In this document: positions 1 through 64,000 of the stretch, piece by piece | Position numbering within the stretch: position 1 is the first letter of the stretch | How the letters are laid out: every line of letters begins with the position of its first letter | From: an uncultured Verrucomicrobia subdivision 3 bacterium | GTDB lineage: Bacteria; Verrucomicrobiota; Verrucomicrobiia; Limisphaerales; UBA11358 | Length of the DNA stretch: 64,000 nucleotides | Reading direction: 5' to 3' | NCBI GenBank assembly: GCA_903918885.1 | Contig: CAIXFY010000050.1 | Span: 12,730-76,729 of the forward strand | The notes under the pieces: generated by a model | The model's input: the letters and a program-made list of their open reading frames with translations, nothing else | Database searches by the model: none | What the model was told of the DNA's origin: nothing | Made by a program: the position numbers and the translations under genes

Positions 1-1005
1 AAAGGCTTCGGTGTCCTTGCTCAGGCCATCTGGGGTGAAGATGTCGGCGACATCCATCGGCAGGTTGTGCGTGCCAAGTTTGGCCTTTGATCCGGCAAAA
101 TCATGGGCGGTCTGCAGGCCCTTGATGATTTCCGCATCCGAGAAAACCTTTTCGCCGCTGAATTTGACGGAACCAACTTTATACTGATGGCCTTCGGACA
201 AATAATATTTCACCAACAGTGTGTTGGTCGTGGGATGCTCCAGCTTTACGTCCTTGATTTCGAAATCAAGATAGCCGTGGTTGTGATAAAACTCATTGAG
301 CCGGTCGGCGTCGCCATCAAAATCATCCTGTTGAAAATATCCGCTGCCGGTCAGCCATGACCACATCCAGTGCCGCTTGGTCTTGAGTTCGCCGCGCAAC
401 TCTTTCTGCGAAAAAGCTTCCGCGCTGAAGAAGTTGATCTGGGTGATTTTTACCTTTGGGCTTTCCTGAACCTGATAGGTGACCGTGCCATGGCCGCTGA
501 TCTCGTCAATGTTGAGAACGTATTTTACCTTCGTGTCCGGGTAGCCGGATTTTTCATACAACTTTTTCATCTCCTGCACGTCCGTAAAAACTTTTTGCTC
601 ATCTAACGGGTCGCCCACCTTGATGGTGACTTTCTTCTTGAGCTTGGATTCTTTCAAGTTCTGGTTGCCCTCGATCTTGATGTCCGTGACGCGCGGACGA
701 ACCTGCACGATGTAAGCGATGATGACGCCGCCGTCGTCTGCCTGATCCACTGAGACGCGGATGTTGTAAAATTGTCCGGTCGCGTAAAGCGCATGCACAT
801 CATCTTGAGTGCTGCCGGGCAGATAACTGGTGCCCACCTTGAGCTTGATGTTGTCGCGAATCACCGCTTCGCTGACCGAGGCGGGGCCGATAAATTTGAT
901 GTCCACCCGGCTGACCTTGCTGCCGGCGGTCTGGCCCCACGCTGCCGTGGCGCAGCCGACCAACAGAAAAATAAAAACGCCCAGTGGTCGGAGAAAGGAT
1001 TTCAT
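1..1005 (-). CDS. bamA: Outer membrane protein assembly factor BamA (N-terminal part, runs off window start)
   Basis: Not in the ORF track. Read by hand from ATG at 1005: MKSFLRPLGVFIFLLVGCATAAWGQ signal peptide, then POTRA-like repeats (VDQDVHALYATGQFYNIRV, ITEGQKIKI); directly downstream of dnaB. Confidence 0.9.
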   Translation of the reverse strand, partial: MKSFLRPLGVFIFLLVGCATAAWGQTAGSKVSRVDIKFIGPASVSEAVIRDNIKLKVGTSYLPGSTQDDVHALYATGQFYNIRVSVDQADDGGVIIAYIVQVRPRVTDIKIEGNQNLKESKLKKKVTIKVGDPLDEQKVFTDVQEMKKLYEKSGYPDTKVKYVLNIDEISGHGTVTYQVQESPKVKITQINFFSAEAFSQKELRGELKTKRHWMWSWLTGSGYFQQDDFDGDADRLNEFYHNHGYLDFEIKDVKLEHPTTNTLLVKYYLSEGHQYKVGSVKFSGEKVFSDAEIIKGLQTAHDFAGSKAKLGTHNLPMDVADIFTPDGLSKDTEAF

Positions 1006-1009
1006 GAAG

Positions 1010-2500
1010 TTATTGGCCGCCCGGCACATCGTCGTCGCTGAATTTTGCTGCGCTTTCAAATCGTGTATATGGTTTTAAGAATGTCAAATGAACGTCACCC
1101 GTCGGACCGTTGCGCTGTTTGGCGATCACTAGACTGACCGGCAGACCGTCGGCTTCCACGGCCCCGGCCTCTTCGTCTTCGTTCGCCTCCGGCTTGTAAA
1201 GCAGACCGACCAGATCGGCGTCCTGTTCAATCGACCCGGACTCGCGCAGGTCGCTCATCCGCGGCTTCCGGTTCTTATCTTTCTCAATCTCGCGGTTCAA
1301 CTGCGCCAAGACAATGACTGGCACTTTCAGCTCTTTCGCCAACGCCTTGATGCCGCTGGAAATGTCAGCGATTTCCTGCTGCCGGTTTTCTTGCGAACGT
1401 CGCGCAGTAGAGTTCAGAAGCTGCAAATAGTCAATGACAAACAGCTTGATTCCATGCTGCTGCGCCATGCGCCGCGCCCGGGCGCGCAACTGCAAAATGC
1501 TCAAGCCCGCCGTGTCATCAATGAATAATTTTGACGCGCTCAATCGCCCCGCCGCGTTCGTCAGCTTCGGGAAATCCGACTCGCTCATAAACCCCTCGCG
1601 GATGCTCCGCAGGTTCACGCGCGCCAGCGAACACATCATGCGCAGCACCAGGCTGCCAGCGCTCATTTCCAGCGAGAACACGCCCACCGGCAGTTTCATC
1701 TCCAGCGCCACGTGCTCCGCGATGTTCATTGCCAAAGAAGTTTTTCCCATCGAGGGGCGCGCCGCGATGACGATCATTTCCCCGCCGTGCAACCCGTCCG
1801 TCATTTTGTCCAGATCCGCGAAGCCCGTCGCCAACCCGCCGAGTTGGCCGTTGCGGCCAAAATAATTTTCAATCGTCGCAATCGCATCGTGCACCAGCGC
1901 GTTCACCGGTGTCATGTTGCCCTGCGCGCGGGATTCGTTGACGCGCAGAACTTCCTTTTCCACCTCGTCGAGCAGTTCTTCCACGTTGCCTTCGTAATCG
2001 TAAACCTTCCCCACCACGCCGCTGCAAGTCGTGATGAGTTTCCGCAAAAGATATTTCTCGCGGACGATGTCGAGGTAGTAGCTCAGGTTCGCCGCGCTGG
2101 GCACGGCATCCTGCAACTGGCTCAGATACGCAATGCCGCCAACCTGATCGAGCAACTGCCGGTCCTTCAAATTTTGTTGCACCGTAATCAAGTCCACCGG
2201 CATCCGCTTGTTGAACATGTCTGCCAGCGTCTCGTAAATCGTCTGATGCCGCAGATCGTAAAACGCCATCTTGCCGTCGTCCTTGAGTTTCTCGATGCAC
2301 TCGCCGATGCACTGGTTCGGCTCCAACAAAGTGCAACCGAGCACGCCCATTTCGGCTTCGTTCGAATGCGGCGGCAACCGGTCTAGTGTGGGCATGGCGG
2401 AAGACGAACGCCGGTCGCCTTTTTGGCGACGGCTTTTCTTAAAATCAGCGCCCGCGTCGGCGGAACCGCCGGACAACGGGTCGGAAACAGAATCAATCAT
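1010..2500 (-). CDS. dnaB: Replicative DNA helicase
   Basis: PPHSNEAE N-domain, Walker A ARPSMGKT, IDYLQL, SDLRESGSIEQDAD, KQRNGPTG; no intein. Confidence 0.98.
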   Translation of the reverse strand: MIDSVSDPLSGGSADAGADFKKSRRQKGDRRSSSAMPTLDRLPPHSNEAEMGVLGCTLLEPNQCIGECIEKLKDDGKMAFYDLRHQTIYETLADMFNKRMPVDLITVQQNLKDRQLLDQVGGIAYLSQLQDAVPSAANLSYYLDIVREKYLLRKLITTCSGVVGKVYDYEGNVEELLDEVEKEVLRVNESRAQGNMTPVNALVHDAIATIENYFGRNGQLGGLATGFADLDKMTDGLHGGEMIVIAARPSMGKTSLAMNIAEHVALEMKLPVGVFSLEMSAGSLVLRMMCSLARVNLRSIREGFMSESDFPKLTNAAGRLSASKLFIDDTAGLSILQLRARARRMAQQHGIKLFVIDYLQLLNSTARRSQENRQQEIADISSGIKALAKELKVPVIVLAQLNREIEKDKNRKPRMSDLRESGSIEQDADLVGLLYKPEANEDEEAGAVEADGLPVSLVIAKQRNGPTGDVHLTFLKPYTRFESAAKFSDDDVPGGQ

Positions 2501-2659
2501 GGGGATAGAATCGCCGCTGTTAAATCGGCGGCAAGCGAAACTTGTTTTTGTTGTTCACAAATTTATTCGCCGTCGCCTTGCAAAAAGTCATAATGGGATG
2601 TGTCAATGATGCCAGCTTCCTTATAAAAATTGCAGGCACGCCTTTAAGTCGGATTTGAA

Positions 2660-4063
2660 ATGAAAATTCTAAAACTTTTCTTGCTCTGGACTTTGTTGGT
2701 CTTGCCCGTGCTAGTATCGGCACAAAACAATGTTCGCGTCTGGCCCATGCCGGCGGGCGAACCGGTCTCTCGCGATTTCAAGGTTGAGGTGGACGGCCAG
2801 CCGGTTTTTGTTTGCGTTACCCGCGTGGCTCCGGCCGACGAAAAGCGTCGATGGAGGGCGATGGACGATCACGCACATCCGTCTGCCTACTCTGATCTGG
2901 CTGCTTTCGCCAGCTTTGACCTGCGGGGGACTGTGAAGATGGTTCGTGTCACTTATCGTGACTTCGTAAGGCAGGTCAAAGTTCTGCCAACAGCTTATGG
3001 CATAATCCCGCACATAAAAGGCCGTGATGTCACTTTTCCGCTCGACCATCCGGCGACCCTCACCATTGAAATTAACGGCGACACCACCGCGTCGCTTCAT
3101 CTTTTCGCCAATCCGTGCGAGACCAATGTTCCTGATGTGAACAACACCAACACAATTTATTTCGGTCCGGGCATTTACGACGTGACCAATACCATCAGGA
3201 TTGGCTCTGGTCAGACGCTTTATCTGGCCGGCGGCGCGGTGCTGCGCGCGGTCGGCAGTAATGGGCCGGTTGTGGAGTTGAATGGCAATCATATCGCGCT
3301 ATGCGGTCGCGGCATCATCGATGGCAGCCAATGTCCCTGGCGCACTCGCAATCTTTTGTATATTCATGCCGATGATGTTGCCGTCGAAGGCGTGATTTTA
3401 CGTGATTCCAGCAAATGGAACGTGCCTATTCGCCGCAGTCACGGAGTGACGCTTACCAACGTGAAAGTATTCGGTTGTCGCGCCAATTCCGACGGCTTCG
3501 ATATTTGCAACAGCACCGACGTGACGGTGGACGGCTGTTTTCTGCGCACGCTTGATGATTTGATTGTCGTCAAAACCGACAAGGGGCAGGGGCAGGTGAA
3601 TCATGTCGTGGTGCAAAACTGTGTGCTCTGGAACCAGGTGGCTCACGCGTTGTCCGTCGGCGCCGAATTGCGCGAGAACGTGAATGATGTGCTGTTCACA
3701 AACTGCGACGTCATCCACGACACTGGCCGGGAATGGACGCTCCGGATTTTCCATTGCGATTCGGCCACCGTCAGTAACGTGCGGTTTGAAAATATTCGCG
3801 TGGAGGAGTCGCCCCGTTTAATTTCCCTTTGGATCAATAAAGCAATTTGGTCGCGCGATTTGGAGCGCGGCCACATTCAGGACGTCACCTTCCGTAACAT
3901 TCAGGCGACAACCGTCCGCTCCGGTGTTGAACTGAAAGGCTTCGACTTCACGCATGACATTGTCGGCGTGACTTTTGACCATGTTGTCATTAATGGCCAG
4001 CCTCTAACGCTAGACGAACTTACGACCAACAATTTCGTGCGGCAGGTTACGGTGAAACCCTGA
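2660..4063 (+). CDS. Secreted pectin-lyase-fold glycoside hydrolase (GH28-like beta-helix)
   Basis: Signal peptide, YFGPGIY, GRGIIDG, NSDGFD and TLDDLIVVK motifs, beta-helix repeats. Confidence 0.75.
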   Translation: MKILKLFLLWTLLVLPVLVSAQNNVRVWPMPAGEPVSRDFKVEVDGQPVFVCVTRVAPADEKRRWRAMDDHAHPSAYSDLAAFASFDLRGTVKMVRVTYRDFVRQVKVLPTAYGIIPHIKGRDVTFPLDHPATLTIEINGDTTASLHLFANPCETNVPDVNNTNTIYFGPGIYDVTNTIRIGSGQTLYLAGGAVLRAVGSNGPVVELNGNHIALCGRGIIDGSQCPWRTRNLLYIHADDVAVEGVILRDSSKWNVPIRRSHGVTLTNVKVFGCRANSDGFDICNSTDVTVDGCFLRTLDDLIVVKTDKGQGQVNHVVVQNCVLWNQVAHALSVGAELRENVNDVLFTNCDVIHDTGREWTLRIFHCDSATVSNVRFENIRVEESPRLISLWINKAIWSRDLERGHIQDVTFRNIQATTVRSGVELKGFDFTHDIVGVTFDHVVINGQPLTLDELTTNNFVRQVTVKP

Positions 4064-4168
4064 GATTGTTTTTGCGGAAACATTTGGTGTCTGGAAAATG
4101 TTTCACTCTGCGGCTAACAAATTTGACTCCCCAACTTTCAGGGCTAAACTCACGGAGCATTTTTGAAC

Positions 4169-5428
4169 ATGAATCATAAACCCTCCATGCTCGTGGTTTT
4201 TCTCACGGTCTTCATTGACCTCATCGGCTTCGGCATCGTCGTGCCGCTCGTGCCGATGTATAGCCGGCATTACGGCGCCAGCGGCTGGGTCATTGGCGGC
4301 ATCATCGCGTCGTTCTCGGCGATGCAATTCATCTTCTCGCCCATCTGGGGTAAACTTTCCGACCGCCACGGTCGTCGCCCGATTCTACTCATCAGCACCG
4401 CCGGCGCGGCGCTTTCGTATGTGCTCTTTGCCATCGCGTCCGGCTTTGCCGACCACACCGTCGCGTTGTGGGCGTTGCTCGCGTCACGTGTGTTTGCGGG
4501 TGCGTGCGGCGGCAACATCACCGTGGCGCAAGCGTATGTCGCGGACATTTCCAAGCCGGAGGAACGCTCCAAAAAAATGGGACTCATCGGCATGGCGTTT
4601 GGTTTGGGATTTATTTTCGGCCCGGCCATCAGCGGCGTGATGCTGAAATTTTTTGGCCCGACCGCCCCCGGCTGGGCGGCGGCGAGTTTGTGCGCTTTTA
4701 ACTTTGTTCTCGCCTATTTCATCCTTGCCGAAAGTCTGAAGCCCGATTCCATCCAGTCCGCCAAGCGTCCGCGTTTTACGCAGTGGGGACACACGCTGGC
4801 GCAGCCGAAAATCGGTCTGCTTATTTTAATTTTCTTCCTCGCCACCTTCGCCTTCAGTTGTTTTGAAAGCACCTTGCCGCTGCTCGTCAGCGACAATTTT
4901 AATCTCGGCCTCTCCAAATCCGAGGCCGCGCCCGCGACCACCGTGGTTTCGCTTTTTGTTTTTTGCGGATTGATGGCCGCGCTCGTGCAAGGCGGTGCGA
5001 TCGGCAAATTGGTGAAAATGTTTGGTGAACCAAAATTGATTTGTGCCAGCCTCGTGATGACCGGCGTGAGCCTCGTGCTGCTGCCACTCATCCACGGCGA
5101 AGGCGCGTTGAAATGGTTGTCCGTTCTGAAGTTGGCGGACATCCAGTGGCTGAAGATGCTGGGGGCGCTGGTGCTGTTGTCCATCGGCTCCAGCCTGTCG
5201 CGTGCGCCGGTGTTCGGGATGCTTTCAAATCTTACGCCCGCCAATGAGCAGGGCGCGACCATTGGCGTGGCGCAAAGCGCGGGCAGCCTCGCGCGCATCG
5301 TTGGCCCGATTTTTGCCGCGACACTTTACGGACTCAACGATTCCACCCGCGCACTGCCATATCTATTTTGCGGCGGCATTTCCATCATCGCCGGCCTGCT
5401 GGCGGTGCAGCAGTTGACCAAAAAATAA
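4169..5428 (+). CDS. MFS transporter, TetA/DHA1-like
   Basis: FIDLIGFGIVVP, motif A GKLSDRHGRRP, GLGFIFGP; about 12 hydrophobic segments; TTGACT-N17-TAAACT promoter-like sequence upstream. Confidence 0.9.
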   Translation: MNHKPSMLVVFLTVFIDLIGFGIVVPLVPMYSRHYGASGWVIGGIIASFSAMQFIFSPIWGKLSDRHGRRPILLISTAGAALSYVLFAIASGFADHTVALWALLASRVFAGACGGNITVAQAYVADISKPEERSKKMGLIGMAFGLGFIFGPAISGVMLKFFGPTAPGWAAASLCAFNFVLAYFILAESLKPDSIQSAKRPRFTQWGHTLAQPKIGLLILIFFLATFAFSCFESTLPLLVSDNFNLGLSKSEAAPATTVVSLFVFCGLMAALVQGGAIGKLVKMFGEPKLICASLVMTGVSLVLLPLIHGEGALKWLSVLKLADIQWLKMLGALVLLSIGSSLSRAPVFGMLSNLTPANEQGATIGVAQSAGSLARIVGPIFAATLYGLNDSTRALPYLFCGGISIIAGLLAVQQLTKK

Positions 5429-5500
5429 AAGAGCGACGGACTGACGTTCACACCCGGAGTTTTCGCCAGCCCGCCGCCTGCCGTTCACAAGAACGGAAGT

Positions 5501-5896
5501 TTATTGATCGCCGGACGGCGGTCCGGGCGGACGGGAATTATCGCCGCCTTCGGAGCTGTTGCCGCCGTGCTGCTGGCCGCCCATTCCTCCGCGCATCGGC
5601 GGACGGAAGTTTTTCAACTGCGTTAGTTGGTCGGCCGTCAGAATTTTTTCCAACTTGGCTTTGGTTTCCGCTTCGAGGGCGGCGATCTGCGTCTTCTGGT
5701 CGTCCGTCAACTTGAGCTGTTGCATCAGCGGCGGCGGCAGGACATGGAATCCGCCGCGCGGTTGGCCGCCTTGATGTTGGCCGGGCGATTGTGCGTCCGG
5801 CGGCCCACCGGCGGGCGGCGTGTTGTCTTGGGCGCTGGCCGTGAGCGCGATGGCTCCGATGGCGGCCAGCAATGCGATGGTCGTTCTAGTTTTCAT
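5501..5896 (-). CDS. Small exported Spy/CpxP-like (LTxxQ) protein with Gly/Pro/Gln-rich tails
   Basis: Signal peptide ending ASA-Q; two LTxxQ motifs (LTDDQ, LTADQ). Confidence 0.65.
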   Translation of the reverse strand: MKTRTTIALLAAIGAIALTASAQDNTPPAGGPPDAQSPGQHQGGQPRGGFHVLPPPLMQQLKLTDDQKTQIAALEAETKAKLEKILTADQLTQLKNFRPPMRGGMGGQQHGGNSSEGGDNSRPPGPPSGDQ

Positions 5897-5941
5897 AGTT
5901 TTGATGTGTGTTGTTTTGTTGTTGGTTTCAGGTGCAAATTT

Positions 5942-6355
5942 TCAGGCGTGCGCCAGCAGTGCATTTTCCAATCCCGCTTCCGCCAGCGTCGCGCGCAAGG
6001 CATCCATTGGAAACGGCTTGTTCAGCAGCCCGCAAAATCCCGCGTGCCGCGCCGCCGCTTCTGTGAAAAATCCGCTGCCCGTCGCCAAAATAATTTTCTG
6101 TGCCGGTGTAATCGCGCGCAACCGGCGGCACAGCTCCACGCCGTCCATGCCCGGCATCTCGAAGTCTGTGATGACCAGCGCGTATTTTTCCGGCGCGTCC
6201 GCGAACGCCGCCAGCGCGGCCTGCGGCGAGTGGAAGCATTCCAGATGCGCGTCCGTCAAACATCCCGCCAACTCGGCGGTCAGCGACAACACATCCGCAT
6301 TGTCATCCACCAGCATCCAGTGCTTGGTCTCGGTTGAATCAAAGAAGTGGTTCAT
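5942..6355 (-). CDS. Single-domain response regulator (receiver)
   Basis: LVDD, ITDFEMPGMDG, ATG, KPF; GGAGG RBS before ATG at 6355. Confidence 0.85.
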   Translation of the reverse strand: MNHFFDSTETKHWMLVDDNADVLSLTAELAGCLTDAHLECFHSPQAALAAFADAPEKYALVITDFEMPGMDGVELCRRLRAITPAQKIILATGSGFFTEAAARHAGFCGLLNKPFPMDALRATLAEAGLENALLAHA

Positions 6356-6365
6356 AGCGCCTCCG

Positions 6366-6458
6366 TTAATTTTTGAAAACCACGCGCACCGCAAACGCCA
6401 CCAGTTCCCCGCTGGTGATGATGATTCGTTGCGCCTTGCGTGTGGTTTTACTTTTCAT
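6366..6458 (-). CDS. Putative 30-aa leaderless small protein MKSKTTRKAQRIIITSGELVAFAVRVVFKN
   Basis: ATG 6 nt after a TAGATT -10-like hexamer; TAA abuts the GGAGG RBS of the receiver gene. Confidence 0.45.
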   Translation of the reverse strand: MKSKTTRKAQRIIITSGELVAFAVRVVFKN

Positions 6459-6464
6459 GAGGCC

Positions 6465-6500
6465 AATCTACCTGAACTAACCTTAAGGAATCGTGAAGCC
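6465..6500 (-). promoter_or_regulatory. Direct-repeat box GGCTTCA-N6-CTTAAGG plus -10 (TAGATT)
   Basis: Same box and 10-nt spacing to TAGAnT at 23830-23865; third copy at 23900-23917. Confidence 0.7.
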
Positions 6501-6553
6501 CGAAAATCTTTTGAAATTATTTTTGCGCGGCAAGCTGCGCATCCATCAAAGAT

Positions 6554-7966
6554 TCATCTGCGCGGCAGCGAACAACTATCGGCCACGGTTCTGTCCGGAG
6601 CGGCTTTGACGTATTCCACCTTGACGATTTCCGGCGACACCGTGACGCGCACGTGGCCGGAGTTGCCGAGGAAAATCCCCTGCTTATAGCCGTAAGTTTG
6701 CAAATCGCGGATACGATCATTGCCCGCAAAGCTCGGCTGCGGAATCATGACGTAGGGCAGACCGTCGAGTTCCTGCCGCGCGTAAAAATTGTCATGCGCG
6801 CGGAAGACGGCGGTAACGCGGTTTTGCAAAAGCATTTTGTGAACCGGCATTGGCCAGCCGGGACGATACGACGCAAAGCCTTCCGTGCCATCCAAATTTT
6901 TTCCACCCCATTCGTTGAACCCGGCGATCTCCACGCCGCCACGCGAGGCTTGATCACCAGCCAGCAGGTTATGGAGAAACACAAATTTATATTTCGCCGA
7001 GCTGCCCGCCAGCGTTTTGGCGAGCCAGTCGTATTGCTCGCGACCGAGTGACCATGACCAGCCGTCGTTGTTGCGTCCGCCGGAACGAAGCGAATAACGA
7101 TACGGATCCAGCACGACAAACAACGCATCGCCCCAAGTCCACGCGTAATAATTTTCCAGCAGACCGGAAACCGCAAGCCGCGTGGCGTCGCCGGAATAAA
7201 ATTCATCCGGTTCGGGATTGGGAAAATATTTTTTGCGCGCGGCATTGGACTGGACGGCGAGGCTGTTCGGCGAGCCGTCGTCGTAACGGCTGGCTTCGCC
7301 GTCGTGAACGCCGAGCGCGAGGAACAACGGACATCCGAGTTGGTTAAGATAATAACGCTGCGCGCGATATTGCTGCCAAGCCTCGTCGCGCGTGGCGTGC
7401 TTGTCGGTCATGAACAGATTGCCGAGATCAATGTGGAAATCCGGCGCATCGGCGCGGATGTTGGCAAGCGACTGTTCATACACCGGCGCGCTGGTGTGTT
7501 CGTCCAGATGCACGTCCGCCGTCATCGTGAAAGTGAAACTGCTGCCCGACGAACGCGCGGTGTGGAAAGAAAATTCCGGGCTGTTCGTAAACGTCTGCGC
7601 GCCGGAAGTTCGGAAACGAAGCTGGTAATAATATTTGGTATCCGCTTTCAGTGGGGAGATTTTAAATTCCGTCGGCGTGCCATTTTTTAACTGTTTCAAC
7701 GGCGTTTGCTCAACGCATTTGCCGGATTGATTGCCATAAACCACGCATGCTTCCATGTCGCGATAAGCCAATACGCTGATGGTGACGGAATGGTTTTCCG
7801 GTCGCGCGAGAATTAAATCGTAATCGCGCTTCGGCACGGTGACATGAAAAACATTTGTGCCCGAAGGCGCGCGATGGCCGTGGTCGCCATCCGGCTTCGA
7901 GCTTTCGGCAAAAACAGAAACGCAGCCAGCAATCACCAAAAAAACAGCCGTCAAAGTTTTACGCAT
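6554..7966 (-). CDS. Exported purple-acid-phosphatase-like metallophosphoesterase with degenerate metal-ligand motifs
   Basis: Signal peptide, FN3-like domain, ADVH / LGNL / GVHD / AHDN, YYAWTWGDALFVVLD shared with paralogues. Confidence 0.75.
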   Translation of the reverse strand: MRKTLTAVFLVIAGCVSVFAESSKPDGDHGHRAPSGTNVFHVTVPKRDYDLILARPENHSVTISVLAYRDMEACVVYGNQSGKCVEQTPLKQLKNGTPTEFKISPLKADTKYYYQLRFRTSGAQTFTNSPEFSFHTARSSGSSFTFTMTADVHLDEHTSAPVYEQSLANIRADAPDFHIDLGNLFMTDKHATRDEAWQQYRAQRYYLNQLGCPLFLALGVHDGEASRYDDGSPNSLAVQSNAARKKYFPNPEPDEFYSGDATRLAVSGLLENYYAWTWGDALFVVLDPYRYSLRSGGRNNDGWSWSLGREQYDWLAKTLAGSSAKYKFVFLHNLLAGDQASRGGVEIAGFNEWGGKNLDGTEGFASYRPGWPMPVHKMLLQNRVTAVFRAHDNFYARQELDGLPYVMIPQPSFAGNDRIRDLQTYGYKQGIFLGNSGHVRVTVSPEIVKVEYVKAAPDRTVADSCSLPRR

Positions 7967-9503
7967 GGTGCTCCTTCGCCTTCACCGTGTAGCTGTGCGC
8001 GATGTCGCCGGTTTTGTTTTGCGCGGTTTCATCCTTCGGCAAAAAGCTGCGGACATATTCCACTTTCACATTTTTCGGCGAAACCGTGACGCGCAAGTGG
8101 CCGGAGTTCGGCAGCTTCACGCCCGATTGATAGCGGTCGGCGTTGTAGGTCTGGTAGCCGTGATCGGCAGGCATCGGCACTTCCTGATAAATAATTCCGT
8201 CGCGCTGTTGTTGGCAATAAAGATGGTCGTGGCCCTGAAAGAAAATCGTCACGCCGTGTTTGGCCATGAGCTGATGCACCGGCAATTCCCAGCCCAGCCG
8301 CCGTTGCGTGAATTCCCAGTCGCCGCGCTTGTTCTTGCCGCCCCATTCATACAAATCACATTCGTCCACGCCGCCGCGACCCGAACCCATGACGTGATGC
8401 GCGAAAACAAATTTATATTTCGCCTTGCTGGCTTCGAGCGTGCGCTTGAACCACTGATACTGCGCGTCGCCGAGCGTGAGCGTCCACCAATCGCGATCAT
8501 GACCCTTGCCGCCCTTGCCGCCGCCCGCGTCTTGCTCGCGAAAACCGCTGTCCACCTGTGCGGACGAATGCCAGTAATTGTCGAGGATTACGAACAGCGC
8601 GTCACCCCAAGTCCATGCACAATAATCTTTCCGCAGGCCGATGGCGGGTAACGGCTCGGCGTCGCCGGAATAAAATTTGTCCGGCGACGGCGTGGGATAA
8701 AATTGATTGCGCGCGTTCTGTGCGTAGACGGCGACCGCGTGGCGCTCGTCGGTCTGGTTAAAATTGAAGAGCGACGCCTGCTCGTGATTTCCATTCACCA
8801 AAAAAACCGGCGCGTTTTGTCCAACGAGACCGAGGAACGGACGTTGCAGCGTGTAGCGCGCGGCGACGGCATCGAAATTCACCTCGCGCACCGGCGCGAC
8901 GCTGAAATCGTCGCCCATGCAGATGTAAAAATCTGGCTGGTCGGCGGCGGCGTTAAGCAGCGTGCGCGCGTAAAGATTCGGCTCGCTCATCTGCGGTCGT
9001 TCCGGGTGAGAATCACCTTGAATCGCAAAAGTGAACGAATTTCCGGCGGCGCGCTGCGTGTGGAATCGGCACTCGGGTCGCGCGGTGAAATTTGTTTCAC
9101 CCGGTTTGCGAAATTGCAGCCGGTAAAAATATTGCATGTCCGATTGCAGCTTGTCGAAAACCATCTCGATGGGTTTATTCGCCGCAAAAGTGAGCAGTCC
9201 GGTTTTGTTGGTGTAATTGCCCGTTGAAGTTCCGTATTCAAAAAAGCCCTCGATGTTTTCCCTGGTCACCGCGCTCACGGTCACGGATTGGTCGGTGACG
9301 CGACCCAGCACGAGCGTCAGCCAGTTGAACGCCGCGAGTTCCGGTGGCAAAACATAATCCGGCGCGTCGCGCCCTCGTCCGCCGCCGCCTTTCTTGCGCT
9401 GGATGTTTCGGGTGTTCGTCTGCCCCAAACCAGAAAGTGAAATCCAGGTGAGCGACCAAGCGAGCAGGCCAAGAAAGTTCCGCCGATGGGTTTTGAAGCT
9501 CAT
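7959..9503 (-). CDS. Exported metallophosphoesterase (calcineurin-like), probable Tat substrate
   Basis: Start re-assigned to MSFKTHRRNFLG; GDSH, MGDD, GNHE, GHDH motifs. Confidence 0.85.
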   Translation of the reverse strand: MSFKTHRRNFLGLLAWSLTWISLSGLGQTNTRNIQRKKGGGGRGRDAPDYVLPPELAAFNWLTLVLGRVTDQSVTVSAVTRENIEGFFEYGTSTGNYTNKTGLLTFAANKPIEMVFDKLQSDMQYFYRLQFRKPGETNFTARPECRFHTQRAAGNSFTFAIQGDSHPERPQMSEPNLYARTLLNAAADQPDFYICMGDDFSVAPVREVNFDAVAARYTLQRPFLGLVGQNAPVFLVNGNHEQASLFNFNQTDERHAVAVYAQNARNQFYPTPSPDKFYSGDAEPLPAIGLRKDYCAWTWGDALFVILDNYWHSSAQVDSGFREQDAGGGKGGKGHDRDWWTLTLGDAQYQWFKRTLEASKAKYKFVFAHHVMGSGRGGVDECDLYEWGGKNKRGDWEFTQRRLGWELPVHQLMAKHGVTIFFQGHDHLYCQQQRDGIIYQEVPMPADHGYQTYNADRYQSGVKLPNSGHLRVTVSPKNVKVEYVRSFLPKDETAQNKTGDIAHSYTVKAKEHHA

Positions 9504-9516
9504 GGGCAAAAGCAAG

Positions 9517-12500
9517 TCACGGGTTGAACAGCGCGCGATAAAAGCGGCGCTGAAAATTGGTTGTCTCGGTGTCAGACCAGAGCAGCGGCGAGACGGAGAG
9601 GTTGGTGGAAAAGACGTTCGTCCAATTGATGAGATTCGTCGAAGCTTGCACAATGTAAGTCTGGCCGGTCGTGCCGACGATGGAAAATTGCACGCAACCG
9701 CCGGTCAGCATCGTGCCCGCCAACACTGGCGGCGGATTGGTCGGTGCGGGAATACTGTAGCTGTAGGCCACCATGCGGTTGGTTTTGCCGACGCCCTCGT
9801 CCGCCGGACGGTAGGAGCGCACATAATCCACAATGGCATTGGTCGGAGAGATGGTGACGCGCAGATGGCCGGAGCTGCCGTAGAGGACGCCGTTGGTGTA
9901 GTTGTAATTTGGGTCGGTCGCGGAATTGACCGAGTTATACGGGTAGTGACTCGGCTGCGGCACTTCCTGATAGATGAAGTCCGGGTTGCCGTTGGTGTTG
10001 CCGCTCGCGAAATAATCCTGCTTCACATACAGGTGGTCGTGGCCGTGGAAAAAGACCTGCGCCCGATTGGTGATAAGCAAATCGCGAATGGGCATGGGCC
10101 AGCCGGGGCGGTGTGCGGCAAAACCCGGCGTGCCGTTGGTGTTCAAACCGCCCCACTCGAAGTAAGGTGAAAATTCCAGTCCGCCGCGTGCGGTCGAGTC
10201 AAAGCTGCCGCCGATGAGGTGGTGGGCGAAGATGAATTTGAATTTTGCGGTGCTGGTTTCGAGCGTGGACTTGAGCCAGAAATATTGATTCGTGCCAAGC
10301 GTCCACGCCCATGGGTCTTTGGATTTGCTGACGCCTTGGTTGCTATACCAGAACGGGTCGAGCACGACGAACAGCGCATCGCCCCACTCGAAGGCGTAGT
10401 AGCCGTCGCGCGGATCTTGCTGGTAGGCATCGGTGTTGGTCGCGCCGGAATAAAATCCGCCAGGAACCGGGCAGGGATAATACAGTTCGCGCGCGCTGGC
10501 GGCCCACACCGGCGGGTTGGTGTGCGGCGAAGTGTTGTCCAGCCACCAGCCCAATTCCGGATCGTGATTGCCGTCCACAAGAAACAGCGGAACGGAGTGT
10601 CCGGAGATGTTGAAGAACTGGTTGCGGACGGCGGCGCACGCGTCGATGATGCCCGGCTGCGTCATCGTGTAAGGATTGGTGGACGCATATTTTTCGCCCA
10701 TGAACGTGTCGCCGAGATCGATTAAAAAATCCGGCTGGTCGGCAAGGACATTGGTGAGCGTTTGTTGCCAGATGGAAGGAACTGTGCCGGGGTTGTCGTT
10801 GTAATGCGGGTCGGCCTCGATGTCGAAAGTGAACGTGCTGCCGCGCGCGCGTTGCGTGGCAAACGTGCGTTCCGCTCCGGCGCTGAAAGGCGCGCTGCCG
10901 TTGGTTGAAAAGCGCAGACGGTAAAAAAATTTCTGGTTGCCCTGAAGCTGGTTGAAGATGAACGCCGTGGGGACGGTGGCCGCGACGAGATTTGTCGTGG
11001 TCTGGTTCGTGTAAATGCCCGATTGCGTGCCGCACTCCAGATAGGCTTGCAGGTCGTTGCTCGCGAGAACGCTCACGGCGATGGAGCTGGCGGTGGGGCG
11101 ACCGAGCAACACGTCATACGCGGTGAAGATGTTTGTGTCAGCAACCCCGCTGGCGTTCGTGACAGTGAGAACGGCGGGCAGGCTGTTCGTGCTCGTGGGC
11201 CAATTGACAGCCTTGTCGGTCACCACCACGTCGTAGGTTGCAGCGTCGGTTGCGGAGATATTGGTCAGGTCGAGCCGGGTAAGATAAACGCTCGTATCCA
11301 CCGTCGTGTAGTTTGTGGCCGTGAGAATGTTCGTTCCGTTTTTCCGCCACTGAACGGAGAACTGCTTGGGATACACCGTGGTCATCGCCCAGAATGTCAC
11401 ATTGCTGCCCGCCGCCACGGTCTGGCTTTGCGGATGCACGCCGATATAGGGCGGATAGGCTTCCGCCGTGATGTTTCCGTAATCCGCCGTCAACGTCGCC
11501 ACGACGTTCGAGTAGGCAGGCACGTTGATCAGGTCCGTCGTCTCGTAAGGATCGGCGATGATGTCGAACAGCAAGTTGGTGAAAGCGTTGGCCGAAATCT
11601 TGTCGCGGATGAGCTTGAACATCGTGAGGCTCGGGCCGTTGCTGAACACGTCGAACACGCCGCTGCCGCCGCTGCTGCCGGAAACGAGCGGCACGCCGCG
11701 ATAGTTCGTGGGATTGAACGCGCCGTTTGTCGCCGTGAGCAGCAACGGCCACATGTTCACGCCGTCGAAGGGCTTCGGGTTCAGCGGCGTCACGCCCACC
11801 GCCGCGCAGATGGTCGGAAACCAGTCGCCCACCCAGACGAATTGCTGGCAGTTCGTCACGCCCGCTGGCAGCACGCCCGGCCAGCGGATCGCCGCCGGGG
11901 TGTGGATGCCGCCGTCATACAAATCGCCCTTCGTGCCACGCAGCGGCGTGTTCAGCGAGCCGACCGCGTTGTCGCCGCCGTTGTCGCCGAAATAAACCAC
12001 CAGCGTGTTCGTCGTAATGCCTTCGCTGTCGAGCGCGGCGAGCACGCGACCGAGCGCGACGTCTTCCTGATCAATTGCCGCGTCAAGCGTGCGCCGCGTC
12101 GTGTCGGCAATGCCCGTGTATTTGCTGATGAAATTGGTCGCCGCGCTCACCGGGCCGTGAACGGCGTTGAACGCGAGATACAGAATCACCGGCTTCGACG
12201 GGTCGCGCTGTTGCAGCAGTTGCACGGCCTTGTCCGCCAGCAAATCGGAAGACCAGCCCGCGTCCAGATTCGTCTGGCCGTTCAGCCACCAATCCAACAG
12301 GCCGTTGTCCTGACTGATGTGCGTGAAATAATTGATCGCGCCGGTGTATTGTCCGTAGTGGATGTCCCAGCCGCGATTCTGCGGCTGGTAATCAGTATTT
12401 TCGCGGATGACCGGGTAGCTAACGCCGTTAATGACGGTGTTGGAAGCGGTGTTGTAAAGCCCGCCGAGATGCCATTTGCCACACATGAACGTCTGATAGC

Positions 12501-13119
12501 CCGCCGCCTTGAACGTGACCGGCATGAGGTGTTCGTGCAAATCAAGCCCGTGGGAATTGTTGACGCCGGTGCGGATGGGGTTGCGCCCGGTCATCAACGT
12601 CGAACGCGTGACGCTGCAAACCGGCGTGGGATAAAATCGTTCCAGCCGGATGCCTTCGCTGCCGATCCGATCCATGTTCGGCGTGGGCATCTCCGCGCCG
12701 TGACAGCTCAAATCGTGATAACCCTGATCGTCGGTGACGATGATGAGGACGTTCGGCTTGAGCGAGCGGACGAATACCGTGAACGACTGCGTCGCGCTCA
12801 AGTTCGGTGAGCCGTTGTCGGTGACGACAACGCTGAAGAAGTTTGACGTGCCGGAATTATTCGTGGTCGTCAGCCACGCGATTACGCCGGTGTTCGTGTT
12901 GATTGTCGCTCCGCCGGGCGCGGTTAGAAGGCTGAAGGTGAGTTGCTGCGCGGGAACGTCCGCGTCGCTCGCGACGTTGGTGACGGAAAGAGTTTCGCCG
13001 CCGTTGAGGACGCGATTGGTCAGCGCCGACAAGGTGGGCGGCGTGTTGGTCGCCTCGGCGCGGAAAATTCCGGCGCAGAGAACGGCCAGCCAAATCCAGT
13101 TGTTAAAAAACTTCGGCAT
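9517..13119 (-). CDS. Multidomain exported protein: cadherin/Ig-like, arylsulfatase, Ig, metallophosphoesterase, C-terminal FYR tail
   Basis: PNVLIIVTDDQG, CSVTRSTLMTGR, GKWHLG, GDNGG; then ADPH, LGDTF, GNHD, GHDH; C-term QASTNLINW...RRFYRA. Confidence 0.88.
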   Translation of the reverse strand: MPKFFNNWIWLAVLCAGIFRAEATNTPPTLSALTNRVLNGGETLSVTNVASDADVPAQQLTFSLLTAPGGATINTNTGVIAWLTTTNNSGTSNFFSVVVTDNGSPNLSATQSFTVFVRSLKPNVLIIVTDDQGYHDLSCHGAEMPTPNMDRIGSEGIRLERFYPTPVCSVTRSTLMTGRNPIRTGVNNSHGLDLHEHLMPVTFKAAGYQTFMCGKWHLGGLYNTASNTVINGVSYPVIRENTDYQPQNRGWDIHYGQYTGAINYFTHISQDNGLLDWWLNGQTNLDAGWSSDLLADKAVQLLQQRDPSKPVILYLAFNAVHGPVSAATNFISKYTGIADTTRRTLDAAIDQEDVALGRVLAALDSEGITTNTLVVYFGDNGGDNAVGSLNTPLRGTKGDLYDGGIHTPAAIRWPGVLPAGVTNCQQFVWVGDWFPTICAAVGVTPLNPKPFDGVNMWPLLLTATNGAFNPTNYRGVPLVSGSSGGSGVFDVFSNGPSLTMFKLIRDKISANAFTNLLFDIIADPYETTDLINVPAYSNVVATLTADYGNITAEAYPPYIGVHPQSQTVAAGSNVTFWAMTTVYPKQFSVQWRKNGTNILTATNYTTVDTSVYLTRLDLTNISATDAATYDVVVTDKAVNWPTSTNSLPAVLTVTNASGVADTNIFTAYDVLLGRPTASSIAVSVLASNDLQAYLECGTQSGIYTNQTTTNLVAATVPTAFIFNQLQGNQKFFYRLRFSTNGSAPFSAGAERTFATQRARGSTFTFDIEADPHYNDNPGTVPSIWQQTLTNVLADQPDFLIDLGDTFMGEKYASTNPYTMTQPGIIDACAAVRNQFFNISGHSVPLFLVDGNHDPELGWWLDNTSPHTNPPVWAASARELYYPCPVPGGFYSGATNTDAYQQDPRDGYYAFEWGDALFVVLDPFWYSNQGVSKSKDPWAWTLGTNQYFWLKSTLETSTAKFKFIFAHHLIGGSFDSTARGGLEFSPYFEWGGLNTNGTPGFAAHRPGWPMPIRDLLITNRAQVFFHGHDHLYVKQDYFASGNTNGNPDFIYQEVPQPSHYPYNSVNSATDPNYNYTNGVLYGSSGHLRVTISPTNAIVDYVRSYRPADEGVGKTNRMVAYSYSIPAPTNPPPVLAGTMLTGGCVQFSIVGTTGQTYIVQASTNLINWTNVFSTNLSVSPLLWSDTETTNFQRRFYRALFNP

Positions 13120-13122
13120 AAA

Positions 13123-16100
13123 TTATCTCGTCGCTTTGACCCGATAGAATAGGTTCGAGCCAGTGTTTCCGCCGGTGTGGATGACCGTGTTGGTGATCGT
13201 GGTCGGCGGCGTGTTGGTAAAGACGGCAGTCCATTGGCCAGAGGCAAGCGAGGACGAGCATTCGAGATATTGCCACGCGTTGTTGCCGCCGATCCAAGTC
13301 AAGTTGATGTTGCCGCCGGCGACTTGCAGGCCGGTGATGGCCAGGCGCGACGCGGCGTTCGTCGGGTTCAGGTCGGCAATATAATTTTGCAGCGTGGTAC
13401 TGCCGTTGGCGTTGATGAAGCTCGCGACGGACGCCAGCGTGGGATCGAAGCCGTAGCGCAACGCCCAGCCGTCGGGGATGCCATTGTTCGCAGACGACCA
13501 CGCGGTGGGATCGAGGCCGTAGCTGAATTCCTGAAGGTCGGTCAGGCCGTCGCCGTCGTCGTCGCTGGTGGCGGTGACGGCGGAGAGCGAGCCGAAGTGC
13601 GAACGCACCCAAACATCCGGAAGGCCAAGCCCAACCGTGTCGGTAGCCGCGCCGGTGTAAGTTTCAATCGTTCCGCGCGGCGTCAAATCCTTGCCGGCAA
13701 AGCCACTGAAGTTGGTCGCATAGCGGTGAACTTTGAAAACTTCGTTGAGTGTCTGTAACGGAAAGTTGGTGTTGCTGTTTGGGTCGAACGGGACGGTCGT
13801 GCCTTGCGCTAGCGGCGTGGTTGTGATGGGGTTGATATATTTCCAGACAGTTTGCGCGTTGCTGTTGACTTCAAACAGCGTGCCGCGAATTCCGAAAGTG
13901 ATGAGCGTGTCGCCGTTCGGTTCGCGTTCCACGCCGCCGATGTCCGCACCAAAGAAATTCGTCGCAGGATTGTTGGTGTATTGCCAAAAATAACTCGTCG
14001 GCCCGAAATAGGTGTTGCCGACACGCGAATAAAAGCCGTTCGCATCCACCGGCGGGACAATTTCGTCAATCGAAGTGTAAGCCGGATTAGCGCGATTGAT
14101 TCCGTTGTCGTGAATCAAAATGTGGCCCGCGCCGGGACAGTTAGTCGGAATCCAGGTCGCGCAGTGTTGTTGCCAGAGCATTTCCTTGTGCGTCGCGTCG
14201 GTGAGATTGTTGATGGCCGGATTGCCCCAGCGATACAGTAAATCACCGCCTTTACCGTAACGACCGCCAGTGTGGCCGGCGGCTTGCGCAGTGGTGGTGC
14301 CATGGTCAATCACCCAAATCTCGCACTGGTTGCGTGAGCTGATGAGAATTTGGTCAAGCTGCGGATTGTAATCAATGCCATTGAAGTGATTCCAGAACTG
14401 CTGGAGCGGACCGCTATTGGCGTTGATCAGTTCAATGTGATTGCTCGGCACGCCGTAGTTGGCCTTGGTCACGTCGTTGCTCTGAACGAGGTGATCCCAG
14501 ACATGCCATTGCCAGACGATTGTGCCGTTGGTCGTGCCATTTTTTGCAGCGGGCTGCACTTCAATAACGGCGTCGGGCAGCAAGAAACCGCCGTTGGTGG
14601 TCACGCTGATTTGCGTTTGTGAATTCGTCTGAAAACCGGCAGCGAGAACATCCGCCAAAGGCTTCTCCTCACACATGATCATCAGCAAATTGCCGTTTGG
14701 CAAAAGCGCGATGTCGTGATGGCTCAGGTTCGTGATCGTGTTCTGCTCGTAGCACCAGACCAGATTGTTTTGCCAATCGCGTTCCTCCACTCGACCGCCT
14801 TCGCCGCCGCCGGTGTTGAGCAGAGCTTGCCCGCCCAAGGAACAGGTCCGCAACAAGTGGCCGTTCGGCATCAAGTATTCCGACCGGCCCGGATTGTAGG
14901 TGGTCGTCCACTTGTGGACATATTGGCCGCTGTTGTTGATTAGATAAGTGGTGTTGGCCTGCATCGGCGAGAACAGCGTGTAACCGGATTGCACGCCGGA
15001 AAGATTGGTGAAAAGCCCCACCGTCTGCGAAAGCTTTTCCTGCCGCATCACGCGGAAACCTGTTTGACTCCAATCGCCGTAAGGATCGCCAGGCGGACCG
15101 CCGCCGAGAAAATAAGACGGGTCGCGATTCGACACACGAGCGTGGCCGTAATCGTAGTCGCTCGCGGAATTGCCGTTCCACCAAGTGCCGCCGCGCAGAC
15201 AGCGGTAGGGCGCGCCGTTCGTGCTGGTGGGAAACAAATCCGCGTTCGCCAGCACTGGGCCGGGCGGATTCGTCACGATGTTGTTGTTCGTGCAGTAGGC
15301 GTAGTAGGCGTTTTGATACCAGTCGTTGCACCATTCCCAGACGTTGCCGCCCATGTCGTAAAGGCCGTAGGGATTCGAGCCGTCGCTGGTCTGGTAAGTC
15401 GTCTGGCTTGCCGGCCAGTTGTAATCCGACTTGAGCCGTAGCGCGCCGTTGTAGAAACCGACGGGCGTTGTGCATGGGTAATCGTTCGTCGTCTCGAACG
15501 GGTCGCCGGAGTTCTGCCAGTTGGCGAAGCTGCCATCGTAATTCGTGTTCATGCCCCACGGGAACATGACGTAGGGATTCGTCTGGCCGCCGTGCGCGGC
15601 GTATTCCCATTCAGCCTCGGTCGGCAAACGAAAACCGTTCTTCGTGAAATCCACGTCGCCGTTGGTGAGATTGTAGCACGAATCGAAACCGTTCGTCTGG
15701 CTCAACCAGTTGCAATATGCAATCGCGCCGAACCACCGCACACTCGTAGCCGGATGCAGATCGCGGCTGTTCAGGACGGTGAAAGAGTTGTTCAGAAACT
15801 GGATGCGGCTGGAGGACGACGCATCGCGCGTGTAGAAAAACACATTCGTCCCGCCGACGGCATAAACGATGTTCGTGCGCACCTCAATCAAACCCTGTGC
15901 CAGCGCGCTGTTCAGATAGTCGCAATACTCGCGGCAGGTAACGAGCGTCGTGGACATATAGAGCGGCGAGATATAGACGTTGTGAACGGGGATTTCGTCC
16001 GTGTAGTGCTTGAGGTCAATGTATTCGAACTGGTCGCCCATGAGAAAATTACCGCCGGGAATGCGGACATATTGTGCGCTGAACGGGATGACGACATTCG

Positions 16101-16680
16101 ACGTGCCGATGGTGGTCGTGAGCGTGATCTGATCGAGCCAGACATGGGCGTTCGCCTGCCCGCCGGCGAACTGGAATTGTAGGAACAGATTGCTGACGAG
16201 GTCGGCAGGCGGGAGCGCGTAGGTATAGCTGCGCCAGGTGTGATTCGTGCCGTTCGTCTCATTGAGCCGCGTCGTGAAACCCGCGCCGTTGTTGAGCAGC
16301 AGCGCCCAGCCGCCGTTGTTCGTCAGGCCAGTGGTGTTGATGTAAAAAGTCAGCGTCGCGCTGTCACCGCGCGCATCAATGCCCGCCGCCGTGGTGATGA
16401 AACTGTCCGTCAGATTCGTCGTGCCAACCTTAAATGAAAGTCCATTAGTATTGCCACTACCGTAGTTGGCGTTGGCGTTTTGCTCGAATGGGTTACTGTA
16501 ACCATTTGTGAAAACCGTCCAGGCATAGTTGCAACCGCCGCCCGCCCATGGTTTGACTGTGTTGGTTGCCATTGTTTCTTGAAACCCCACCACATTCGTC
16601 GTCGCCGCACAAGCTTGCCGGTCCCCTAACCAGACAAAAACCAGCATGGTCGACAAGATGAGATGGATGGAACGTTTCAC
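13123..16680 (-). CDS. Exported FGE/SUMF1-domain plus arylsulfotransferase (ASST)-like fusion protein
   Basis: GTG start overlapping upstream TGA (GTGA); RLPTEAEWEYAA, NPYGLYDMGGNVWEW, RGGTW; ASST-like HHDI, NHFNGIDY..ISSRN, QQH; DDDGDGLTD Ca-loop; C-term NLFYRV. Confidence 0.8.
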   Translation of the reverse strand: MKRSIHLILSTMLVFVWLGDRQACAATTNVVGFQETMATNTVKPWAGGGCNYAWTVFTNGYSNPFEQNANANYGSGNTNGLSFKVGTTNLTDSFITTAAGIDARGDSATLTFYINTTGLTNNGGWALLLNNGAGFTTRLNETNGTNHTWRSYTYALPPADLVSNLFLQFQFAGGQANAHVWLDQITLTTTIGTSNVVIPFSAQYVRIPGGNFLMGDQFEYIDLKHYTDEIPVHNVYISPLYMSTTLVTCREYCDYLNSALAQGLIEVRTNIVYAVGGTNVFFYTRDASSSSRIQFLNNSFTVLNSRDLHPATSVRWFGAIAYCNWLSQTNGFDSCYNLTNGDVDFTKNGFRLPTEAEWEYAAHGGQTNPYVMFPWGMNTNYDGSFANWQNSGDPFETTNDYPCTTPVGFYNGALRLKSDYNWPASQTTYQTSDGSNPYGLYDMGGNVWEWCNDWYQNAYYAYCTNNNIVTNPPGPVLANADLFPTSTNGAPYRCLRGGTWWNGNSASDYDYGHARVSNRDPSYFLGGGPPGDPYGDWSQTGFRVMRQEKLSQTVGLFTNLSGVQSGYTLFSPMQANTTYLINNSGQYVHKWTTTYNPGRSEYLMPNGHLLRTCSLGGQALLNTGGGEGGRVEERDWQNNLVWCYEQNTITNLSHHDIALLPNGNLLMIMCEEKPLADVLAAGFQTNSQTQISVTTNGGFLLPDAVIEVQPAAKNGTTNGTIVWQWHVWDHLVQSNDVTKANYGVPSNHIELINANSGPLQQFWNHFNGIDYNPQLDQILISSRNQCEIWVIDHGTTTAQAAGHTGGRYGKGGDLLYRWGNPAINNLTDATHKEMLWQQHCATWIPTNCPGAGHILIHDNGINRANPAYTSIDEIVPPVDANGFYSRVGNTYFGPTSYFWQYTNNPATNFFGADIGGVEREPNGDTLITFGIRGTLFEVNSNAQTVWKYINPITTTPLAQGTTVPFDPNSNTNFPLQTLNEVFKVHRYATNFSGFAGKDLTPRGTIETYTGAATDTVGLGLPDVWVRSHFGSLSAVTATSDDDGDGLTDLQEFSYGLDPTAWSSANNGIPDGWALRYGFDPTLASVASFINANGSTTLQNYIADLNPTNAASRLAITGLQVAGGNINLTWIGGNNAWQYLECSSSLASGQWTAVFTNTPPTTITNTVIHTGGNTGSNLFYRVKATR

Positions 16681-18344
16681 GGTTGATGAGAATGATTGCC
16701 TTCGGGTAGGTTGCCCTTCGGTAAATCCATTTCGCTGGCAATCATCCTCGTTCGGTCGTAAGTGAACTTCAACGCGGAGCTGTCGAGCACAAGTTCTTTC
16801 ATGGCGGTGAGCAAAACATTGCGGCTGACGGCTGACGGCGGCAAGGAAATTTTCACCGGCGCAGACAGCGCATAAACAGTGATAAAATATGTTTTCGTGC
16901 CCGGCCCTTTCGAGTGCGGCGGCGCGTATCCGAGATTGCGATTGACGCTGTTGTTGCCCGCGACACCGATGCTGGTGGCATTTTTTGCGAGGCTGTGGAC
17001 GCTCGCGGGAATGTTGTAGAGCGTCCAATACCACTTCACATCGCCCGGGCCGGGAAAGTGATCCATGATGACCGCGAAATATTTTGTGCCCGCCGGCGCA
17101 CCGCTCCATTCGAGCGGCGGCGAAGCGCTCGCGCCATCGCCGGTGAATTCCACCGGCAACGCGCCGCCATTTGTCACCACCGAACTTGTCAGTAGAAAAG
17201 TGCCGCTGTGCTTAGCGTTAATCATCACCGGAGCTACAGCCGCTGGCTGATCGCGGCGTGGCTGATCGCGTTGAGCATCCGGCGGAGGACGCTGACCTTT
17301 GAGATCATTTTGCGGCGGTGGATTTTTTTCGTGGTCAGGTCGAAAATTTGTCGGATATGTTTTCGTCGTCTTCTGGCCGGACGCGTCGGTGAAATCAAAC
17401 CTCACCGCGCCAGCCTCTGCGCCGTAGTGCAACGTTACCGGCTGGCCGTTGAGTGTGTAAGTCAGCGTGTAGCTTTTCCCATCCGCCTCGGTTTTGAAAT
17501 CCGTGATGACTGCACCGCGTAACGGCGTCGTGGCCGGCCGCACGGGTTGTGCGCGTGGTTGAGGGTCGACTTGTCCGTCGCGCTCCGTGACTGTGCCGTG
17601 GAAACCGCCGTTGACGTAAGGATATTTTGTCGAGGCGTGATAATGATAGCCCAGCAGCTTCGTGGTGTGGCCGTCAAAAGCATCCAAATCGTTTGGGCGT
17701 GTGCCATCCGGATCGGCCAGTCCGTAAATCGGATAACCATCCAGCGCGAATGCGATAGGGTTGTTCGAGCCGATATATTGCTGCAAATGCAGCGGCGCGG
17801 CGTGATAATGATAATCATCCGCCCGACCCGCGTGGCCGCCAAAGTGGTCGAGTTCGCCGATTTCAGCGGAGATTTCGCCGCGATTGTTCTGGGGATTGAA
17901 AATGGGAATGCCGTTCACAGCAATGGCAATGGCTCCGCGCAGGAAATTATTTTTGATGCTTTGCGGTTCCGTGGCTGGAACCGGATTCAGTGGAAACCGC
18001 CAGGCATTATCCCCCGTGTAATTTTGCGGCAGCGGCACCTGTTGCTGCCAGGCGGTGATACCCGTCATCATCTGATCCGAAACCATTCCATCCGACTCGA
18101 CATAGAAAAACCTGTTGTCCCAGTGCGTCCGAACATTGTTGGCAAACGGGGCAAACGCCGTGGCGATGGAGGCACCACGGTTCGTTGTGTCTGGGGTTAA
18201 GTGCAGAAGGATATTGGTTGGTGGCGTTATGCTGGGATTGTAATGTGCGGTCAATCCGTCATGCGCAGGGTTGCCGGTGAGGTGGGCGGTGCATGTGGTA
18301 GAGGCAAATATCCCCAAACACAAAACCACTAGGTTTTTTATCAT
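16677..18344 (-). CDS. YHYH-domain protein fused to a YbhB/YbcL (PEBP-like) domain
   Basis: Signal peptide; GHAGRADDYHYH, ALDGYPIYG, second GYHYH; C-term SPPLEW, YWTLYNIP, YAPPHSKGPG..Y. Confidence 0.82.
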   Translation of the reverse strand: MIKNLVVLCLGIFASTTCTAHLTGNPAHDGLTAHYNPSITPPTNILLHLTPDTTNRGASIATAFAPFANNVRTHWDNRFFYVESDGMVSDQMMTGITAWQQQVPLPQNYTGDNAWRFPLNPVPATEPQSIKNNFLRGAIAIAVNGIPIFNPQNNRGEISAEIGELDHFGGHAGRADDYHYHAAPLHLQQYIGSNNPIAFALDGYPIYGLADPDGTRPNDLDAFDGHTTKLLGYHYHASTKYPYVNGGFHGTVTERDGQVDPQPRAQPVRPATTPLRGAVITDFKTEADGKSYTLTYTLNGQPVTLHYGAEAGAVRFDFTDASGQKTTKTYPTNFRPDHEKNPPPQNDLKGQRPPPDAQRDQPRRDQPAAVAPVMINAKHSGTFLLTSSVVTNGGALPVEFTGDGASASPPLEWSGAPAGTKYFAVIMDHFPGPGDVKWYWTLYNIPASVHSLAKNATSIGVAGNNSVNRNLGYAPPHSKGPGTKTYFITVYALSAPVKISLPPSAVSRNVLLTAMKELVLDSSALKFTYDRTRMIASEMDLPKGNLPEGNHSHQP

Positions 18345-18387
18345 AAAAAAAGCATGGTAACTTTGAACATTCCAATGGATAAAAAAT

Positions 18388-20190
18388 CTACGGCGCATTA
18401 TTTTTAAACTGCGCATCGGTCAAAGTATTCAAGAACGCCACCAGCGCCCGCTTGTCCGCCGCGCTCAACGGCACGCCGCCGTCGGGATGCTTGGCGAGAT
18501 TCGGGTCGAGCGTCGCACTGCGTTTCAAACCAGTTGCGTAATGTTCAACGACTGCTTCCAGCGTTTGGAAACGGCCGTCGTGCATATATGGAGCGGTCAG
18601 CGCCACATTGCGTAGCGACGGCGTGGCGAATTTTCCATCATCTGATTTCTTGCCGGTAATTTTGCCGCGACCCAAATCGGCGAAAGTATCATCCAGTCCG
18701 TTGTTGGCGAAACTCTGGCTTTGGAACAATGGGCCGCCGTGGCAATGAAAACAGTCCGCGCCGAATTGTCCGCGACGCGGATCGTATTCGGTGGAGAACA
18801 GTTCAAACCCGCGCTGTTCCTCCGGCGTGAATTTCCCCTCGCCGCGCAGCACGCGGTCGAACTTGGCGTCGAAAGAGGTGAGCGTGAGTAGATAATTTTC
18901 CAGTGCGAGTGAAATCTTTTCCGCCGTGATCTCCGGCGAGCCGAAGGCAGTTGTGAAGAGTGCGGGGTAATCATTGGTGGGGCGCGTCACTCCGTGCGCG
19001 CCGTCGGCGGGCAGGGGACTGCCCGCCCTACCTGTTGTCAGTTTCACAACCAAATTCGTCAGCGCCTCGTGCATCTCAATCGGATTTTGAATCGGCTGCA
19101 ATACCTGTTCGCGCAGACTTTTCGCGCGGCCATCCCAGAAAAATTCCTTCTTCCACGCGAGATTGAATAGCGGCATGGAATTGCGTTCGCCGAATTTTCC
19201 CTCCGCGCCGCGCGCCGTTTTGCGTCCGTCGGTAAAGGCTTTGGCCGGCGCGTGACAGTCGGCGCAGGATTGCTGGTCGTTGATGGACAGGCGTGGGTCG
19301 AGGAATAGTTTTTTGCCCAGCTCCACGCGTTCGACGAGCAGCGGGTTGTCGCGCGGCAAGTCGGGAATCGGAAAGGTCGCGCTCATCTGAAATTCATACG
19401 GTGTAAATTTCGTTGGCAAGAAAAGTGGTTTTGGATGGGCAACAGCGATTTCCGTTTCGCTTAACTGTGTGATGCGGTGAACGCGGAACGCGCCCGCCAG
19501 ATTTCTCACCAACGCGGCGGAAATCGGGTCGCCGTCGCGCGAGTGTGTGGACGAACCGTCCTTGCCAAACGACAGCGGACGCGGCGCGTTCAGCAAGGTT
19601 GCCAAATCAAAATCCAGTTCCAGCTTGGTTTCATTTGTGATTTGTAGCGATGCGGCCAGCGTGACGCAAACGGCGTTGGTATCGCGCGCCAGATGATACG
19701 CCCAGCCGTCGAGTTCGCCGGTGGCGTTGCGCCACAAACCTTCGAGCGCGAGAAAAATAAATCCGCCCTGCCAGCTCCAATGCAATCCGTTCAGATTCGG
19801 GTTCAGTGGATGCGCGGCGGGAAACTTGGCTACATCCGCGTGGTTCAAATTGGTGTTCAGGCCGACGAGAAAACGGAGCGAGCGATATTCGCCGGCCGGA
19901 ATTTCCAGCCGCTTGGAGTCGCGATTCTGCTCGTAATCAAACCACGCGACGGAATTGGAAAGTTCCAGCCACGAACCGTCGTTGCGTTGCAAAGCGAAAT
20001 CGCTGGCAAGCCAGCTCACGCGCGTCACGGAAAAGGTTTCGCCCGCCGAAGTCTGATAGCGCAGCGACGCGGGCTGAAGATTTTCGCCGGAAACTTTCGG
20101 CGTGATTTGAAGTTGCAGCGTGGCGGCGGAAGCCGGATTGACCGCGCACAAGCCGGTGAGCCATAAAATAATTTTCCGCGCCAGCTTCAT
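18388..20190 (-). CDS. MbnP-like domain fused to MbnH/MauG-type diheme cytochrome c peroxidase
   Basis: N-half GLNTNLNHAD...LHWSWQGGFIF...YHL; C-half LGKKLFLDPRLS, CADCH, FWDGRA, CFHCH, TPSLRNVALTAPYMHDG. Confidence 0.85.
   Translation of the reverse strand: MKLARKIILWLTGLCAVNPASAATLQLQITPKVSGENLQPASLRYQTSAGETFSVTRVSWLASDFALQRNDGSWLELSNSVAWFDYEQNRDSKRLEIPAGEYRSLRFLVGLNTNLNHADVAKFPAAHPLNPNLNGLHWSWQGGFIFLALEGLWRNATGELDGWAYHLARDTNAVCVTLAASLQITNETKLELDFDLATLLNAPRPLSFGKDGSSTHSRDGDPISAALVRNLAGAFRVHRITQLSETEIAVAHPKPLFLPTKFTPYEFQMSATFPIPDLPRDNPLLVERVELGKKLFLDPRLSINDQQSCADCHAPAKAFTDGRKTARGAEGKFGERNSMPLFNLAWKKEFFWDGRAKSLREQVLQPIQNPIEMHEALTNLVVKLTTGRAGSPLPADGAHGVTRPTNDYPALFTTAFGSPEITAEKISLALENYLLTLTSFDAKFDRVLRGEGKFTPEEQRGFELFSTEYDPRRGQFGADCFHCHGGPLFQSQSFANNGLDDTFADLGRGKITGKKSDDGKFATPSLRNVALTAPYMHDGRFQTLEAVVEHYATGLKRSATLDPNLAKHPDGGVPLSAADKRALVAFLNTLTDAQFKNNAP
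18976..19032. repeat. GTAG-type REP doublet inserted in frame (57 bp)
   Basis: GGTGGGGCGCGTCACTCCGTGCGCGCCG and CGGCGGGCAGGGGACTGCCCGCCCTACC, two inverted hairpins with GTAG/GTGG ends. Confidence 0.7.
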
Positions 20191-21470
20191 CTGGAATCGT
20201 AGCCGCCATTGCCGGCATTCCAAGAGATTGTCGTTGTTTTGGCGGTGGCGGTTTTGAGGTTGGTAACGGGATGCGCCAGAAAATTGGTCGTCACCGGTTC
20301 GTGAACGCCAGTGACGAGACAGCCAATCGGATAGCCATGAAAGCGCCGGCCCATGTTGTAAGGATAAACGGGTTGGCCGTTGACATCAATCGTGGTGAAG
20401 TAAGCATAAGTTCCCTGCGGAAATTCCGGCGTGACGCACCAGCGGCCGTTGAGCTCATCGAGGTCGAAATCTTTGCCCAAAGTTTTCCCGCAGTCGCCGA
20501 CATACGCGTAGTCCTCGATGTAATGACCGAGCGGATATTTTTCGCTGACATTTGGCCCGGTTTGAAAATCTGGCAGCACGGCGGAACGATTTTGTTCGCG
20601 CGCTTCCCAAGTGGGTAAAGTGCGGCGACCGGTTTGTGCGAGATTGTCGGTGCCGTTCTCGCCGTTGCGCAAAGCGAAACCAGAAATCATTCGGCGCACG
20701 CCGCTGGCAGGATTGGTGGGGTTGGAAAAACCATAAGGCCCGTAAACCGGATAGCCGTCCTGCATCCAGCCGAGAATCGGCGAATGCTTGGTCGGCGCGC
20801 TGGAACTTTCGCGGTAAGTTTTTGTCGCGGAATCAAAATCCACATGGTCGCCGAGTTCGTAGCGCAGCGCGATAGGTTCGACATGATAGTGATAAGTGCC
20901 GCGATTTTGCTGGTGCGCGAGCGCGGCGTCGAAAGTCCGACCCTCGTTCACCAGCGCGTCGCGGTTCCAAACGCGGTCACCTTGGCCGATGCCGGCGCGC
21001 GGGCTGGCGTCCTGATGCTTTTGGTGCGAGTAGGAAAACGCATCACCAGCGTCGAACATCCGCACGCCATCCACGAACATTCCAATTTCGCCAAGGCGGT
21101 TGAAATTTTGCGTCGGCTGAACTTTCGGATGGCGCGGCAGCGCAAAAATAAAATGCTGATCCGTCGGCAGGTTAGGAAAAAATCCGTTCTGCCACGGCCC
21201 CATGATTTGGCTGCCGAGGCCGGTGCTGAAAACATAAATCCAGTTGGACGACGACATGATTTTTTGCACGCCGCAATACGCTGGCTGCGATTGCGTGTTG
21301 CGGCCGTTGCTCCAAGTCGTTTCGGTCTGGCCGGAATTTTTCTCCGCGACGGTGCGGTAGATTTGCGCGAACCTGCCGGAGTCGAGCGTGAACCACGAAG
21401 TGATTTGCGGGTCAGCAAAAGCTTTTGTGCTCAGCACACAGAAAATTGCGGCGGAAAAAATAAATTTCAT
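20187..21470 (-). CDS. Exported YHYH-domain protein
   Basis: Start MKFIFSAAIFC; TYHYH, HSPILGWMQDGYPVYGPYG, DLDELNGRWCVTPEFPQGTYAYF. Confidence 0.85.
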   Translation of the reverse strand: MKFIFSAAIFCVLSTKAFADPQITSWFTLDSGRFAQIYRTVAEKNSGQTETTWSNGRNTQSQPAYCGVQKIMSSSNWIYVFSTGLGSQIMGPWQNGFFPNLPTDQHFIFALPRHPKVQPTQNFNRLGEIGMFVDGVRMFDAGDAFSYSHQKHQDASPRAGIGQGDRVWNRDALVNEGRTFDAALAHQQNRGTYHYHVEPIALRYELGDHVDFDSATKTYRESSSAPTKHSPILGWMQDGYPVYGPYGFSNPTNPASGVRRMISGFALRNGENGTDNLAQTGRRTLPTWEAREQNRSAVLPDFQTGPNVSEKYPLGHYIEDYAYVGDCGKTLGKDFDLDELNGRWCVTPEFPQGTYAYFTTIDVNGQPVYPYNMGRRFHGYPIGCLVTGVHEPVTTNFLAHPVTNLKTATAKTTTISWNAGNGGYDSR

Positions 21471-21483
21471 GCAGTTGGCAAAG

Positions 21484-23817
21484 TTAATTGATGGTGAAAT
21501 AACTCGTGAGCGTGTAAGGCGGTGGGCCGGAGTTGAAAGTGACGACAATCGTTTGTGCGCCGGTGGGCGTGTAGCCGGACGGAATCGTGAACAGCGCCAC
21601 CACCGAGCCTTGCACCGTGTAGCTCGTGCTGATGGCGGTAATGCTGCCCACGGTGACGCTCGTGATGGGCGCACCGGCAGGCGGGGCGTTGGGCGGATAA
21701 CTGCCGCCGGTTGGCAGCGTGATGGTGAGCAGCACGGATTGACCGCGATAGGCTGCGCCGCCGGGAGCGACGGCGTTGGTGGCAAACAGCGTGGTGCCCG
21801 CGCTGTCGTAACTCGCCACGGATGTGCGTCCGGCGCGGTAAAATCGTTTGTCGAGCGCGCTGACATCGTCGAGATAAGTGCTGCCGGGGCCGTTCGTGGC
21901 GTAGGTGTTGATGGTGAGACCGCCGGCCAAAGAAGTCCACGAGGTCAAGTTCGTAGAGCCTTCGATTTGATAACTGCCGCCGTCCACGCCCGTCCATTTG
22001 AGCGAGACAAGGCCACCGTTGATGTAAGTAGGCGTGTTCATCTTGCTTACGAGATTTGTGCCGCCAAGAAAATTGGTGATCGCGTTTTCGGTGACGGAAA
22101 TGGCGCTCACTGTGCCGCCGCTCGGCGTGCCGTAGTAGCCACGTCCGATGTTGTAGGGAAATGTCGGCGTGCCGTTGCTGCTGATGCTGACAAAGTAGGC
22201 GTAAGTGCCGTTGGGAAATTCCGGCGTGACGCAGTAGCGCCCGTTGTATTCGTCGAGGTCGTAGGTGTTCGTGCCGGGCGCGATGCCATGATCACCGAGA
22301 TAATCGTTATCCTCCATGTAGCGGCCGAGAACATAAATGCCAGCGACATTCGGGCCGACTTGATTGGAGACGACATTGAACAAGCGCGCCGACCACGCGG
22401 GAATGGTTTTGCGTCCGTTCGCCGTGAGATTGCTCGTGCCGAAAGTTCCGTTCCGCAAAATGTAGCCGGAAATCATCCGTCGGATGCCGCTGCTGGCGTT
22501 GTTGGAAACGCCGTAACCGTAAGGTCCGTAAACCGGATAGCCGTCCGCCGTCCACGCGAGAATCGGCGAGTGCTTGGTCGGCGTGTTGGTGGACTCGGTA
22601 TAAATTTTTGTCACGGAATTAAAATCCACATGGTCGCCGAGCTGGTAGCGCAGCGCGGGCGGATTAGCGTGATAATGATATTGTCCGCCCGCCTGATGCG
22701 CGTTGTTCGGGTCGAAGCTCGCGCCTTCGTTCACATACGCGTCGCGGTTCCAATAGCCGGTGATGTTCTGCGCGTCCACATTGGAAACCGTGCTGTAAGA
22801 ATACGCGTCCCAACTGTTGAACATCGCCGCGCCGTCCACGAAATATCCAATTGGCCCACCGCCGCTCGCGGTTTTTGTCGTCGGCACGGACGGGCTGCGC
22901 GGAATGCGATACATAGTTTTCTGGTTCACCGGCCAGTTCGGAAACGGCTGCGTGTGCTGCGCATTTAGATACCACGGCCCCATCACAAAACTGCCCAGCC
23001 CCGTGCTGCGGATGTAAACCCAGTTGCTGGAGGAATATATTTCCTGCACGCCGCAATATGCGGGCAGCGACTGGATGGTCGTCCCGTTCGTCCACGCTGT
23101 CATGGAAACTCCGTTTGTGCGCGACAAATCATTGGTGTAGATGCGCGCGTATTGGCCGGCGTAGGTGGTGAACCACGAGTTTGTGCGCGGGTCGGCGGGT
23201 AAATTGGTCGCCGTGGTCGTGAACGATGCGTTCAGCACGATGTTCTGGCTGGGCGCGGGCACATCGGTCAATTGGAAACTGGAAGTGCTCGTGTTCGTCA
23301 ATTGCGCGGAATAATTCGCGCCGTTCAGCGAAGCGGTGGTCGCGTCCAGCGCCTGAATTATTTCCGTGCTCGTTGAATACGGAATGTTTTTCGAGGCGGT
23401 CGCGGACGAATTCCAGTTCAAGTTGCCGCCGCCATCCACCGGCCGCACGCCCAATCCGGCGATGCCAAACCGGACCGAACTCGTCGTCACGCCGCTGGAC
23501 ACGGACACCAACGATGCGGTCAAAGTCACGCCGTATCCATAAACAATCAGATTGCCATTCACGCTGACGCGCGTGTCGCCATCAAGGATGGAAAATGTCG
23601 CCGCCGCGCCGCCGGCATACGGCGACATCGTGACCGCGATGACGACATTCTGGCCGGACGCCGAATCGGTGAAGGTGTAGTTCTTCGTGAGATTCGTCGC
23701 GAGCGAGACGATGGAATCGTAATTGGTGACGCTCGCGGCCTTGGTGTTTTGCGCCAGCGCGGAAAATGCCAGCACGGTCAGGATCAGAATTTTTTTGAAT
23801 CGGGTGTTGGTTTTCAT
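21484..23817 (-). CDS. Large exported YHYH-domain protein with extra beta-rich domains
   Basis: Signal peptide; QYHYH, HSPILAWTADGYPVYGPYG, DLDEYNGRYCVTPEFPNGTYAYF; close paralogue of 20187-21470. Confidence 0.85.
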   Translation of the reverse strand: MKTNTRFKKILILTVLAFSALAQNTKAASVTNYDSIVSLATNLTKNYTFTDSASGQNVVIAVTMSPYAGGAAATFSILDGDTRVSVNGNLIVYGYGVTLTASLVSVSSGVTTSSVRFGIAGLGVRPVDGGGNLNWNSSATASKNIPYSTSTEIIQALDATTASLNGANYSAQLTNTSTSSFQLTDVPAPSQNIVLNASFTTTATNLPADPRTNSWFTTYAGQYARIYTNDLSRTNGVSMTAWTNGTTIQSLPAYCGVQEIYSSSNWVYIRSTGLGSFVMGPWYLNAQHTQPFPNWPVNQKTMYRIPRSPSVPTTKTASGGGPIGYFVDGAAMFNSWDAYSYSTVSNVDAQNITGYWNRDAYVNEGASFDPNNAHQAGGQYHYHANPPALRYQLGDHVDFNSVTKIYTESTNTPTKHSPILAWTADGYPVYGPYGYGVSNNASSGIRRMISGYILRNGTFGTSNLTANGRKTIPAWSARLFNVVSNQVGPNVAGIYVLGRYMEDNDYLGDHGIAPGTNTYDLDEYNGRYCVTPEFPNGTYAYFVSISSNGTPTFPYNIGRGYYGTPSGGTVSAISVTENAITNFLGGTNLVSKMNTPTYINGGLVSLKWTGVDGGSYQIEGSTNLTSWTSLAGGLTINTYATNGPGSTYLDDVSALDKRFYRAGRTSVASYDSAGTTLFATNAVAPGGAAYRGQSVLLTITLPTGGSYPPNAPPAGAPITSVTVGSITAISTSYTVQGSVVALFTIPSGYTPTGAQTIVVTFNSGPPPYTLTSYFTIN

Positions 23818-23829
23818 AATCGTGCCGTG

Positions 23830-23865
23830 ACTCTAAACAAAGTCACCTTAAGCGAACATGAAGCC
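23830..23865 (-). promoter_or_regulatory. Direct-repeat box GGCTTCA-N6-CTTAAGG plus -10 (TAGAGT) heading the YHYH operon
   Basis: Matches the 6465-6500 site in sequence and spacing. Confidence 0.7.
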
Positions 23866-23899
23866 AGCCAAAAATTGCACACCGGTGGGCAATTTTTAT

Positions 23900-23934
23900 C
23901 TTCATCTCCCCTTAAGGTCAACATTGCGAAGATT
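23900..23934 (+). promoter_or_regulatory. Third box CTTCA-N6-CTTAAGG upstream of the response regulator (possible autoregulation)
   Basis: CTTCATCTCCCCTTAAGG followed 11 nt later by AAGATT. Confidence 0.6.
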
Positions 23935-23985
23935 CCGATGCTGGCGGATTCAGATAGTCCATGCTAAAACTTCGCCAGCCCGAAC

Positions 23986-24636
23986 ATGAGAATTCTCATC
24001 GTCGAAGACGAACCCGATTTGCTCGCGAGCCTCGCGCAGGCGTTGCGCGAGGAAGGCTACGCCGTGGACACCGCCGACAACGGCGACGACGGCCTCTTCA
24101 ACGCCGAAGGCACGGACTACGACGCGATTGTTTTGGATGTCATGTTGCCCGGCATGGATGGCTGGGAGGTTTTGAAGCGCCTTCGCAAAACCAAAAAAAC
24201 TCCAGTCCTCATGCTCACCGCGCGCGATCAGACGCGCGACCGCGTGAAAGGCCTCGACACCGGCGCGGATGATTACGTCGTCAAGCCGTTTGACCTCGAT
24301 GAAGTGTTCGCCCGCCTCCGCGCCATCATCCGCCGCAGCGCGAACAAGACCACCAACATAATTGAAATCGGCGATGTCAAAGTTGATGCCGCCGCGCGCA
24401 TCGTTTCGCTCAAGAACAAACCGGTCGAACTCACGGCGCGCGAGTATTCGCTGGTGGAATTCATGGCGCTGCATCGCGGCGAAGTGGTTACACGCACGCA
24501 GCTTTACGAGCATCTGTTCGACGAGAACGAAGATTCGTTTTCCAACCTGCTCGATGTGCATGTTTCCAACGTCCGCAAAAAACTCGGCGCGGAATTCATT
24601 GCCACCCGGCGCGGCCATGGCTATTGCATCGAATGA
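23986..24636 (+). CDS. OmpR/PhoB-family response regulator
   Basis: IVEDE, LDVMLPGMDG, GADDYVVKPF, LTAREY, TRRGHGY. Confidence 0.95.
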   Translation: MRILIVEDEPDLLASLAQALREEGYAVDTADNGDDGLFNAEGTDYDAIVLDVMLPGMDGWEVLKRLRKTKKTPVLMLTARDQTRDRVKGLDTGADDYVVKPFDLDEVFARLRAIIRRSANKTTNIIEIGDVKVDAAARIVSLKNKPVELTAREYSLVEFMALHRGEVVTRTQLYEHLFDENEDSFSNLLDVHVSNVRKKLGAEFIATRRGHGYCIE

Positions 24637-26159
24637 AGATTTTCAAATCCATCAAGTGGCGTTTGCAACTCTGGTATGGCCTGATTCTTGTCGTTGTGCT
24701 GGCGGGGTTTGGTTTCACGGCCTATCAACTTCAGCGCAACCGGCAGTTTCGCCAGGTTGACGACGGGATTCACCAGCGCATCGGCATTCTCGCGAACAAT
24801 CTGCACCGCCCGCCGCTGCGTCCGGGCAATGGCGACGGCAGCGGTGTTAATCAGTTTGGTAACCGCCAACCGCCGGAAGACCAGTTTCCGCAGGATCAGT
24901 TTTCCAATGACCGTCCGCCGCAATTCCAGCGTCGTTCGCAGGTGTTCCATCTCGCGCCAGAGAACGCCCGGCTGTTTGACACAAATGACATCAATGGTTT
25001 CTTTTTCCGCATCAGTCGGCTTGTGGAAAACGACCGCACCATCATCGCGCAATCGGAAAACTATCGGCAACCGCAGCCGGTTTTGGAATACGACCATTAC
25101 TTTGATCAATTGAACCACTTCGATTTTCCGGACAGAAAAAAACTGGTTTCGCCGAAAACCATTGCTGCGGGTGATGACCAGATTGTCATTGAAACATTGC
25201 CATCGGGCGAAGCGATTGAAGTCGGCTGCTCACTCAAGCCCATGCGCGCGGAACTCCGCAACGCCGCGTTGCACCTCGCGGGCGTGGGCGGACTAATTTT
25301 ACTTGTGGGCTTGTTCGGCGGCTGGTGGTTTGTCGGTCGCGCGCTCCGGCCGATTTCGGAAATCAGCGCTACGGCGGTGAAAATTTCCGCCGGCGATTTG
25401 TCGCAACGGATTTCCGCCGCCGAAACTGAAAGCGAACTCGGCCAGCTTGCGGCGGTTTTGAATTCCACCTTCGCGCGCTTGGAAACCGCATTCGCCCAGC
25501 AGAAACAATTCGCGTCCGATGCGGCGCACGAACTCCGCACGCCAGTCACGGTGATTCTCACGCAGACGCAGACCGCGTTGAACCGCGAGCGCGACGCCGC
25601 CAGCTACAAGCAGACCGTTGAAGCTTGTCAGCGCGCGGCGCAGCGGATGCGTAAACTCATCGAATCGCTGCTTGCGCTGGCCCGGTTTGACGCTGGGCAG
25701 GAAGTCTTGCGCCGGACAGATTTTGATTTTTCTGAAACCATTGCCGACTGCGCGGAGCTGGTGCAACCGCTCGCGGACGAGCGCGCGGTGAAAATTTCCG
25801 TTGCTGTCGAACCCGTTAAAATCACGGGCGATGCCGAACGCCTTGCCCAAGTCGTCACCAATTTGCTCACCAACGCGATTCAATACAACCAGCCCGCCGG
25901 CGAAGTGCGCGTGCAACTGGCATCGCAAAATGGTCTGGCCGTGCTGACCGTGACGGATACGGGGCAGGGGATTGCCCCCGCCGATTTGCCGTTGGTGTTC
26001 GGCAGATTTTATCGCGCCGACCAGTCGCGCACGGGTGCCAGCAATGCCGGTCTTGGCCTTGCCATTACCAAAGCCATCGTCGAGGCGCACGGCGGGACGA
26101 TTGAAGTGGCGAGCGAAGAAAATGCCGGGACAACTTTTACCGTGCGGCTGCCCATTTGA
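24633..26159 (+). CDS. Membrane sensor histidine kinase (HAMP-HisKA-HATPase, CusS/QseC-like)
   Basis: Two TM segments, FASDAAHELRTP, NLLTNAIQY, DTGQGI, GLGLAI; ATGA overlap with the regulator. Confidence 0.95.
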   Translation: MKIFKSIKWRLQLWYGLILVVVLAGFGFTAYQLQRNRQFRQVDDGIHQRIGILANNLHRPPLRPGNGDGSGVNQFGNRQPPEDQFPQDQFSNDRPPQFQRRSQVFHLAPENARLFDTNDINGFFFRISRLVENDRTIIAQSENYRQPQPVLEYDHYFDQLNHFDFPDRKKLVSPKTIAAGDDQIVIETLPSGEAIEVGCSLKPMRAELRNAALHLAGVGGLILLVGLFGGWWFVGRALRPISEISATAVKISAGDLSQRISAAETESELGQLAAVLNSTFARLETAFAQQKQFASDAAHELRTPVTVILTQTQTALNRERDAASYKQTVEACQRAAQRMRKLIESLLALARFDAGQEVLRRTDFDFSETIADCAELVQPLADERAVKISVAVEPVKITGDAERLAQVVTNLLTNAIQYNQPAGEVRVQLASQNGLAVLTVTDTGQGIAPADLPLVFGRFYRADQSRTGASNAGLGLAITKAIVEAHGGTIEVASEENAGTTFTVRLPI

Positions 26160-26353
26160 ACCGGTTCGGCGCCGTTGGCGAAAGCCCCTTTGCCGTTCGC
26201 AACGTCAACTTCGCCGCCGTAAACCTCCGCGCGCCGGTCAATATCTCGAACGCGGATGGTTTTTGCCCTCGCTTGCCAGCGAAAGGCTCACCCTGCGAAG
26301 CTTCCAAGCCACCCAACGACGTTTGCAGCTCCCGTAAGGCACCTTGAAAGCCG

Positions 26354-26380
26354 GAGGGGGTGCTTGGCAAGCACCCCCTC
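26354..26380. repeat. Perfect 13-bp inverted repeat, possible terminator between convergent genes
   Basis: GAGGGGGTGCTTG-G-CAAGCACCCCCTC. Confidence 0.6.
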
Positions 26381-26400
26381 GCGGTTAAAACCCCTTATTT

Positions 26401-26468
26401 TCCGCAGATTTCGCCGATTTCCGCCGATTCAGAATAATCTGCGAAAATCAGCGCCATCTGCGGATAAA
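26401..26468. repeat. CCGCAGAT...ATCTGCGG palindromic repeat (about 9-nt subunits), copy 1
   Basis: Near-identical copies at 29394-29456 and 33609-33708. Confidence 0.8.
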
Positions 26469-26472
26469 CTCC

Positions 26473-26961
26473 CTACGGCTTGGGCGCAGCCGTCGGCGTG
26501 GCGGGCGTAGCGCCGCCGCCGGGGAAGCGTTCTTTCAAGTCATCAAAGATCGGTTGCGCGCCGGCAATGCCGCGTTTGGCCGCCTGTCGCACATTCTGGT
26601 AAAACGCCAGTTCCGCCATGTAGATTTCATGCCCCACCAACGTCACCGTATCATCCGTGGCTTGCGTCAGCGCATCCAGTTCCCGCACCACATCAGCCAG
26701 CGGCGACCGCAGCGCGCGATCCTTGGCCAACTCCGCCACCTCCACAAAACCCGGCACCAGCTTGGGATTAGCCACCATATAGCTCGCGCATTTTTCATCG
26801 AAGCCCAACGTCCTCTCGCCCAGTTTGGGCAACGTCTGCCGTTCATCCGGCGTGAGGTTGATGAGGAACGGTAGCAACGCGCGGATTTCGGTGATTTTCT
26901 GGAGAATGGCCGTCTTGTCGGCGTCGGCGAGCGTGGCGGAGATACGATTGTCGTCTGGCAT
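26473..26961 (-). CDS. Conserved-looking hypothetical alpha-helical protein
   Basis: 162 aa, natural composition (LPFLINLTPDERQTLPKLG; AFYQNVRQAAKRGIAGA..IFDDLKERF); AT-rich leader. Confidence 0.75.
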   Translation of the reverse strand: MPDDNRISATLADADKTAILQKITEIRALLPFLINLTPDERQTLPKLGERTLGFDEKCASYMVANPKLVPGFVEVAELAKDRALRSPLADVVRELDALTQATDDTVTLVGHEIYMAELAFYQNVRQAAKRGIAGAQPIFDDLKERFPGGGATPATPTAAPKP

Positions 26962-26998
26962 AATTTAATGAGTGTTTAAGTTAATGATTGTTGAACCG

Positions 26999-27036
26999 TC
27001 ACCCCATACACGGACGCCGAACGCCAAATCCGACAA
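26999..27036 (-). promoter_or_regulatory. Putative ECF-dependent promoter TTGTCGGA-N9-CGGCGTCCGT-N5-GGGTGA
   Basis: Same architecture upstream of the ECF gene at 29318-29355. Confidence 0.7.
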
Positions 27037-27105
27037 ACTTTTTTAAATTATTTTGTCCTGCCGGACGGGCACCATGCGGACGGGGATGGAAATGCAGATA
27101 AAACC

Positions 27106-27830
27106 TGTAACGGCGGTCTATGACCGCCGGGGCGGGCGCAACGGGAAAAAACGGCGCTCACAGAGCGCCGCTACAAAAACGCAAACATTTTTGGCCACCG
27201 CGCAAGCCGCGAACCACGCGAACTATGCCGACAAGGAAAAATTATTTGTGCTTCGTTCGTGTATTTGGCGGGCAGTCGCGAAGCGACGATGGGAAATTAG
27301 CCAGACACGCAAGTGTCTGGTTGGGTGGTAAAAATATTTCGTCCTGAAAGGACGCGGGAACGGCGGGAACGAAAGGGCGGGCGAAGATTGCCACCGTCCC
27401 TTCAGGACGGATTCCATTTGCCGAGGTTTCCAGACACTGCGTGTCTGGCTAATTTCCGGTTGTCCCGCCGGGACGAAATCGGCGGCGGAAGATGCCGCTC
27501 CTACGGAGCTGATGACGTTGGGGGATGGATTGCTACAAAGATTCCGCGCCGACGGCGCTGGCGGCGGGAGCGCGGGCTTTAGCCCGCTTCAATGTCCATT
27601 GGCAGCGGGGTGGAAAAGTTCCGGCGGTTCGGCGTGCGGATGATGAAGCGTCTTGGAGTGCGCCGGCAGAGCGGGAGCGGCGACGGCGCTTTCGGGCGGA
27701 CGAAGGGGTGGATGAAATCGGAAACGTTCCGTGCGGGCGAAAGCGGTGTCGCGTGGTGCTTGCCACCGCAGTCCAAGACACGCTGACGCGTTGACCGAAA
27801 GCTCCCGAACCGCGCGAAGCGTCTTGGGCG
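27106..27830. repeat. Mosaic of several REP/MITE-like palindromic elements
   Basis: TGTAACGGCGGTCTATGACCGCCG / CGGCGCTCACAGAGCGCCGCTACA doublet; perfect 20-bp IR at 27292-27311 / 27438-27457; GCTCCTACGGAGC, GCGGGCTTTAGCCCGC, TCTTGGAGTGCG...CGCAGTCCAAGA hairpins. Confidence 0.7.
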
Positions 27831-27921
27831 GGCGGGCGACGGCAAAAAAAGACCGGACGAAGTTTACGACCTACCCCCACCTTTTTTTGTCGCACTACAA
27901 ATGTGAAACTAAACTGCTCAT

Positions 27922-29316
27922 TCATGGCTTGGCAAAACCGTGCAGAAAAGCATCAATCTGCTCACTATTTGTAGCCCACTGTCTTTCTATTTTTTGAAAT
28001 TCCGCCGATGTGTCCAAGCTGGTCGTGGATGCACCTGTCTGCCTGGGATATTTCTCGCGATAGTTTGCAATTCTCGCCAACCTCTGGTCTAGCATCGGTC
28101 GGTATTCATCTGGGAGCGACGACCTGTAACGCATTGCGTGTAGCACTTCCACATCAAGCATAAACTCCAGCTTGCGAATGGCGTTCGTCGTGTCGCCAGT
28201 TCGCAAATCCGCCAAAAGCATCCTGTCATCTGATAATGACAATAGCTGCAAAGCATATACCTCTTTCGAAGGCTCTGTGTTAGTGTTCAAATCGGGCGAA
28301 GGGTTTGAAACGTTCGCGAGTTGACTTCGTAAGTCTTGGTTGGTTTTGCTCAAAGCATCCACCTTGTTCCTCAACAATCCGAACTCGCCGCGTAATTTTA
28401 ACAGCTCCAAATTGTTCTTCTCATTCTTCGCCAGTTCTTCCTTCAGCCAAGCAATCATGTTCGTGTCTTTGTCATATTGCGCGGTCATTGGCGCTTGCTG
28501 TTGCTGGAGCGCCCGCACTTCGGCGCGGGCTTGGGCGGCTTCTTTGGCCTGGTAAATCCCCACGCCCACGCTCACGGTCAGCGCGGCGGTCACGGCAATT
28601 TTTTGAAGGGTGGTCATAATTAAAGCGGCGGTGGCGGTGGTTCCGGCAATGGTTGCGGCGGCGGCAGCAATGGTGGCGGCCAGTCCCGCAGGCGCGGCGG
28701 TCACGGCATTGGCGGTCACGGCGCCGGCAATCACTGTGGCGGTGAGTGTCACACCGGCTTTGCCCAGCTTGGCGCGGAGTTTGTCCAGCGCGCGGGTCAC
28801 GCGTTTCTGCGCGGCATCGGCGCCCAGGCCCAGGGCGGCGCCCACTTCTTCCAGCGGGCGTTGCTGGTAAATGCGCAGCACAATGGCGGCGCGGTCGGCC
28901 TCGCCCAGTTGCGCCACGGCGGCATCCAGCAACGGCGCAATCTGCGGCCACGCCGCCGCCGCTTCGCGTTCGTGCGCGGCATCCGCACCGGCGGGATTGA
29001 GGTTGGATTCCATGTAGGCTTGGTGTTCGCGTTGCTGGCGGCGGCGTTCGGTCTTCAACGCATCGCGCGCGGCAAAGTGCGCGGTGCGGCAGAGCCAGCC
29101 GGGCAAGACAGTCTCTGCACTCAATTTGCCCGCCTTGCGCGCGAGGATGATGAAGACGGCTTGGGTGATTTCCTCGGCCAGATGCGCGTCGCCCACCTGC
29201 CGCATCGCCGCCGAATGGACGAGCGCCACATGGCGTTCCACGAGCTGCGCAAAGGCGGCCTCGGACTGGCGGGCGGCGAATTCGGCGAGCAGTTCGGCAT
29301 CGGTCGGTGATTGCAT
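27922..29316 (-). CDS. ECF sigma-70 factor with long C-terminal extension (Ala-rich linker, TM, coiled coil)
   Basis: [42 protein letters not shown]; start may be 29325. Confidence 0.9.
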
Positions 29317-29317
29317 C

Positions 29318-29355
29318 TCACCCATTAAACGGACGCCGGAACGAAATTCCGACAA
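29318..29355 (-). promoter_or_regulatory. Putative ECF autoregulatory promoter
   Basis: TTGTCGGAATTTCGTTCCGGCGTCCGTTTAATGGGTGA immediately before the ATG. Confidence 0.7.
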
Positions 29356-29393
29356 GAAAGTTGGGAAAAATGTATTCGGCTTTTACAAGTGTG

Positions 29394-29456
29394 TCCGCAG
29401 ATTTCACAGATTCACGCCGATTTTATCTGCGAAAATCCGCGTCATCTGCGGATAAA
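29394..29456. repeat. CCGCAGAT...ATCTGCGG palindromic repeat, copy 2
   Basis: TCCGCAGATTTCACAGATTCACGCCGATT...ATCTGCGAAAATCCGCGTCATCTGCGGATAAA. Confidence 0.8.
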
Positions 29457-29521
29457 ACCCAGGCGGGGTTTGTGAAGGGCGTAGTCCCAAAGCAAAGTGG
29501 GATTATGCCTTTGACAAGTCT

Positions 29522-29633
29522 TTCTCCCTCTCCTCCCTTAAAGGAGGAGAGGGTCGGGGTGAGGAGCCCAAGCTTCGTTCAAATGGAACTCCCCTCACCC
29601 CAACCCTCTCCCCGTTTGAGCGGGGAGAGGGAG
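29522..29633. repeat. CCCTCTCC-type REP doublet
   Basis: CCCTCTCCTCC..GGAGGAGAGGGTCGGGGTGAGG paired with CCCCTCACCCCAACCCTCTCCCCG..CGGGGAGAGGGAG. Confidence 0.75.
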
Positions 29634-29698
29634 TTGAAGCCGCCGTCCCTTGGTGAGCTTGTCAAAGGCCTAATCCCGAAGAAAAGTGCGTTTGGCTT

Positions 29699-30916
29699 TC
29701 AACGCAAAAACATTTCCGCCGCCGCGTCGGCGAAGCGCAGGCCTTGATGCGTGAGGTGAAATTTTTCTGAGTTGCGCTTGGCCCAACCGCGTTCTTCCAG
29801 TTGCTGCATTTCAGAACTCCACTCGTTTCGCAGATCAAAGCCGGTGGTGCGCTGGAAGTCGGCAAACGGCCAACCCGCATTCATGCGCAAACCGAAGGCG
29901 GCGATTTCTCCCGCGCGGCGCAACGGTGAAAGTTCCTCGCTGGATTCGATGGCGCGTTTACCTTTTTCCAATTGATCGCAATAGAGCGGCGTGTTCGACC
30001 AGTTTTTTGTCCGCACCCCGCGCACATAGCCGGTGGCGCTGGGGCCGAGGCCGTGATAATCGCCGCCGCGCCAGTAGTTGATGTTGTGTTTGCAGGCGCG
30101 GCTGGGAATGTCCAAAGTCCGATGTCCAAAGTCCAAAGTCGCGGATGCGTTGACCTTGGAGTTTGGGCTTTGGACTTTGGACTCATTTCGCGCAAAGTTG
30201 GCGATCTCGTATTGGTGAAAGCCACCGCTAGCGGAGGTTGAAATCAGTTCCTCATACATTTCACAGGCCAGATCTTCGTTCACGGAAAATTCACCGGCCT
30301 TGAGCTGTTCGTAGAGCGGGGTGTCGTCTTCGTAAATGACTTCGTAGCTGGAGAGGTGTTCGCTCTGCATCGCCATGGCTTCGTGTAAAGTTGCGCGCCA
30401 GATGTCCATGGTCTGCGTGGGAATGGCGAACATCAAATCGAGGTTGATGTTGGCAAAACCGGCGGCGCGCAGAATGTCGAAAGATTTGAAAACTTGTTCG
30501 CGCGAATGGACGCGGCCGAGTCGGTCGAGCAGTCGCTCGTCGAGCGATTGCACGCCCATCGAGATGCGATTGACGCCGAAGTCGCGGAGCAACTTTGATT
30601 TATCCGCCGAGACGGTGGCGGGATTGCTTTCGATGGTGAATTCTTCCGCGCCGAGCAAATTGAGTTTTTCCATCGCGCGCAAAATGGTTTCCCACTGGCG
30701 CAAGTTCAGCAACGACGGCGTGCCGCCACCGAAGAAAATCGTTTTGGGTTTAAGATCGCTGGCGACGATTTCGAGTTCGCGGACGAGGGCAGCGGTGTAG
30801 CGGTTGATGAGTTCGCCGGAAGAAGCTTCGGAATAAAAGGCGCAGTATTCGCATTTCTGCGCGCAAAACGGAACATGGATGTAGAGACTGGTGACGGGTG
30901 ATGACGACAATTCCAT
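29699..30916 (-). CDS. hemW: Radical SAM heme chaperone HemW (HemN-like)
   Basis: YIHVPFCAQKCEYCAF, FGGGTPS, RISMGVQS, YEIANFA, HNINYW. Confidence 0.92.
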   Translation of the reverse strand: MELSSSPVTSLYIHVPFCAQKCEYCAFYSEASSGELINRYTAALVRELEIVASDLKPKTIFFGGGTPSLLNLRQWETILRAMEKLNLLGAEEFTIESNPATVSADKSKLLRDFGVNRISMGVQSLDERLLDRLGRVHSREQVFKSFDILRAAGFANINLDLMFAIPTQTMDIWRATLHEAMAMQSEHLSSYEVIYEDDTPLYEQLKAGEFSVNEDLACEMYEELISTSASGGFHQYEIANFARNESKVQSPNSKVNASATLDFGHRTLDIPSRACKHNINYWRGGDYHGLGPSATGYVRGVRTKNWSNTPLYCDQLEKGKRAIESSEELSPLRRAGEIAAFGLRMNAGWPFADFQRTTGFDLRNEWSSEMQQLEERGWAKRNSEKFHLTHQGLRFADAAAEMFLR

Positions 30917-30970
30917 TGCGGCTTCAGGTTAGCGGAGCCACGGGCGCGCGAGAATGAAATTCGCCGGCGG

Positions 30971-31177
30971 TTAGGCGCCGGCGCGCTGGACGTTTTGGGC
31001 CTTGAGGCCCTTGTCGCCCGGCTGGATTTCGAAGGTGACGGGCTCGCCTTCTTCGAGGGTTTTATAGCCTTCGCCGATGATGGAGGTGTGATGCACGAAC
31101 ACATCTTGTCCGCCGTCCTCGGCGATGAAGCCGAAGCCCTTTTTGTTGTCGAACCACTTGACTTTGCCGCTGGCCAT
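30971..31177 (-). CDS. Cold-shock protein
   Basis: GKVKWF, KGFGFI, DVFVH. Confidence 0.97.
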
Positions 31178-31331
31178 AACTGCGCTCCTGATTGGCGAGA
31201 CCGGGCGAAAGTGAAACGGACACGGCTGGTTCAGCCGTGTCCGTGAAACATCACTATGCCAATAATTTCATGCCTCGCGTGTTGTAGGGCGACTATGAGA
31301 CTGCTTTATGCGGCAGTCAACAAAAAATTAT

Positions 31332-31700
31332 TCATTCGACATGCAGCACTTGATCAATCAACGCCGGCAGATGCGTGGCCAAGCCGGAATCCGCGATGGT
31401 GAGATGTGCGCCCGCTTGCTGCGCGGCGGCGAGCAGTTCCGGTTTTTCGTCCGGCGCAAAGGCGATGACTGGCACATGATTCGTGGTGGCATCCGTGCGA
31501 ATTTTTTCAATGGCGGCGGTGATTTCGCCGCGGGCGGCCATGTCTATCAGAACCAACAGCGGAGTTTCGCGCTTCACGGTCGCGGCAAGCTGCGCGGGAT
31601 TATTGAGCGTGAGCACGCGATAATTCAAATCCTGCAAGCGGTTCACCAACTGGCTGCCGGGCATGAGCCGTTCGTAAAAAACAATCGCGAGCGGTTGCAT
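31332..31700 (-). CDS. Atypical receiver-domain protein
   Basis: CheY-like fold pattern (LVLID, VPVIAF, AQQAGA) but lacks the acidic pair and conserved Lys. Confidence 0.65.
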   Translation of the reverse strand: MQPLAIVFYERLMPGSQLVNRLQDLNYRVLTLNNPAQLAATVKRETPLLVLIDMAARGEITAAIEKIRTDATTNHVPVIAFAPDEKPELLAAAQQAGAHLTIADSGLATHLPALIDQVLHVE

Positions 31701-31703
31701 GAA

Positions 31704-33188
31704 TCAGGGCAAATCCGTTTTGCCCATCAGAAAACGGTCGCACTCGCGCGCCGCGCCGCGGCCTTCGTTGAACGCCCAGACCACGAGGCTCTGGCCGCGA
31801 CGGCAATCGCCGCAGGCAAAGATTTTCGGATTGTTCGTCTTATATTTCTCGAAGTCCGCCTTCGCATTGCTGCGCGGGTCGCGTTCGATGCCGAGCGTTT
31901 CGAGCAACGGCTGTTCTGGTCCGAGGAAGCCCATCGCGAGCAAGACGAGTTGCGCGGGTAAAACTTTTTCCGTTCCAGCGATTTTTTGCGGGCCGAAGTT
32001 GCCCTTGTCGTCTTTCTTCCATTCTACCTGAATGGTGTGAACGGCTTTGACCTGACCATTCGCGTCGCCTTCAAATTTCGTGGCGGTGGTGAGATAGGTG
32101 CGGGGATCCGCGCCGAACTTGGCAGCGGCTTCTTCCTGACCGTAGTCCACCTTGAGCGTCTTCGGCCATTCGGGCCACGGATTATCCTTGGCGCGCTCCA
32201 GCGGCGGCTGGGCCATGATTTCCAACTGCACGATGCTCTGGCAACCGTGGCGGATGGATGTGCCAACGCAGTCGGTGCCGGTGTCGCCGCCACCAATGAC
32301 GACAACATTTTTGCCGTCGGCAGTGATGTTCGCGCCGGGCTTAGCGCCATCGAGCAAATTCTTGGTGTTCGCGGTGAGAAATTCCATCGCGAGATGAATG
32401 CCTTTCAATTCGCGGCCGGGAATCGGCAAATCGCGGCCTTTGGTCGCGCCGGTGGCGAGAATGACGGCATCAAAATCTTTCTGCAGCTTTTCCACCGGAA
32501 GATTTTTTCCGACTTCCGTGTTGCAGACAAACTTCACGCCTTCTTTTTCCAGCAAGGCAAGACGGCGCAGCACGACTTCTTTTTTATCGAGCTTCATGTT
32601 GGGGATGCCATACATGAGCAAACCGCCGGGGCGATCGGCGCGTTCGAAGACGGTGACTTCGTGGCCAGCCTTGTTCAATTGCGCGGCGGCGGAAAGTCCG
32701 GCGGGACCGGAACCGACGACAGCCACCTTTTTGCCGCTGCGCTTCTTGGGTGGCTCCGGTGTGACCCAGCCATTTTCCCAGCCGTGGTCAATAATGCTGA
32801 CCTCGATGTTTTTGATGGTGACGGCGGGATCTTTCATGCCCAGCACGCAGGAACCTTCGCACGGGGCAGGGCACACGCGGCCGGTGAACTCTGGAAAATT
32901 ATTCGTCTTGTGCAGGCGGTCGAGCGCCTCGCGCCACAGGCCGCGATAGACGAGGTCATTCCACTCGGGAATAAGATTGTGAATCGGACAGCCGCTGGCC
33001 ATGCCGCTGACGAGCTGGCCGGTGTGGCAGAATGGAATGCCGCAATCCATGCAGCGCGCGCCCTGCTTTTTCAGGTCGGCCTCGGATTGGTGCAGGTGAA
33101 TCTCCTTCCAATCCGCGATGCGCGTGAGCGGCGAGCGGTCGGCAGGCAGTTCGCGTTTGAACTCTAAAAATCCAGTTGGTTTTCCCAT
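31704..33188 (-). CDS. gltD: Glutamate synthase small subunit
   Basis: [34 protein letters not shown]. Confidence 0.97.
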
Positions 33189-33196
33189 AGTAAAAA

Positions 33197-33622
33197 TTAA
33201 TTTTCTTCCGCAGATTTCGCGGATTCACGCAGATTAAAAACACGGCGTTTATACTCCAGACTCGGAGCGCCGAAATTAATCAAGAGCGCACGTTGTATTC
33301 CGGTTGCTTTCATTTCGTTGATGACCTGCGCCTCATCCGCGCCGGTCAGCTGGCTGATGGCTTTCAATTCCACCAGCACATTTTCATAACAGACAAAATC
33401 TGCGCGATAACTACAGATCAATTTCTCACCTTTGTAAACCACCGGCAACGGCACTTCACGTTGGAACGGAATTTTTCGGATTGTCAGCTCAATCGCCAGT
33501 GCTTCCTGATAAACCGCTTCCAAAAATCCGTGGCCAAGTTCGCGGTGAACTTCCATCGCCGCCCCGATGATCGCAAACGTTTCCGGGTCGCGCTGGCTAT
33601 TTTTATCGTCCGCAGATTTCAC
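33197..33622 (-). CDS. GxxExxY protein (PD-(D/E)XK-like nuclease family)
   Basis: [40 protein letters not shown]. Confidence 0.9.
33207..33241. repeat. Half copy of CCGCAGAT repeat overlapping the GxxExxY 3' end
   Basis: 32/35 identical to 33609-33643. Confidence 0.8.
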
Positions 33623-33708
33623 AGATTTACGCAGATTAAAAACTGCTTCATTTAATCAATTGTTTTTGTTCCAAAAAATCTGCGTTAATCAGCGCAATCT
33701 GCGGATAA
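33609..33708. repeat. CCGCAGAT...ATCTGCGG palindromic repeat, copy 3, overlapping the GxxExxY start
   Basis: TCCGCAGATTTCACAGATTTACGCAGATT...AATCTGCGTTAATCAGCGCAATCTGCGGATAAA. Confidence 0.8.
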
Positions 33709-33713
33709 ATAAA

Positions 33714-36700
33714 TCAATGTCCACCTTTCACGTTCTCCTCGAACGCGGCCATGACGGCTTCGTCGCCGGTCAGACCTTGCGACTGCACTTTTTTGAGCGA
33801 CAGCAACACGCGTTTGAAATCCTGCGGCATGACTTTGACGAACTTCGGAATAAAGTTTTTCCAGTCGGCCAGAATCATCGCCGCGCGTTCGCTCTTAGTA
33901 TAAGCCTGATGACGTTGAATTAGTTTCCAGACTTCTTCAATCTCGTCGGCGTCTTCGAGTTTTTCGAGGGCGACAAGCTCCATGTTGCAGCGACCGGCAA
34001 AATCTCCAGCCTCATCCAGCACGTAGGCGATGCCGCCGCTCATGCCGGCGGCAAAGTTGCGCCCGGACTTGCCGAGAATCACGACGCGGCCGCCGGTCAT
34101 GTATTCACAGCCGTGATCGCCCACACCTTCGACAACGGCGTTGACGCCGGAGTTGCGAACGGCAAACCGTTCGCCGGCCACGCCGCGCACAAAAATTTCA
34201 CCCGCCGTCGCGCCGTAAAGCGCCACGTTGCCGATGATGATGTTGTCTTCCGCGACGAAGGTGGAACCTTTCGGCGGATAGACGATGAGTTTGCCGCCGC
34301 TCAAGCCTTTGCCGAAATAATCGTTCGCATCGCCTTCGAGTTCGTGCGTCATACCGCGCGGCATGAACGCGCCAAAACTTTGACCGGCGCTGCCGTTGAA
34401 TTTCAATTGCACCGTGTCTTCCGGCAAGCCGGCGGGGCCGTGTTTCTTCGTGATTTCGCTGCCGACAATCGTGCCGACGACGCGGTTCACGTTGATGATC
34501 GGCATTTCGGCCTTCACCTTTTCGCCGCGTTCAATGGCCGGTTTGCATATCTCCAAAAGCTTCGTTACGTCCAAAGATTTTTCCAAGCCGTGATCCTGAT
34601 CTTGCTGACGGTAGCGCCCCACATCCGCGCCCATGTCGGGGCGGTGCAGAATCGGCGTGAGGTCGAGGCCGTTGGCTTTCCAATGTTCGATGGCTTTCCA
34701 CGGAATCAATTTATCCGTGCGGCCAACCATGTCTTCGAGCTTGCGGAAACCGAGCTTGGCCATGATCTCGCGAAGTTCCATCGCGATGAAGCGCATGAAA
34801 TTCACGACGTGATCCGCCTCGCCGGTGAAGCGCTTGCGCAGGCGCGGGTCTTGCGTGGCGACGCCGACGGGGCAGGTGTTCAGATGGCAGACGCGCATCA
34901 TGATGCAACCCATCACGACGAGCGGGGCGGTGGCGAAACCAAATTCTTCCGCGCCGAGCAATGCGGCAATCGCCACGTCGCGGCCGGTCTTCAATTGGCC
35001 GTCCGCTTCAACGTAGATGCGGCTGCGCAGATTGTTCAACACGAGTGTCTGGTGCGCCTCGGCCAAGCCGAGTTCCCACGGCCCGCCCGCGTGCTTGATG
35101 GACGAGAGCGGGGAAGCGCCCGTGCCACCGTCGTGACCGGAAATTAACACGACATCCGCGTGCGCTTTCGCGACGCCGGCGGCAATCGTGCCGACGCCGA
35201 CTTCGGCGACGAGCTTGACGCTGACGCGCGCGTTGCGGTTGGCGTTCTTCAAATCGTGGATCAGCTCCGCCAAATCTTCGATGGAATAAATGTCGTGATG
35301 CGGCGGCGGCGAAATCAAACCGACGCCGGCGGTGGTGCCGCGCGTTTTGGCGATTTCCGGGAATACTTTTTTGCCGGGCAATTCGCCGCCTTCGCCGGGC
35401 TTCGCGCCCTGCGCCATCTTGATCTGAATTTCCCTGGCGTTGACGAGGTAATGACTCGTGACCCCGAAGCGTCCGCTGGCGACCTGCTTGATGGCGGAGT
35501 TTTTCGAGTCGCCCTTTTCGTTCGTCCAAGTATAGCGCGCCGGATCTTCGCCGCCTTCGCCGGTGTTGCTGCGGCCGCCGAGGCGGTTCATCGCGACGGC
35601 CAGCGTCTCGTGCGCTTCCTTGCTGATGGAGCCATAGCTCATCGCGCCGGTCTTGAACCGCTTGACGATGCTTTCGACGGATTCCACTTCTTCGAGCGGA
35701 ATTGCATTTTCAAATTTGAAATCCAGCAATCCGCGCAAGGTGCAAAGCGACTTCGCGCGATCGTTGATGATGTCGGCGTATTCGCGGTAAATCTTTTCGC
35801 TGCCGAGCCGGCACGCGGTTTGCAGCTTGTGAATCGTCTGCGGATTGAACAAATGCTGTTCGCCGCCGTCGCGCCATTGATACTGGCCACCGGCTTCGAG
35901 TTCGGGATTGACCGGCACGGGCGGAAACGCCCGGCGATGGCGCGTAAGCGCTTCTTCGGCGATGACATCAAGGCCGATGCCCTGAATGCGCGTCGGCGTC
36001 CAGGTGAAATATTTTTCCACGAGTTCGCTGTTGAGTCCGACGGCTTCAAAAATCTGCGCGCCGCGATAACTTTGCACGGTCGAGATGCCCATCTTGGCCA
36101 TCGTTTTGACGACGCCCTTGATTGCGGCCTTGATGTATTTTTTTACCGCCGTCTTGTGGTCGAGGCCGGGCAGCATGCCTTCGCGAATCAAATCGTCCAG
36201 CGTTTCGTAGGCGAGATACGGATTGATGGCGCTGCAGCCGTAGCCGATGAGTAGGGCAAAATGATGCACCTCGCGCGGTTCGCCGGATTCCAGCACGAGG
36301 CCGGTGCGGCCGCGCGTGCCGGTGCGGATGAGATGATGATGCAAACCCGCCATCGCGAGCAGCGCAGGAATCGGTGCCATCTCCGGCGAAACGCCGCGGT
36401 CGGACAAAATCAAAATGTTCGCGCCGTCGCGGATTGCCTCGTCAGCGGCGGTGAACAATTTTTCCAGCGCGGCATCAAGGCCTTTCACGCCATCGGCGGC
36501 GGCGAACAAAATCGGCAGCGTCTCGGATTTGAAACCGGCGCGGTCAATGAAACGCAGCTTGTCCAATTCTTCATTGGTCAGAATGGGTTGTTCGAGGCGA
36601 ATCAGCGCGCAACTTTCCGGACCGGGATTCAGCAGGCCGCCGCGCGATCCGACCATCGTGTGCGTGGCGGTGACGATTTCCTCGCGAATCGGATCAATCG

Positions 36701-38321
36701 GCGGGTTCGTGACCTGCGCGAAGAGCTGCTTGAAATAATTGTAGAGCAACTGCGGTTTCTGCGAGAGAACCGCGAGCGGCGTGTCCGTGCCCATCGAGCC
36801 GAGCGGCTGTTGGCCGTCACGCGCCATCGGGCCGACGATGAAGCGCAAGTCCTCGAAGGTGTAGCCGAACGCCTGCTGCTCCTGCAAAATTTTCCGGTGG
36901 CCGGGATCGGTGTGATGCGCGGGCTCGGGCAATTCTTCGAGCAGGACATGGTGTTCGTCCAGCCATGCCTGATACGGATGCGCGCCGGAATATTTTTTCT
37001 TCAACTCCTCGTCCGCGATGATGCGACCCTGCTCGGTGTCCACGAGAAACATTCTTCCGGGCTGCAAACGGCCCTTGACCGCGATGCGTTCCGGCGCAAT
37101 CGGCAACACGCCGGCTTCCGACGCCATGATGACGACGTCGTCTTTCGTGACGTAGTAGCGCGACGGGCGCAGGCCGTTGCGGTCGAGGCACGCGCCGATG
37201 CGGATGCCGTCGGTGAACGCCATCGACGCCGGGCCGTCCCACGGTTCGATGAGGCAGGAATGGAATTCGTAAAACGCCTTGCGCTCGGCGTCCATGCTCT
37301 CGTGATTTTCCCACGGCTCGGGAATCATCATCATCATGGCGTGCGGCAATTCGCGCCCCGCCATGACGAGGAGTTCCACGCAATTGTCAAACTGCGCGGA
37401 GTCGCTGCCGTCGGTGTTGATGACGGGGACGACTTTTTTGATGTCGCCGCCAAGCACGTCGGATTTGAAATTGGCCTGCGCCGCCTTGATCCAGTTCACG
37501 TTGCCGCGCAGCGTGTTGATTTCGCCGTTGTGCGCGATGCAGCGGTTCGGATGCGCACGATCCCAGCTCGGAAACGTGTTCGTGGAAAAACGCGAATGCA
37601 CCAGCGCCATCGCGGTCGTCACGGCAGGCTCGCGCAAGTCGGCGTAATATTTTTCCACCTGTTCGGACATCAACATGCCTTTGTAGATGAGCGTGCGCGC
37701 CGAAAGGCTGGAGACATAAAACATTTCGCCGCCGGGAATTTTTTTGCCGTAACGGATTTTGCGCTCCGCGACTTTGCGGATGACGAACAGCTTTCGTTCA
37801 AACGCCTGATCGTCTTTGATTTTTGGATTGCGACCGACAAAAACCTGCGCCATGAACGGCTCCGCCGCGACGGCGGTTTTGCCGAGCGACGAATTATCCA
37901 CCGGCACATCGCGCCAGCCCAGCACCGTCTGGCCTTCGGTCGCGATGATCTTCGCGAGTTCCACTTTGACCGCTTCGCGTTCCTCCGGATTTTTCGGCAG
38001 GAACATCTGACCCACGCCGTATTGGCCGGCGGGCGGAAGTTTGAAACCGATTTTCTCCGCTTCCGTCGCGAAAAAATCATGCGGCACTTGAATCAAAATG
38101 CCCGCGCCGTCGCCGGTATTAGCCTCGCAGCCGCAAGCGCCGCGATGGTCGAGGTTGACGAGAATCTGCAACGCGTCGCTCACCATCTGGTGCGACTTTT
38201 TGCCCTTCATGTTGACGACGAAGCCGAGCCCGCACGCGTCGTGCTCGAACTGCGGATCGTAAAGGCCTTGTTTTGCTGGCGCGCCCAAGCGCACCGTGGC
38301 GGTCTCATTAGTTTTCGGCAT
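33714..38321 (-). CDS. gltB: Glutamate synthase large subunit
   Basis: [46 protein letters not shown]. Confidence 0.98.
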
Positions 38322-38536
38322 TTGTTTTCTGGTGAACGCGGGACGGATAAGTTCGCGTTCCGTTATTTTTTACTCAATTTTCACAACTGCGCAATAATTG
38401 TTTTTGAATTTTGCGGTGAATTTTGCATTAGAAACCCAGAAAAACTTCCGCTTGAAATTAGCCAGTGGCAGTGCGGTTGAAGCGAGTGTGAAATTTCCTC
38501 GCCCGACGGAGCGTTTCCCGCTTTAATCCGCGCCGT

Positions 38537-38815
38537 ATGAAACACAATTCCTATTTTGAAGGCAAAGTCCAAAGTCTCGCCATCGGCACGACCGACGGCC
38601 CCGCAACCGTCGGCGTCATCGAGCCCGGCCAATACAGCTTCGGCACCGATTGCATCGAGCACATGCACGTCGTCGCCGGCACGCTCAAGGCCAAGCTGCC
38701 TGGCGGCAACTGGCAGAGCTACGGCGTGGGTAAATTCTTCATTGTGCCCAAAGGCGTGAAGTTTGAAGTCGAGGCCGCTGGCGACGTTGCCTACCTCTGC
38801 TACTACAAACGCTGA
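38537..38815 (+). CDS. ppnP: Pyrimidine/purine nucleoside phosphorylase (DUF1255)
   Basis: HNSYFEGKVQS, ATVGVI.PG.YSFGT, YLCYY. Confidence 0.9.
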   Translation: MKHNSYFEGKVQSLAIGTTDGPATVGVIEPGQYSFGTDCIEHMHVVAGTLKAKLPGGNWQSYGVGKFFIVPKGVKFEVEAAGDVAYLCYYKR

Positions 38816-38836
38816 GCCAGAAAACAAAATTCTCCC

Positions 38837-38873
38837 AACCGCCGGATGAGAATCATTTCATCCGGCGGTTTTT
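38837..38873 (+). terminator. Intrinsic terminator after ppnP
   Basis: AACCGCCGGATGA / TCATCCGGCGGTT stem plus T run. Confidence 0.85.
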
Positions 38874-38931
38874 CGTTCATTCCTGCAAACGCATTTTACA
38901 CTGCCCGTATTGCTGATATATTGTCCGCCTT

Positions 38932-40017
38932 GTGAACGGCCAGAAAAGACAACGCGTCGTCTGCGGCATGAGCGGAGGAGTTGATTCCTCGGCGACGGCG
39001 GCGCTTTTGATCGAGCAGGGTTACGACGTTATCGGCATCACGCTCAAGCTCTGGCCGCAGGATTGCGTGAACCGCGCGGAGGACAAGTGCTGCGGCCCGC
39101 AGGCCGTCACCGACGCGCGCTCGGTGTGCGACAAACTCGACGTGCCGTATTATCTCGTGGACGAGTCGGCGGATTTTCAAAAGCACGTCATCCAATATTT
39201 CGCCGATGAATACAAGGCCGGTCGCACGCCGAATCCGTGCGTGATGTGCAATCAGAATTTGAAATTTGGTCGGCTCATTGACCGCGCGGATCAGCTCGGC
39301 GCGGATTTTATTGCGACAGGACATTTTGCGCGCGTGGAAAAAAGTGCGGATAGTTCGCGTCTGTTGCTCAAGCGCGGCAAAGATTCGCGGAAGGATCAAA
39401 GTTATTTTCTGTTCTCGCTCCGGCAGGATCAGTTGGCGCGCATCCTCTTTCCGCTCGGCGAAAAGACCAAGAGCGACACCCGCGAAGTGGCGCGGCATTG
39501 CAATCTCAAGACCGCCGACAAGGAAGAGAGCATGGAAATCTGTTTCGTGCCGGACAACAACTACGGCGGCTTTCTCCAATCCGCGAACCTCGTGCAGAAG
39601 CATCGCGGCGACATCGTGGATGTGCGCGGGCAGGTTCTCGGCCAGCACGACGGCATTGAATTTTACACCATCGGCCAGCGCAAAGGGCTGGGCATCACCA
39701 CGCCGAAGCCGGTTTACGTTGTCGAGTTGGATGCGGAAAACAATCGCGTGGTCGTCGGCGATGAAGCCGCGCTCGACCGAGATGAATTTATCGCTGACCG
39801 CTGCAACTGGCATCCGTTTGAAAAACTCACCGAGTCCATCGAAGTGACGGCGAAGATCCGCTACAACCATCCCGGCGCACCAGCCACGGTGACGCCGCTG
39901 GACGGCAATCGCGTGAAGGTGAAATTGCATTCACCCGCGCGCGCCATCACGCCGGGGCAGGCGGCGGTGTTTTATCAGGACGATTTGGTCGTCGGCGGCG
40001 GTTGGATCATGCGGTGA
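38932..40017 (+). CDS. mnmA: tRNA 2-thiouridylase
   Basis: MSGGVDSS, TPNPCVMCN, ATGHF, KDQSYFL, TPGQAAVFY. Confidence 0.97.
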   Translation: MNGQKRQRVVCGMSGGVDSSATAALLIEQGYDVIGITLKLWPQDCVNRAEDKCCGPQAVTDARSVCDKLDVPYYLVDESADFQKHVIQYFADEYKAGRTPNPCVMCNQNLKFGRLIDRADQLGADFIATGHFARVEKSADSSRLLLKRGKDSRKDQSYFLFSLRQDQLARILFPLGEKTKSDTREVARHCNLKTADKEESMEICFVPDNNYGGFLQSANLVQKHRGDIVDVRGQVLGQHDGIEFYTIGQRKGLGITTPKPVYVVELDAENNRVVVGDEAALDRDEFIADRCNWHPFEKLTESIEVTAKIRYNHPGAPATVTPLDGNRVKVKLHSPARAITPGQAAVFYQDDLVVGGGWIMR

Positions 40018-40071
40018 TTTTTTACGCGGCTTGATTTGACAGTTGCTCGTGCGCGAGGCATGGTTGCCGCC

Positions 40072-40617
40072 ATGAAAACAATTTTGCTTTTGCTCGCCAC
40101 CATGTCCGCCACGCTGTCGCTTCACGCCGCCGATTCCATTTACGACGTTCCGCTCAAGGACATTGACGGCAACGCGACTTCGCTCAAGCCGTATCAGGGC
40201 AAGGTGCTGCTCATCGTCAATGTCGCGTCTAAATGCGGCAACACGCCGCAATACGCCGCGCTGGAGGCGGCCTACCAAAAATATCAGTCGCAGGGTCTCG
40301 TCGTCTGCGGTTTTCCGTGTAATCAATTTCACGCGCAGGAGCCGGGCAGCGCGGCAGAGATAAAGGAGTTTTGCACGAAGAAATACGGCGTCAGCTTTCC
40401 GATGTTCGACAAGCTTGAGGTCAACGGCCCGAACCGCCATCCGCTTTATGTTTTGCTCGCGGGCAAGGACTCGCCTTTTCCCGGCGACATCAAGTGGAAC
40501 TTCGGCAAATTTCTCATCGGGCGCGACGGCAAGATTTTGAAACGCTTTGAACCGAAGGTGAAGCCGGACGCGCCGGAAGTCGTGCAAGCCATCGAAGCCG
40601 CGCTTGCGGCGAAGTGA
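40072..40617 (+). CDS. Glutathione peroxidase family protein (Cys type) with signal peptide
   Basis: NVASKCG, GFPCNQF..QEPG, WNFGKFL. Confidence 0.92.
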   Translation: MKTILLLLATMSATLSLHAADSIYDVPLKDIDGNATSLKPYQGKVLLIVNVASKCGNTPQYAALEAAYQKYQSQGLVVCGFPCNQFHAQEPGSAAEIKEFCTKKYGVSFPMFDKLEVNGPNRHPLYVLLAGKDSPFPGDIKWNFGKFLIGRDGKILKRFEPKVKPDAPEVVQAIEAALAAK

Positions 40618-40677
40618 ACGGAATTTTTGGCGGGACAAGTTGTTTCCAAACGGCGACGCACCTGCTAAACGTTTTTC

Positions 40678-41145
40678 ATGCGCGAGGAATTCATGCGCGA
40701 GGCTATCCGCCTCTCGCGGCTCAAAATGCAAACCGGGCAGGGCGGACCGTTCGGCGCGGTCATGGTGCGGCGTGGCCAAATCATTGCGCGCGGCTGGAAC
40801 CGCGTGACCTCGGCCAACGACCCCACGGCGCACGCGGAGGTCATGGCTATCCGCGCGGCGTGCCGCAAGTTAAAAACTTTTCACCTTGCCGACTGCGAGC
40901 TTTACACCAGCTGCGAGCCGTGTCCGATGTGTCTCGCGGCGATTTATTGGGCGCGGTTGAAAAAAGTTTATTACGGCAACTCGCGGCACGACGCGGCGAA
41001 AATCCATTTTGACGACGAATTGATTTATCGTGAGGTCGCGCGCCCGGTTTCCCGGCGGCTGATTGCGATGAAACAATTGCTGCGAGGCGAGGCGGGAAAA
41101 GTATTCTCCGAGTGGAAAGACAAGCTGGACAAGGTGGCCTATTGA
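40678..41145 (+). CDS. guaD: Guanine deaminase-like nucleoside deaminase (CDA fold)
   Basis: GGPFGA, DPTAHAE, SCEPCPMC.AAIYWA, FDD..IY. Confidence 0.8.
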   Translation: MREEFMREAIRLSRLKMQTGQGGPFGAVMVRRGQIIARGWNRVTSANDPTAHAEVMAIRAACRKLKTFHLADCELYTSCEPCPMCLAAIYWARLKKVYYGNSRHDAAKIHFDDELIYREVARPVSRRLIAMKQLLRGEAGKVFSEWKDKLDKVAY

Positions 41146-41259
41146 GTTGCCGGCGCGAAAGCAGATTCGTCTTGCGCGGGGCAGGGTGGTTGTTACGATT
41201 TTGTCACGATTCATCCGCCGTCCGGCGGGTTTTCTTTTTTAACGAAATACTTTTATCCT

Positions 41260-42204
<945 letters not shown>

Positions 42205-42342
42205 GTTTCCTCAAATTCTTCGTTGACGAATGGTTCGCGGCTGATATATTTCGCGGCTCTGCGTTCGCCGGCGATTCCGTCGAGTGCGGAATTGTTGGGC
42301 GAGGCCGCAAACAGGCGGCTGTCCGCAAGAACAATTTACAAA

Positions 42343-43083
42343 ATGAAAACAGTCCCCTTGAAAGCGTTTCCGCGCTCCCTCGTGCAGCGCGGTGCAGTTA
42401 AAAAACTTCGCGCGTCCGGTCGCGTCCCCGCGACGATTTACGGTCGCCAAGCCAAACCCCAGAACCTTGAAGTCATTTATGACGACATCGCGGGTTTGCT
42501 CAAACACTCGGTTTCCGAAAATCTCCTCGTGGATTTGACGGTGGAGAACGACGTCCGCGCCAAGCGCCTCGCGCTCGTGCAGGAAATCCAACACCATCCG
42601 TTGAGCGCCAAGGTCATTCATCTTGATTTGCACGAAGTCGCGGAAAACGAAAAGATTACCATTTCTGTCCCCGTAGAAACAACCGGCGAAGCCGCCGGCG
42701 TAAAGGTCGGTGGCGGTTCGCTGACGCACGTCTTGCTGAAACTCAAGGTTCGTTCGCTGCCGAAAGATTTGCCCGAGCAGATCACCGTTGATGTGACGGC
42801 GCTGGAAATCGGCAAGTCCATTCACCTAGGCGACATTGCCGCGCCGTCGGGCGTGGAAATTTTGGGCGACAAGCATTTGACTGTCGTATCTGTCGCTGCT
42901 CCTCGCGCCGAAGAAGAAGTGGCAGCTACGACCACTGCAGCCGCCGGCGACGTCGAGATGACGAAGGAAAAGAAGGAAGACGGCACCGAAGGCGCCGCTC
43001 CCGCCGCCAAGGATGCGAAAGCCCCGGCGGGCGACAAGAAGGCCGATGCGAAAACGCCGACTGCCGACGCGAAGAAGAAATAA
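42343..43083 (+). CDS. rplY: 50S ribosomal protein L25/Ctc
   Basis: LRASGRVPATIYG, QHHP, HLDL; long Ctc form; between prs and pth. Confidence 0.93.
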   Translation: MKTVPLKAFPRSLVQRGAVKKLRASGRVPATIYGRQAKPQNLEVIYDDIAGLLKHSVSENLLVDLTVENDVRAKRLALVQEIQHHPLSAKVIHLDLHEVAENEKITISVPVETTGEAAGVKVGGGSLTHVLLKLKVRSLPKDLPEQITVDVTALEIGKSIHLGDIAAPSGVEILGDKHLTVVSVAAPRAEEEVAATTTAAAGDVEMTKEKKEDGTEGAAPAAKDAKAPAGDKKADAKTPTADAKKK

Positions 43084-43110
43084 TTTACGCGGCGCAAGCC
43101 GCCACCGCGC

Positions 43111-43716
43111 ATGGAGCCGATGCACCTTATCGTGGGGCTGGGCAATCCCGGCGCGGATTACGCGAAGACGCGGCACAACGCCGGTTTTCTCCTCGTTGAG
43201 AAACTGGCGGAACAGTGGAAATCGATTTGGGCGAACGAACGCAAGTTTGTTTGTCGGCTGGCGAAGGCCGAGCGACACGGCAAAAAGGTTTTGCTGGCCG
43301 AGCCGCAGACGTTCATGAATTTGAGCGGCGAAGCCGTCGGGGCGCTGGTGAAGTATTACCAGTTGCCGTTGGAAAAAGTTTTGATTGTGGTGGACGATGC
43401 GGATTTGCCCTTCGGTGAAATCCGGTTGCGGCCGAGCGGCGGCAGCGGCGGGCATCACGGATTAGAATCCGTGGCGCAGCATCTCGGCTCGAAAGAATAT
43501 GCGCGGTTGCGTATTGGCATCGGGCGGCAGGACGAGACACGGCAGATTTCCGGCTTTGTGCTGGGGAAATTTTCGGCGGAAGAAAACGCCGTGCTGGAAA
43601 AAGTTTTAGACCGGACGGTTGGCCAGATGGAATGCTGGTTGAGCGACGGTCTGCAAAAGGCGATGAGCCAATTTAACGGAGTCGTGGACTCCAAAAACGA
43701 AGAAAAGAAAAAGTGA
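43111..43716 (+). CDS. pth: Peptidyl-tRNA hydrolase
   Basis: VGLGNPG, TRHNAGF, TFMNLSG, RLRIGIG. Confidence 0.97.
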   Translation: MEPMHLIVGLGNPGADYAKTRHNAGFLLVEKLAEQWKSIWANERKFVCRLAKAERHGKKVLLAEPQTFMNLSGEAVGALVKYYQLPLEKVLIVVDDADLPFGEIRLRPSGGSGGHHGLESVAQHLGSKEYARLRIGIGRQDETRQISGFVLGKFSAEENAVLEKVLDRTVGQMECWLSDGLQKAMSQFNGVVDSKNEEKKK

Positions 43717-44018
43717 AACGATACGAAGGTCTGTTCATCCTGAACCTGGCGGGACGCGAAGAGGGCGTGAGTGACGCCCTCGACAAGATTTCCAAGGAAA
43801 TCACCACCGCCGGCGGCAAAATCGAAACCGTCCAAAAGATGGAGAAGAAGGCTTTTGCCCGCATCGCGGACAAGCGCCACAACTCCGGCTTCTACGCGAA
43901 CGTCATTTTCAACGCCGCGCCCGCCGTGGTTGCGGCGCTGCAAACCAAGTTCAAATTGAACCCGGACGTCTTCCGCGTGCTCTTCACCGACTCGCCGGAA
44001 CCGAAGCCCGCGAAATAA
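43713..44018 (+). CDS. rpsF: 30S ribosomal protein S6
   Basis: MKRYEGLFIL, GFY; position before ssb. Confidence 0.85.
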   Translation: MKRYEGLFILNLAGREEGVSDALDKISKEITTAGGKIETVQKMEKKAFARIADKRHNSGFYANVIFNAAPAVVAALQTKFKLNPDVFRVLFTDSPEPKPAK

Positions 44019-44032
44019 TTCGCGCCGATTTT

Positions 44033-44494
44033 ATGGCCAGCTTCAACAAAGTCATCCTGATGGGCAACCTGACGCGCGATCCCGAGCTGCGCTATACGCC
44101 CAAGGGGACGGCCATTGCCAAGATTGGCCTCGCGGTCAACCGCGTCTGGACTAACGAAGCCGGCGAAAAGAAGGAAGAAGTTACTTTCATTGACGTGGAT
44201 ATTTTTGGCCGCACCGCCGAAAACGTCGGTCAATACATGCGCAAAGGCCGTCCGATTATGGTCGAAGGCCGTCTCAAGCTCGATCAATGGGACGACAAGA
44301 CCACCGGCGCGAAGCGCAGCAAGCTCGGCGTGATTGCTGAAACTGTTCAATTTCTCGGCAGCGCTCCCGGTGCCGGTGAAGGTGGTGCGGCTCCGGCCGC
44401 GCCGCGTGCCGCCCGTCCGGCGGCTCCCGCTGCGCCTGCGGGCGAACCCGTTGAAGGCGATGGTCCGCCCGAAAGCGACGACGTTCCGTTCTGA
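44033..44494 (+). CDS. ssb: Single-stranded DNA-binding protein
   Basis: NKVILMGNLTRDPELRYT; DDVPF tail. Confidence 0.97.
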   Translation: MASFNKVILMGNLTRDPELRYTPKGTAIAKIGLAVNRVWTNEAGEKKEEVTFIDVDIFGRTAENVGQYMRKGRPIMVEGRLKLDQWDDKTTGAKRSKLGVIAETVQFLGSAPGAGEGGAAPAAPRAARPAAPAAPAGEPVEGDGPPESDDVPF

Positions 44495-44523
44495 TTTTAT
44501 TAACCCGTAATTAAAATTTTTGT

Positions 44524-45135
44524 ATGGCAAAAACTGAAGTTATCCTCACTCACAACATCGTCGGCCTCGGCGGTGAATCCGACCAGGTCCGCGTCGCCGC
44601 CGGTTTCGCGCGCAACTATCTTTTCCCGCAGCGCCTCGCCATTCCAGTGACCTCGGCGAACAAGCGCCATCTGGAAGCGCTCAAGCAGAAGCGCGCCGAG
44701 CGCGAAGCGCATGAGTTCAACCACATGACCGATCTCGCCAAGGCGTTGCAGAAGCTCGTCTGCATCATCAAGGTCAAGACCGGCGACGACGGCAAGCTGT
44801 TCGGCTCCGTCACCAACGGCACGATTGCCGACGAACTCAAGCACCAGTTCGACATCGCGCTCGACAAGAAGAAAATCAAACTCGAACAGTCCATCCGCAC
44901 GCTGGGCGAATTTGAAGTGGAATTGAATTTGCACGCCGAAGTCAAAGGCACGCTCAAAGTGCGCGTGGAAAGCACCACGCCCATCGCGGCGCCGCCGACG
45001 GCGCCCGTGGACGAAAAGCCCCGCACCGAAAAGCGCGGCCGCGTGGATCGTTCCGTGCAGAAGGTCATCACGGACGAGTCCAAGCCCAAGGTGGAACGCA
45101 AGCCCAAGGCCGAGAAGAAGGCCAAGGCGGAATAA
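44524..45135 (+). CDS. rplI: 50S ribosomal protein L9
   Basis: GFARNYLFP, GKLFGSVT. Confidence 0.96.
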   Translation: MAKTEVILTHNIVGLGGESDQVRVAAGFARNYLFPQRLAIPVTSANKRHLEALKQKRAEREAHEFNHMTDLAKALQKLVCIIKVKTGDDGKLFGSVTNGTIADELKHQFDIALDKKKIKLEQSIRTLGEFEVELNLHAEVKGTLKVRVESTTPIAAPPTAPVDEKPRTEKRGRVDRSVQKVITDESKPKVERKPKAEKKAKAE

Positions 45136-45143
45136 AACACTTC

Positions 45144-45185
45144 AAACAAAAAAGCCACGGAAAATTTTCCGTGGCTTTTTTGTTT
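45144..45185. terminator. Bidirectional intrinsic terminator (perfect 42-bp palindrome)
   Basis: AAACAAAAAAGCCACGGAAAA / TTTTCCGTGGCTTTTTTGTTT. Confidence 0.9.
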
Positions 45186-45268
45186 TTCACCGCCACAGGT
45201 TCATGATTTGCCATTGATAAATCTTGCCTTTGGCTGGTGATTCCCTAAATTGTCCGACCGATTTTATT

Positions 45269-45586
45269 ATGCAACTCAACTCGTTTCCCGTCACTTTGGC
45301 GCAAGCCGCGCCGGCTGCCCAGCAAAACCCCGTCATGGCCTTCATGCCGATGATTTTGTTGGTAGTGGTTTTCTATTTCATCCTCATCCGCCCGCAGCAG
45401 AAGCGCGCCAAGGAGCAGAAGAAATTGCTCGAAGCCCTCAAGTCCGGCGATAAGGTGGTCACCGCCGCCGGGATTATCGGCGAAGTCGTCACGGTCAAGG
45501 ACAAGACGGTCTCGCTGCGTTCCGGCGACGCCAAGTTTGAAGTCACCAAGGAATCCGTTGTCGCCATTACCGAACCCAAAGCCTGA
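45269..45586 (+). CDS. yajC: Preprotein translocase subunit YajC
   Basis: FYFILIRPQQKR, GDKVVT..GI.G. Confidence 0.95.
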   Translation: MQLNSFPVTLAQAAPAAQQNPVMAFMPMILLVVVFYFILIRPQQKRAKEQKKLLEALKSGDKVVTAAGIIGEVVTVKDKTVSLRSGDAKFEVTKESVVAITEPKA

Positions 45587-45592
45587 CCGATC

Positions 45593-48097
45593 ATGAAGCA
45601 AAATAATCTCGGACGTTTTCTCCTCGTCATCGCCATCATCGTCTGGTCGGTATTTGAAGTCTATCCGCCGACCTCGCGGGACTTGGTGAAGGAATTTTCC
45701 CGCCGCGCGCAAAGCCAGGACGCCGCGTTCAAATCCATTCTCGCGCAGACCGCCGCTTTGCAGAAGGCTGGCACGAACGAATTCGCCGCGCTCCAGCTCG
45801 CGACCGGCACAAACGAATTGCAGAAATACTTTCCGTTTTACCCCGGCGCGGCGAACCAGATTCACCCGAATCTTTTCATCCTGAATAAACTTCAGCGCGA
45901 CGCCGCTGGCAAAATCAAATTAGGTTTAGATTTGCAGGGCGGCACGTCGTTCCTCGTCGAGATGGACACGACCAAGCTCGCCAATACCAATGAAACCGGC
46001 AGCGCGCTGTCGCAGGCCATCGAAGTGTTACGCAAGCGCATTGACCGTTTCGGCGTGGCCGAACCGGTGATCCAATCCGCCGGTGGCAACCGCATTTTGA
46101 TCCAATTGCCCGGCCTTTCGCAGGCCGACAAGGACAGCGCCAAGCAGCAGATTCAGCGGACCGCGTATCTCGAATTCCGCATGGTGCTCGACAACAGCGA
46201 CGAAATCATCAAGAGCGGTGAGCCGATTCCGCATGGCTACGAATTACTGAAGCATGTCGAGCAAATGGCTAACAACCAGACGCGCCTCGAACAAGTCATC
46301 GTCAAGAAGAAGGCGGAAAACGGCCTTGCCGGCGACATCATCGCGAACGCCGGGGTTAATCGCGGCAACCTAGGTGAACCGCAGATTGACTTCGAACTCA
46401 CCGATGCCGGTGCGAAACGCTTTGGCGAAACGACGCGCGAAAATATCGGCCACCGCATGGCCATCGTGCTGGACGGTGAACTGTATTCCGCGCCGAACAT
46501 CCAGAGCGCGATTGAAACCGGACGCGGCCAAATCACTGGCACTTATACCCCGGAAGCGGCGATGGAACTGGCGAACGTTCTCCAGAACCCGCTGAAGGCG
46601 CCCTTGAAAATCGTTTATTCCAGCGACGTCGGCGCGACGCTCGGCAAGGACTCCATCGCCAGCGGCATCAAGGCCTCGATCGCCGGCGTGGCGTTCGTCT
46701 CCGCATTCATGCTGGTTTATTATTTGTTCGCCGGTCTCGCTGCGAACGTAGCACTGGTGACGAATATCATCATTTTGCTTGGCGTCATGTGCTCCATCGG
46801 CACGACCTTCACCTTGCCCGGCATCGCGGGCGGCGTGCTGACCGTCGGCATGGCGGTAGACGCGAATGTTCTGATTTACGAACGCATCCGCGAGGAGCTT
46901 GCGAAGGGCAAATCCCTGCGCGGCGCGATTGACGCCGGTTATGCCCGCGCGTTCGGGACGATTTTCGACTCGCACGTCACCACGCTGATTTCGTCCATCA
47001 TTTTGATTTTCATGGGCACGGGCGAAATCAAGGGTTTCGGCGTGACGCTGACCATCGGCGTGGCCGCGAGCTTGTTCACCGCGCTCGTCGTGACGCGGCT
47101 TATCTTCAACTTCATGATTGATCGGAACATCATGAAAACGATGCCGATGCTGCACCTCATCCGCAGCGCGAAAATGGATTTCATGAGCGTCGCGAAACCG
47201 CTGTTCGTCGTCACCTGGCTGTTTGTCATCGGCTCGCTGGCGTTCGGCGTCACGCGCGGCGACAAGCTGTTCGGCGTGGATTTCCTTGGCGGCGACAGCA
47301 CGACGTTCAGCTATGCGCAGAAGTTTGATGAGAAAGACATCCGCGCCGCGCTGGCGACCGTCGGCGAAAAGGACGCGCAGATTCAGTATCAAAAGGGCGA
47401 CAGCACCGAGACCCTGCGCATCACCACCTCCAGCGGTTCTTCGGAAAAAGTCGAGGCGTTGCTGAAGGAAAAACTACCGGAAGCAAAATTGATTTCCATC
47501 GGCCGTCAGCAGGTCGGCGCGACGCTCGGCAAAGAAATTCAGCAATCCGCCATCGTCGCCTCGCTGCTCGCGATGTTCGGCATTCTCGTTTATGTCGCGT
47601 TCCGCTATGAATTCTCCTTCGCCGTGGCCGCCGTTATCGCTGTGTTGCACGACGTGCTGTTCGCCATCGGCGCGTATTGTATCGCGAACGAAATTTCCGG
47701 CCGCCAGTTCAACGCCACAGTCGTCGCGGCGGTGCTGACCATCATCGGTTTCTCCATCAACGACAAGATCGTTATCTTCGACCGCATCCGCGAGCAGTTG
47801 AAGCTCGGCGTGCGTGGCTCTTTCCGCGACATCATCAACATGTCGCTCAACCAGACGCTGAGCCGCACGATCATCACCAGCGGCACGGTGCTCATCGCCA
47901 CGGCGTCGCTCTACTGGTTCGGTGGCGGCGTCATCAACGACTTCGCATTCACCTTCCTGATCGGCATCATCGTCGGCACTTACTCTTCCATCTACATCGC
48001 GAGCGTCATCGTGCTGTGGTGGCACAAGGGCGAACGCCCGACCATCGGCGGTTCCGGCGTGACGGTGCAAAACGCGCCGACGGCGAAGGTTGAATAA
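45593..48097 (+). CDS. secDF: Fused SecD/SecF translocase subunit
   Basis: LGLDLQGG, GMAVDANVLIYERIREE, GVDFLGG, GFSIND.IVIFDRIRE. Confidence 0.96.
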   Translation: MKQNNLGRFLLVIAIIVWSVFEVYPPTSRDLVKEFSRRAQSQDAAFKSILAQTAALQKAGTNEFAALQLATGTNELQKYFPFYPGAANQIHPNLFILNKLQRDAAGKIKLGLDLQGGTSFLVEMDTTKLANTNETGSALSQAIEVLRKRIDRFGVAEPVIQSAGGNRILIQLPGLSQADKDSAKQQIQRTAYLEFRMVLDNSDEIIKSGEPIPHGYELLKHVEQMANNQTRLEQVIVKKKAENGLAGDIIANAGVNRGNLGEPQIDFELTDAGAKRFGETTRENIGHRMAIVLDGELYSAPNIQSAIETGRGQITGTYTPEAAMELANVLQNPLKAPLKIVYSSDVGATLGKDSIASGIKASIAGVAFVSAFMLVYYLFAGLAANVALVTNIIILLGVMCSIGTTFTLPGIAGGVLTVGMAVDANVLIYERIREELAKGKSLRGAIDAGYARAFGTIFDSHVTTLISSIILIFMGTGEIKGFGVTLTIGVAASLFTALVVTRLIFNFMIDRNIMKTMPMLHLIRSAKMDFMSVAKPLFVVTWLFVIGSLAFGVTRGDKLFGVDFLGGDSTTFSYAQKFDEKDIRAALATVGEKDAQIQYQKGDSTETLRITTSSGSSEKVEALLKEKLPEAKLISIGRQQVGATLGKEIQQSAIVASLLAMFGILVYVAFRYEFSFAVAAVIAVLHDVLFAIGAYCIANEISGRQFNATVVAAVLTIIGFSINDKIVIFDRIREQLKLGVRGSFRDIINMSLNQTLSRTIITSGTVLIATASLYWFGGGVINDFAFTFLIGIIVGTYSSIYIASVIVLWWHKGERPTIGGSGVTVQNAPTAKVE

Positions 48098-48213
48098 TTA
48101 TCTGATTGTGAATTTTAAATCGTTGCATCGGAAACGGTGCGACGATTTAATTTTTTGGACGCGCAACGATTGGGTTTGCAGTCGGCGCGCAAATCGTAAA
48201 TCGTAAATCGCAA

Positions 48214-49176
48214 ATGACCGCCATCACGCCTTGGCACTGGGCCGGTTTCATCCTGTTCGTCCTCGCCTGCATCGCGGTGGACATGGGCGCGTTCAACAAG
48301 ACCGCCCGCACCGTGACCTTTCGCGAGGCGCTCGCCTGGAGCGTCATCTGGTTTTTGCTCGCGATGGGTTTTGGCGGGCTGCTGCTGGCCTTTCGAGGAC
48401 ACGAAGAAGCCACGGAATTCGTCACCGGCTATCTGATTGAACTGTCGCTTTCCACCGACAACATCCTCGTCATCGCGCTGATTTTTGCCGCGTTTCACAT
48501 CCCGCCTGAATTCCAGCGGCGCGTGCTCGTCTGGGGCATTCTGGGCGCGCTCGTCATGCGCGGCGCGATGATCGGCGTCGGCGCGGTGCTGGTGCAGCAT
48601 TTCAGTTGGGTGCTTTACGTCTTCGGCGTTTTCCTCGTCATCACCGGCGCGAAAATGTTTTTCGCCAAGCCCGAAGCCGTCGAGCCGGAACACAATCCCG
48701 TCATCCGTTTCGCGCGAAAGCTTTTTCCCATTTCTCCCAAATTGGATGGCCAATATTTTTTTACCCGGCTGAATGGCCGGCTAGCGCTGACGCCGCTCGC
48801 GCTCGTGTTGCTGCTGGTCGAGACCACCGATTTGATTTTCGCCGTGGATTCCGTGCCCGCCGTCTTTGCCGTCACGCAAAAGGCCTTCATCGTCTTCACT
48901 TCGAACGTCTTTGCCATTCTCGGTCTGCGCTCGCTGTATTTCCTGCTCGCTGGCGCGCTCGGCCTGTTTCGTTATCTCAAGGCCGGCCTTTCCGTCGTGC
49001 TGGTTTTTGTCGGCGCGAAAATGCTGCTCGACCCGCACGACCATGCACCGCAATGGTTTCAGTGCAAAATTCCGACGGTCACCTCGCTGCTCGTTGTCGC
49101 CGCGATTTTGGCCATCGCCATTTCGCTCTCCATCACCGCCGCCCGCCGGGAAAAAGTTGCGGTTAGGAGTAGGTGA
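48214..49176 (+). CDS. TerC/Alx family membrane protein
   Basis: GYLIELSLSTDN, QRRVL.WGI.GA..MR, DLIFAVDSVPA, SNVFAILGLRSLYF. Confidence 0.93.
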   Translation: MTAITPWHWAGFILFVLACIAVDMGAFNKTARTVTFREALAWSVIWFLLAMGFGGLLLAFRGHEEATEFVTGYLIELSLSTDNILVIALIFAAFHIPPEFQRRVLVWGILGALVMRGAMIGVGAVLVQHFSWVLYVFGVFLVITGAKMFFAKPEAVEPEHNPVIRFARKLFPISPKLDGQYFFTRLNGRLALTPLALVLLLVETTDLIFAVDSVPAVFAVTQKAFIVFTSNVFAILGLRSLYFLLAGALGLFRYLKAGLSVVLVFVGAKMLLDPHDHAPQWFQCKIPTVTSLLVVAAILAIAISLSITAARREKVAVRSR

Positions 49177-49260
49177 GAAACGGTTGGGGAAATTTCTAAA
49201 ACCGCGATTGTTGTTTTGAAAATCTCTGTCCATCTATGTTAATCTGCGGCTTGAAATTTC

Positions 49261-50148
49261 GTGACAACGACTGAAATAAAATCCCGCCCACGTTTGCCGG
49301 AATGGCTGCGCATCAAGCTGCCCACGTCCGACACGTTTTCGCAGACGCGCAACCTGCTGGACGAACTCAAGCTGCACACTGTCTGCGAGAGCGCCAAGTG
49401 CCCGAACCATTGGGAATGCTGGGCGAAAGGCACGGCGACCTTCATGATTGCCGGCGACCGCTGCACGCGTGCCTGCGGCTTCTGCGCCGTGGCCACCGCC
49501 AAGCCGCTGCCGCTGGAGGCCGACGAGCCGCTGCGTGTGGCCGAGGCGACGCGCCGGATGAAATTGAAGCACGTCGTCATCACCGCCGTCGCGCGCGACG
49601 ATATGCCGGACGGCGGCGCGGAACATTTTCGCCAGACGATTGAAAAGGTGCGCGAACTGAATCCGGGAATCGTAATTGAAGTGCTCGTGCCGGATTTTCA
49701 AGACAGCGACGCTTCGATTGAAAATGTTTTGTCGGCGAATCCGCAAATCTTCAACCACAATCTTGAAACCGTGCGGCGACTGACACCGGAAGTGCGCCAT
49801 CGCGCGACTTACGACCGTTCGTTGAGCGTGCTGAAAAAGGTGAAGGACAAACGTGGCAAGACCGTTTTCACCAAGTCCGGGATGATGCTCGGTTTGGGCG
49901 AACACGAAGCAGAAGTGTTGGAAGCCATGCGCGATTTGCGCGCGGCGGGCTGTGATATTCTCACGCTTGGCCAGTATCTACAGCCGACATTGAAACATTT
50001 GGCGATGGCGGAATTCATCCCGCCGGCAAAGTTTGCGGAATACAAAGTGCGGGCCGAAGAAATGGGTTTTGTCCACGTCGCGAGCGGGCCGCTGGTGCGC
50101 AGCTCGTATCACGCGGATGAGTTTGGTGCGGCGTCAGCGACTTGTTAA
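49261..50148 (+). CDS. lipA: Lipoyl synthase
   Basis: CESAKCPNHWEC, CTRACGFC, RSSYHA. Confidence 0.97.
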   Translation: MTTTEIKSRPRLPEWLRIKLPTSDTFSQTRNLLDELKLHTVCESAKCPNHWECWAKGTATFMIAGDRCTRACGFCAVATAKPLPLEADEPLRVAEATRRMKLKHVVITAVARDDMPDGGAEHFRQTIEKVRELNPGIVIEVLVPDFQDSDASIENVLSANPQIFNHNLETVRRLTPEVRHRATYDRSLSVLKKVKDKRGKTVFTKSGMMLGLGEHEAEVLEAMRDLRAAGCDILTLGQYLQPTLKHLAMAEFIPPAKFAEYKVRAEEMGFVHVASGPLVRSSYHADEFGAASATC

Positions 50149-50745
50149 CGGGTGGTGCAGCAGTAAATAAAACGCGATGGCAAAGCAGAGAATGCCGATG
50201 GCGAAAAAGAGGACGGTAAAAACGGTTTGGATTTTTTTTGCGCGCGCGGCAACGGCGGCGGCCTGTTTCTTCTCGGTGGCCATAAAGCTGGCAAATTGAT
50301 TTCCTAGTGCGGCTTTGATGACGTCCTCGTTTTTCAGTTCCAGCGTAAGCCAGCGACCTTCGAGCGTTTTCCATTCGTCCGGTAGGCGTTCAAGGATTTC
50401 CGTATTGGCGGGTTGAAATCCCCAGCGCGTCCAGAACGGAGAAGTTTCCTGTGTCCACACGCGAAATACGCCGTGATTGGCGGCGAGAGTTTGGATGCGC
50501 TCCCAGAGAAGTTCTCGCGCGGCATCGGCGAGGGAAAAATCGGCGAAATCCTCCGCGTAAAACCGCAAGTTCTGGCGGACGATCTGCATGCCTACGGCAC
50601 CAGCGAAAATTCCGCCGGCCTCAACGATTTGAAATTCCGTGAGCCGACCTTCAAGTTCGTTGGTCGGCAACCGCGCGGCGAGCCAGAACGACTGCAGCGC
50701 GGGCAGGTCGTCCACGGTGGCGCGGCGGACGGTGAGGTGGTTCAT
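50134..50745 (-). CDS. GNAT-fold-like protein with C-terminal TM helix
   Basis: Start MNHLTVRRATVDDL; FWTRWGF motif; hydrophobic C-terminus. Confidence 0.6.
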   Translation of the reverse strand: MNHLTVRRATVDDLPALQSFWLAARLPTNELEGRLTEFQIVEAGGIFAGAVGMQIVRQNLRFYAEDFADFSLADAARELLWERIQTLAANHGVFRVWTQETSPFWTRWGFQPANTEILERLPDEWKTLEGRWLTLELKNEDVIKAALGNQFASFMATEKKQAAAVAARAKKIQTVFTVLFFAIGILCFAIAFYLLLHHPLTSR

Positions 50746-50838
50746 CGCTGAAGTCTGGCGGGAAAGTTCGCGGTCGCGAAGAAAAATTTGCATTTTCGCC
50801 GAGCTGTGTAATTTTACGCGGTCTGTAAAAACAATATT

Positions 50839-51483
50839 ATGAGCCAAACCAAACAACTTCTCGACGCCTTGCAATGGCGCTACGCCACCAAGGTTTTTGA
50901 CGCCACCAAAAAAATTCCCGCCGACATTTGGGACGCGCTGCAAAAAGCGCTCGTCCTGACGCCGACGAGCTACGGACTGCAACCGTATATATTTCTCGTC
51001 GTGCAGGACGTGGCGACGCGGGCGGCGTTGCTGCCGCATTCGTGGGGGCAGAAGCAGGTTGTGGACTGCTCGCATTTTGTTGTGTTTCTCGCACGGACGG
51101 AAATGAAGGAGGCGGATGTTGATAAATTGATTAGTCGCACGTTGGAATTACGCAAGCTGCCCACCGGCGCGCTGGATGCGTATCGCGGCATGATGCTTTC
51201 GGATGTGGTGAACGGTCCGCGCGGCAAGACCGCCCACGAATGGGCCGCGCGCCAGTGCTATATCGCGCTAGGCAACCTGATGACTGCGGCCGCCATCCTC
51301 GGCGTGGATGCGTGCCCGATGGAGGGTATGGTTCCGACCGAATACGACAAAATTTTGAAGCTCGAAGGCAGCGGTTACAGAACCGTTGTGGCGTGTCCGC
51401 TAGGCTATCGAGCAGTGACAGACAAATATGCCAGCCTCGCCAAAGTCCGCTACCAGGCGGCGGATTTGGTTAAAGTGGTTTGA
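50839..51483 (+). CDS. NAD(P)H nitroreductase family (NfsB-like)
   Basis: WRYATKVFD, PTSYGLQP, QCYIALG, DACPMEG. Confidence 0.92.
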   Translation: MSQTKQLLDALQWRYATKVFDATKKIPADIWDALQKALVLTPTSYGLQPYIFLVVQDVATRAALLPHSWGQKQVVDCSHFVVFLARTEMKEADVDKLISRTLELRKLPTGALDAYRGMMLSDVVNGPRGKTAHEWAARQCYIALGNLMTAAAILGVDACPMEGMVPTEYDKILKLEGSGYRTVVACPLGYRAVTDKYASLAKVRYQAADLVKVV

Positions 51484-51502
51484 TTTTAGCTGCACGCATC
51501 CG

Positions 51503-51543
51503 ACTTCTGCCGTGGGCAACTGCGGTAGAAGTTTTATTTTTTT
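51503..51543 (+). terminator. Probable intrinsic terminator
   Basis: ACTTCTGCCGT / GCGGTAGAAGT stem (G-U pairs) followed by T-rich run. Confidence 0.6.
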
Positions 51544-51580
51544 AATTTGATAAAAAAAATAGTTCAGCTAATGTTTTGCC

Positions 51581-52024
51581 ATGTTCAAAAAGCTTTTCAT
51601 TCCCTCGGATGATTCGGATTTGACGAGCATGGCGTTGTTGGTGGCGCGGCTGTGGTTTGGCCTCGGGATGCTTTTTAATCACGGGTTAGATAAATTTGCC
51701 CACTTCAAGGATCTCGTCGGAACCTTTCCTGATCCGCTGGGCTTGGGACAAGAGGCGAGTCTGGTGCTGGTGATTTTTGCCGAGGTGCTGGGGGCATTGC
51801 TGCTGACGGTCGGCCTGATGACGCGCGTGGCGGCGGCGATGCTGGTGCTTGACATGTTTGTCGCCTTCCTGATGGTGCACAAGGCGGGGATGAGCGGCGG
51901 TGAACTGGCGTTTGTCTATCTGGCCGGTTATGTGATTTTGGTGATTGCCGGTGGCGGGTTGTTCTCGCTCGACACGATTTTCTTTTCCAACACCACCCGC
52001 AGCCGCATCCAAAAGCCGGGTTAA
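51581..52024 (+). CDS. DoxX family membrane protein
   Basis: R..FG..M..HG..K, FPDPLGLG, GLMTR, GGG.FSLD. Confidence 0.9.
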   Translation: MFKKLFIPSDDSDLTSMALLVARLWFGLGMLFNHGLDKFAHFKDLVGTFPDPLGLGQEASLVLVIFAEVLGALLLTVGLMTRVAAAMLVLDMFVAFLMVHKAGMSGGELAFVYLAGYVILVIAGGGLFSLDTIFFSNTTRSRIQKPG

Positions 52025-52048
52025 AAATTTAAAGCGGTAAGCCGCCGT

Positions 52049-53242
52049 TCATAATTTTTCCGGCTGCTGCATCAGGCTGCCGATGCGCTGCAACAATCTT
52101 CCCGCCGCGCCGCCGTCGAGCACGCGGTGGTCGAAGCTCAAAGTGAGGTAAGCCTCCATCATCGGCACGAATTGACCTTTTGCCTCGTCCCAGTGCGGCA
52201 TCTTGCGGCCCGCGCCGAGGCCGAGCACGAGCGTCTGTTCTGGCAGCGGAATCGGCGTGGCCCAGATTAAACCAAACGTGCCGAAGTTGGTCACGGTGGC
52301 GACGGAGCCGCCGGTGGCGTCCGCCGGCAATTTTCTTTGGCGCGCTAGTTCTACCAGTTCGTTGTAGCGCACGGTCAAATCTTTTAACGGCTTTTTGTCC
52401 GCGCCCCGCAAAACTGGGACGAGCACGCCATCCTCCGCTTCGACGGCAAAGCCAACGTCAATCGAGGACGGATGCACGATGTTCGCGCCGACGAGGCGGC
52501 CGGCGACGGCGCTGTTTTCGGCGAGCGCCACGGCGAGCGCGCGCAAAGCGTAAAGCGCCGGACCGGGCTTGGGATCGCACGCTTTGCGGTGCGCGAGCAA
52601 GGCGTCCAGCACCACCGGCAGACCGACGGTCGCCAGCGGACGCGTCCAGCTTCGGCGCATCGCATCGGCTACGGCCACGCGCATGGAAGAAGCTTTGGTC
52701 AACTTTTGCTGATCGAGATTCGTGATAAATTTTTCAAAGTCCTCGACGGTCACGCGACCAGCCGCGCCGCTGCCGGCGATGCCCGCGAGGTCGGCGGCGC
52801 TCAAGCCGAGTTCGAGCATCCGCGCCTTGAGTCGGGGCGACATGTAGCTCGCGCCGGTGGCGTTGGCGGGCACGGGCAGGCCGCGAACGGTCGGCTGAAC
52901 GCGCGAACTTTTGCCGCTGGCCGGTTGCTTGGTGAGCATTTCGGTGTCACCGGTTTTGGGCGGCGCGGGCGCGTCAAGCCCGAAGCGTTTGGCTTCGGCG
53001 GCGGTCACTTCAATTTTTCCCAGCACATCGCCGACTGCGTAACTTTCATTGATCTCGGCGGAAAAACTTTCCACTTTGCCGGCGCAAGGCGCGGTGACGG
53101 TCATGGTGGCTTTGTTGGTTTCCACCTCAATCAAGTCCTGTCCGCCTTCAACTTGTTCGCCGGGCTTGACGAGGAAATTGATGATGGCCGCCTCCGCGAT
53201 GGATTCGCCGAGCTGCGGCATGATGATGGGAATGGAAGGCAT
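52049..53242 (-). CDS. 2-oxoacid dehydrogenase E2 (dihydrolipoamide acyltransferase)
   Basis: MPQLGESI, lipoyl site VETNKAT, GSG..GRV..ED, FDHRVLDG. Confidence 0.93.
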   Translation of the reverse strand: MPSIPIIMPQLGESIAEAAIINFLVKPGEQVEGGQDLIEVETNKATMTVTAPCAGKVESFSAEINESYAVGDVLGKIEVTAAEAKRFGLDAPAPPKTGDTEMLTKQPASGKSSRVQPTVRGLPVPANATGASYMSPRLKARMLELGLSAADLAGIAGSGAAGRVTVEDFEKFITNLDQQKLTKASSMRVAVADAMRRSWTRPLATVGLPVVLDALLAHRKACDPKPGPALYALRALAVALAENSAVAGRLVGANIVHPSSIDVGFAVEAEDGVLVPVLRGADKKPLKDLTVRYNELVELARQRKLPADATGGSVATVTNFGTFGLIWATPIPLPEQTLVLGLGAGRKMPHWDEAKGQFVPMMEAYLTLSFDHRVLDGGAAGRLLQRIGSLMQQPEKL

Positions 53243-53284
53243 AGAAATTTTCGATTTAAGATTTCCGATTAGCGATTTTTCCGT

Positions 53285-54250
53285 TCATGTGCGCAACAGG
53301 TTTCTCGCGGCGGCGGCCACGCTGCGTGAGGTTGGCCGGTGTGCGGCCCACAAATTCGGATGATATGGCACCGGCGTGTCCTTGGCGTTTAGCCGTTGCG
53401 GAGGTGCGTCGAGCAGACCGTAGCCTTCGCTGGTGACGCGGGCGATGACTTCGGCGGTCACGCCGCCCCACGGCCACGCTTCGCCGACGCACAGCAGTCG
53501 GCCCGTGCGCGCGACGCTGGCCATGACGGTGTCGGTATCGAGCGGCTTAATGGAGCGCAAATCCACCACTTCGATTTCCCAGCCTTCCGTCGCCAGTTCG
53601 GTGGCGGCGACAAGCGCCTCGTGCACCATCGCGCTATAAGTGACGATGGTGAGATCGCGGCCTTCGCGGGCGATGCGCGCCTTGCCGATGGGCAACGCTT
53701 CGCTCGGCAATTTTTCCGCCTTGAGATGGTAGTAAAGAAATTTATGTTCGCAGAAAATCACCGGGTCGTTCACCGCCACCGCGCCGAGCAGCATGGAATA
53801 GGCGTCTTCGACCGTCGCCGGCGTCAACACGACGAGGCCGGGATAATGCGCGTAAATCGCCTCGATGCACTGGCTGTGGAACGGGCCGCTGCCCGAAGTG
53901 CCGCCGAACGGCAGGCGCACGGTGATGGGACAGGGAACATTCGTGCGCCAAAAAAGCGTCGAGGCTTGGTTGACGATCTGGTTGAAACCGACCGTGGAAA
54001 AATCCGCGAACTGCATCTCGATAATTGGCCTCATGCCTTCGATGGCCGCGCCGACGGCCAGACCGACCATCGCGTCCTCCGAAATGGGCGAATCCAAAAC
54101 GCGGCCGGGAAATTCCTTCTGCAAATTTTTCGTGGCCTTGAACGCGCCGCCGAACGCGCCGACATCCTGGCCGTAGATGAAGACGCGCGGGTCGTCGCGC
54201 AAGGCGTGCGCCTGCGCTTCGCGGATGGCTTCGAGATAGGTGATGCTCAT
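53285..54250 (-). CDS. 2-oxoacid dehydrogenase E1 beta subunit
   Basis: GQDVG.FGG.F, PISE, EMQFADF, GPFHSQ. Confidence 0.93.
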   Translation of the reverse strand: MSITYLEAIREAQAHALRDDPRVFIYGQDVGAFGGAFKATKNLQKEFPGRVLDSPISEDAMVGLAVGAAIEGMRPIIEMQFADFSTVGFNQIVNQASTLFWRTNVPCPITVRLPFGGTSGSGPFHSQCIEAIYAHYPGLVVLTPATVEDAYSMLLGAVAVNDPVIFCEHKFLYYHLKAEKLPSEALPIGKARIAREGRDLTIVTYSAMVHEALVAATELATEGWEIEVVDLRSIKPLDTDTVMASVARTGRLLCVGEAWPWGGVTAEVIARVTSEGYGLLDAPPQRLNAKDTPVPYHPNLWAAHRPTSRSVAAAARNLLRT

Positions 54251-54260
54251 GCGAGAAAAA

Positions 54261-55289
54261 TTATTCGCGACCCTCCGACAAATTTTCCGTGGCCAGCGCC
54301 GTCCAATTTTCCGCGAACGGATCGGGCGCGGGTTCGCGCTGGACCTGCGCGACGGCATCCTCGATTTCGCGGACGGCCTCGCTGCGCCAGACGGCGATCT
54401 GCGCGGCGTCGGTGAATTTTTTCTTCAGCAAAAATTCCTCGGCCAGCTTCATGCAATCGCGTCCGAGCGGAGAATTTTTCATGTCCGGCGGAATGTAGCC
54501 GGCGTCGTCATGTTCGCCGTGGCCGCAGAGGCGGAGCAAATCGGCGACGACGAGTTGCGGGCCGTGCCCGGCGCGCGCGCGGGCGACAGCGCGGCCGACG
54601 ACTTCCATGCACGCGGCAAAATCGTTGCCGGCGACGGAATGCGCTTCGACGCCGTAGCCGACGGCCTTGTGCGCGAGGTCGGCGCAGGCGAATTGCCGAT
54701 CGTTGGGCGTGGAGTAGGAAAATTGGTTGTTGGCGACGACGAGCACGAGCGGCAGTTTTTCGACGGCGGCTTGGTTGAGCGCTTCGTGAAACGCACCGGT
54801 GGATGTCGCACCTTCGCCGAGACACGCGGCGCCGACGATGCCTTTGATTCCCTTCATACGTCGTGCGAACAGGACGCCGTTCACCACGGAAATCATCGCG
54901 CCCAGATGCGAAATCATCGGCAGATAGCCGTCCTGCGGTTTGCCGCGATGGACATTGCCGTCGCGCCCGCGCATCGGGCCGAGCGCGGATCCCATGTAGG
55001 TGCGGACGGCGTCAATAATCGGTTCGCCGAAAGCGAGTCGGCCGGCGGCGTCGCGGATGAGCGGCGCAAACACGTCGGTTTTATTGAGGTGAACGCCGAT
55101 GGCGGCGCTCAAGGCTTCCTGACCGCGACCAAGGAAAACGCCGCCGTGAATTTTACCGGCGCGGTAGAGGGTCGCGAATTTTTCGTCGAGCAGCCGCGCC
55201 CACAGCATGAAGCGGAAGGCGGCGAGGTGCAAATCGGATGCGGAACCAATCTGGCCGTCCGTATGAGACTCGGTGACGGTCTGCGACAT
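54261..55289 (-). CDS. 2-oxoacid dehydrogenase E1 alpha subunit
   Basis: GQEA, TPP motif GEGA...NN, R..GH.EHD. Confidence 0.92.
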   Translation of the reverse strand: MSQTVTESHTDGQIGSASDLHLAAFRFMLWARLLDEKFATLYRAGKIHGGVFLGRGQEALSAAIGVHLNKTDVFAPLIRDAAGRLAFGEPIIDAVRTYMGSALGPMRGRDGNVHRGKPQDGYLPMISHLGAMISVVNGVLFARRMKGIKGIVGAACLGEGATSTGAFHEALNQAAVEKLPLVLVVANNQFSYSTPNDRQFACADLAHKAVGYGVEAHSVAGNDFAACMEVVGRAVARARAGHGPQLVVADLLRLCGHGEHDDAGYIPPDMKNSPLGRDCMKLAEEFLLKKKFTDAAQIAVWRSEAVREIEDAVAQVQREPAPDPFAENWTALATENLSEGRE

Positions 55290-55417
55290 GCGACAAGTTT
55301 ATCCCCGGCGCGGCAGGCCAGCAATAATTCTTTCCAGCGCCGGAAAAATTCATCTCGCTGGCGGGATGGAAATCTGTTAAATCGCCGCAGTCAAAATATA
55401 AATTTTGCCCGCGCTGG

Positions 55418-57853
55418 ATGACCCCAACCAAATTTCAAGCCTTGATGTTGAGCAACGACCACAAGCTGGTCGAGTCCATGTTGCTGCCAGTGCGGTTGGA
55501 TGGGGGCAGTCTCGGCATGGTGGCGAATTACGCAGACACGTTGCGGGTGCTGCAAAACCAGCCGCCGGATTTGCTGCTGCTGGATTTGCATTCGGCCGAG
55601 GCCGACAGTTTGAATATTCTCCGCCAGTTGAAGCATCATCCGCTTGCACAACCGTTGCTGACGGTGGCGCTGGGCGGTCCGACGGAATACTCCGTGGCGC
55701 AACGGGCTTTTGATCAGGGGTTAGGTGAATTTGTTCAGATGCCGGTTGAACAGGGGTTATTTCGGGCTCGGTTGCTCAGTTGGGTGCATCTTAAGCGCAA
55801 ATTGGATGAACTGTCTCGTCGGCAACAGGAATTGACGGAAGCCTGTCGTGCGGCCGAGGCTAATTCACGAGCCAAGTCTGAATTTCTGGCGACGATGAGT
55901 CACGAAATTCGCACGCCGATGAGCGGCGTCATCGGCATGGCGGGTTTGCTGGCGGAAACGGCGTTGACGCCCGAACAGCGCGGCTATCTTGACACCATTC
56001 AAAATAGCAGTGAATCGCTGCTGGGCATCATCAATGATATTCTGGATTTTTCCAAGATTGAGGCGGGCAAGCTAGATCTGGAGCGGCGGCCGTTTGATTT
56101 GCGCGCTAGCGTTGAGGAATCGCTCGAACTGCTTTCTCCTCGAGCGCTGGAGAAGAAACTCGATCTCGCCTACGAAGTTCAGGATGTCATTCCCGCATTG
56201 CTTGAAGGCGACGCGCAACGGCTGCGTCAAGTGCTGGTGAACTTGATTGGCAACGCGGTAAAATTCACCAACAGCGGCGGGGTTTTTGTCAAAGTTGAAA
56301 AACTTAATCCGCCGGCGGGCGAGGTGGAAAATCCTGAATTACTGCGGCTGCACGTTGCCGTGCGCGACACCGGCATCGGTATCCAGCCCGACAAGCTGGC
56401 ACGTTTGTTCCGGCCATTTGCCCAAGCGGATGTTTCCACCACGCGCAAATACGGCGGCACGGGACTGGGGTTGGTCATCAGCCGTCGGTTGGTGGAATTG
56501 ATGGGCGGGCGGATGTGGGCGGAAAGTGTTTCCGGCGAGGGTTCGACCTTTCATTTCACCGTGAGCCTCGCCCCGGCGGGCGATTCTCAACCGCCGGCAC
56601 ACGCCAAGCGGCAGGTGCGGCTGGCGGATTTGAAGATTTTAATTTTGGAAGACAATGCGATGTTGCGGAACCTGTTGTTCGAGCAATGTCGGCGTTGGGG
56701 TATGCAACCGCAGGCGGTTCAGGAAGCCGGTGCGGCGCTGGACATGTTGCGCAAAGGCGCGACGTTTGATCTGGCTTTGGTGGATGCCGCGCTGCCGGGA
56801 GTGGACGGCGCGACGGTGGCGGCGGAGATGCAAAAAATTTCCACGGCGGCAATGATGCCGGTGGTGTTGATGACGGCCATCGGTAAAAATCATGTGCCCA
56901 ATGATGCGCGCCTGATGTTTGCCAACACCGTCAGCAAGCCGGTAAAGCCGGCGCAATTATGCGCGGCGCTGGAACGTTCACTGTTAAGTCCGCGCAATCC
57001 GGCTGGCTCGGCCTCACCGCCCAAGGCCGAAGAATCGCTGGCCGCGCGTCTGCCGTTACGGATTTTGCTGGTGGACGACAATGATATTAACCTGAAGGTG
57101 GCCGTGCGGATTTTACAGCAACTCGGTTATCAGCCGGAACTGGCGGTGAACGGCCGCGAGGCTTTGGAGATGATTGAAACCAAGCCGACGGATTTGGTTT
57201 TCATGGATGTCATGATGCCGGAGTTGGATGGTTTGGACGCTACGCGCCACATTCGTAAACGGCAGATGAGTGGCGACCACAATTTTCAAGGACGCATTGT
57301 CATCGTGGCCATGACCGCGCACGCAATGCAGGGCGACCGCGAAAAATGTATCGCCGCCGGCATGGATGACTATTTGTCCAAACCAATCCGGCCCAAAGAT
57401 GTGCGCGACATGATTGAAAAATGGGGCGGAAAAATCCCCATGATTACCGCCGCGCCGGCAACATCCACACCGGCGACGACGGAAGAATTGCCGGTGGACA
57501 TGGTGCGCATGAAAGATTTGACCGATGGCAACGTGGACAATTTGCGCGAATTGGTGGAGATGTATTTCAACCAAACGCAAAAGCAATTTATCCAGCTGCG
57601 TGAGGCCATCCGCGACGGCAAGGCGGATGCCGTCCGGCGCGTGGCGCATAGCTGCGCCGGTGCGAGTGCGACTCTGGGGATGACTCAGTTGGTGCCGCGG
57701 CTGCGGGAAATGGAAAAGCTGGCCGCTGCTGGCGGGTTGACGGGCGTGGAAAAAATTTTTGAAAATACCGCCGTTGAGTTTGGGCGAGTTCATGAATTTC
57801 TGAAAACACAGCCGGAACTCGCTGAAGTTGTCGCCCGATTCAAATTGGAATGA
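55418..57853 (+). CDS. Cytoplasmic hybrid histidine kinase (REC-HisKA-HATPase-REC-REC-HPt)
   Basis: MSHEIRTP, NLIGNAVKFT, GGTGLGL, MDVMMP, AHSCAGAS; no TM segment. Confidence 0.92.
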   Translation: MTPTKFQALMLSNDHKLVESMLLPVRLDGGSLGMVANYADTLRVLQNQPPDLLLLDLHSAEADSLNILRQLKHHPLAQPLLTVALGGPTEYSVAQRAFDQGLGEFVQMPVEQGLFRARLLSWVHLKRKLDELSRRQQELTEACRAAEANSRAKSEFLATMSHEIRTPMSGVIGMAGLLAETALTPEQRGYLDTIQNSSESLLGIINDILDFSKIEAGKLDLERRPFDLRASVEESLELLSPRALEKKLDLAYEVQDVIPALLEGDAQRLRQVLVNLIGNAVKFTNSGGVFVKVEKLNPPAGEVENPELLRLHVAVRDTGIGIQPDKLARLFRPFAQADVSTTRKYGGTGLGLVISRRLVELMGGRMWAESVSGEGSTFHFTVSLAPAGDSQPPAHAKRQVRLADLKILILEDNAMLRNLLFEQCRRWGMQPQAVQEAGAALDMLRKGATFDLALVDAALPGVDGATVAAEMQKISTAAMMPVVLMTAIGKNHVPNDARLMFANTVSKPVKPAQLCAALERSLLSPRNPAGSASPPKAEESLAARLPLRILLVDDNDINLKVAVRILQQLGYQPELAVNGREALEMIETKPTDLVFMDVMMPELDGLDATRHIRKRQMSGDHNFQGRIVIVAMTAHAMQGDREKCIAAGMDDYLSKPIRPKDVRDMIEKWGGKIPMITAAPATSTPATTEELPVDMVRMKDLTDGNVDNLRELVEMYFNQTQKQFIQLREAIRDGKADAVRRVAHSCAGASATLGMTQLVPRLREMEKLAAAGGLTGVEKIFENTAVEFGRVHEFLKTQPELAEVVARFKLE

Positions 57854-59043
57854 AAAAAATTCTCATTATCGAAGACGATGCGATTGTCGCCAATGTCTAC
57901 CGCAACAAACTTGCGGTGGAGGGTTATCAGGCCGAGGTCGCGCCTGATGGCGAATCGGGTTTGAAGATGATGCGGGTGTTTCAGCCCAACTTGATTGTTT
58001 TGGATCTGATGCTGCCAAATATTTCCGGCATTGAAGTCATCAAGGAGATTCGCAGCGAAGCAACTTTTTCCAAGCTTCCCATCATTGTTTTTTCCAACAC
58101 TTACCTGACCAATTTGATTCAGGACGCGTGGCGTGCCGGCGCGAATAAATGTTTGTCGAAGGCCAGTTGCACGCCCAAGGATTTGATCGAGGTCGTGCGG
58201 CATACCATCGGCGATAGTGGTGCGGTTCCCCAGTCCAATCCGTCGACGGTCGAAGAGATGGAAAGCAAACCGGTCACTTTGTCTGATCAGAATGACAGTG
58301 AATTTCAGGCCGACTTGCGGAAAACGTTTGTCGAAAACTTGCCCGCCACACTCTATGCATTGCGAGTCGCTCTGCAAGAATTGGTCAAGGCCGATACCGA
58401 AGTGGCTCGGCTCCGTCACATCTACGAGTTATACCGGCGCGTGCATGCGCTGGGCGGCAACGCCGGTCTGGCCGGGCTTGTGAGCGTCGCGCACATGGCT
58501 TCCGCCTTCGAGGCGTTGTTGAAGGAGATTTACGAGAAGCCAAAAAATATCAATTCATCCTCCATCCGGACGGTGGCGGCGGCGGTTGATTTTCTGGGTT
58601 TCCTGTTTGAACGCAGCAAGCAGCCGGAGAAACAGGATTTGCCCGCTTCCCGAATTCTGGTTGTGGACGATGAAGCCATCTCTCGCCGCGCCATCGTCTA
58701 TGCGCTGGAAAAAGCCCAGTTGAAATCCATCAATGTCGAGGAACCGCAGGAAGCCTTGGAATTGCTGGCCGCCAACGATTTCGACCTCATTTTTCTCGAC
58801 GTGGACATGCCGGGCATGACGGGCTTTGAACTATGCGCCAAGTTGCGCTCGTTTCCGCAGCACAAAAAAACGCCGGTGGTTTTCATCACCAGCCTCAATG
58901 ATTTTGAGAACCGCACCAACTCCATGATGGCCGGCGGCAACGATTTCATCGGTAAACCATTTTTATTCATCGAGCTGACGGTCAAAGCGCTTATCTACGT
59001 CATGCGCGCCCGCTTTCAGTATAAAAACCGAAGCGTCAGTTGA
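57850..59043 (+). CDS. REC-HPt-REC response regulator
   Basis: IIEDD..LDLMLP; RVHALGGNAG; VVDD..LDVDMP..KP; ATGA overlap with kinase. Confidence 0.88.
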   Translation: MKKILIIEDDAIVANVYRNKLAVEGYQAEVAPDGESGLKMMRVFQPNLIVLDLMLPNISGIEVIKEIRSEATFSKLPIIVFSNTYLTNLIQDAWRAGANKCLSKASCTPKDLIEVVRHTIGDSGAVPQSNPSTVEEMESKPVTLSDQNDSEFQADLRKTFVENLPATLYALRVALQELVKADTEVARLRHIYELYRRVHALGGNAGLAGLVSVAHMASAFEALLKEIYEKPKNINSSSIRTVAAAVDFLGFLFERSKQPEKQDLPASRILVVDDEAISRRAIVYALEKAQLKSINVEEPQEALELLAANDFDLIFLDVDMPGMTGFELCAKLRSFPQHKKTPVVFITSLNDFENRTNSMMAGGNDFIGKPFLFIELTVKALIYVMRARFQYKNRSVS

Positions 59044-59049
59044 TTGCGC

Positions 59050-59685
59050 ATGCTGCACCGCGAGTTCATTCCCGCTGCGGATAAAAATTCCCGCCGCCTC
59101 TTTGTCGTCCTGCATGGCCTTGGCGATTCCATTGAAGGCTGGCGCTGGCTACCCGGCGCGCTCGATTTGCCGGAGATGAATTATCTTCTCGTCAACGCGC
59201 CCGACGAATACTACGGCGGCTATTCGTGGTTCAATTATCCCGGCGACATCTCGCCGGGTATCCATCGCAGCCGGAAATTGCTGTTTGAACTGCTTGATGA
59301 TTTGCGCGCGAAGAATTTTCCTGCCGACCAGATTACGCTCGGCGGATTTTCGCAGGGTTGCCTCATGTCCATCGAAACCGGTCTGCGCTATCCGCACCGG
59401 CTCGCCGGTATCGTCGGTATCAGCGGCTGGGTTTTTGAGGTTGAAAATTTAATTCGCGACCTCACGCCCGTTGCCAAATCGCAACGGCTGCTCATCACGC
59501 ATGGCCATTACGACCCCATTCTTCCTTTTGCCGAAGTCCACGCGCAGGCCCAACAACTCCAAGCCGCTGGCCTCAATGTCACTTGGCGCGAATATCCCAA
59601 GGAACATACCATTCACGGCACGGAAGAAATCACCGCCATCCGCGACTTCGTGAACGCCGGCTATGTGGGGAAGTCAGAAGTATGA
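59050..59685 (+). CDS. Phospholipase/carboxylesterase (alpha/beta hydrolase)
   Basis: LHGLGDS, GGFSQG, HG.YD, H near C-terminus. Confidence 0.9.
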   Translation: MLHREFIPAADKNSRRLFVVLHGLGDSIEGWRWLPGALDLPEMNYLLVNAPDEYYGGYSWFNYPGDISPGIHRSRKLLFELLDDLRAKNFPADQITLGGFSQGCLMSIETGLRYPHRLAGIVGISGWVFEVENLIRDLTPVAKSQRLLITHGHYDPILPFAEVHAQAQQLQAAGLNVTWREYPKEHTIHGTEEITAIRDFVNAGYVGKSEV

Positions 59686-59749
59686 ATGAAGAATGGTGAA
59701 GTTTTGTGCGCGGTGCGCTGGATTTACCTCTGCATTCAAAATTCTGCCT

Positions 59750-59950
59750 TCAGACTTCCAGCTGGCGGTGCGCGCCCGGCATCCAGATTTGTTCCGGCCG
59801 CGGCTGCGATTGTTCCTGCCACGCATTTTCCACCGCCGAGCGCATCTTGGCGAACCACCATTTCGCGCGCGCCACGCGGGTCTCTCGCTTGCGCCCGTAG
59901 ATGCGGGTCTGCGTTCCGTTGAATCCGAGTTCGAGTTGATTTGTCGTCAT
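59750..59950 (-). CDS. Small hypothetical protein (66 aa)
   Basis: AGAAAGG RBS; MTTNQLELGF...RAKWWFAKMR. Confidence 0.65.
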   Translation of the reverse strand: MTTNQLELGFNGTQTRIYGRKRETRVARAKWWFAKMRSAVENAWQEQSQPRPEQIWMPGAHRQLEV

Positions 59951-59988
59951 AATATGCCTTTCTTTCGACGATATCCTCGCATGGTGGG

Positions 59989-60007
59989 TAGGACATTGGC
60001 TGTCCTA
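59989..60007. promoter_or_regulatory. Palindromic operator-like site TAGGACA-N5-TGTCCTA
   Basis: Perfect 7-bp IR 38 nt upstream of the 66-aa gene. Confidence 0.45.
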
Positions 60008-60072
60008 GTGAAAAATTAACTCAAAATATTTTTGGCGGGAAAACGCAGACAAACCAACCAATCAAAACCAGA

Positions 60073-60435
60073 TTAACGAATCTCCACCACGTCGCCGGCT
60101 TCCAATGGAATCACCGCGCCATTGAACAGAATCCGTGGGTCAAGTTTCGCACTTTCGCCCTGACGCGTGAGGATAATTTCCTTTGGCTCGCTGGCTTCTA
60201 GATAATTTGCCGTGGCAATCGCCTGCGCCAGCGTCAAGCCCGCCACCCACGGCACGGAAGAATTTTGCACCGGCCCGATGACCGAAACTTTCGGAAAAGC
60301 AGATTGCGCCTGCTGCTGCAAAATGGCGTTCTGTCCGGCGAGAAACGCATTCTGCTCTTTCAACCGTGCGGTGGATTTCGTCGTGCAGCCGCAGATTGCC
60401 AGCGCCAGTGCCAAAATTATCAGTTCCAGTTTCAT
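60073..60435 (-). CDS. Putative lipoprotein with SLBB/beta-grasp-like domain
   Basis: Lipobox-like ICGC; VSVIGPV, GLTLAQAI, LEAGDVVEI. Confidence 0.7.
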   Translation of the reverse strand: MKLELIILALALAICGCTTKSTARLKEQNAFLAGQNAILQQQAQSAFPKVSVIGPVQNSSVPWVAGLTLAQAIATANYLEASEPKEIILTRQGESAKLDPRILFNGAVIPLEAGDVVEIR

Positions 60436-61199
60436 CGTGCACCGATGTCGTTTTTCCACGCCGCCACCGCCGATTTAATTTCGCCCGCGCAATTCACCTT
60501 TGGCTTAACAAACTTTGGTGTGAACCACGGAAAACTCCCGATTAAATCATGCGTCACCAAAATTTGCCCATCACAATCCGGTCCGCTGCCGATGCCAATC
60601 GTCGGAATGGAAATGCTTTCGGAAATTTCCTTTGCGACTGGCGGCGTGACGAGTTCCAGCACAATTGCAAATGCGCCCACATCGCTCAAAGCCTTGGCAT
60701 CATTGAGTAATTTCTGATGTTCCGCGTCCTGCTTGCCTTTGATTTTGTAGCCGCCTTCTTCGAGGACGTGTTGCGGCAACATTCCCAGATGACCGCAAAA
60801 AGCAATTCCCGCCGCGATGATAGCCTTCACTTGCGGTAAAATTTCTGCGCCACCCTCCGCCTTTACAAAATCCGCACCCGCCGCCACCAGCCGTTTCGCG
60901 TTTGCAACCGCCTCGGAAATAGTCCCGTAACTGTTGAACGGCAAATCGCCGCCGAGCAGCGCCTTGGGTTTTGCCCGAGCGGCGGCGCGGACGTGATGCT
61001 CCATCTCCGCCATCGTGACGTGCGTCGTGTCCGGATAGCCCAGCACGACCATACCGACTGAATCGCCGACGAGCAGCAACGGCACGCCCGCTTCATCGAG
61101 CAGCTTCGCCATTGGAAAATCATACGCCGTGAGTGCGGCAATCTTCTCGCCGCGCGCTTTCATGGCGCGGATCGTCTCGGTGGTGATTTTGGAATTCAT
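60432..61199 (-). CDS. panB: 3-methyl-2-oxobutanoate hydroxymethyltransferase
   Basis: LTAYD, LVGDS, KAEGG, GHLG..PQ, GIGSG..CDGQILV. Confidence 0.97.
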   Translation of the reverse strand: MNSKITTETIRAMKARGEKIAALTAYDFPMAKLLDEAGVPLLLVGDSVGMVVLGYPDTTHVTMAEMEHHVRAAARAKPKALLGGDLPFNSYGTISEAVANAKRLVAAGADFVKAEGGAEILPQVKAIIAAGIAFCGHLGMLPQHVLEEGGYKIKGKQDAEHQKLLNDAKALSDVGAFAIVLELVTPPVAKEISESISIPTIGIGSGPDCDGQILVTHDLIGSFPWFTPKFVKPKVNCAGEIKSAVAAWKNDIGAR

Positions 61200-62209
61200 T
61201 TACCGAAACTCGCCGCTAATTCTGTCGGCGTGGTGACCGCCGTGCCAACTTTGCCGACGACGATTCCCGCTGCGTGATTGGACAAAATCGCCGCTTCCAC
61301 CGGTGATGCGCCCGCCGCAATCGCCAGCGTGAAGCTCGCGATGACCGTGTCGCCCGCGCCGGAGACGTCGAATACTTCCTGCGCCACCGTCGGGATGTGA
61401 AACGGTTTTTGCCCGCGCTGGCAGAGCAGCATGCCAAGTTCGCCAAGCGTGATGAGCAGCAGCGCCGGGTTCAATTCCTTCAGCAGCCGCTCCGCAACCA
61501 GCATCAGGTTTTTGTCCGCGAATGGATTGGCGTTCTTCGTTTCGTCCGGCAAATCCGCGAGTTCAAACGCTTCTTTGCGGTTCGGCGTGATGAGCGAGAG
61601 GCCATTCAGATTCAGATGATGCACCGGCTTCGGGTCGAGACTCAGCCACACGCCGCGCGCGTGGCAGAGCGCTTTGATTTCGTTGAGCAACGCCTGTGTC
61701 ACTACGCCCTTGCCGTAATCGCCGACGATGACGGCATCCGCACCGGAAATTTTCTTTTTGATCTCTGCGAGCAATGCCGCATTGGTCTTGGCATCCAACG
61801 CGCCACGCGTCTCGCGATCAACACGCACAACCTGCTGCTGGTGCGCCACGATGCGCGTCTTGATACTTGTGTGACGGGTGGAAGATTTTACCAACCCGCC
61901 GCAGCCAATGTTTTGCTCGGACAAAAGTTTTAACAACTTGGCTGCCGCTTCATCCCGGCCGATGGCGCCGAACAATTCCGCCGGAGTTTTCAGGTGAACC
62001 AGATTGCGCGCCACGTTCGCCGCGCCGCCGGGCATGAAACTCTCGCGTTGGAAATCTACCACCGGCACCGGCGCTTCCGGCGAGATGCGCGATACGCCGC
62101 CCCAGATGAACTGGTCGAGCATCACGTCGCCGACGACGAGCACGCGGGTCTTTTGCGCGACGGCCAAAATCTGTCTGGCACGCGAAGCGGATAATTTATT
62201 TGCACTCAT
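61196..62209 (-). CDS. hldA: D-glycero-beta-D-manno-heptose-7-phosphate kinase (RfaE/HldE domain I)
   Basis: GDVMLD, RISPEAPVPV, DYGKG, DVSGAGDT. Confidence 0.92.
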   Translation of the reverse strand: MSANKLSASRARQILAVAQKTRVLVVGDVMLDQFIWGGVSRISPEAPVPVVDFQRESFMPGGAANVARNLVHLKTPAELFGAIGRDEAAAKLLKLLSEQNIGCGGLVKSSTRHTSIKTRIVAHQQQVVRVDRETRGALDAKTNAALLAEIKKKISGADAVIVGDYGKGVVTQALLNEIKALCHARGVWLSLDPKPVHHLNLNGLSLITPNRKEAFELADLPDETKNANPFADKNLMLVAERLLKELNPALLLITLGELGMLLCQRGQKPFHIPTVAQEVFDVSGAGDTVIASFTLAIAAGASPVEAAILSNHAAGIVVGKVGTAVTTPTELAASFGK

Positions 62210-62217
62210 TTTATTTT

Positions 62218-62308
62218 AGCCACGGATGAAACACAGATTGAACACAGTTGAGAATGAAAACATTTTGCCGAAAATCATCTATGTTTCACCTGTGAAAATC
62301 TGCGGCTC
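62218..62308. repeat. Divergent member of the CCRCRGAT palindromic repeat family
   Basis: AGCCACGGATGAAACACAGATT...CTGTGAAAATCTGCGGCT. Confidence 0.55.
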
Positions 62309-62313
62309 AGAAT

Positions 62314-63096
62314 TCAGTTCAAAAATCCCGTCAGCGGACTCGTCGCACTGGCCGTTTCGCTTTGCGCGCCAAGGCCGATTTCAAAGGCCGCGCGTCCTGC
62401 TTCCACCGCGTGCTTGAATGCGATACCCATGCGGTTCGGATCATTCGCCACGGCGATGGCCGTGTTTACCAGCACGGCGTCCGCGCCGAGTTCCATCGCC
62501 TCCGCCGCGTGGCTCGGCGCGCCGATGCCTGCATCTACAACCACGGGAACAGTCGCCTGTTCAATGATGATTCTGATTTGGTCGCGCGTCTGGATGCCGC
62601 GATTCGAGCCGATGGGCGAACCCAGCGGCATCACCGTCGCGCAGCCGACTTCCTGCAAGCGCTTCGCCAACACTGGGTCGGCGTTGATGTAAGGCAGAAC
62701 GGTGAAACCTTCCTTCACGAGAATCTCCGCCGCCTTGAACGTCTCAATCGGATCAGGCAGCAGGTAGCGCGGGTCGGGGTGGATTTCGAGCTTCACCCAC
62801 TTCGGCAATCCGGCGGCGACAGCGAGGCGCGCGAGGCGGACTGCTTCCTCGGCATTCATCGCACCGCTGGTGTTGGGGAGGAGCAGATATTTTTTCGGGT
62901 CGATGAATTCCAGGATATTGGCGAACGGATCTTTCTGCCCGCTCAAATCCGCGCGGCGCAGGGCGACCGTGACCATCTCCGTGCCGCTGGCGGCAAGCGC
63001 ATCGCGCATGGCTTCCGGCGACGGAAATTTTCCGGTGCCGAGAATCAGGCGTGAACGGAACTCGCGTCCGGCGATGACCAAAGGTTTTAACGACAT
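62314..63096 (-). CDS. thiG: Thiazole synthase
   Basis: [36 protein letters not shown]. Confidence 0.97.
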
Positions 63097-63159
63097 TCGT
63101 GACAATTTAGAAAATTCCACCGGTTTGTCGAGCCGGTGGTTGGTCGCGGCCACTGCGGA

Positions 63160-63191
63160 CTTTCCGCTTTCCGCCTTCCGCTTTCCGCTTT
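63160..63191. repeat. Heptamer tandem repeat (TTTCCGC)x4
   Basis: Direct reading; one unit has a single mismatch. Confidence 0.8.
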
Positions 63192-63199
63192 AGTCTGGC

Positions 63200-63961
63200 G
63201 TGATGTTTCGTCCGTGCATTGACCTGCATGAAGGCAAGGTAAAGCAAATCGTCGGCGGCACGCTCAGCGATGCCGGCGCGCGCACGAATTTTGTCTCCGC
63301 CCAATCCGCCGCGTGGTTCGCCGAGCTTTACCGGCGCGACAATTTGCGCGGTGGACACGTCATTCAACTTGGTTCCGGCAACGAAACTGAAGCCCGTGCT
63401 GCACTTGCGGCGTTTCCCGGCGGACTACACCTCGGCGGCGGCGTGAATGCCGCAAATGCGCGCGGCTGGCTCGACGCCGGTGCGTCGCACGTCATCGTCA
63501 CGAGCTGGGTCTTTCGCGAAGGCCGCGTGGATTGGGCGCGGCTCGACGAACTCGTCCAAGCCATCGGCAAGGAAAAACTTGTTTTGGATTTAAGCTGCCG
63601 CAAACGCGACGGGAAATATTTCGTCGTTACCGACCGCTGGCAGAAGTTCACCGACTTGGAAGTAAACGCCGCGACGCTGCAAAAATTTTCCGCCTACTGC
63701 GACGAATTTTTAATTCACGCCGTGGATGTAGAAGGTTTGTGTCGCGGCATTGACCGGGAGTTGGCTTCTATGCTAGGCCAGTTTACGCCGATTCCGACAA
63801 CCTATGCCGGCGGGGCGAGTTCGCTCGCCGATTTGGAAGAAGTCACCAAACTAGGGCAGGGGAACGTTGACCTGACCATCGGTTCCGCGCTGGACATTTT
63901 CGGCGGCAGCGGCGTGAAATACGCCGACTGCGTGGCGTTCAATCGCCTTCACGCCAAATAA
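63200..63961 (+). CDS. hisA: ProFAR isomerase HisA, eukaryote (His6)-like type
   Basis: FRPCIDLHEGKVKQIVGGTL, VLDLSCRK, HAVDVEG, DLTIGSALDIFGG. Confidence 0.93.
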   Translation: MMFRPCIDLHEGKVKQIVGGTLSDAGARTNFVSAQSAAWFAELYRRDNLRGGHVIQLGSGNETEARAALAAFPGGLHLGGGVNAANARGWLDAGASHVIVTSWVFREGRVDWARLDELVQAIGKEKLVLDLSCRKRDGKYFVVTDRWQKFTDLEVNAATLQKFSAYCDEFLIHAVDVEGLCRGIDRELASMLGQFTPIPTTYAGGASSLADLEEVTKLGQGNVDLTIGSALDIFGGSGVKYADCVAFNRLHAK

Positions 63962-64000
63962 AAACGCCGCCGGAAAAAATCCGACGGCGCCGGTTGTTGG

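Follow-up and report, generated by a model that had tools for sequence, protein, structure and literature searches.

A candidate two-component regulon of exported proteins with two cargo modules in an uncultured Verrucomicrobia subdivision 3 bacterium

In enterobacteria, lipopolysaccharide is acted on by members of the PmrA regulon, among them sulfatase-fold transferases and a phosphatase. The box of CusR and CopR is palindromic and differs from the one described here. For the YHYH domain, a three-histidine zinc site has been predicted in the available portions of two sources (PMC7824862; preprint 10.64898/2026.10.18.759936), and our literature search returned no description of a module of YHYH proteins with fused MbnP-MbnH (MbnPH). 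In the available portion of a third source (PMC3973317), the half-sites and spacing of the published PmrA box match CTTCAY-N5-CTTAAG, the repeat found at the locus reported here.

The analyzed window is a 64,000-nucleotide stretch from an uncultured Verrucomicrobia subdivision 3 bacterium. Eight co-oriented genes on the minus strand, g1–g8 (23817–6554), diverge from the genes of an OmpR-type regulator and a kinase, and a second minus-strand unit, composed of a small ORF, a receiver gene, and an LTXXQ gene, lies downstream of g8. The intergenic gaps from g1 to g8 were 13, −4, 43, −4, 3, 13, and −8 nt after the starts had been reset to signal-peptide methionines (with the exception of g5, for which a GTG was chosen), in agreement with the tightly spaced or overlapping arrangement described in the first-pass annotation. 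The export signals which it had assigned to all eight proteins were likewise recovered, and were also predicted for the LTXXQ protein, by a crude script (not a trained predictor) that looked for N-terminal K/R followed by a hydrophobic stretch. Pfam recovered all of the families it had named, with YHYH three times and with MbnP and CCP_MauG in one protein. In the Pfam search of the locus proteins, neither a TonB receptor nor a copper pump or multicopper oxidase was recovered, and the locus matched neither cus/czc nor mbn operons, as had been proposed; the accompanying statement that efflux pumps were missing held for copper pumps but not for the immediate surroundings, where the flanking stretch 4163–5428 encodes an MFS transporter assigned to the Tet(A)-like efflux class (179 bits against a cut-off of 475). 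The regulator box is absent from the gene of this transporter. On sequence evidence, the exported proteins of the locus are supported as a single regulated unit that has a two-component system of its own and a common promoter box.

The direct repeat CTTCAY-N5-CTTAAG precedes all three units. A search with CTTCAYNNNNNCTTAAG at up to one mismatch yielded three matches in the window, all of them exact, against 0.11 expected, and three or more matches occurred in 0 of 100 shuffles. The only exact copies in the whole genome (2.46 Mb) are the three of this locus, which confirms the shared box noted at first pass. One copy (CTTCATCTCCCCTTAAG, 23900..23916, plus strand) faces the regulator gene, which suggests autoregulation, and its position and orientation are kept in the sister loci. 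The second (CTTCATGTTCGCTTAAG, 23847..23863, minus strand), also kept in the sister loci, faces g1 and is followed 11 nt on by a −10-like hexamer, TAGAGT. The third (CTTCACGATTCCTTAAG, 6482..6498, minus strand) is followed by TAGATT and, 6 nt on, by the ATG of the small ORF; among the sister loci inspected, receiver or LTXXQ genes are preceded by the same layout. In the loci inspected, TA(A/G)A(T/C)T-like hexamers were always found downstream of the box. Since only about 11 nt separate the candidate box from the −10-like hexamer downstream of it, the box would stand in for the −35 element in the style of a Pho box.

Among sister loci, the box was kept in 18 of the 19 that have a regulator of at least 70% identity and in none of the 20 that have a more distant one. 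Judging from these sequences, the direct repeat is most likely the binding site of the regulator, which from there would switch on its own operon, the g1–g8 operon, and the small-ORF/receiver/LTXXQ unit. The box stands in sister genomes ahead of the g4 and g5 orthologues, a gene for an EF-hand protein, and two unlinked genes, one for MbnPH and one for a Spy-like protein; it can be followed by either kind of cargo. The genome-wide counts in five sister genomes (5, 2, 3, 6, and 4) were not above those of the reversed-pattern control (2, 4, 7, 5, and 4, respectively); therefore, only the clustering of boxes at these loci carries weight.

The regulator (216 aa; 23986..24636, plus strand; Pfam Response_reg and Trans_reg_C) best matched the heavy-metal response regulator model TIGR01387 of NCBIfam (229.2 bits, cut-off 279.2). 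It scored 214.5 bits against the PmrA model NF007928 (cut-off 330) and aligned end to end with Klebsiella pneumoniae PmrA/BasR (4s04, E 2.9e-49). The sensor histidine kinase (24624..26159, plus strand; Pfam HAMP, HisKA, and HATPase_c), which likely starts at the ATG at 24633, overlapping the regulator stop codon, has a periplasmic domain of about 175 aa. It matched the heavy-metal sensor kinase model TIGR01386 over residues 221–510 only (283.5 bits, cut-off 292.55), and all NCBIfam family scores of the pair lie below the curated cut-offs. Among 18 orthologues, the periplasmic part was poorly conserved and contained no conserved His/Cys/Met cluster; it matched no metal-sensor family in NCBIfam.

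The third unit opens with a putative small ORF of 30 codons (6366..6458, minus strand), the translation of which is predicted only. Only L059 and L106 encode a similar peptide at the equivalent place; elsewhere, the equivalent ATG opens the receiver gene itself. The single-domain receiver (137 aa; 5942..6355, minus strand; Response_reg 57.3 bits) follows MbnPH in six sister loci as well (L059, L060, L064, L070, L100, and L106). The Spy-like protein reported at first pass could be retained as a weak match only: this exported LTXXQ (Spy/CpxP/ZraP-like) protein (131 aa; 5501..5896, minus strand) contains LTDDQ and LTADQ but scored 17.2 bits against Pfam LTXXQ (cut-off 24.3) and 26.2 bits against NCBIfam Spy (cut-off 174). 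Its orthologue in genome G008 is unlinked and has the box. The LTXXQ protein and the receiver may provide feedback in the manner of CpxP and ZraP.

The cargo appears to comprise two independently conserved modules, A and B, that are joined in this strain. Module A, as delimited by sequence comparison, consists of the YHYH proteins g1 and g2 and the fused MbnP-MbnH protein g3, together with the regulator pair, and recurs across Verrucomicrobiota. The exported protein g1 (777 aa; 21484..23817, minus strand; Pfam YHYH 123.7 bits) has additional N- and C-terminal domains, and its orthologues are located immediately upstream of MbnPH in many genomes. For the exported g2 (427 aa; 20187..21470, minus strand; YHYH 146.9 bits), the AlphaFold2 model (pLDDT 90.7, pTM 0.88) gave no Foldseek match in the PDB at E ≤ 0.001; among 43 sequences, D181, H196, and H229 were invariant, and H186, H194, and D238 were kept at 90% or more. 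In g3 (600 aa; 18388..20190, minus strand; MbnP 104.5 bits, CCP_MauG 174.7 bits), the WxW motif (W138, W140) and both CxxCH motifs were invariant across 35 sequences. The sole PDB match of the N-domain model at E ≤ 0.001 was the MbnP structure 7L6G (E 7.7e-10), and the C-terminal half was closest to 6e1c, which we take to be MbnH. The MbnP half scored 39.4 bits against TIGR04052 (cut-off 140) and its sequence profile did not recover 7L6G; thus, predicted copper binding by g3 is a matter of fold and motif only.

Both domains were fused in 120 of 120 g3 homologues among the matches listed. Of the 61 YHYH loci for which 2.5 kb or more of sequence was available downstream, 35 encoded MbnPH on the same strand at a distance of no more than 8 kb, and in 23 of those 35 it was adjacent. 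Regulator and fusion were both present in 24 of the 49 YHYH loci having both flanks, and 13 had neither; these loci come from relatives and are not independent samples. The full-length fusion was found in 11 of 40 relatives, and the commonest extra neighbour was an EF-hand gene (10 of 98 ORFs). In the proposed mechanism, the di-haem MbnH half would oxidize the WxW tryptophan of the attached MbnP half, which would produce a kynurenine-type copper site, as in Methylosinus, and YHYH would be secreted, bind metal through a His/Asp site, and act together with the fusion.

Module B, comprising g4–g8, is present here as an 11.8-kb insertion that is missing from the closest relative, L059, whose locus contains the kinase, regulator, g1, g2, g3, receiver, Spy-like, and MFS genes. 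Identical contigs that run across both insertion junctions were present in two other samples, and g5 and g6 are absent from a strain that is ~93% identical. The first gene of the module, g4 (555 aa; 16677..18344, minus strand), encodes a short YHYH (55.1 bits, profile positions 2–109 of 193) and a PEBP/YbhB domain (PBP 76.2 bits); full-length orthologues occur in G304 and G008 (53–55% identity). The g5 protein (1185 aa; 13123..16680, minus strand) has an N-terminal beta-rich domain, an FGE-fold domain (FGE-sulfatase 136.5 bits), and an arylsulfotransferase-like propeller (Arylsulfotrans 60 bits). Its closest PDB matches are Treponema denticola TvpA, FGE, and PorK, and its closest NCBIfam family is GldK. 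The catalytic cysteine pair is missing from g5, with no Cys after RGGTWW; the FGE-fold domain and the PEBP domain of g4 would act as binding parts, and g5 would not generate formylglycine. The g6 protein (1200 aa; 9517..13119, minus strand) joins a sulfatase (173.6 bits), with CSVTR in place of CxPxR, to an Ig domain (Ig_3 34.1 bits) and a metallophosphoesterase (Metallophos 22.7 bits), and has a full-length orthologue, 62% identical, in G038. Two metallophosphoesterase paralogues with 42% identity complete the module: g7 (514 aa; 7959..9503, minus strand; 37.9 bits), with a Tat-like RRNFL signal, and g8 (470 aa; 6554..7966, minus strand; 20.5 bits, just under the cut-off of 21.5), possibly a lipoprotein with a lipobox-like IAGC. 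Orthologues of g7 stand in tandem with those of g8 in G011 and G024 (70–71% identity by local tblastn and 72–73% in a second comparison). Module B would cut or transfer sulfate and phosphate esters outside the cytoplasm.

The module B gene set was found in 12 genomes, at 15 loci around g7/g8-type phosphoesterase genes, where sulfatase (10), arylsulfotransferase (5), FGE-like (5), PEBP or g4 (8), and two-component system (5) genes recurred. MbnPH was present at none of these 15 loci, and g7/g8-type phosphoesterases at 1 of 80 YHYH loci. The first-pass annotation had placed YHYH, MbnP-MbnH, and the ester enzymes in one system; their joint conservation was contradicted by these counts and by L059, whereas the ester-enzyme genes recur together in other genomes and are therefore not a chance neighbourhood. 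In G008 and G011, module B adjoins a regulator that is 85–90% identical.

The regulon and its two-module architecture are, on this comparative evidence, probably correct. The explanation as a whole, a local regulon of exported proteins under one two-component system, with two cargo modules and a metal-condition signal, falls just short of an even chance. The function and signal are proposed from sequence only, and we infer metal responsiveness from the two-component scores near the heavy-metal cut-offs, the MbnP fold, and the EF-hand and LTXXQ co-members. The signal itself would be a periplasmic metal condition, a tentative suggestion for which copper is the first candidate.

Nutrient scavenging, in which the two-component system answers phosphorus or sulfur shortage or organic sulfate and phosphate esters (for example, phenolic esters from humic matter), the cargo releases both elements, and the metal-binding proteins merely load hydrolase cofactors, would account for the three phosphoesterase domains, with their weak PhoD and purple-acid-phosphatase N-domain matches, and the accompanying sulfatase and arylsulfotransferase. 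It would also suit the Pho-box-like layout, the lake-water metagenomes that hold this DNA, and the conservation of module B on its own, where the sulfatases have the canonical CSPxR motif. We nevertheless consider it unlikely, since the regulon core in most relatives consists of YHYH, MbnPH, EF-hand, and LTXXQ with no esterase, and the genome encodes a better PhoR candidate at another site, which scores 307 bits across the full model, whereas this kinase scores 185 bits. In addition, this kinase has a large periplasmic domain, which PhoR is not known to have.

The box shared by the LTXXQ gene and the two-component system, the variation of cargo between close strains, and the poorly conserved sensor domain could also reflect a general envelope-stress regulon of the Cpx/Bae type, with a kinase that senses misfolded or damaged envelope proteins, LTXXQ as titratable inhibitor and chaperone, and a strain-variable secreted set without common chemistry. 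However, the cargo is not arbitrary, as recurrence in different families of the phylum was seen for YHYH-MbnPH and, separately, for the module B set, and the LTXXQ protein of the window scores below the cut-off, which makes this reading decidedly unlikely. It is highly improbable that the system is a PmrAB-like one, in which sensing of a cation, for example Fe(III) or Al(III), leads to stripping of anionic phosphate and sulfate from the surface and thereby lowers metal binding: the box and regulator are PmrA-like, g5 and g6 end in an FYR-type domain, and the sulfatase-fold transferases and phosphatase of the PmrA regulon offer a parallel, but the regulator falls below the PmrA equivalog cut-off, the kinase is unlike PmrB, and the sulfatases belong to the soluble Cys-type hydrolases rather than to membrane transferases. 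That module B is a chance arrival at a permissive site, either read through or silent, is hardly credible, as the gaps span only −8 to 43 nt and contain no terminator-like sites, and G008 and G011, which lack MbnPH, carry module B genes under the same box and regulator, even though L059 lacks g4–g8, the ~93% identical strain lacks g5 and g6, and a boxed promoter in G008 precedes transposase genes.

The locus shares features with several known systems. As in formylglycine sulfatase and FGE pairs, Sulfatase and FGE-sulfatase domains are encoded side by side; unlike in FGE, the catalytic cysteine pair is missing from g5 and from the four module B homologues checked, and g6 differs from formylglycine sulfatases in its CSVTR, whereas CSPxR was kept in 18 of 20 sulfatase-like genes among those listed in YHYH loci of other genomes. 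As in CpxAR-CpxP and ZraSR-ZraP, the two-component genes have a neighbouring gene, with its own box, for a periplasmic protein of the LTXXQ type; the match is weak here, a single-domain receiver is added, and contact between LTXXQ and kinase is only putative. The heavy-metal families of CusRS, CopRS, and CzcRS (TIGR01386, TIGR01387) scored best for kinase and regulator, and the two-component system likewise diverges from a periplasmic cargo operon, but the scores are just under the cut-offs, the kinase likeness is confined to the cytoplasmic part, and the locus has no efflux pump or multicopper oxidase. With PmrA/BasR-PmrB of Salmonella and Klebsiella, as far as the accessible part of the source goes, the locus shares two CTTAAG-type hexamers in direct repeat, 5 bp apart, and the regulator is similar over its full length, including an aligned recognition-helix histidine; it differs in the replacement of the second base-contacting histidine by serine, the score below the equivalog cut-off, the large and unrelated periplasmic domain of the kinase, and a regulon without lipopolysaccharide-modification genes. 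Compared with MbnP/MbnH of Methylosinus trichosporium OB3b, g3 is a single polypeptide with a YHYH partner gene and two-component control, has no methanobactin gene or TonB-dependent transporter nearby, and scores below the NCBIfam cut-offs in both halves, with copper and kynurenine predicted only; it has the MbnP Pfam domain and fold (7L6G), the conserved WxW, a di-haem MauG-like half with two CxxCH motifs, and a predicted export signal in common with that pair.

The stretch lies on one contig of a 2.46-Mb genome assembled in 85 contigs and 91% complete, and is present in lake-water metagenomes. Pfam, NCBIfam and measurement of the gaps bore out the first-pass annotation, which had described eight co-oriented, closely packed genes divergent from an OmpR/kinase pair. 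On the minus strand, the YHYH genes g1 (21484-23817) and g2 (20187-21470), both assigned by Pfam/NCBIfam, are followed by g3 (18388-20190), in which an MbnP domain is fused to a MauG/MbnH-type di-haem domain (MbnPH). Next come g4 (16677-18344; short YHYH domain and PEBP), g5 (13123-16680; FGE-fold domain and arylsulfotransferase-like propeller), g6 (9517-13119; sulfatase, Ig and metallophosphoesterase domains) and the metallophosphoesterase genes g7 (7959-9503) and g8 (6554-7966). The gaps from g1 to g8 are 13, -4, 43, -4, 3, 13 and -8 nt, and a crude script predicted signal-peptide-like N-termini for all eight products, that of g7 with a Tat-like RRNFL. A consensus scan (18 sites against 29.4 expected) placed no terminator-like site in the intergenic gaps, and such terminator-free gaps at best weakly favour one operon. 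The genes of the OmpR-family regulator (23986-24636) and the HAMP kinase (24624-26159) run divergently from g1. The second unit named by the annotation, 3' of g8, was also recovered and consists of a 30-codon ORF, a single-domain receiver (5942-6355) and a Spy-like protein (5501-5896) with a weak LTXXQ match.

The flanks of the locus were also recorded. An MFS transporter gene at 4163-5428 (+), classed with the Tet(A)-like efflux transporters at 179 bits against a cut-off of 475, has no promoter box and is a constant flank of the locus in many relatives, irrespective of cargo. The kinase is flanked by a 162-aa protein without a family match (26473-26961, -) and by an ECF-type sigma factor with a long C-terminal extension (27922-29355, -); this pair also precedes the kinase in another genome's locus, L063, at 91% and 87% identity.

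The annotation had taken all these genes to be one system. Comparison across relatives supported the recurrence of its parts and not their unity: the locus combines module A, made up of the regulator pair, the YHYH genes and MbnPH, with module B, the g4-g8 set, which recurs apart from MbnPH. With the fusion as query, a near-full-length counterpart was found in 11 of 40 relatives. YHYH loci with 2.5 kb or more of downstream sequence numbered 61, and in 35 of them the fusion lay within 8 kb on the same strand; both halves were present in 33 of the 35, and the fusion was adjacent in 23. Among the 49 YHYH loci with both flanks, 24 had regulator and fusion, five the regulator only, seven the fusion only and 13 neither. 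A g7/g8-type phosphoesterase occurred once in 80 YHYH loci, and g4 never. Module B is conserved in its own right: a survey of 401 genomes from the phylum found the g7 family in 15, and the neighbours of 15 loci from 12 of these genomes were counted. Sulfatases were found at ten of the loci, PEBP or g4-type genes at eight, and arylsulfotransferase-like genes, FGE-like genes and two-component systems at five each; neither MbnPH nor g1/g2-type YHYH was present at any of the 15. The window's g4, g5 and g6 are fusions, the counterparts of which are separate genes in those loci.

The locus of the closest relative, in which g2 is 81% identical, contains the kinase, regulator, g1, g2, g3, receiver, Spy-like gene and MFS gene, and so equals the window's locus minus g4-g8. 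Module B is inserted between g3 and the third copy of the promoter box and measures 11.8 kb. Both insertion junctions are bridged by contigs of identical sequence that come from two further samples of the window's own study. A second study yielded a strain of about 93% identity, in which g5 and g6 give way to about 1.9 kb of different sequence.

Exchange of this sort was also seen in genomes of the same genus, where differing cargo lies between a regulator of 85-90% identity and the MFS flank. The cargo is YHYH and MbnPH in G023 and G014, with or without an EF-hand gene or receiver; an Lcl_C protein, an LTXXQ protein, g7, g8 and a receiver in G011; and FGE-like, PEBP, arylsulfotransferase, sulfatase and phosphoesterase genes with g5 and g4 orthologues in G008. 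The promoter box stands 5' of the g5 and g4 orthologues and of an unlinked Spy-like gene in G008, of EF-hand genes in G023 and G015, and of an unlinked MbnPH gene in G015. In these placements, the box accompanies the cargo. EF-hand proteins were the commonest extra member (10 ORFs) among 98 further same-strand ORFs at 44 YHYH-MbnPH loci, and the remaining ORFs resembled flank genes. Apart from MFS and DnaB flank genes, the 98 included four that encode PQQ-dependent dehydrogenases (best E 8.5e-192); these look like flank synteny, though with the EF-hand proteins a calcium or lanthanide link was considered.

The window has three copies of the box, CTTCAY-N5-CTTAAG, where 0.11 would be expected, and the genome has no other exact copy. 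Two of them, in inverted orientation, lie between the regulator gene and g1, each facing one divergent unit, and the third lies 5' of the small ORF; the shared box that the annotation had placed before all three units thus precedes each of them. A -10-like hexamer follows CTTAAG by about 11 nt at every copy, so that the box would occupy the place of a -35 element. The small ORF starts 6 nt past its hexamer, and its transcript may therefore be leaderless. In 1.18 Mb of sequence covering 80 YHYH loci from public genomes, a slightly relaxed box occurred 58 times. It lay less than 400 nt from the regulator start in 18 of 19 loci with a regulator at least 70% identical, and near the regulator start in none of 20 loci with a more distant one. 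Genome-wide counts in five sister genomes did not exceed those of a reversed-pattern control; therefore, the placement of the boxes is what counts. An extra box on contig C4 of G011, which has no -10-like hexamer, was set aside as chance. At a further site in G008 (L157; contig C74, 28600-32438), a complete box is present with its -10-like hexamer and the customary CATGAAAAG start, and the two genes that come next encode integrase-core (rve) transposases; this box may be a regulon promoter severed by a mobile element.

The layout of the box resembles a described one. The PmrA box of Salmonella and Klebsiella consists of two CTTAAG-like hexamers in direct repeat, 5 bp apart (PMC3973317), and the predicted box of the window has the same hexamer-5 bp-hexamer layout and a CTTAAG half-site. 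The window's regulator and Klebsiella PmrA/BasR can also be aligned from end to end, but at 214.5 bits the regulator stays below the equivalog cut-off of NF007928 (330 bits).

In g3, the MbnP domain reached 104.5 bits (Pfam cut-off 27 bits) and stayed below the NCBIfam equivalog TIGR04052 (39.4 bits against 140). Its WxW motif, W138 and W140, was invariant in all 35 sequences; in MbnP, this motif holds the tryptophan that is converted to kynurenine (PMC11951088). The model of the MbnP half (pLDDT 93.2) matched only the six chains of the MbnP structure 7L6G in the PDB at E <= 0.001, the best with E 7.7e-10 and TM 0.61/0.51; the sequence profile of the fusion did not find 7L6G in the PDB at E <= 1, so the fold search alone detected it. 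The C-terminal half had a CCP_MauG match of 174.7 bits and invariant haem motifs of the CxxCH type (C309, C312, H313 and C480, C483, H484). Its best PDB match was 6e1c, which we take to be an MbnH structure (E 1.2e-40), and it scored 216.5 bits against the 362.85 of NCBIfam TIGR04039. Both domains were present in all 120 homologues listed. In four lake metagenomes, contig depth spiked inside g3 at 18551-19181, reaching as much as 560 where the adjoining sequence has about 20, and many contigs broke at 18976-19032 with differing inserted letters; the MbnH part just past the first haem motif seems to be common to many organisms or variants.

All three YHYH (PF14240) matches exceeded the Pfam gathering cut-off of 25 bits, with 123.7 bits for g1, 146.9 for g2 and 55.1 for g4, the last spanning only profile positions 2-109 of 193. 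Residues D181, H196 and H229 were invariant in 43 sequences, and H186, H194 and D238 were conserved in at least 90%; this His/Asp set is a predicted metal site. The YHYH domain has been called enigmatic, with a three-histidine zinc site predicted (PMC7824862; 10.64898/2026.10.18.759936). The g2 model had a pLDDT of 90.7, and its fold search against the PDB (Foldseek) gave no match at E <= 0.001. In the PDB sequences, phmmer returned a single chance-level match (E 0.83), and a feature search of the ESM Atlas with PF14240 excluded gave no usable match and no Atlas model. Co-folding of g3 (residues 23-600) with g2 (20-404) on their own alignments scored 0.00 against a mark of 0.32; this score, from a run without folded controls, speaks neither for nor against a complex. 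The same genome has a fourth YHYH gene (L139, contig C73, 20000-39999; ORF 10190-11854, -; 102.6 bits), away from any MbnPH gene or box and adjoining an alpha/beta hydrolase gene and a PPK2 polyphosphate kinase gene; with an esterase, PPK2 and unrelated genes as neighbours, it gave no lead.

The enzymes of g4-g8 were compared with their namesakes. Although the FGE-sulfatase domain of g5 scored 136.5 bits, its sequence at the RGGS motif reads RGGTWWNGNSASDYDYGH and contains no cysteine, and four module B homologues of this domain read RGGNW(Y/F)NGENGH. With the positions of the catalytic cysteine pair after RGGS presumed from human FGE, neither g5 nor these homologues has the pair, and a true formylglycine-generating enzyme was rejected; the domain is nearest to non-catalytic FGE-fold proteins. 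The Arylsulfotrans (PF05935) match of g5 was 60 bits against a cut-off of 24.2 bits. In g6, the Sulfatase domain scored 173.6 bits and its motif reads CSVTR, not C/S-x-P-x-R; among the 20 sulfatase-like genes listed from other genomes' YHYH loci, 18 have CSPxR. Metallophos scores were 37.9 bits for g7, 22.7 for g6 and 20.5 for g8, against a cut-off of 21.5. Purple acid phosphatases have a tyrosine ligand in a GDxxY motif; g7 reads GDDFS, the phosphoesterases lack the tyrosine motif, and their PAP N-domain matches were below the cut-off. The C-termini of g5 and g6 (13123-13300 and 9517-9700) form a beta-rich domain of about 75 residues closing with FYR(V/A), and g1 has RFYR at an internal position.

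Taken together, the comparison shows what is, on its predicted features, a local regulon of exported proteins with a PmrA-box-type regulator and two modules. Within the fusion, the MbnH half would mature a copper site carried by its MbnP partner; YHYH would be a metalloprotein working with the fusion, and g4-g8 would act on sulfate and phosphate esters. The signal may be a periplasmic metal condition, to which we give somewhat less than an even chance. This reading is favoured because heavy-metal families give both the kinase and the regulator their highest family scores, just under the cut-offs (283.5 bits against 292.55 for TIGR01386; 229.2 against 279.2 for TIGR01387), because MbnP is present, and because the regulon also includes EF-hand and LTXXQ proteins. 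Against it stand a poorly conserved sensor domain that matches nothing and the lack of a pump or oxidase in the locus; the TIGR01386 match is confined to kinase residues 221-510, with no homologous periplasmic sensor domain. If the signal were instead ordinary nutrient stress, the locus would be a lineage-specific Pho-like regulon. An identity with PhoB/PhoR itself is unlikely, since a better PhoR candidate exists elsewhere in the genome (C85, 8543-9526; 307.3 bits over model positions 12-332, against 185.4 bits over 112-333 for the locus kinase).

A bolder extension of the metal reading, which we consider rather improbable, is that YHYH proteins would form a novel class of secreted metalloenzymes whose fold has no solved relative, their metal site or tryptophan-derived cofactor supplied or built by the single-chain MbnP-MbnH, and that in Verrucomicrobiota a cation-sensing two-component system would couple this machinery to enzymes that strip or transfer the sulfate and phosphate esters of polymers outside the cell or at its surface. 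If true, it would be a metal-triggered remodelling or mineral-control system without a described counterpart. YHYH is a large and widespread family (bacteria, phages, diatoms), for which function and the fold of this subfamily have no experimental basis. The locus gives it a concrete context, namely an MbnP-MbnH partner, a regulator with a readable DNA box, and co-regulated EF-hand, LTXXQ and ester-hydrolase proteins; therefore, the role of YHYH and of orphan MbnPH pairs becomes testable. The exchange of cargo between strains beneath a fixed promoter box is, in addition, a tidy case of the evolution of a secreted-protein regulon.

In the literature searched, no paper linked YHYH/PF14240 with MbnP/MbnH or described module B (g4-g8). 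What the window contributes is the combination of the two modules within a single operon, a PmrA-type interpretation of its box, and an exchange of cargo at the level of strains. The LTXXQ protein contains LTDDQ and LTADQ motifs, as in Spy/CpxP/ZraP proteins, but scored 17.2 bits against 24.3 in Pfam and 26.2 against 174 for NCBIfam Spy; a neighbour gene in G011 reaches 33.3 bits for LTXXQ. The annotation had reported no TonB receptor in the locus, and none was present among the ORFs scanned in 2660-29355. Known MbnP/MbnH pairs are two separate adjacent genes, often near a TonB-dependent transporter, whereas the window has one fused gene.
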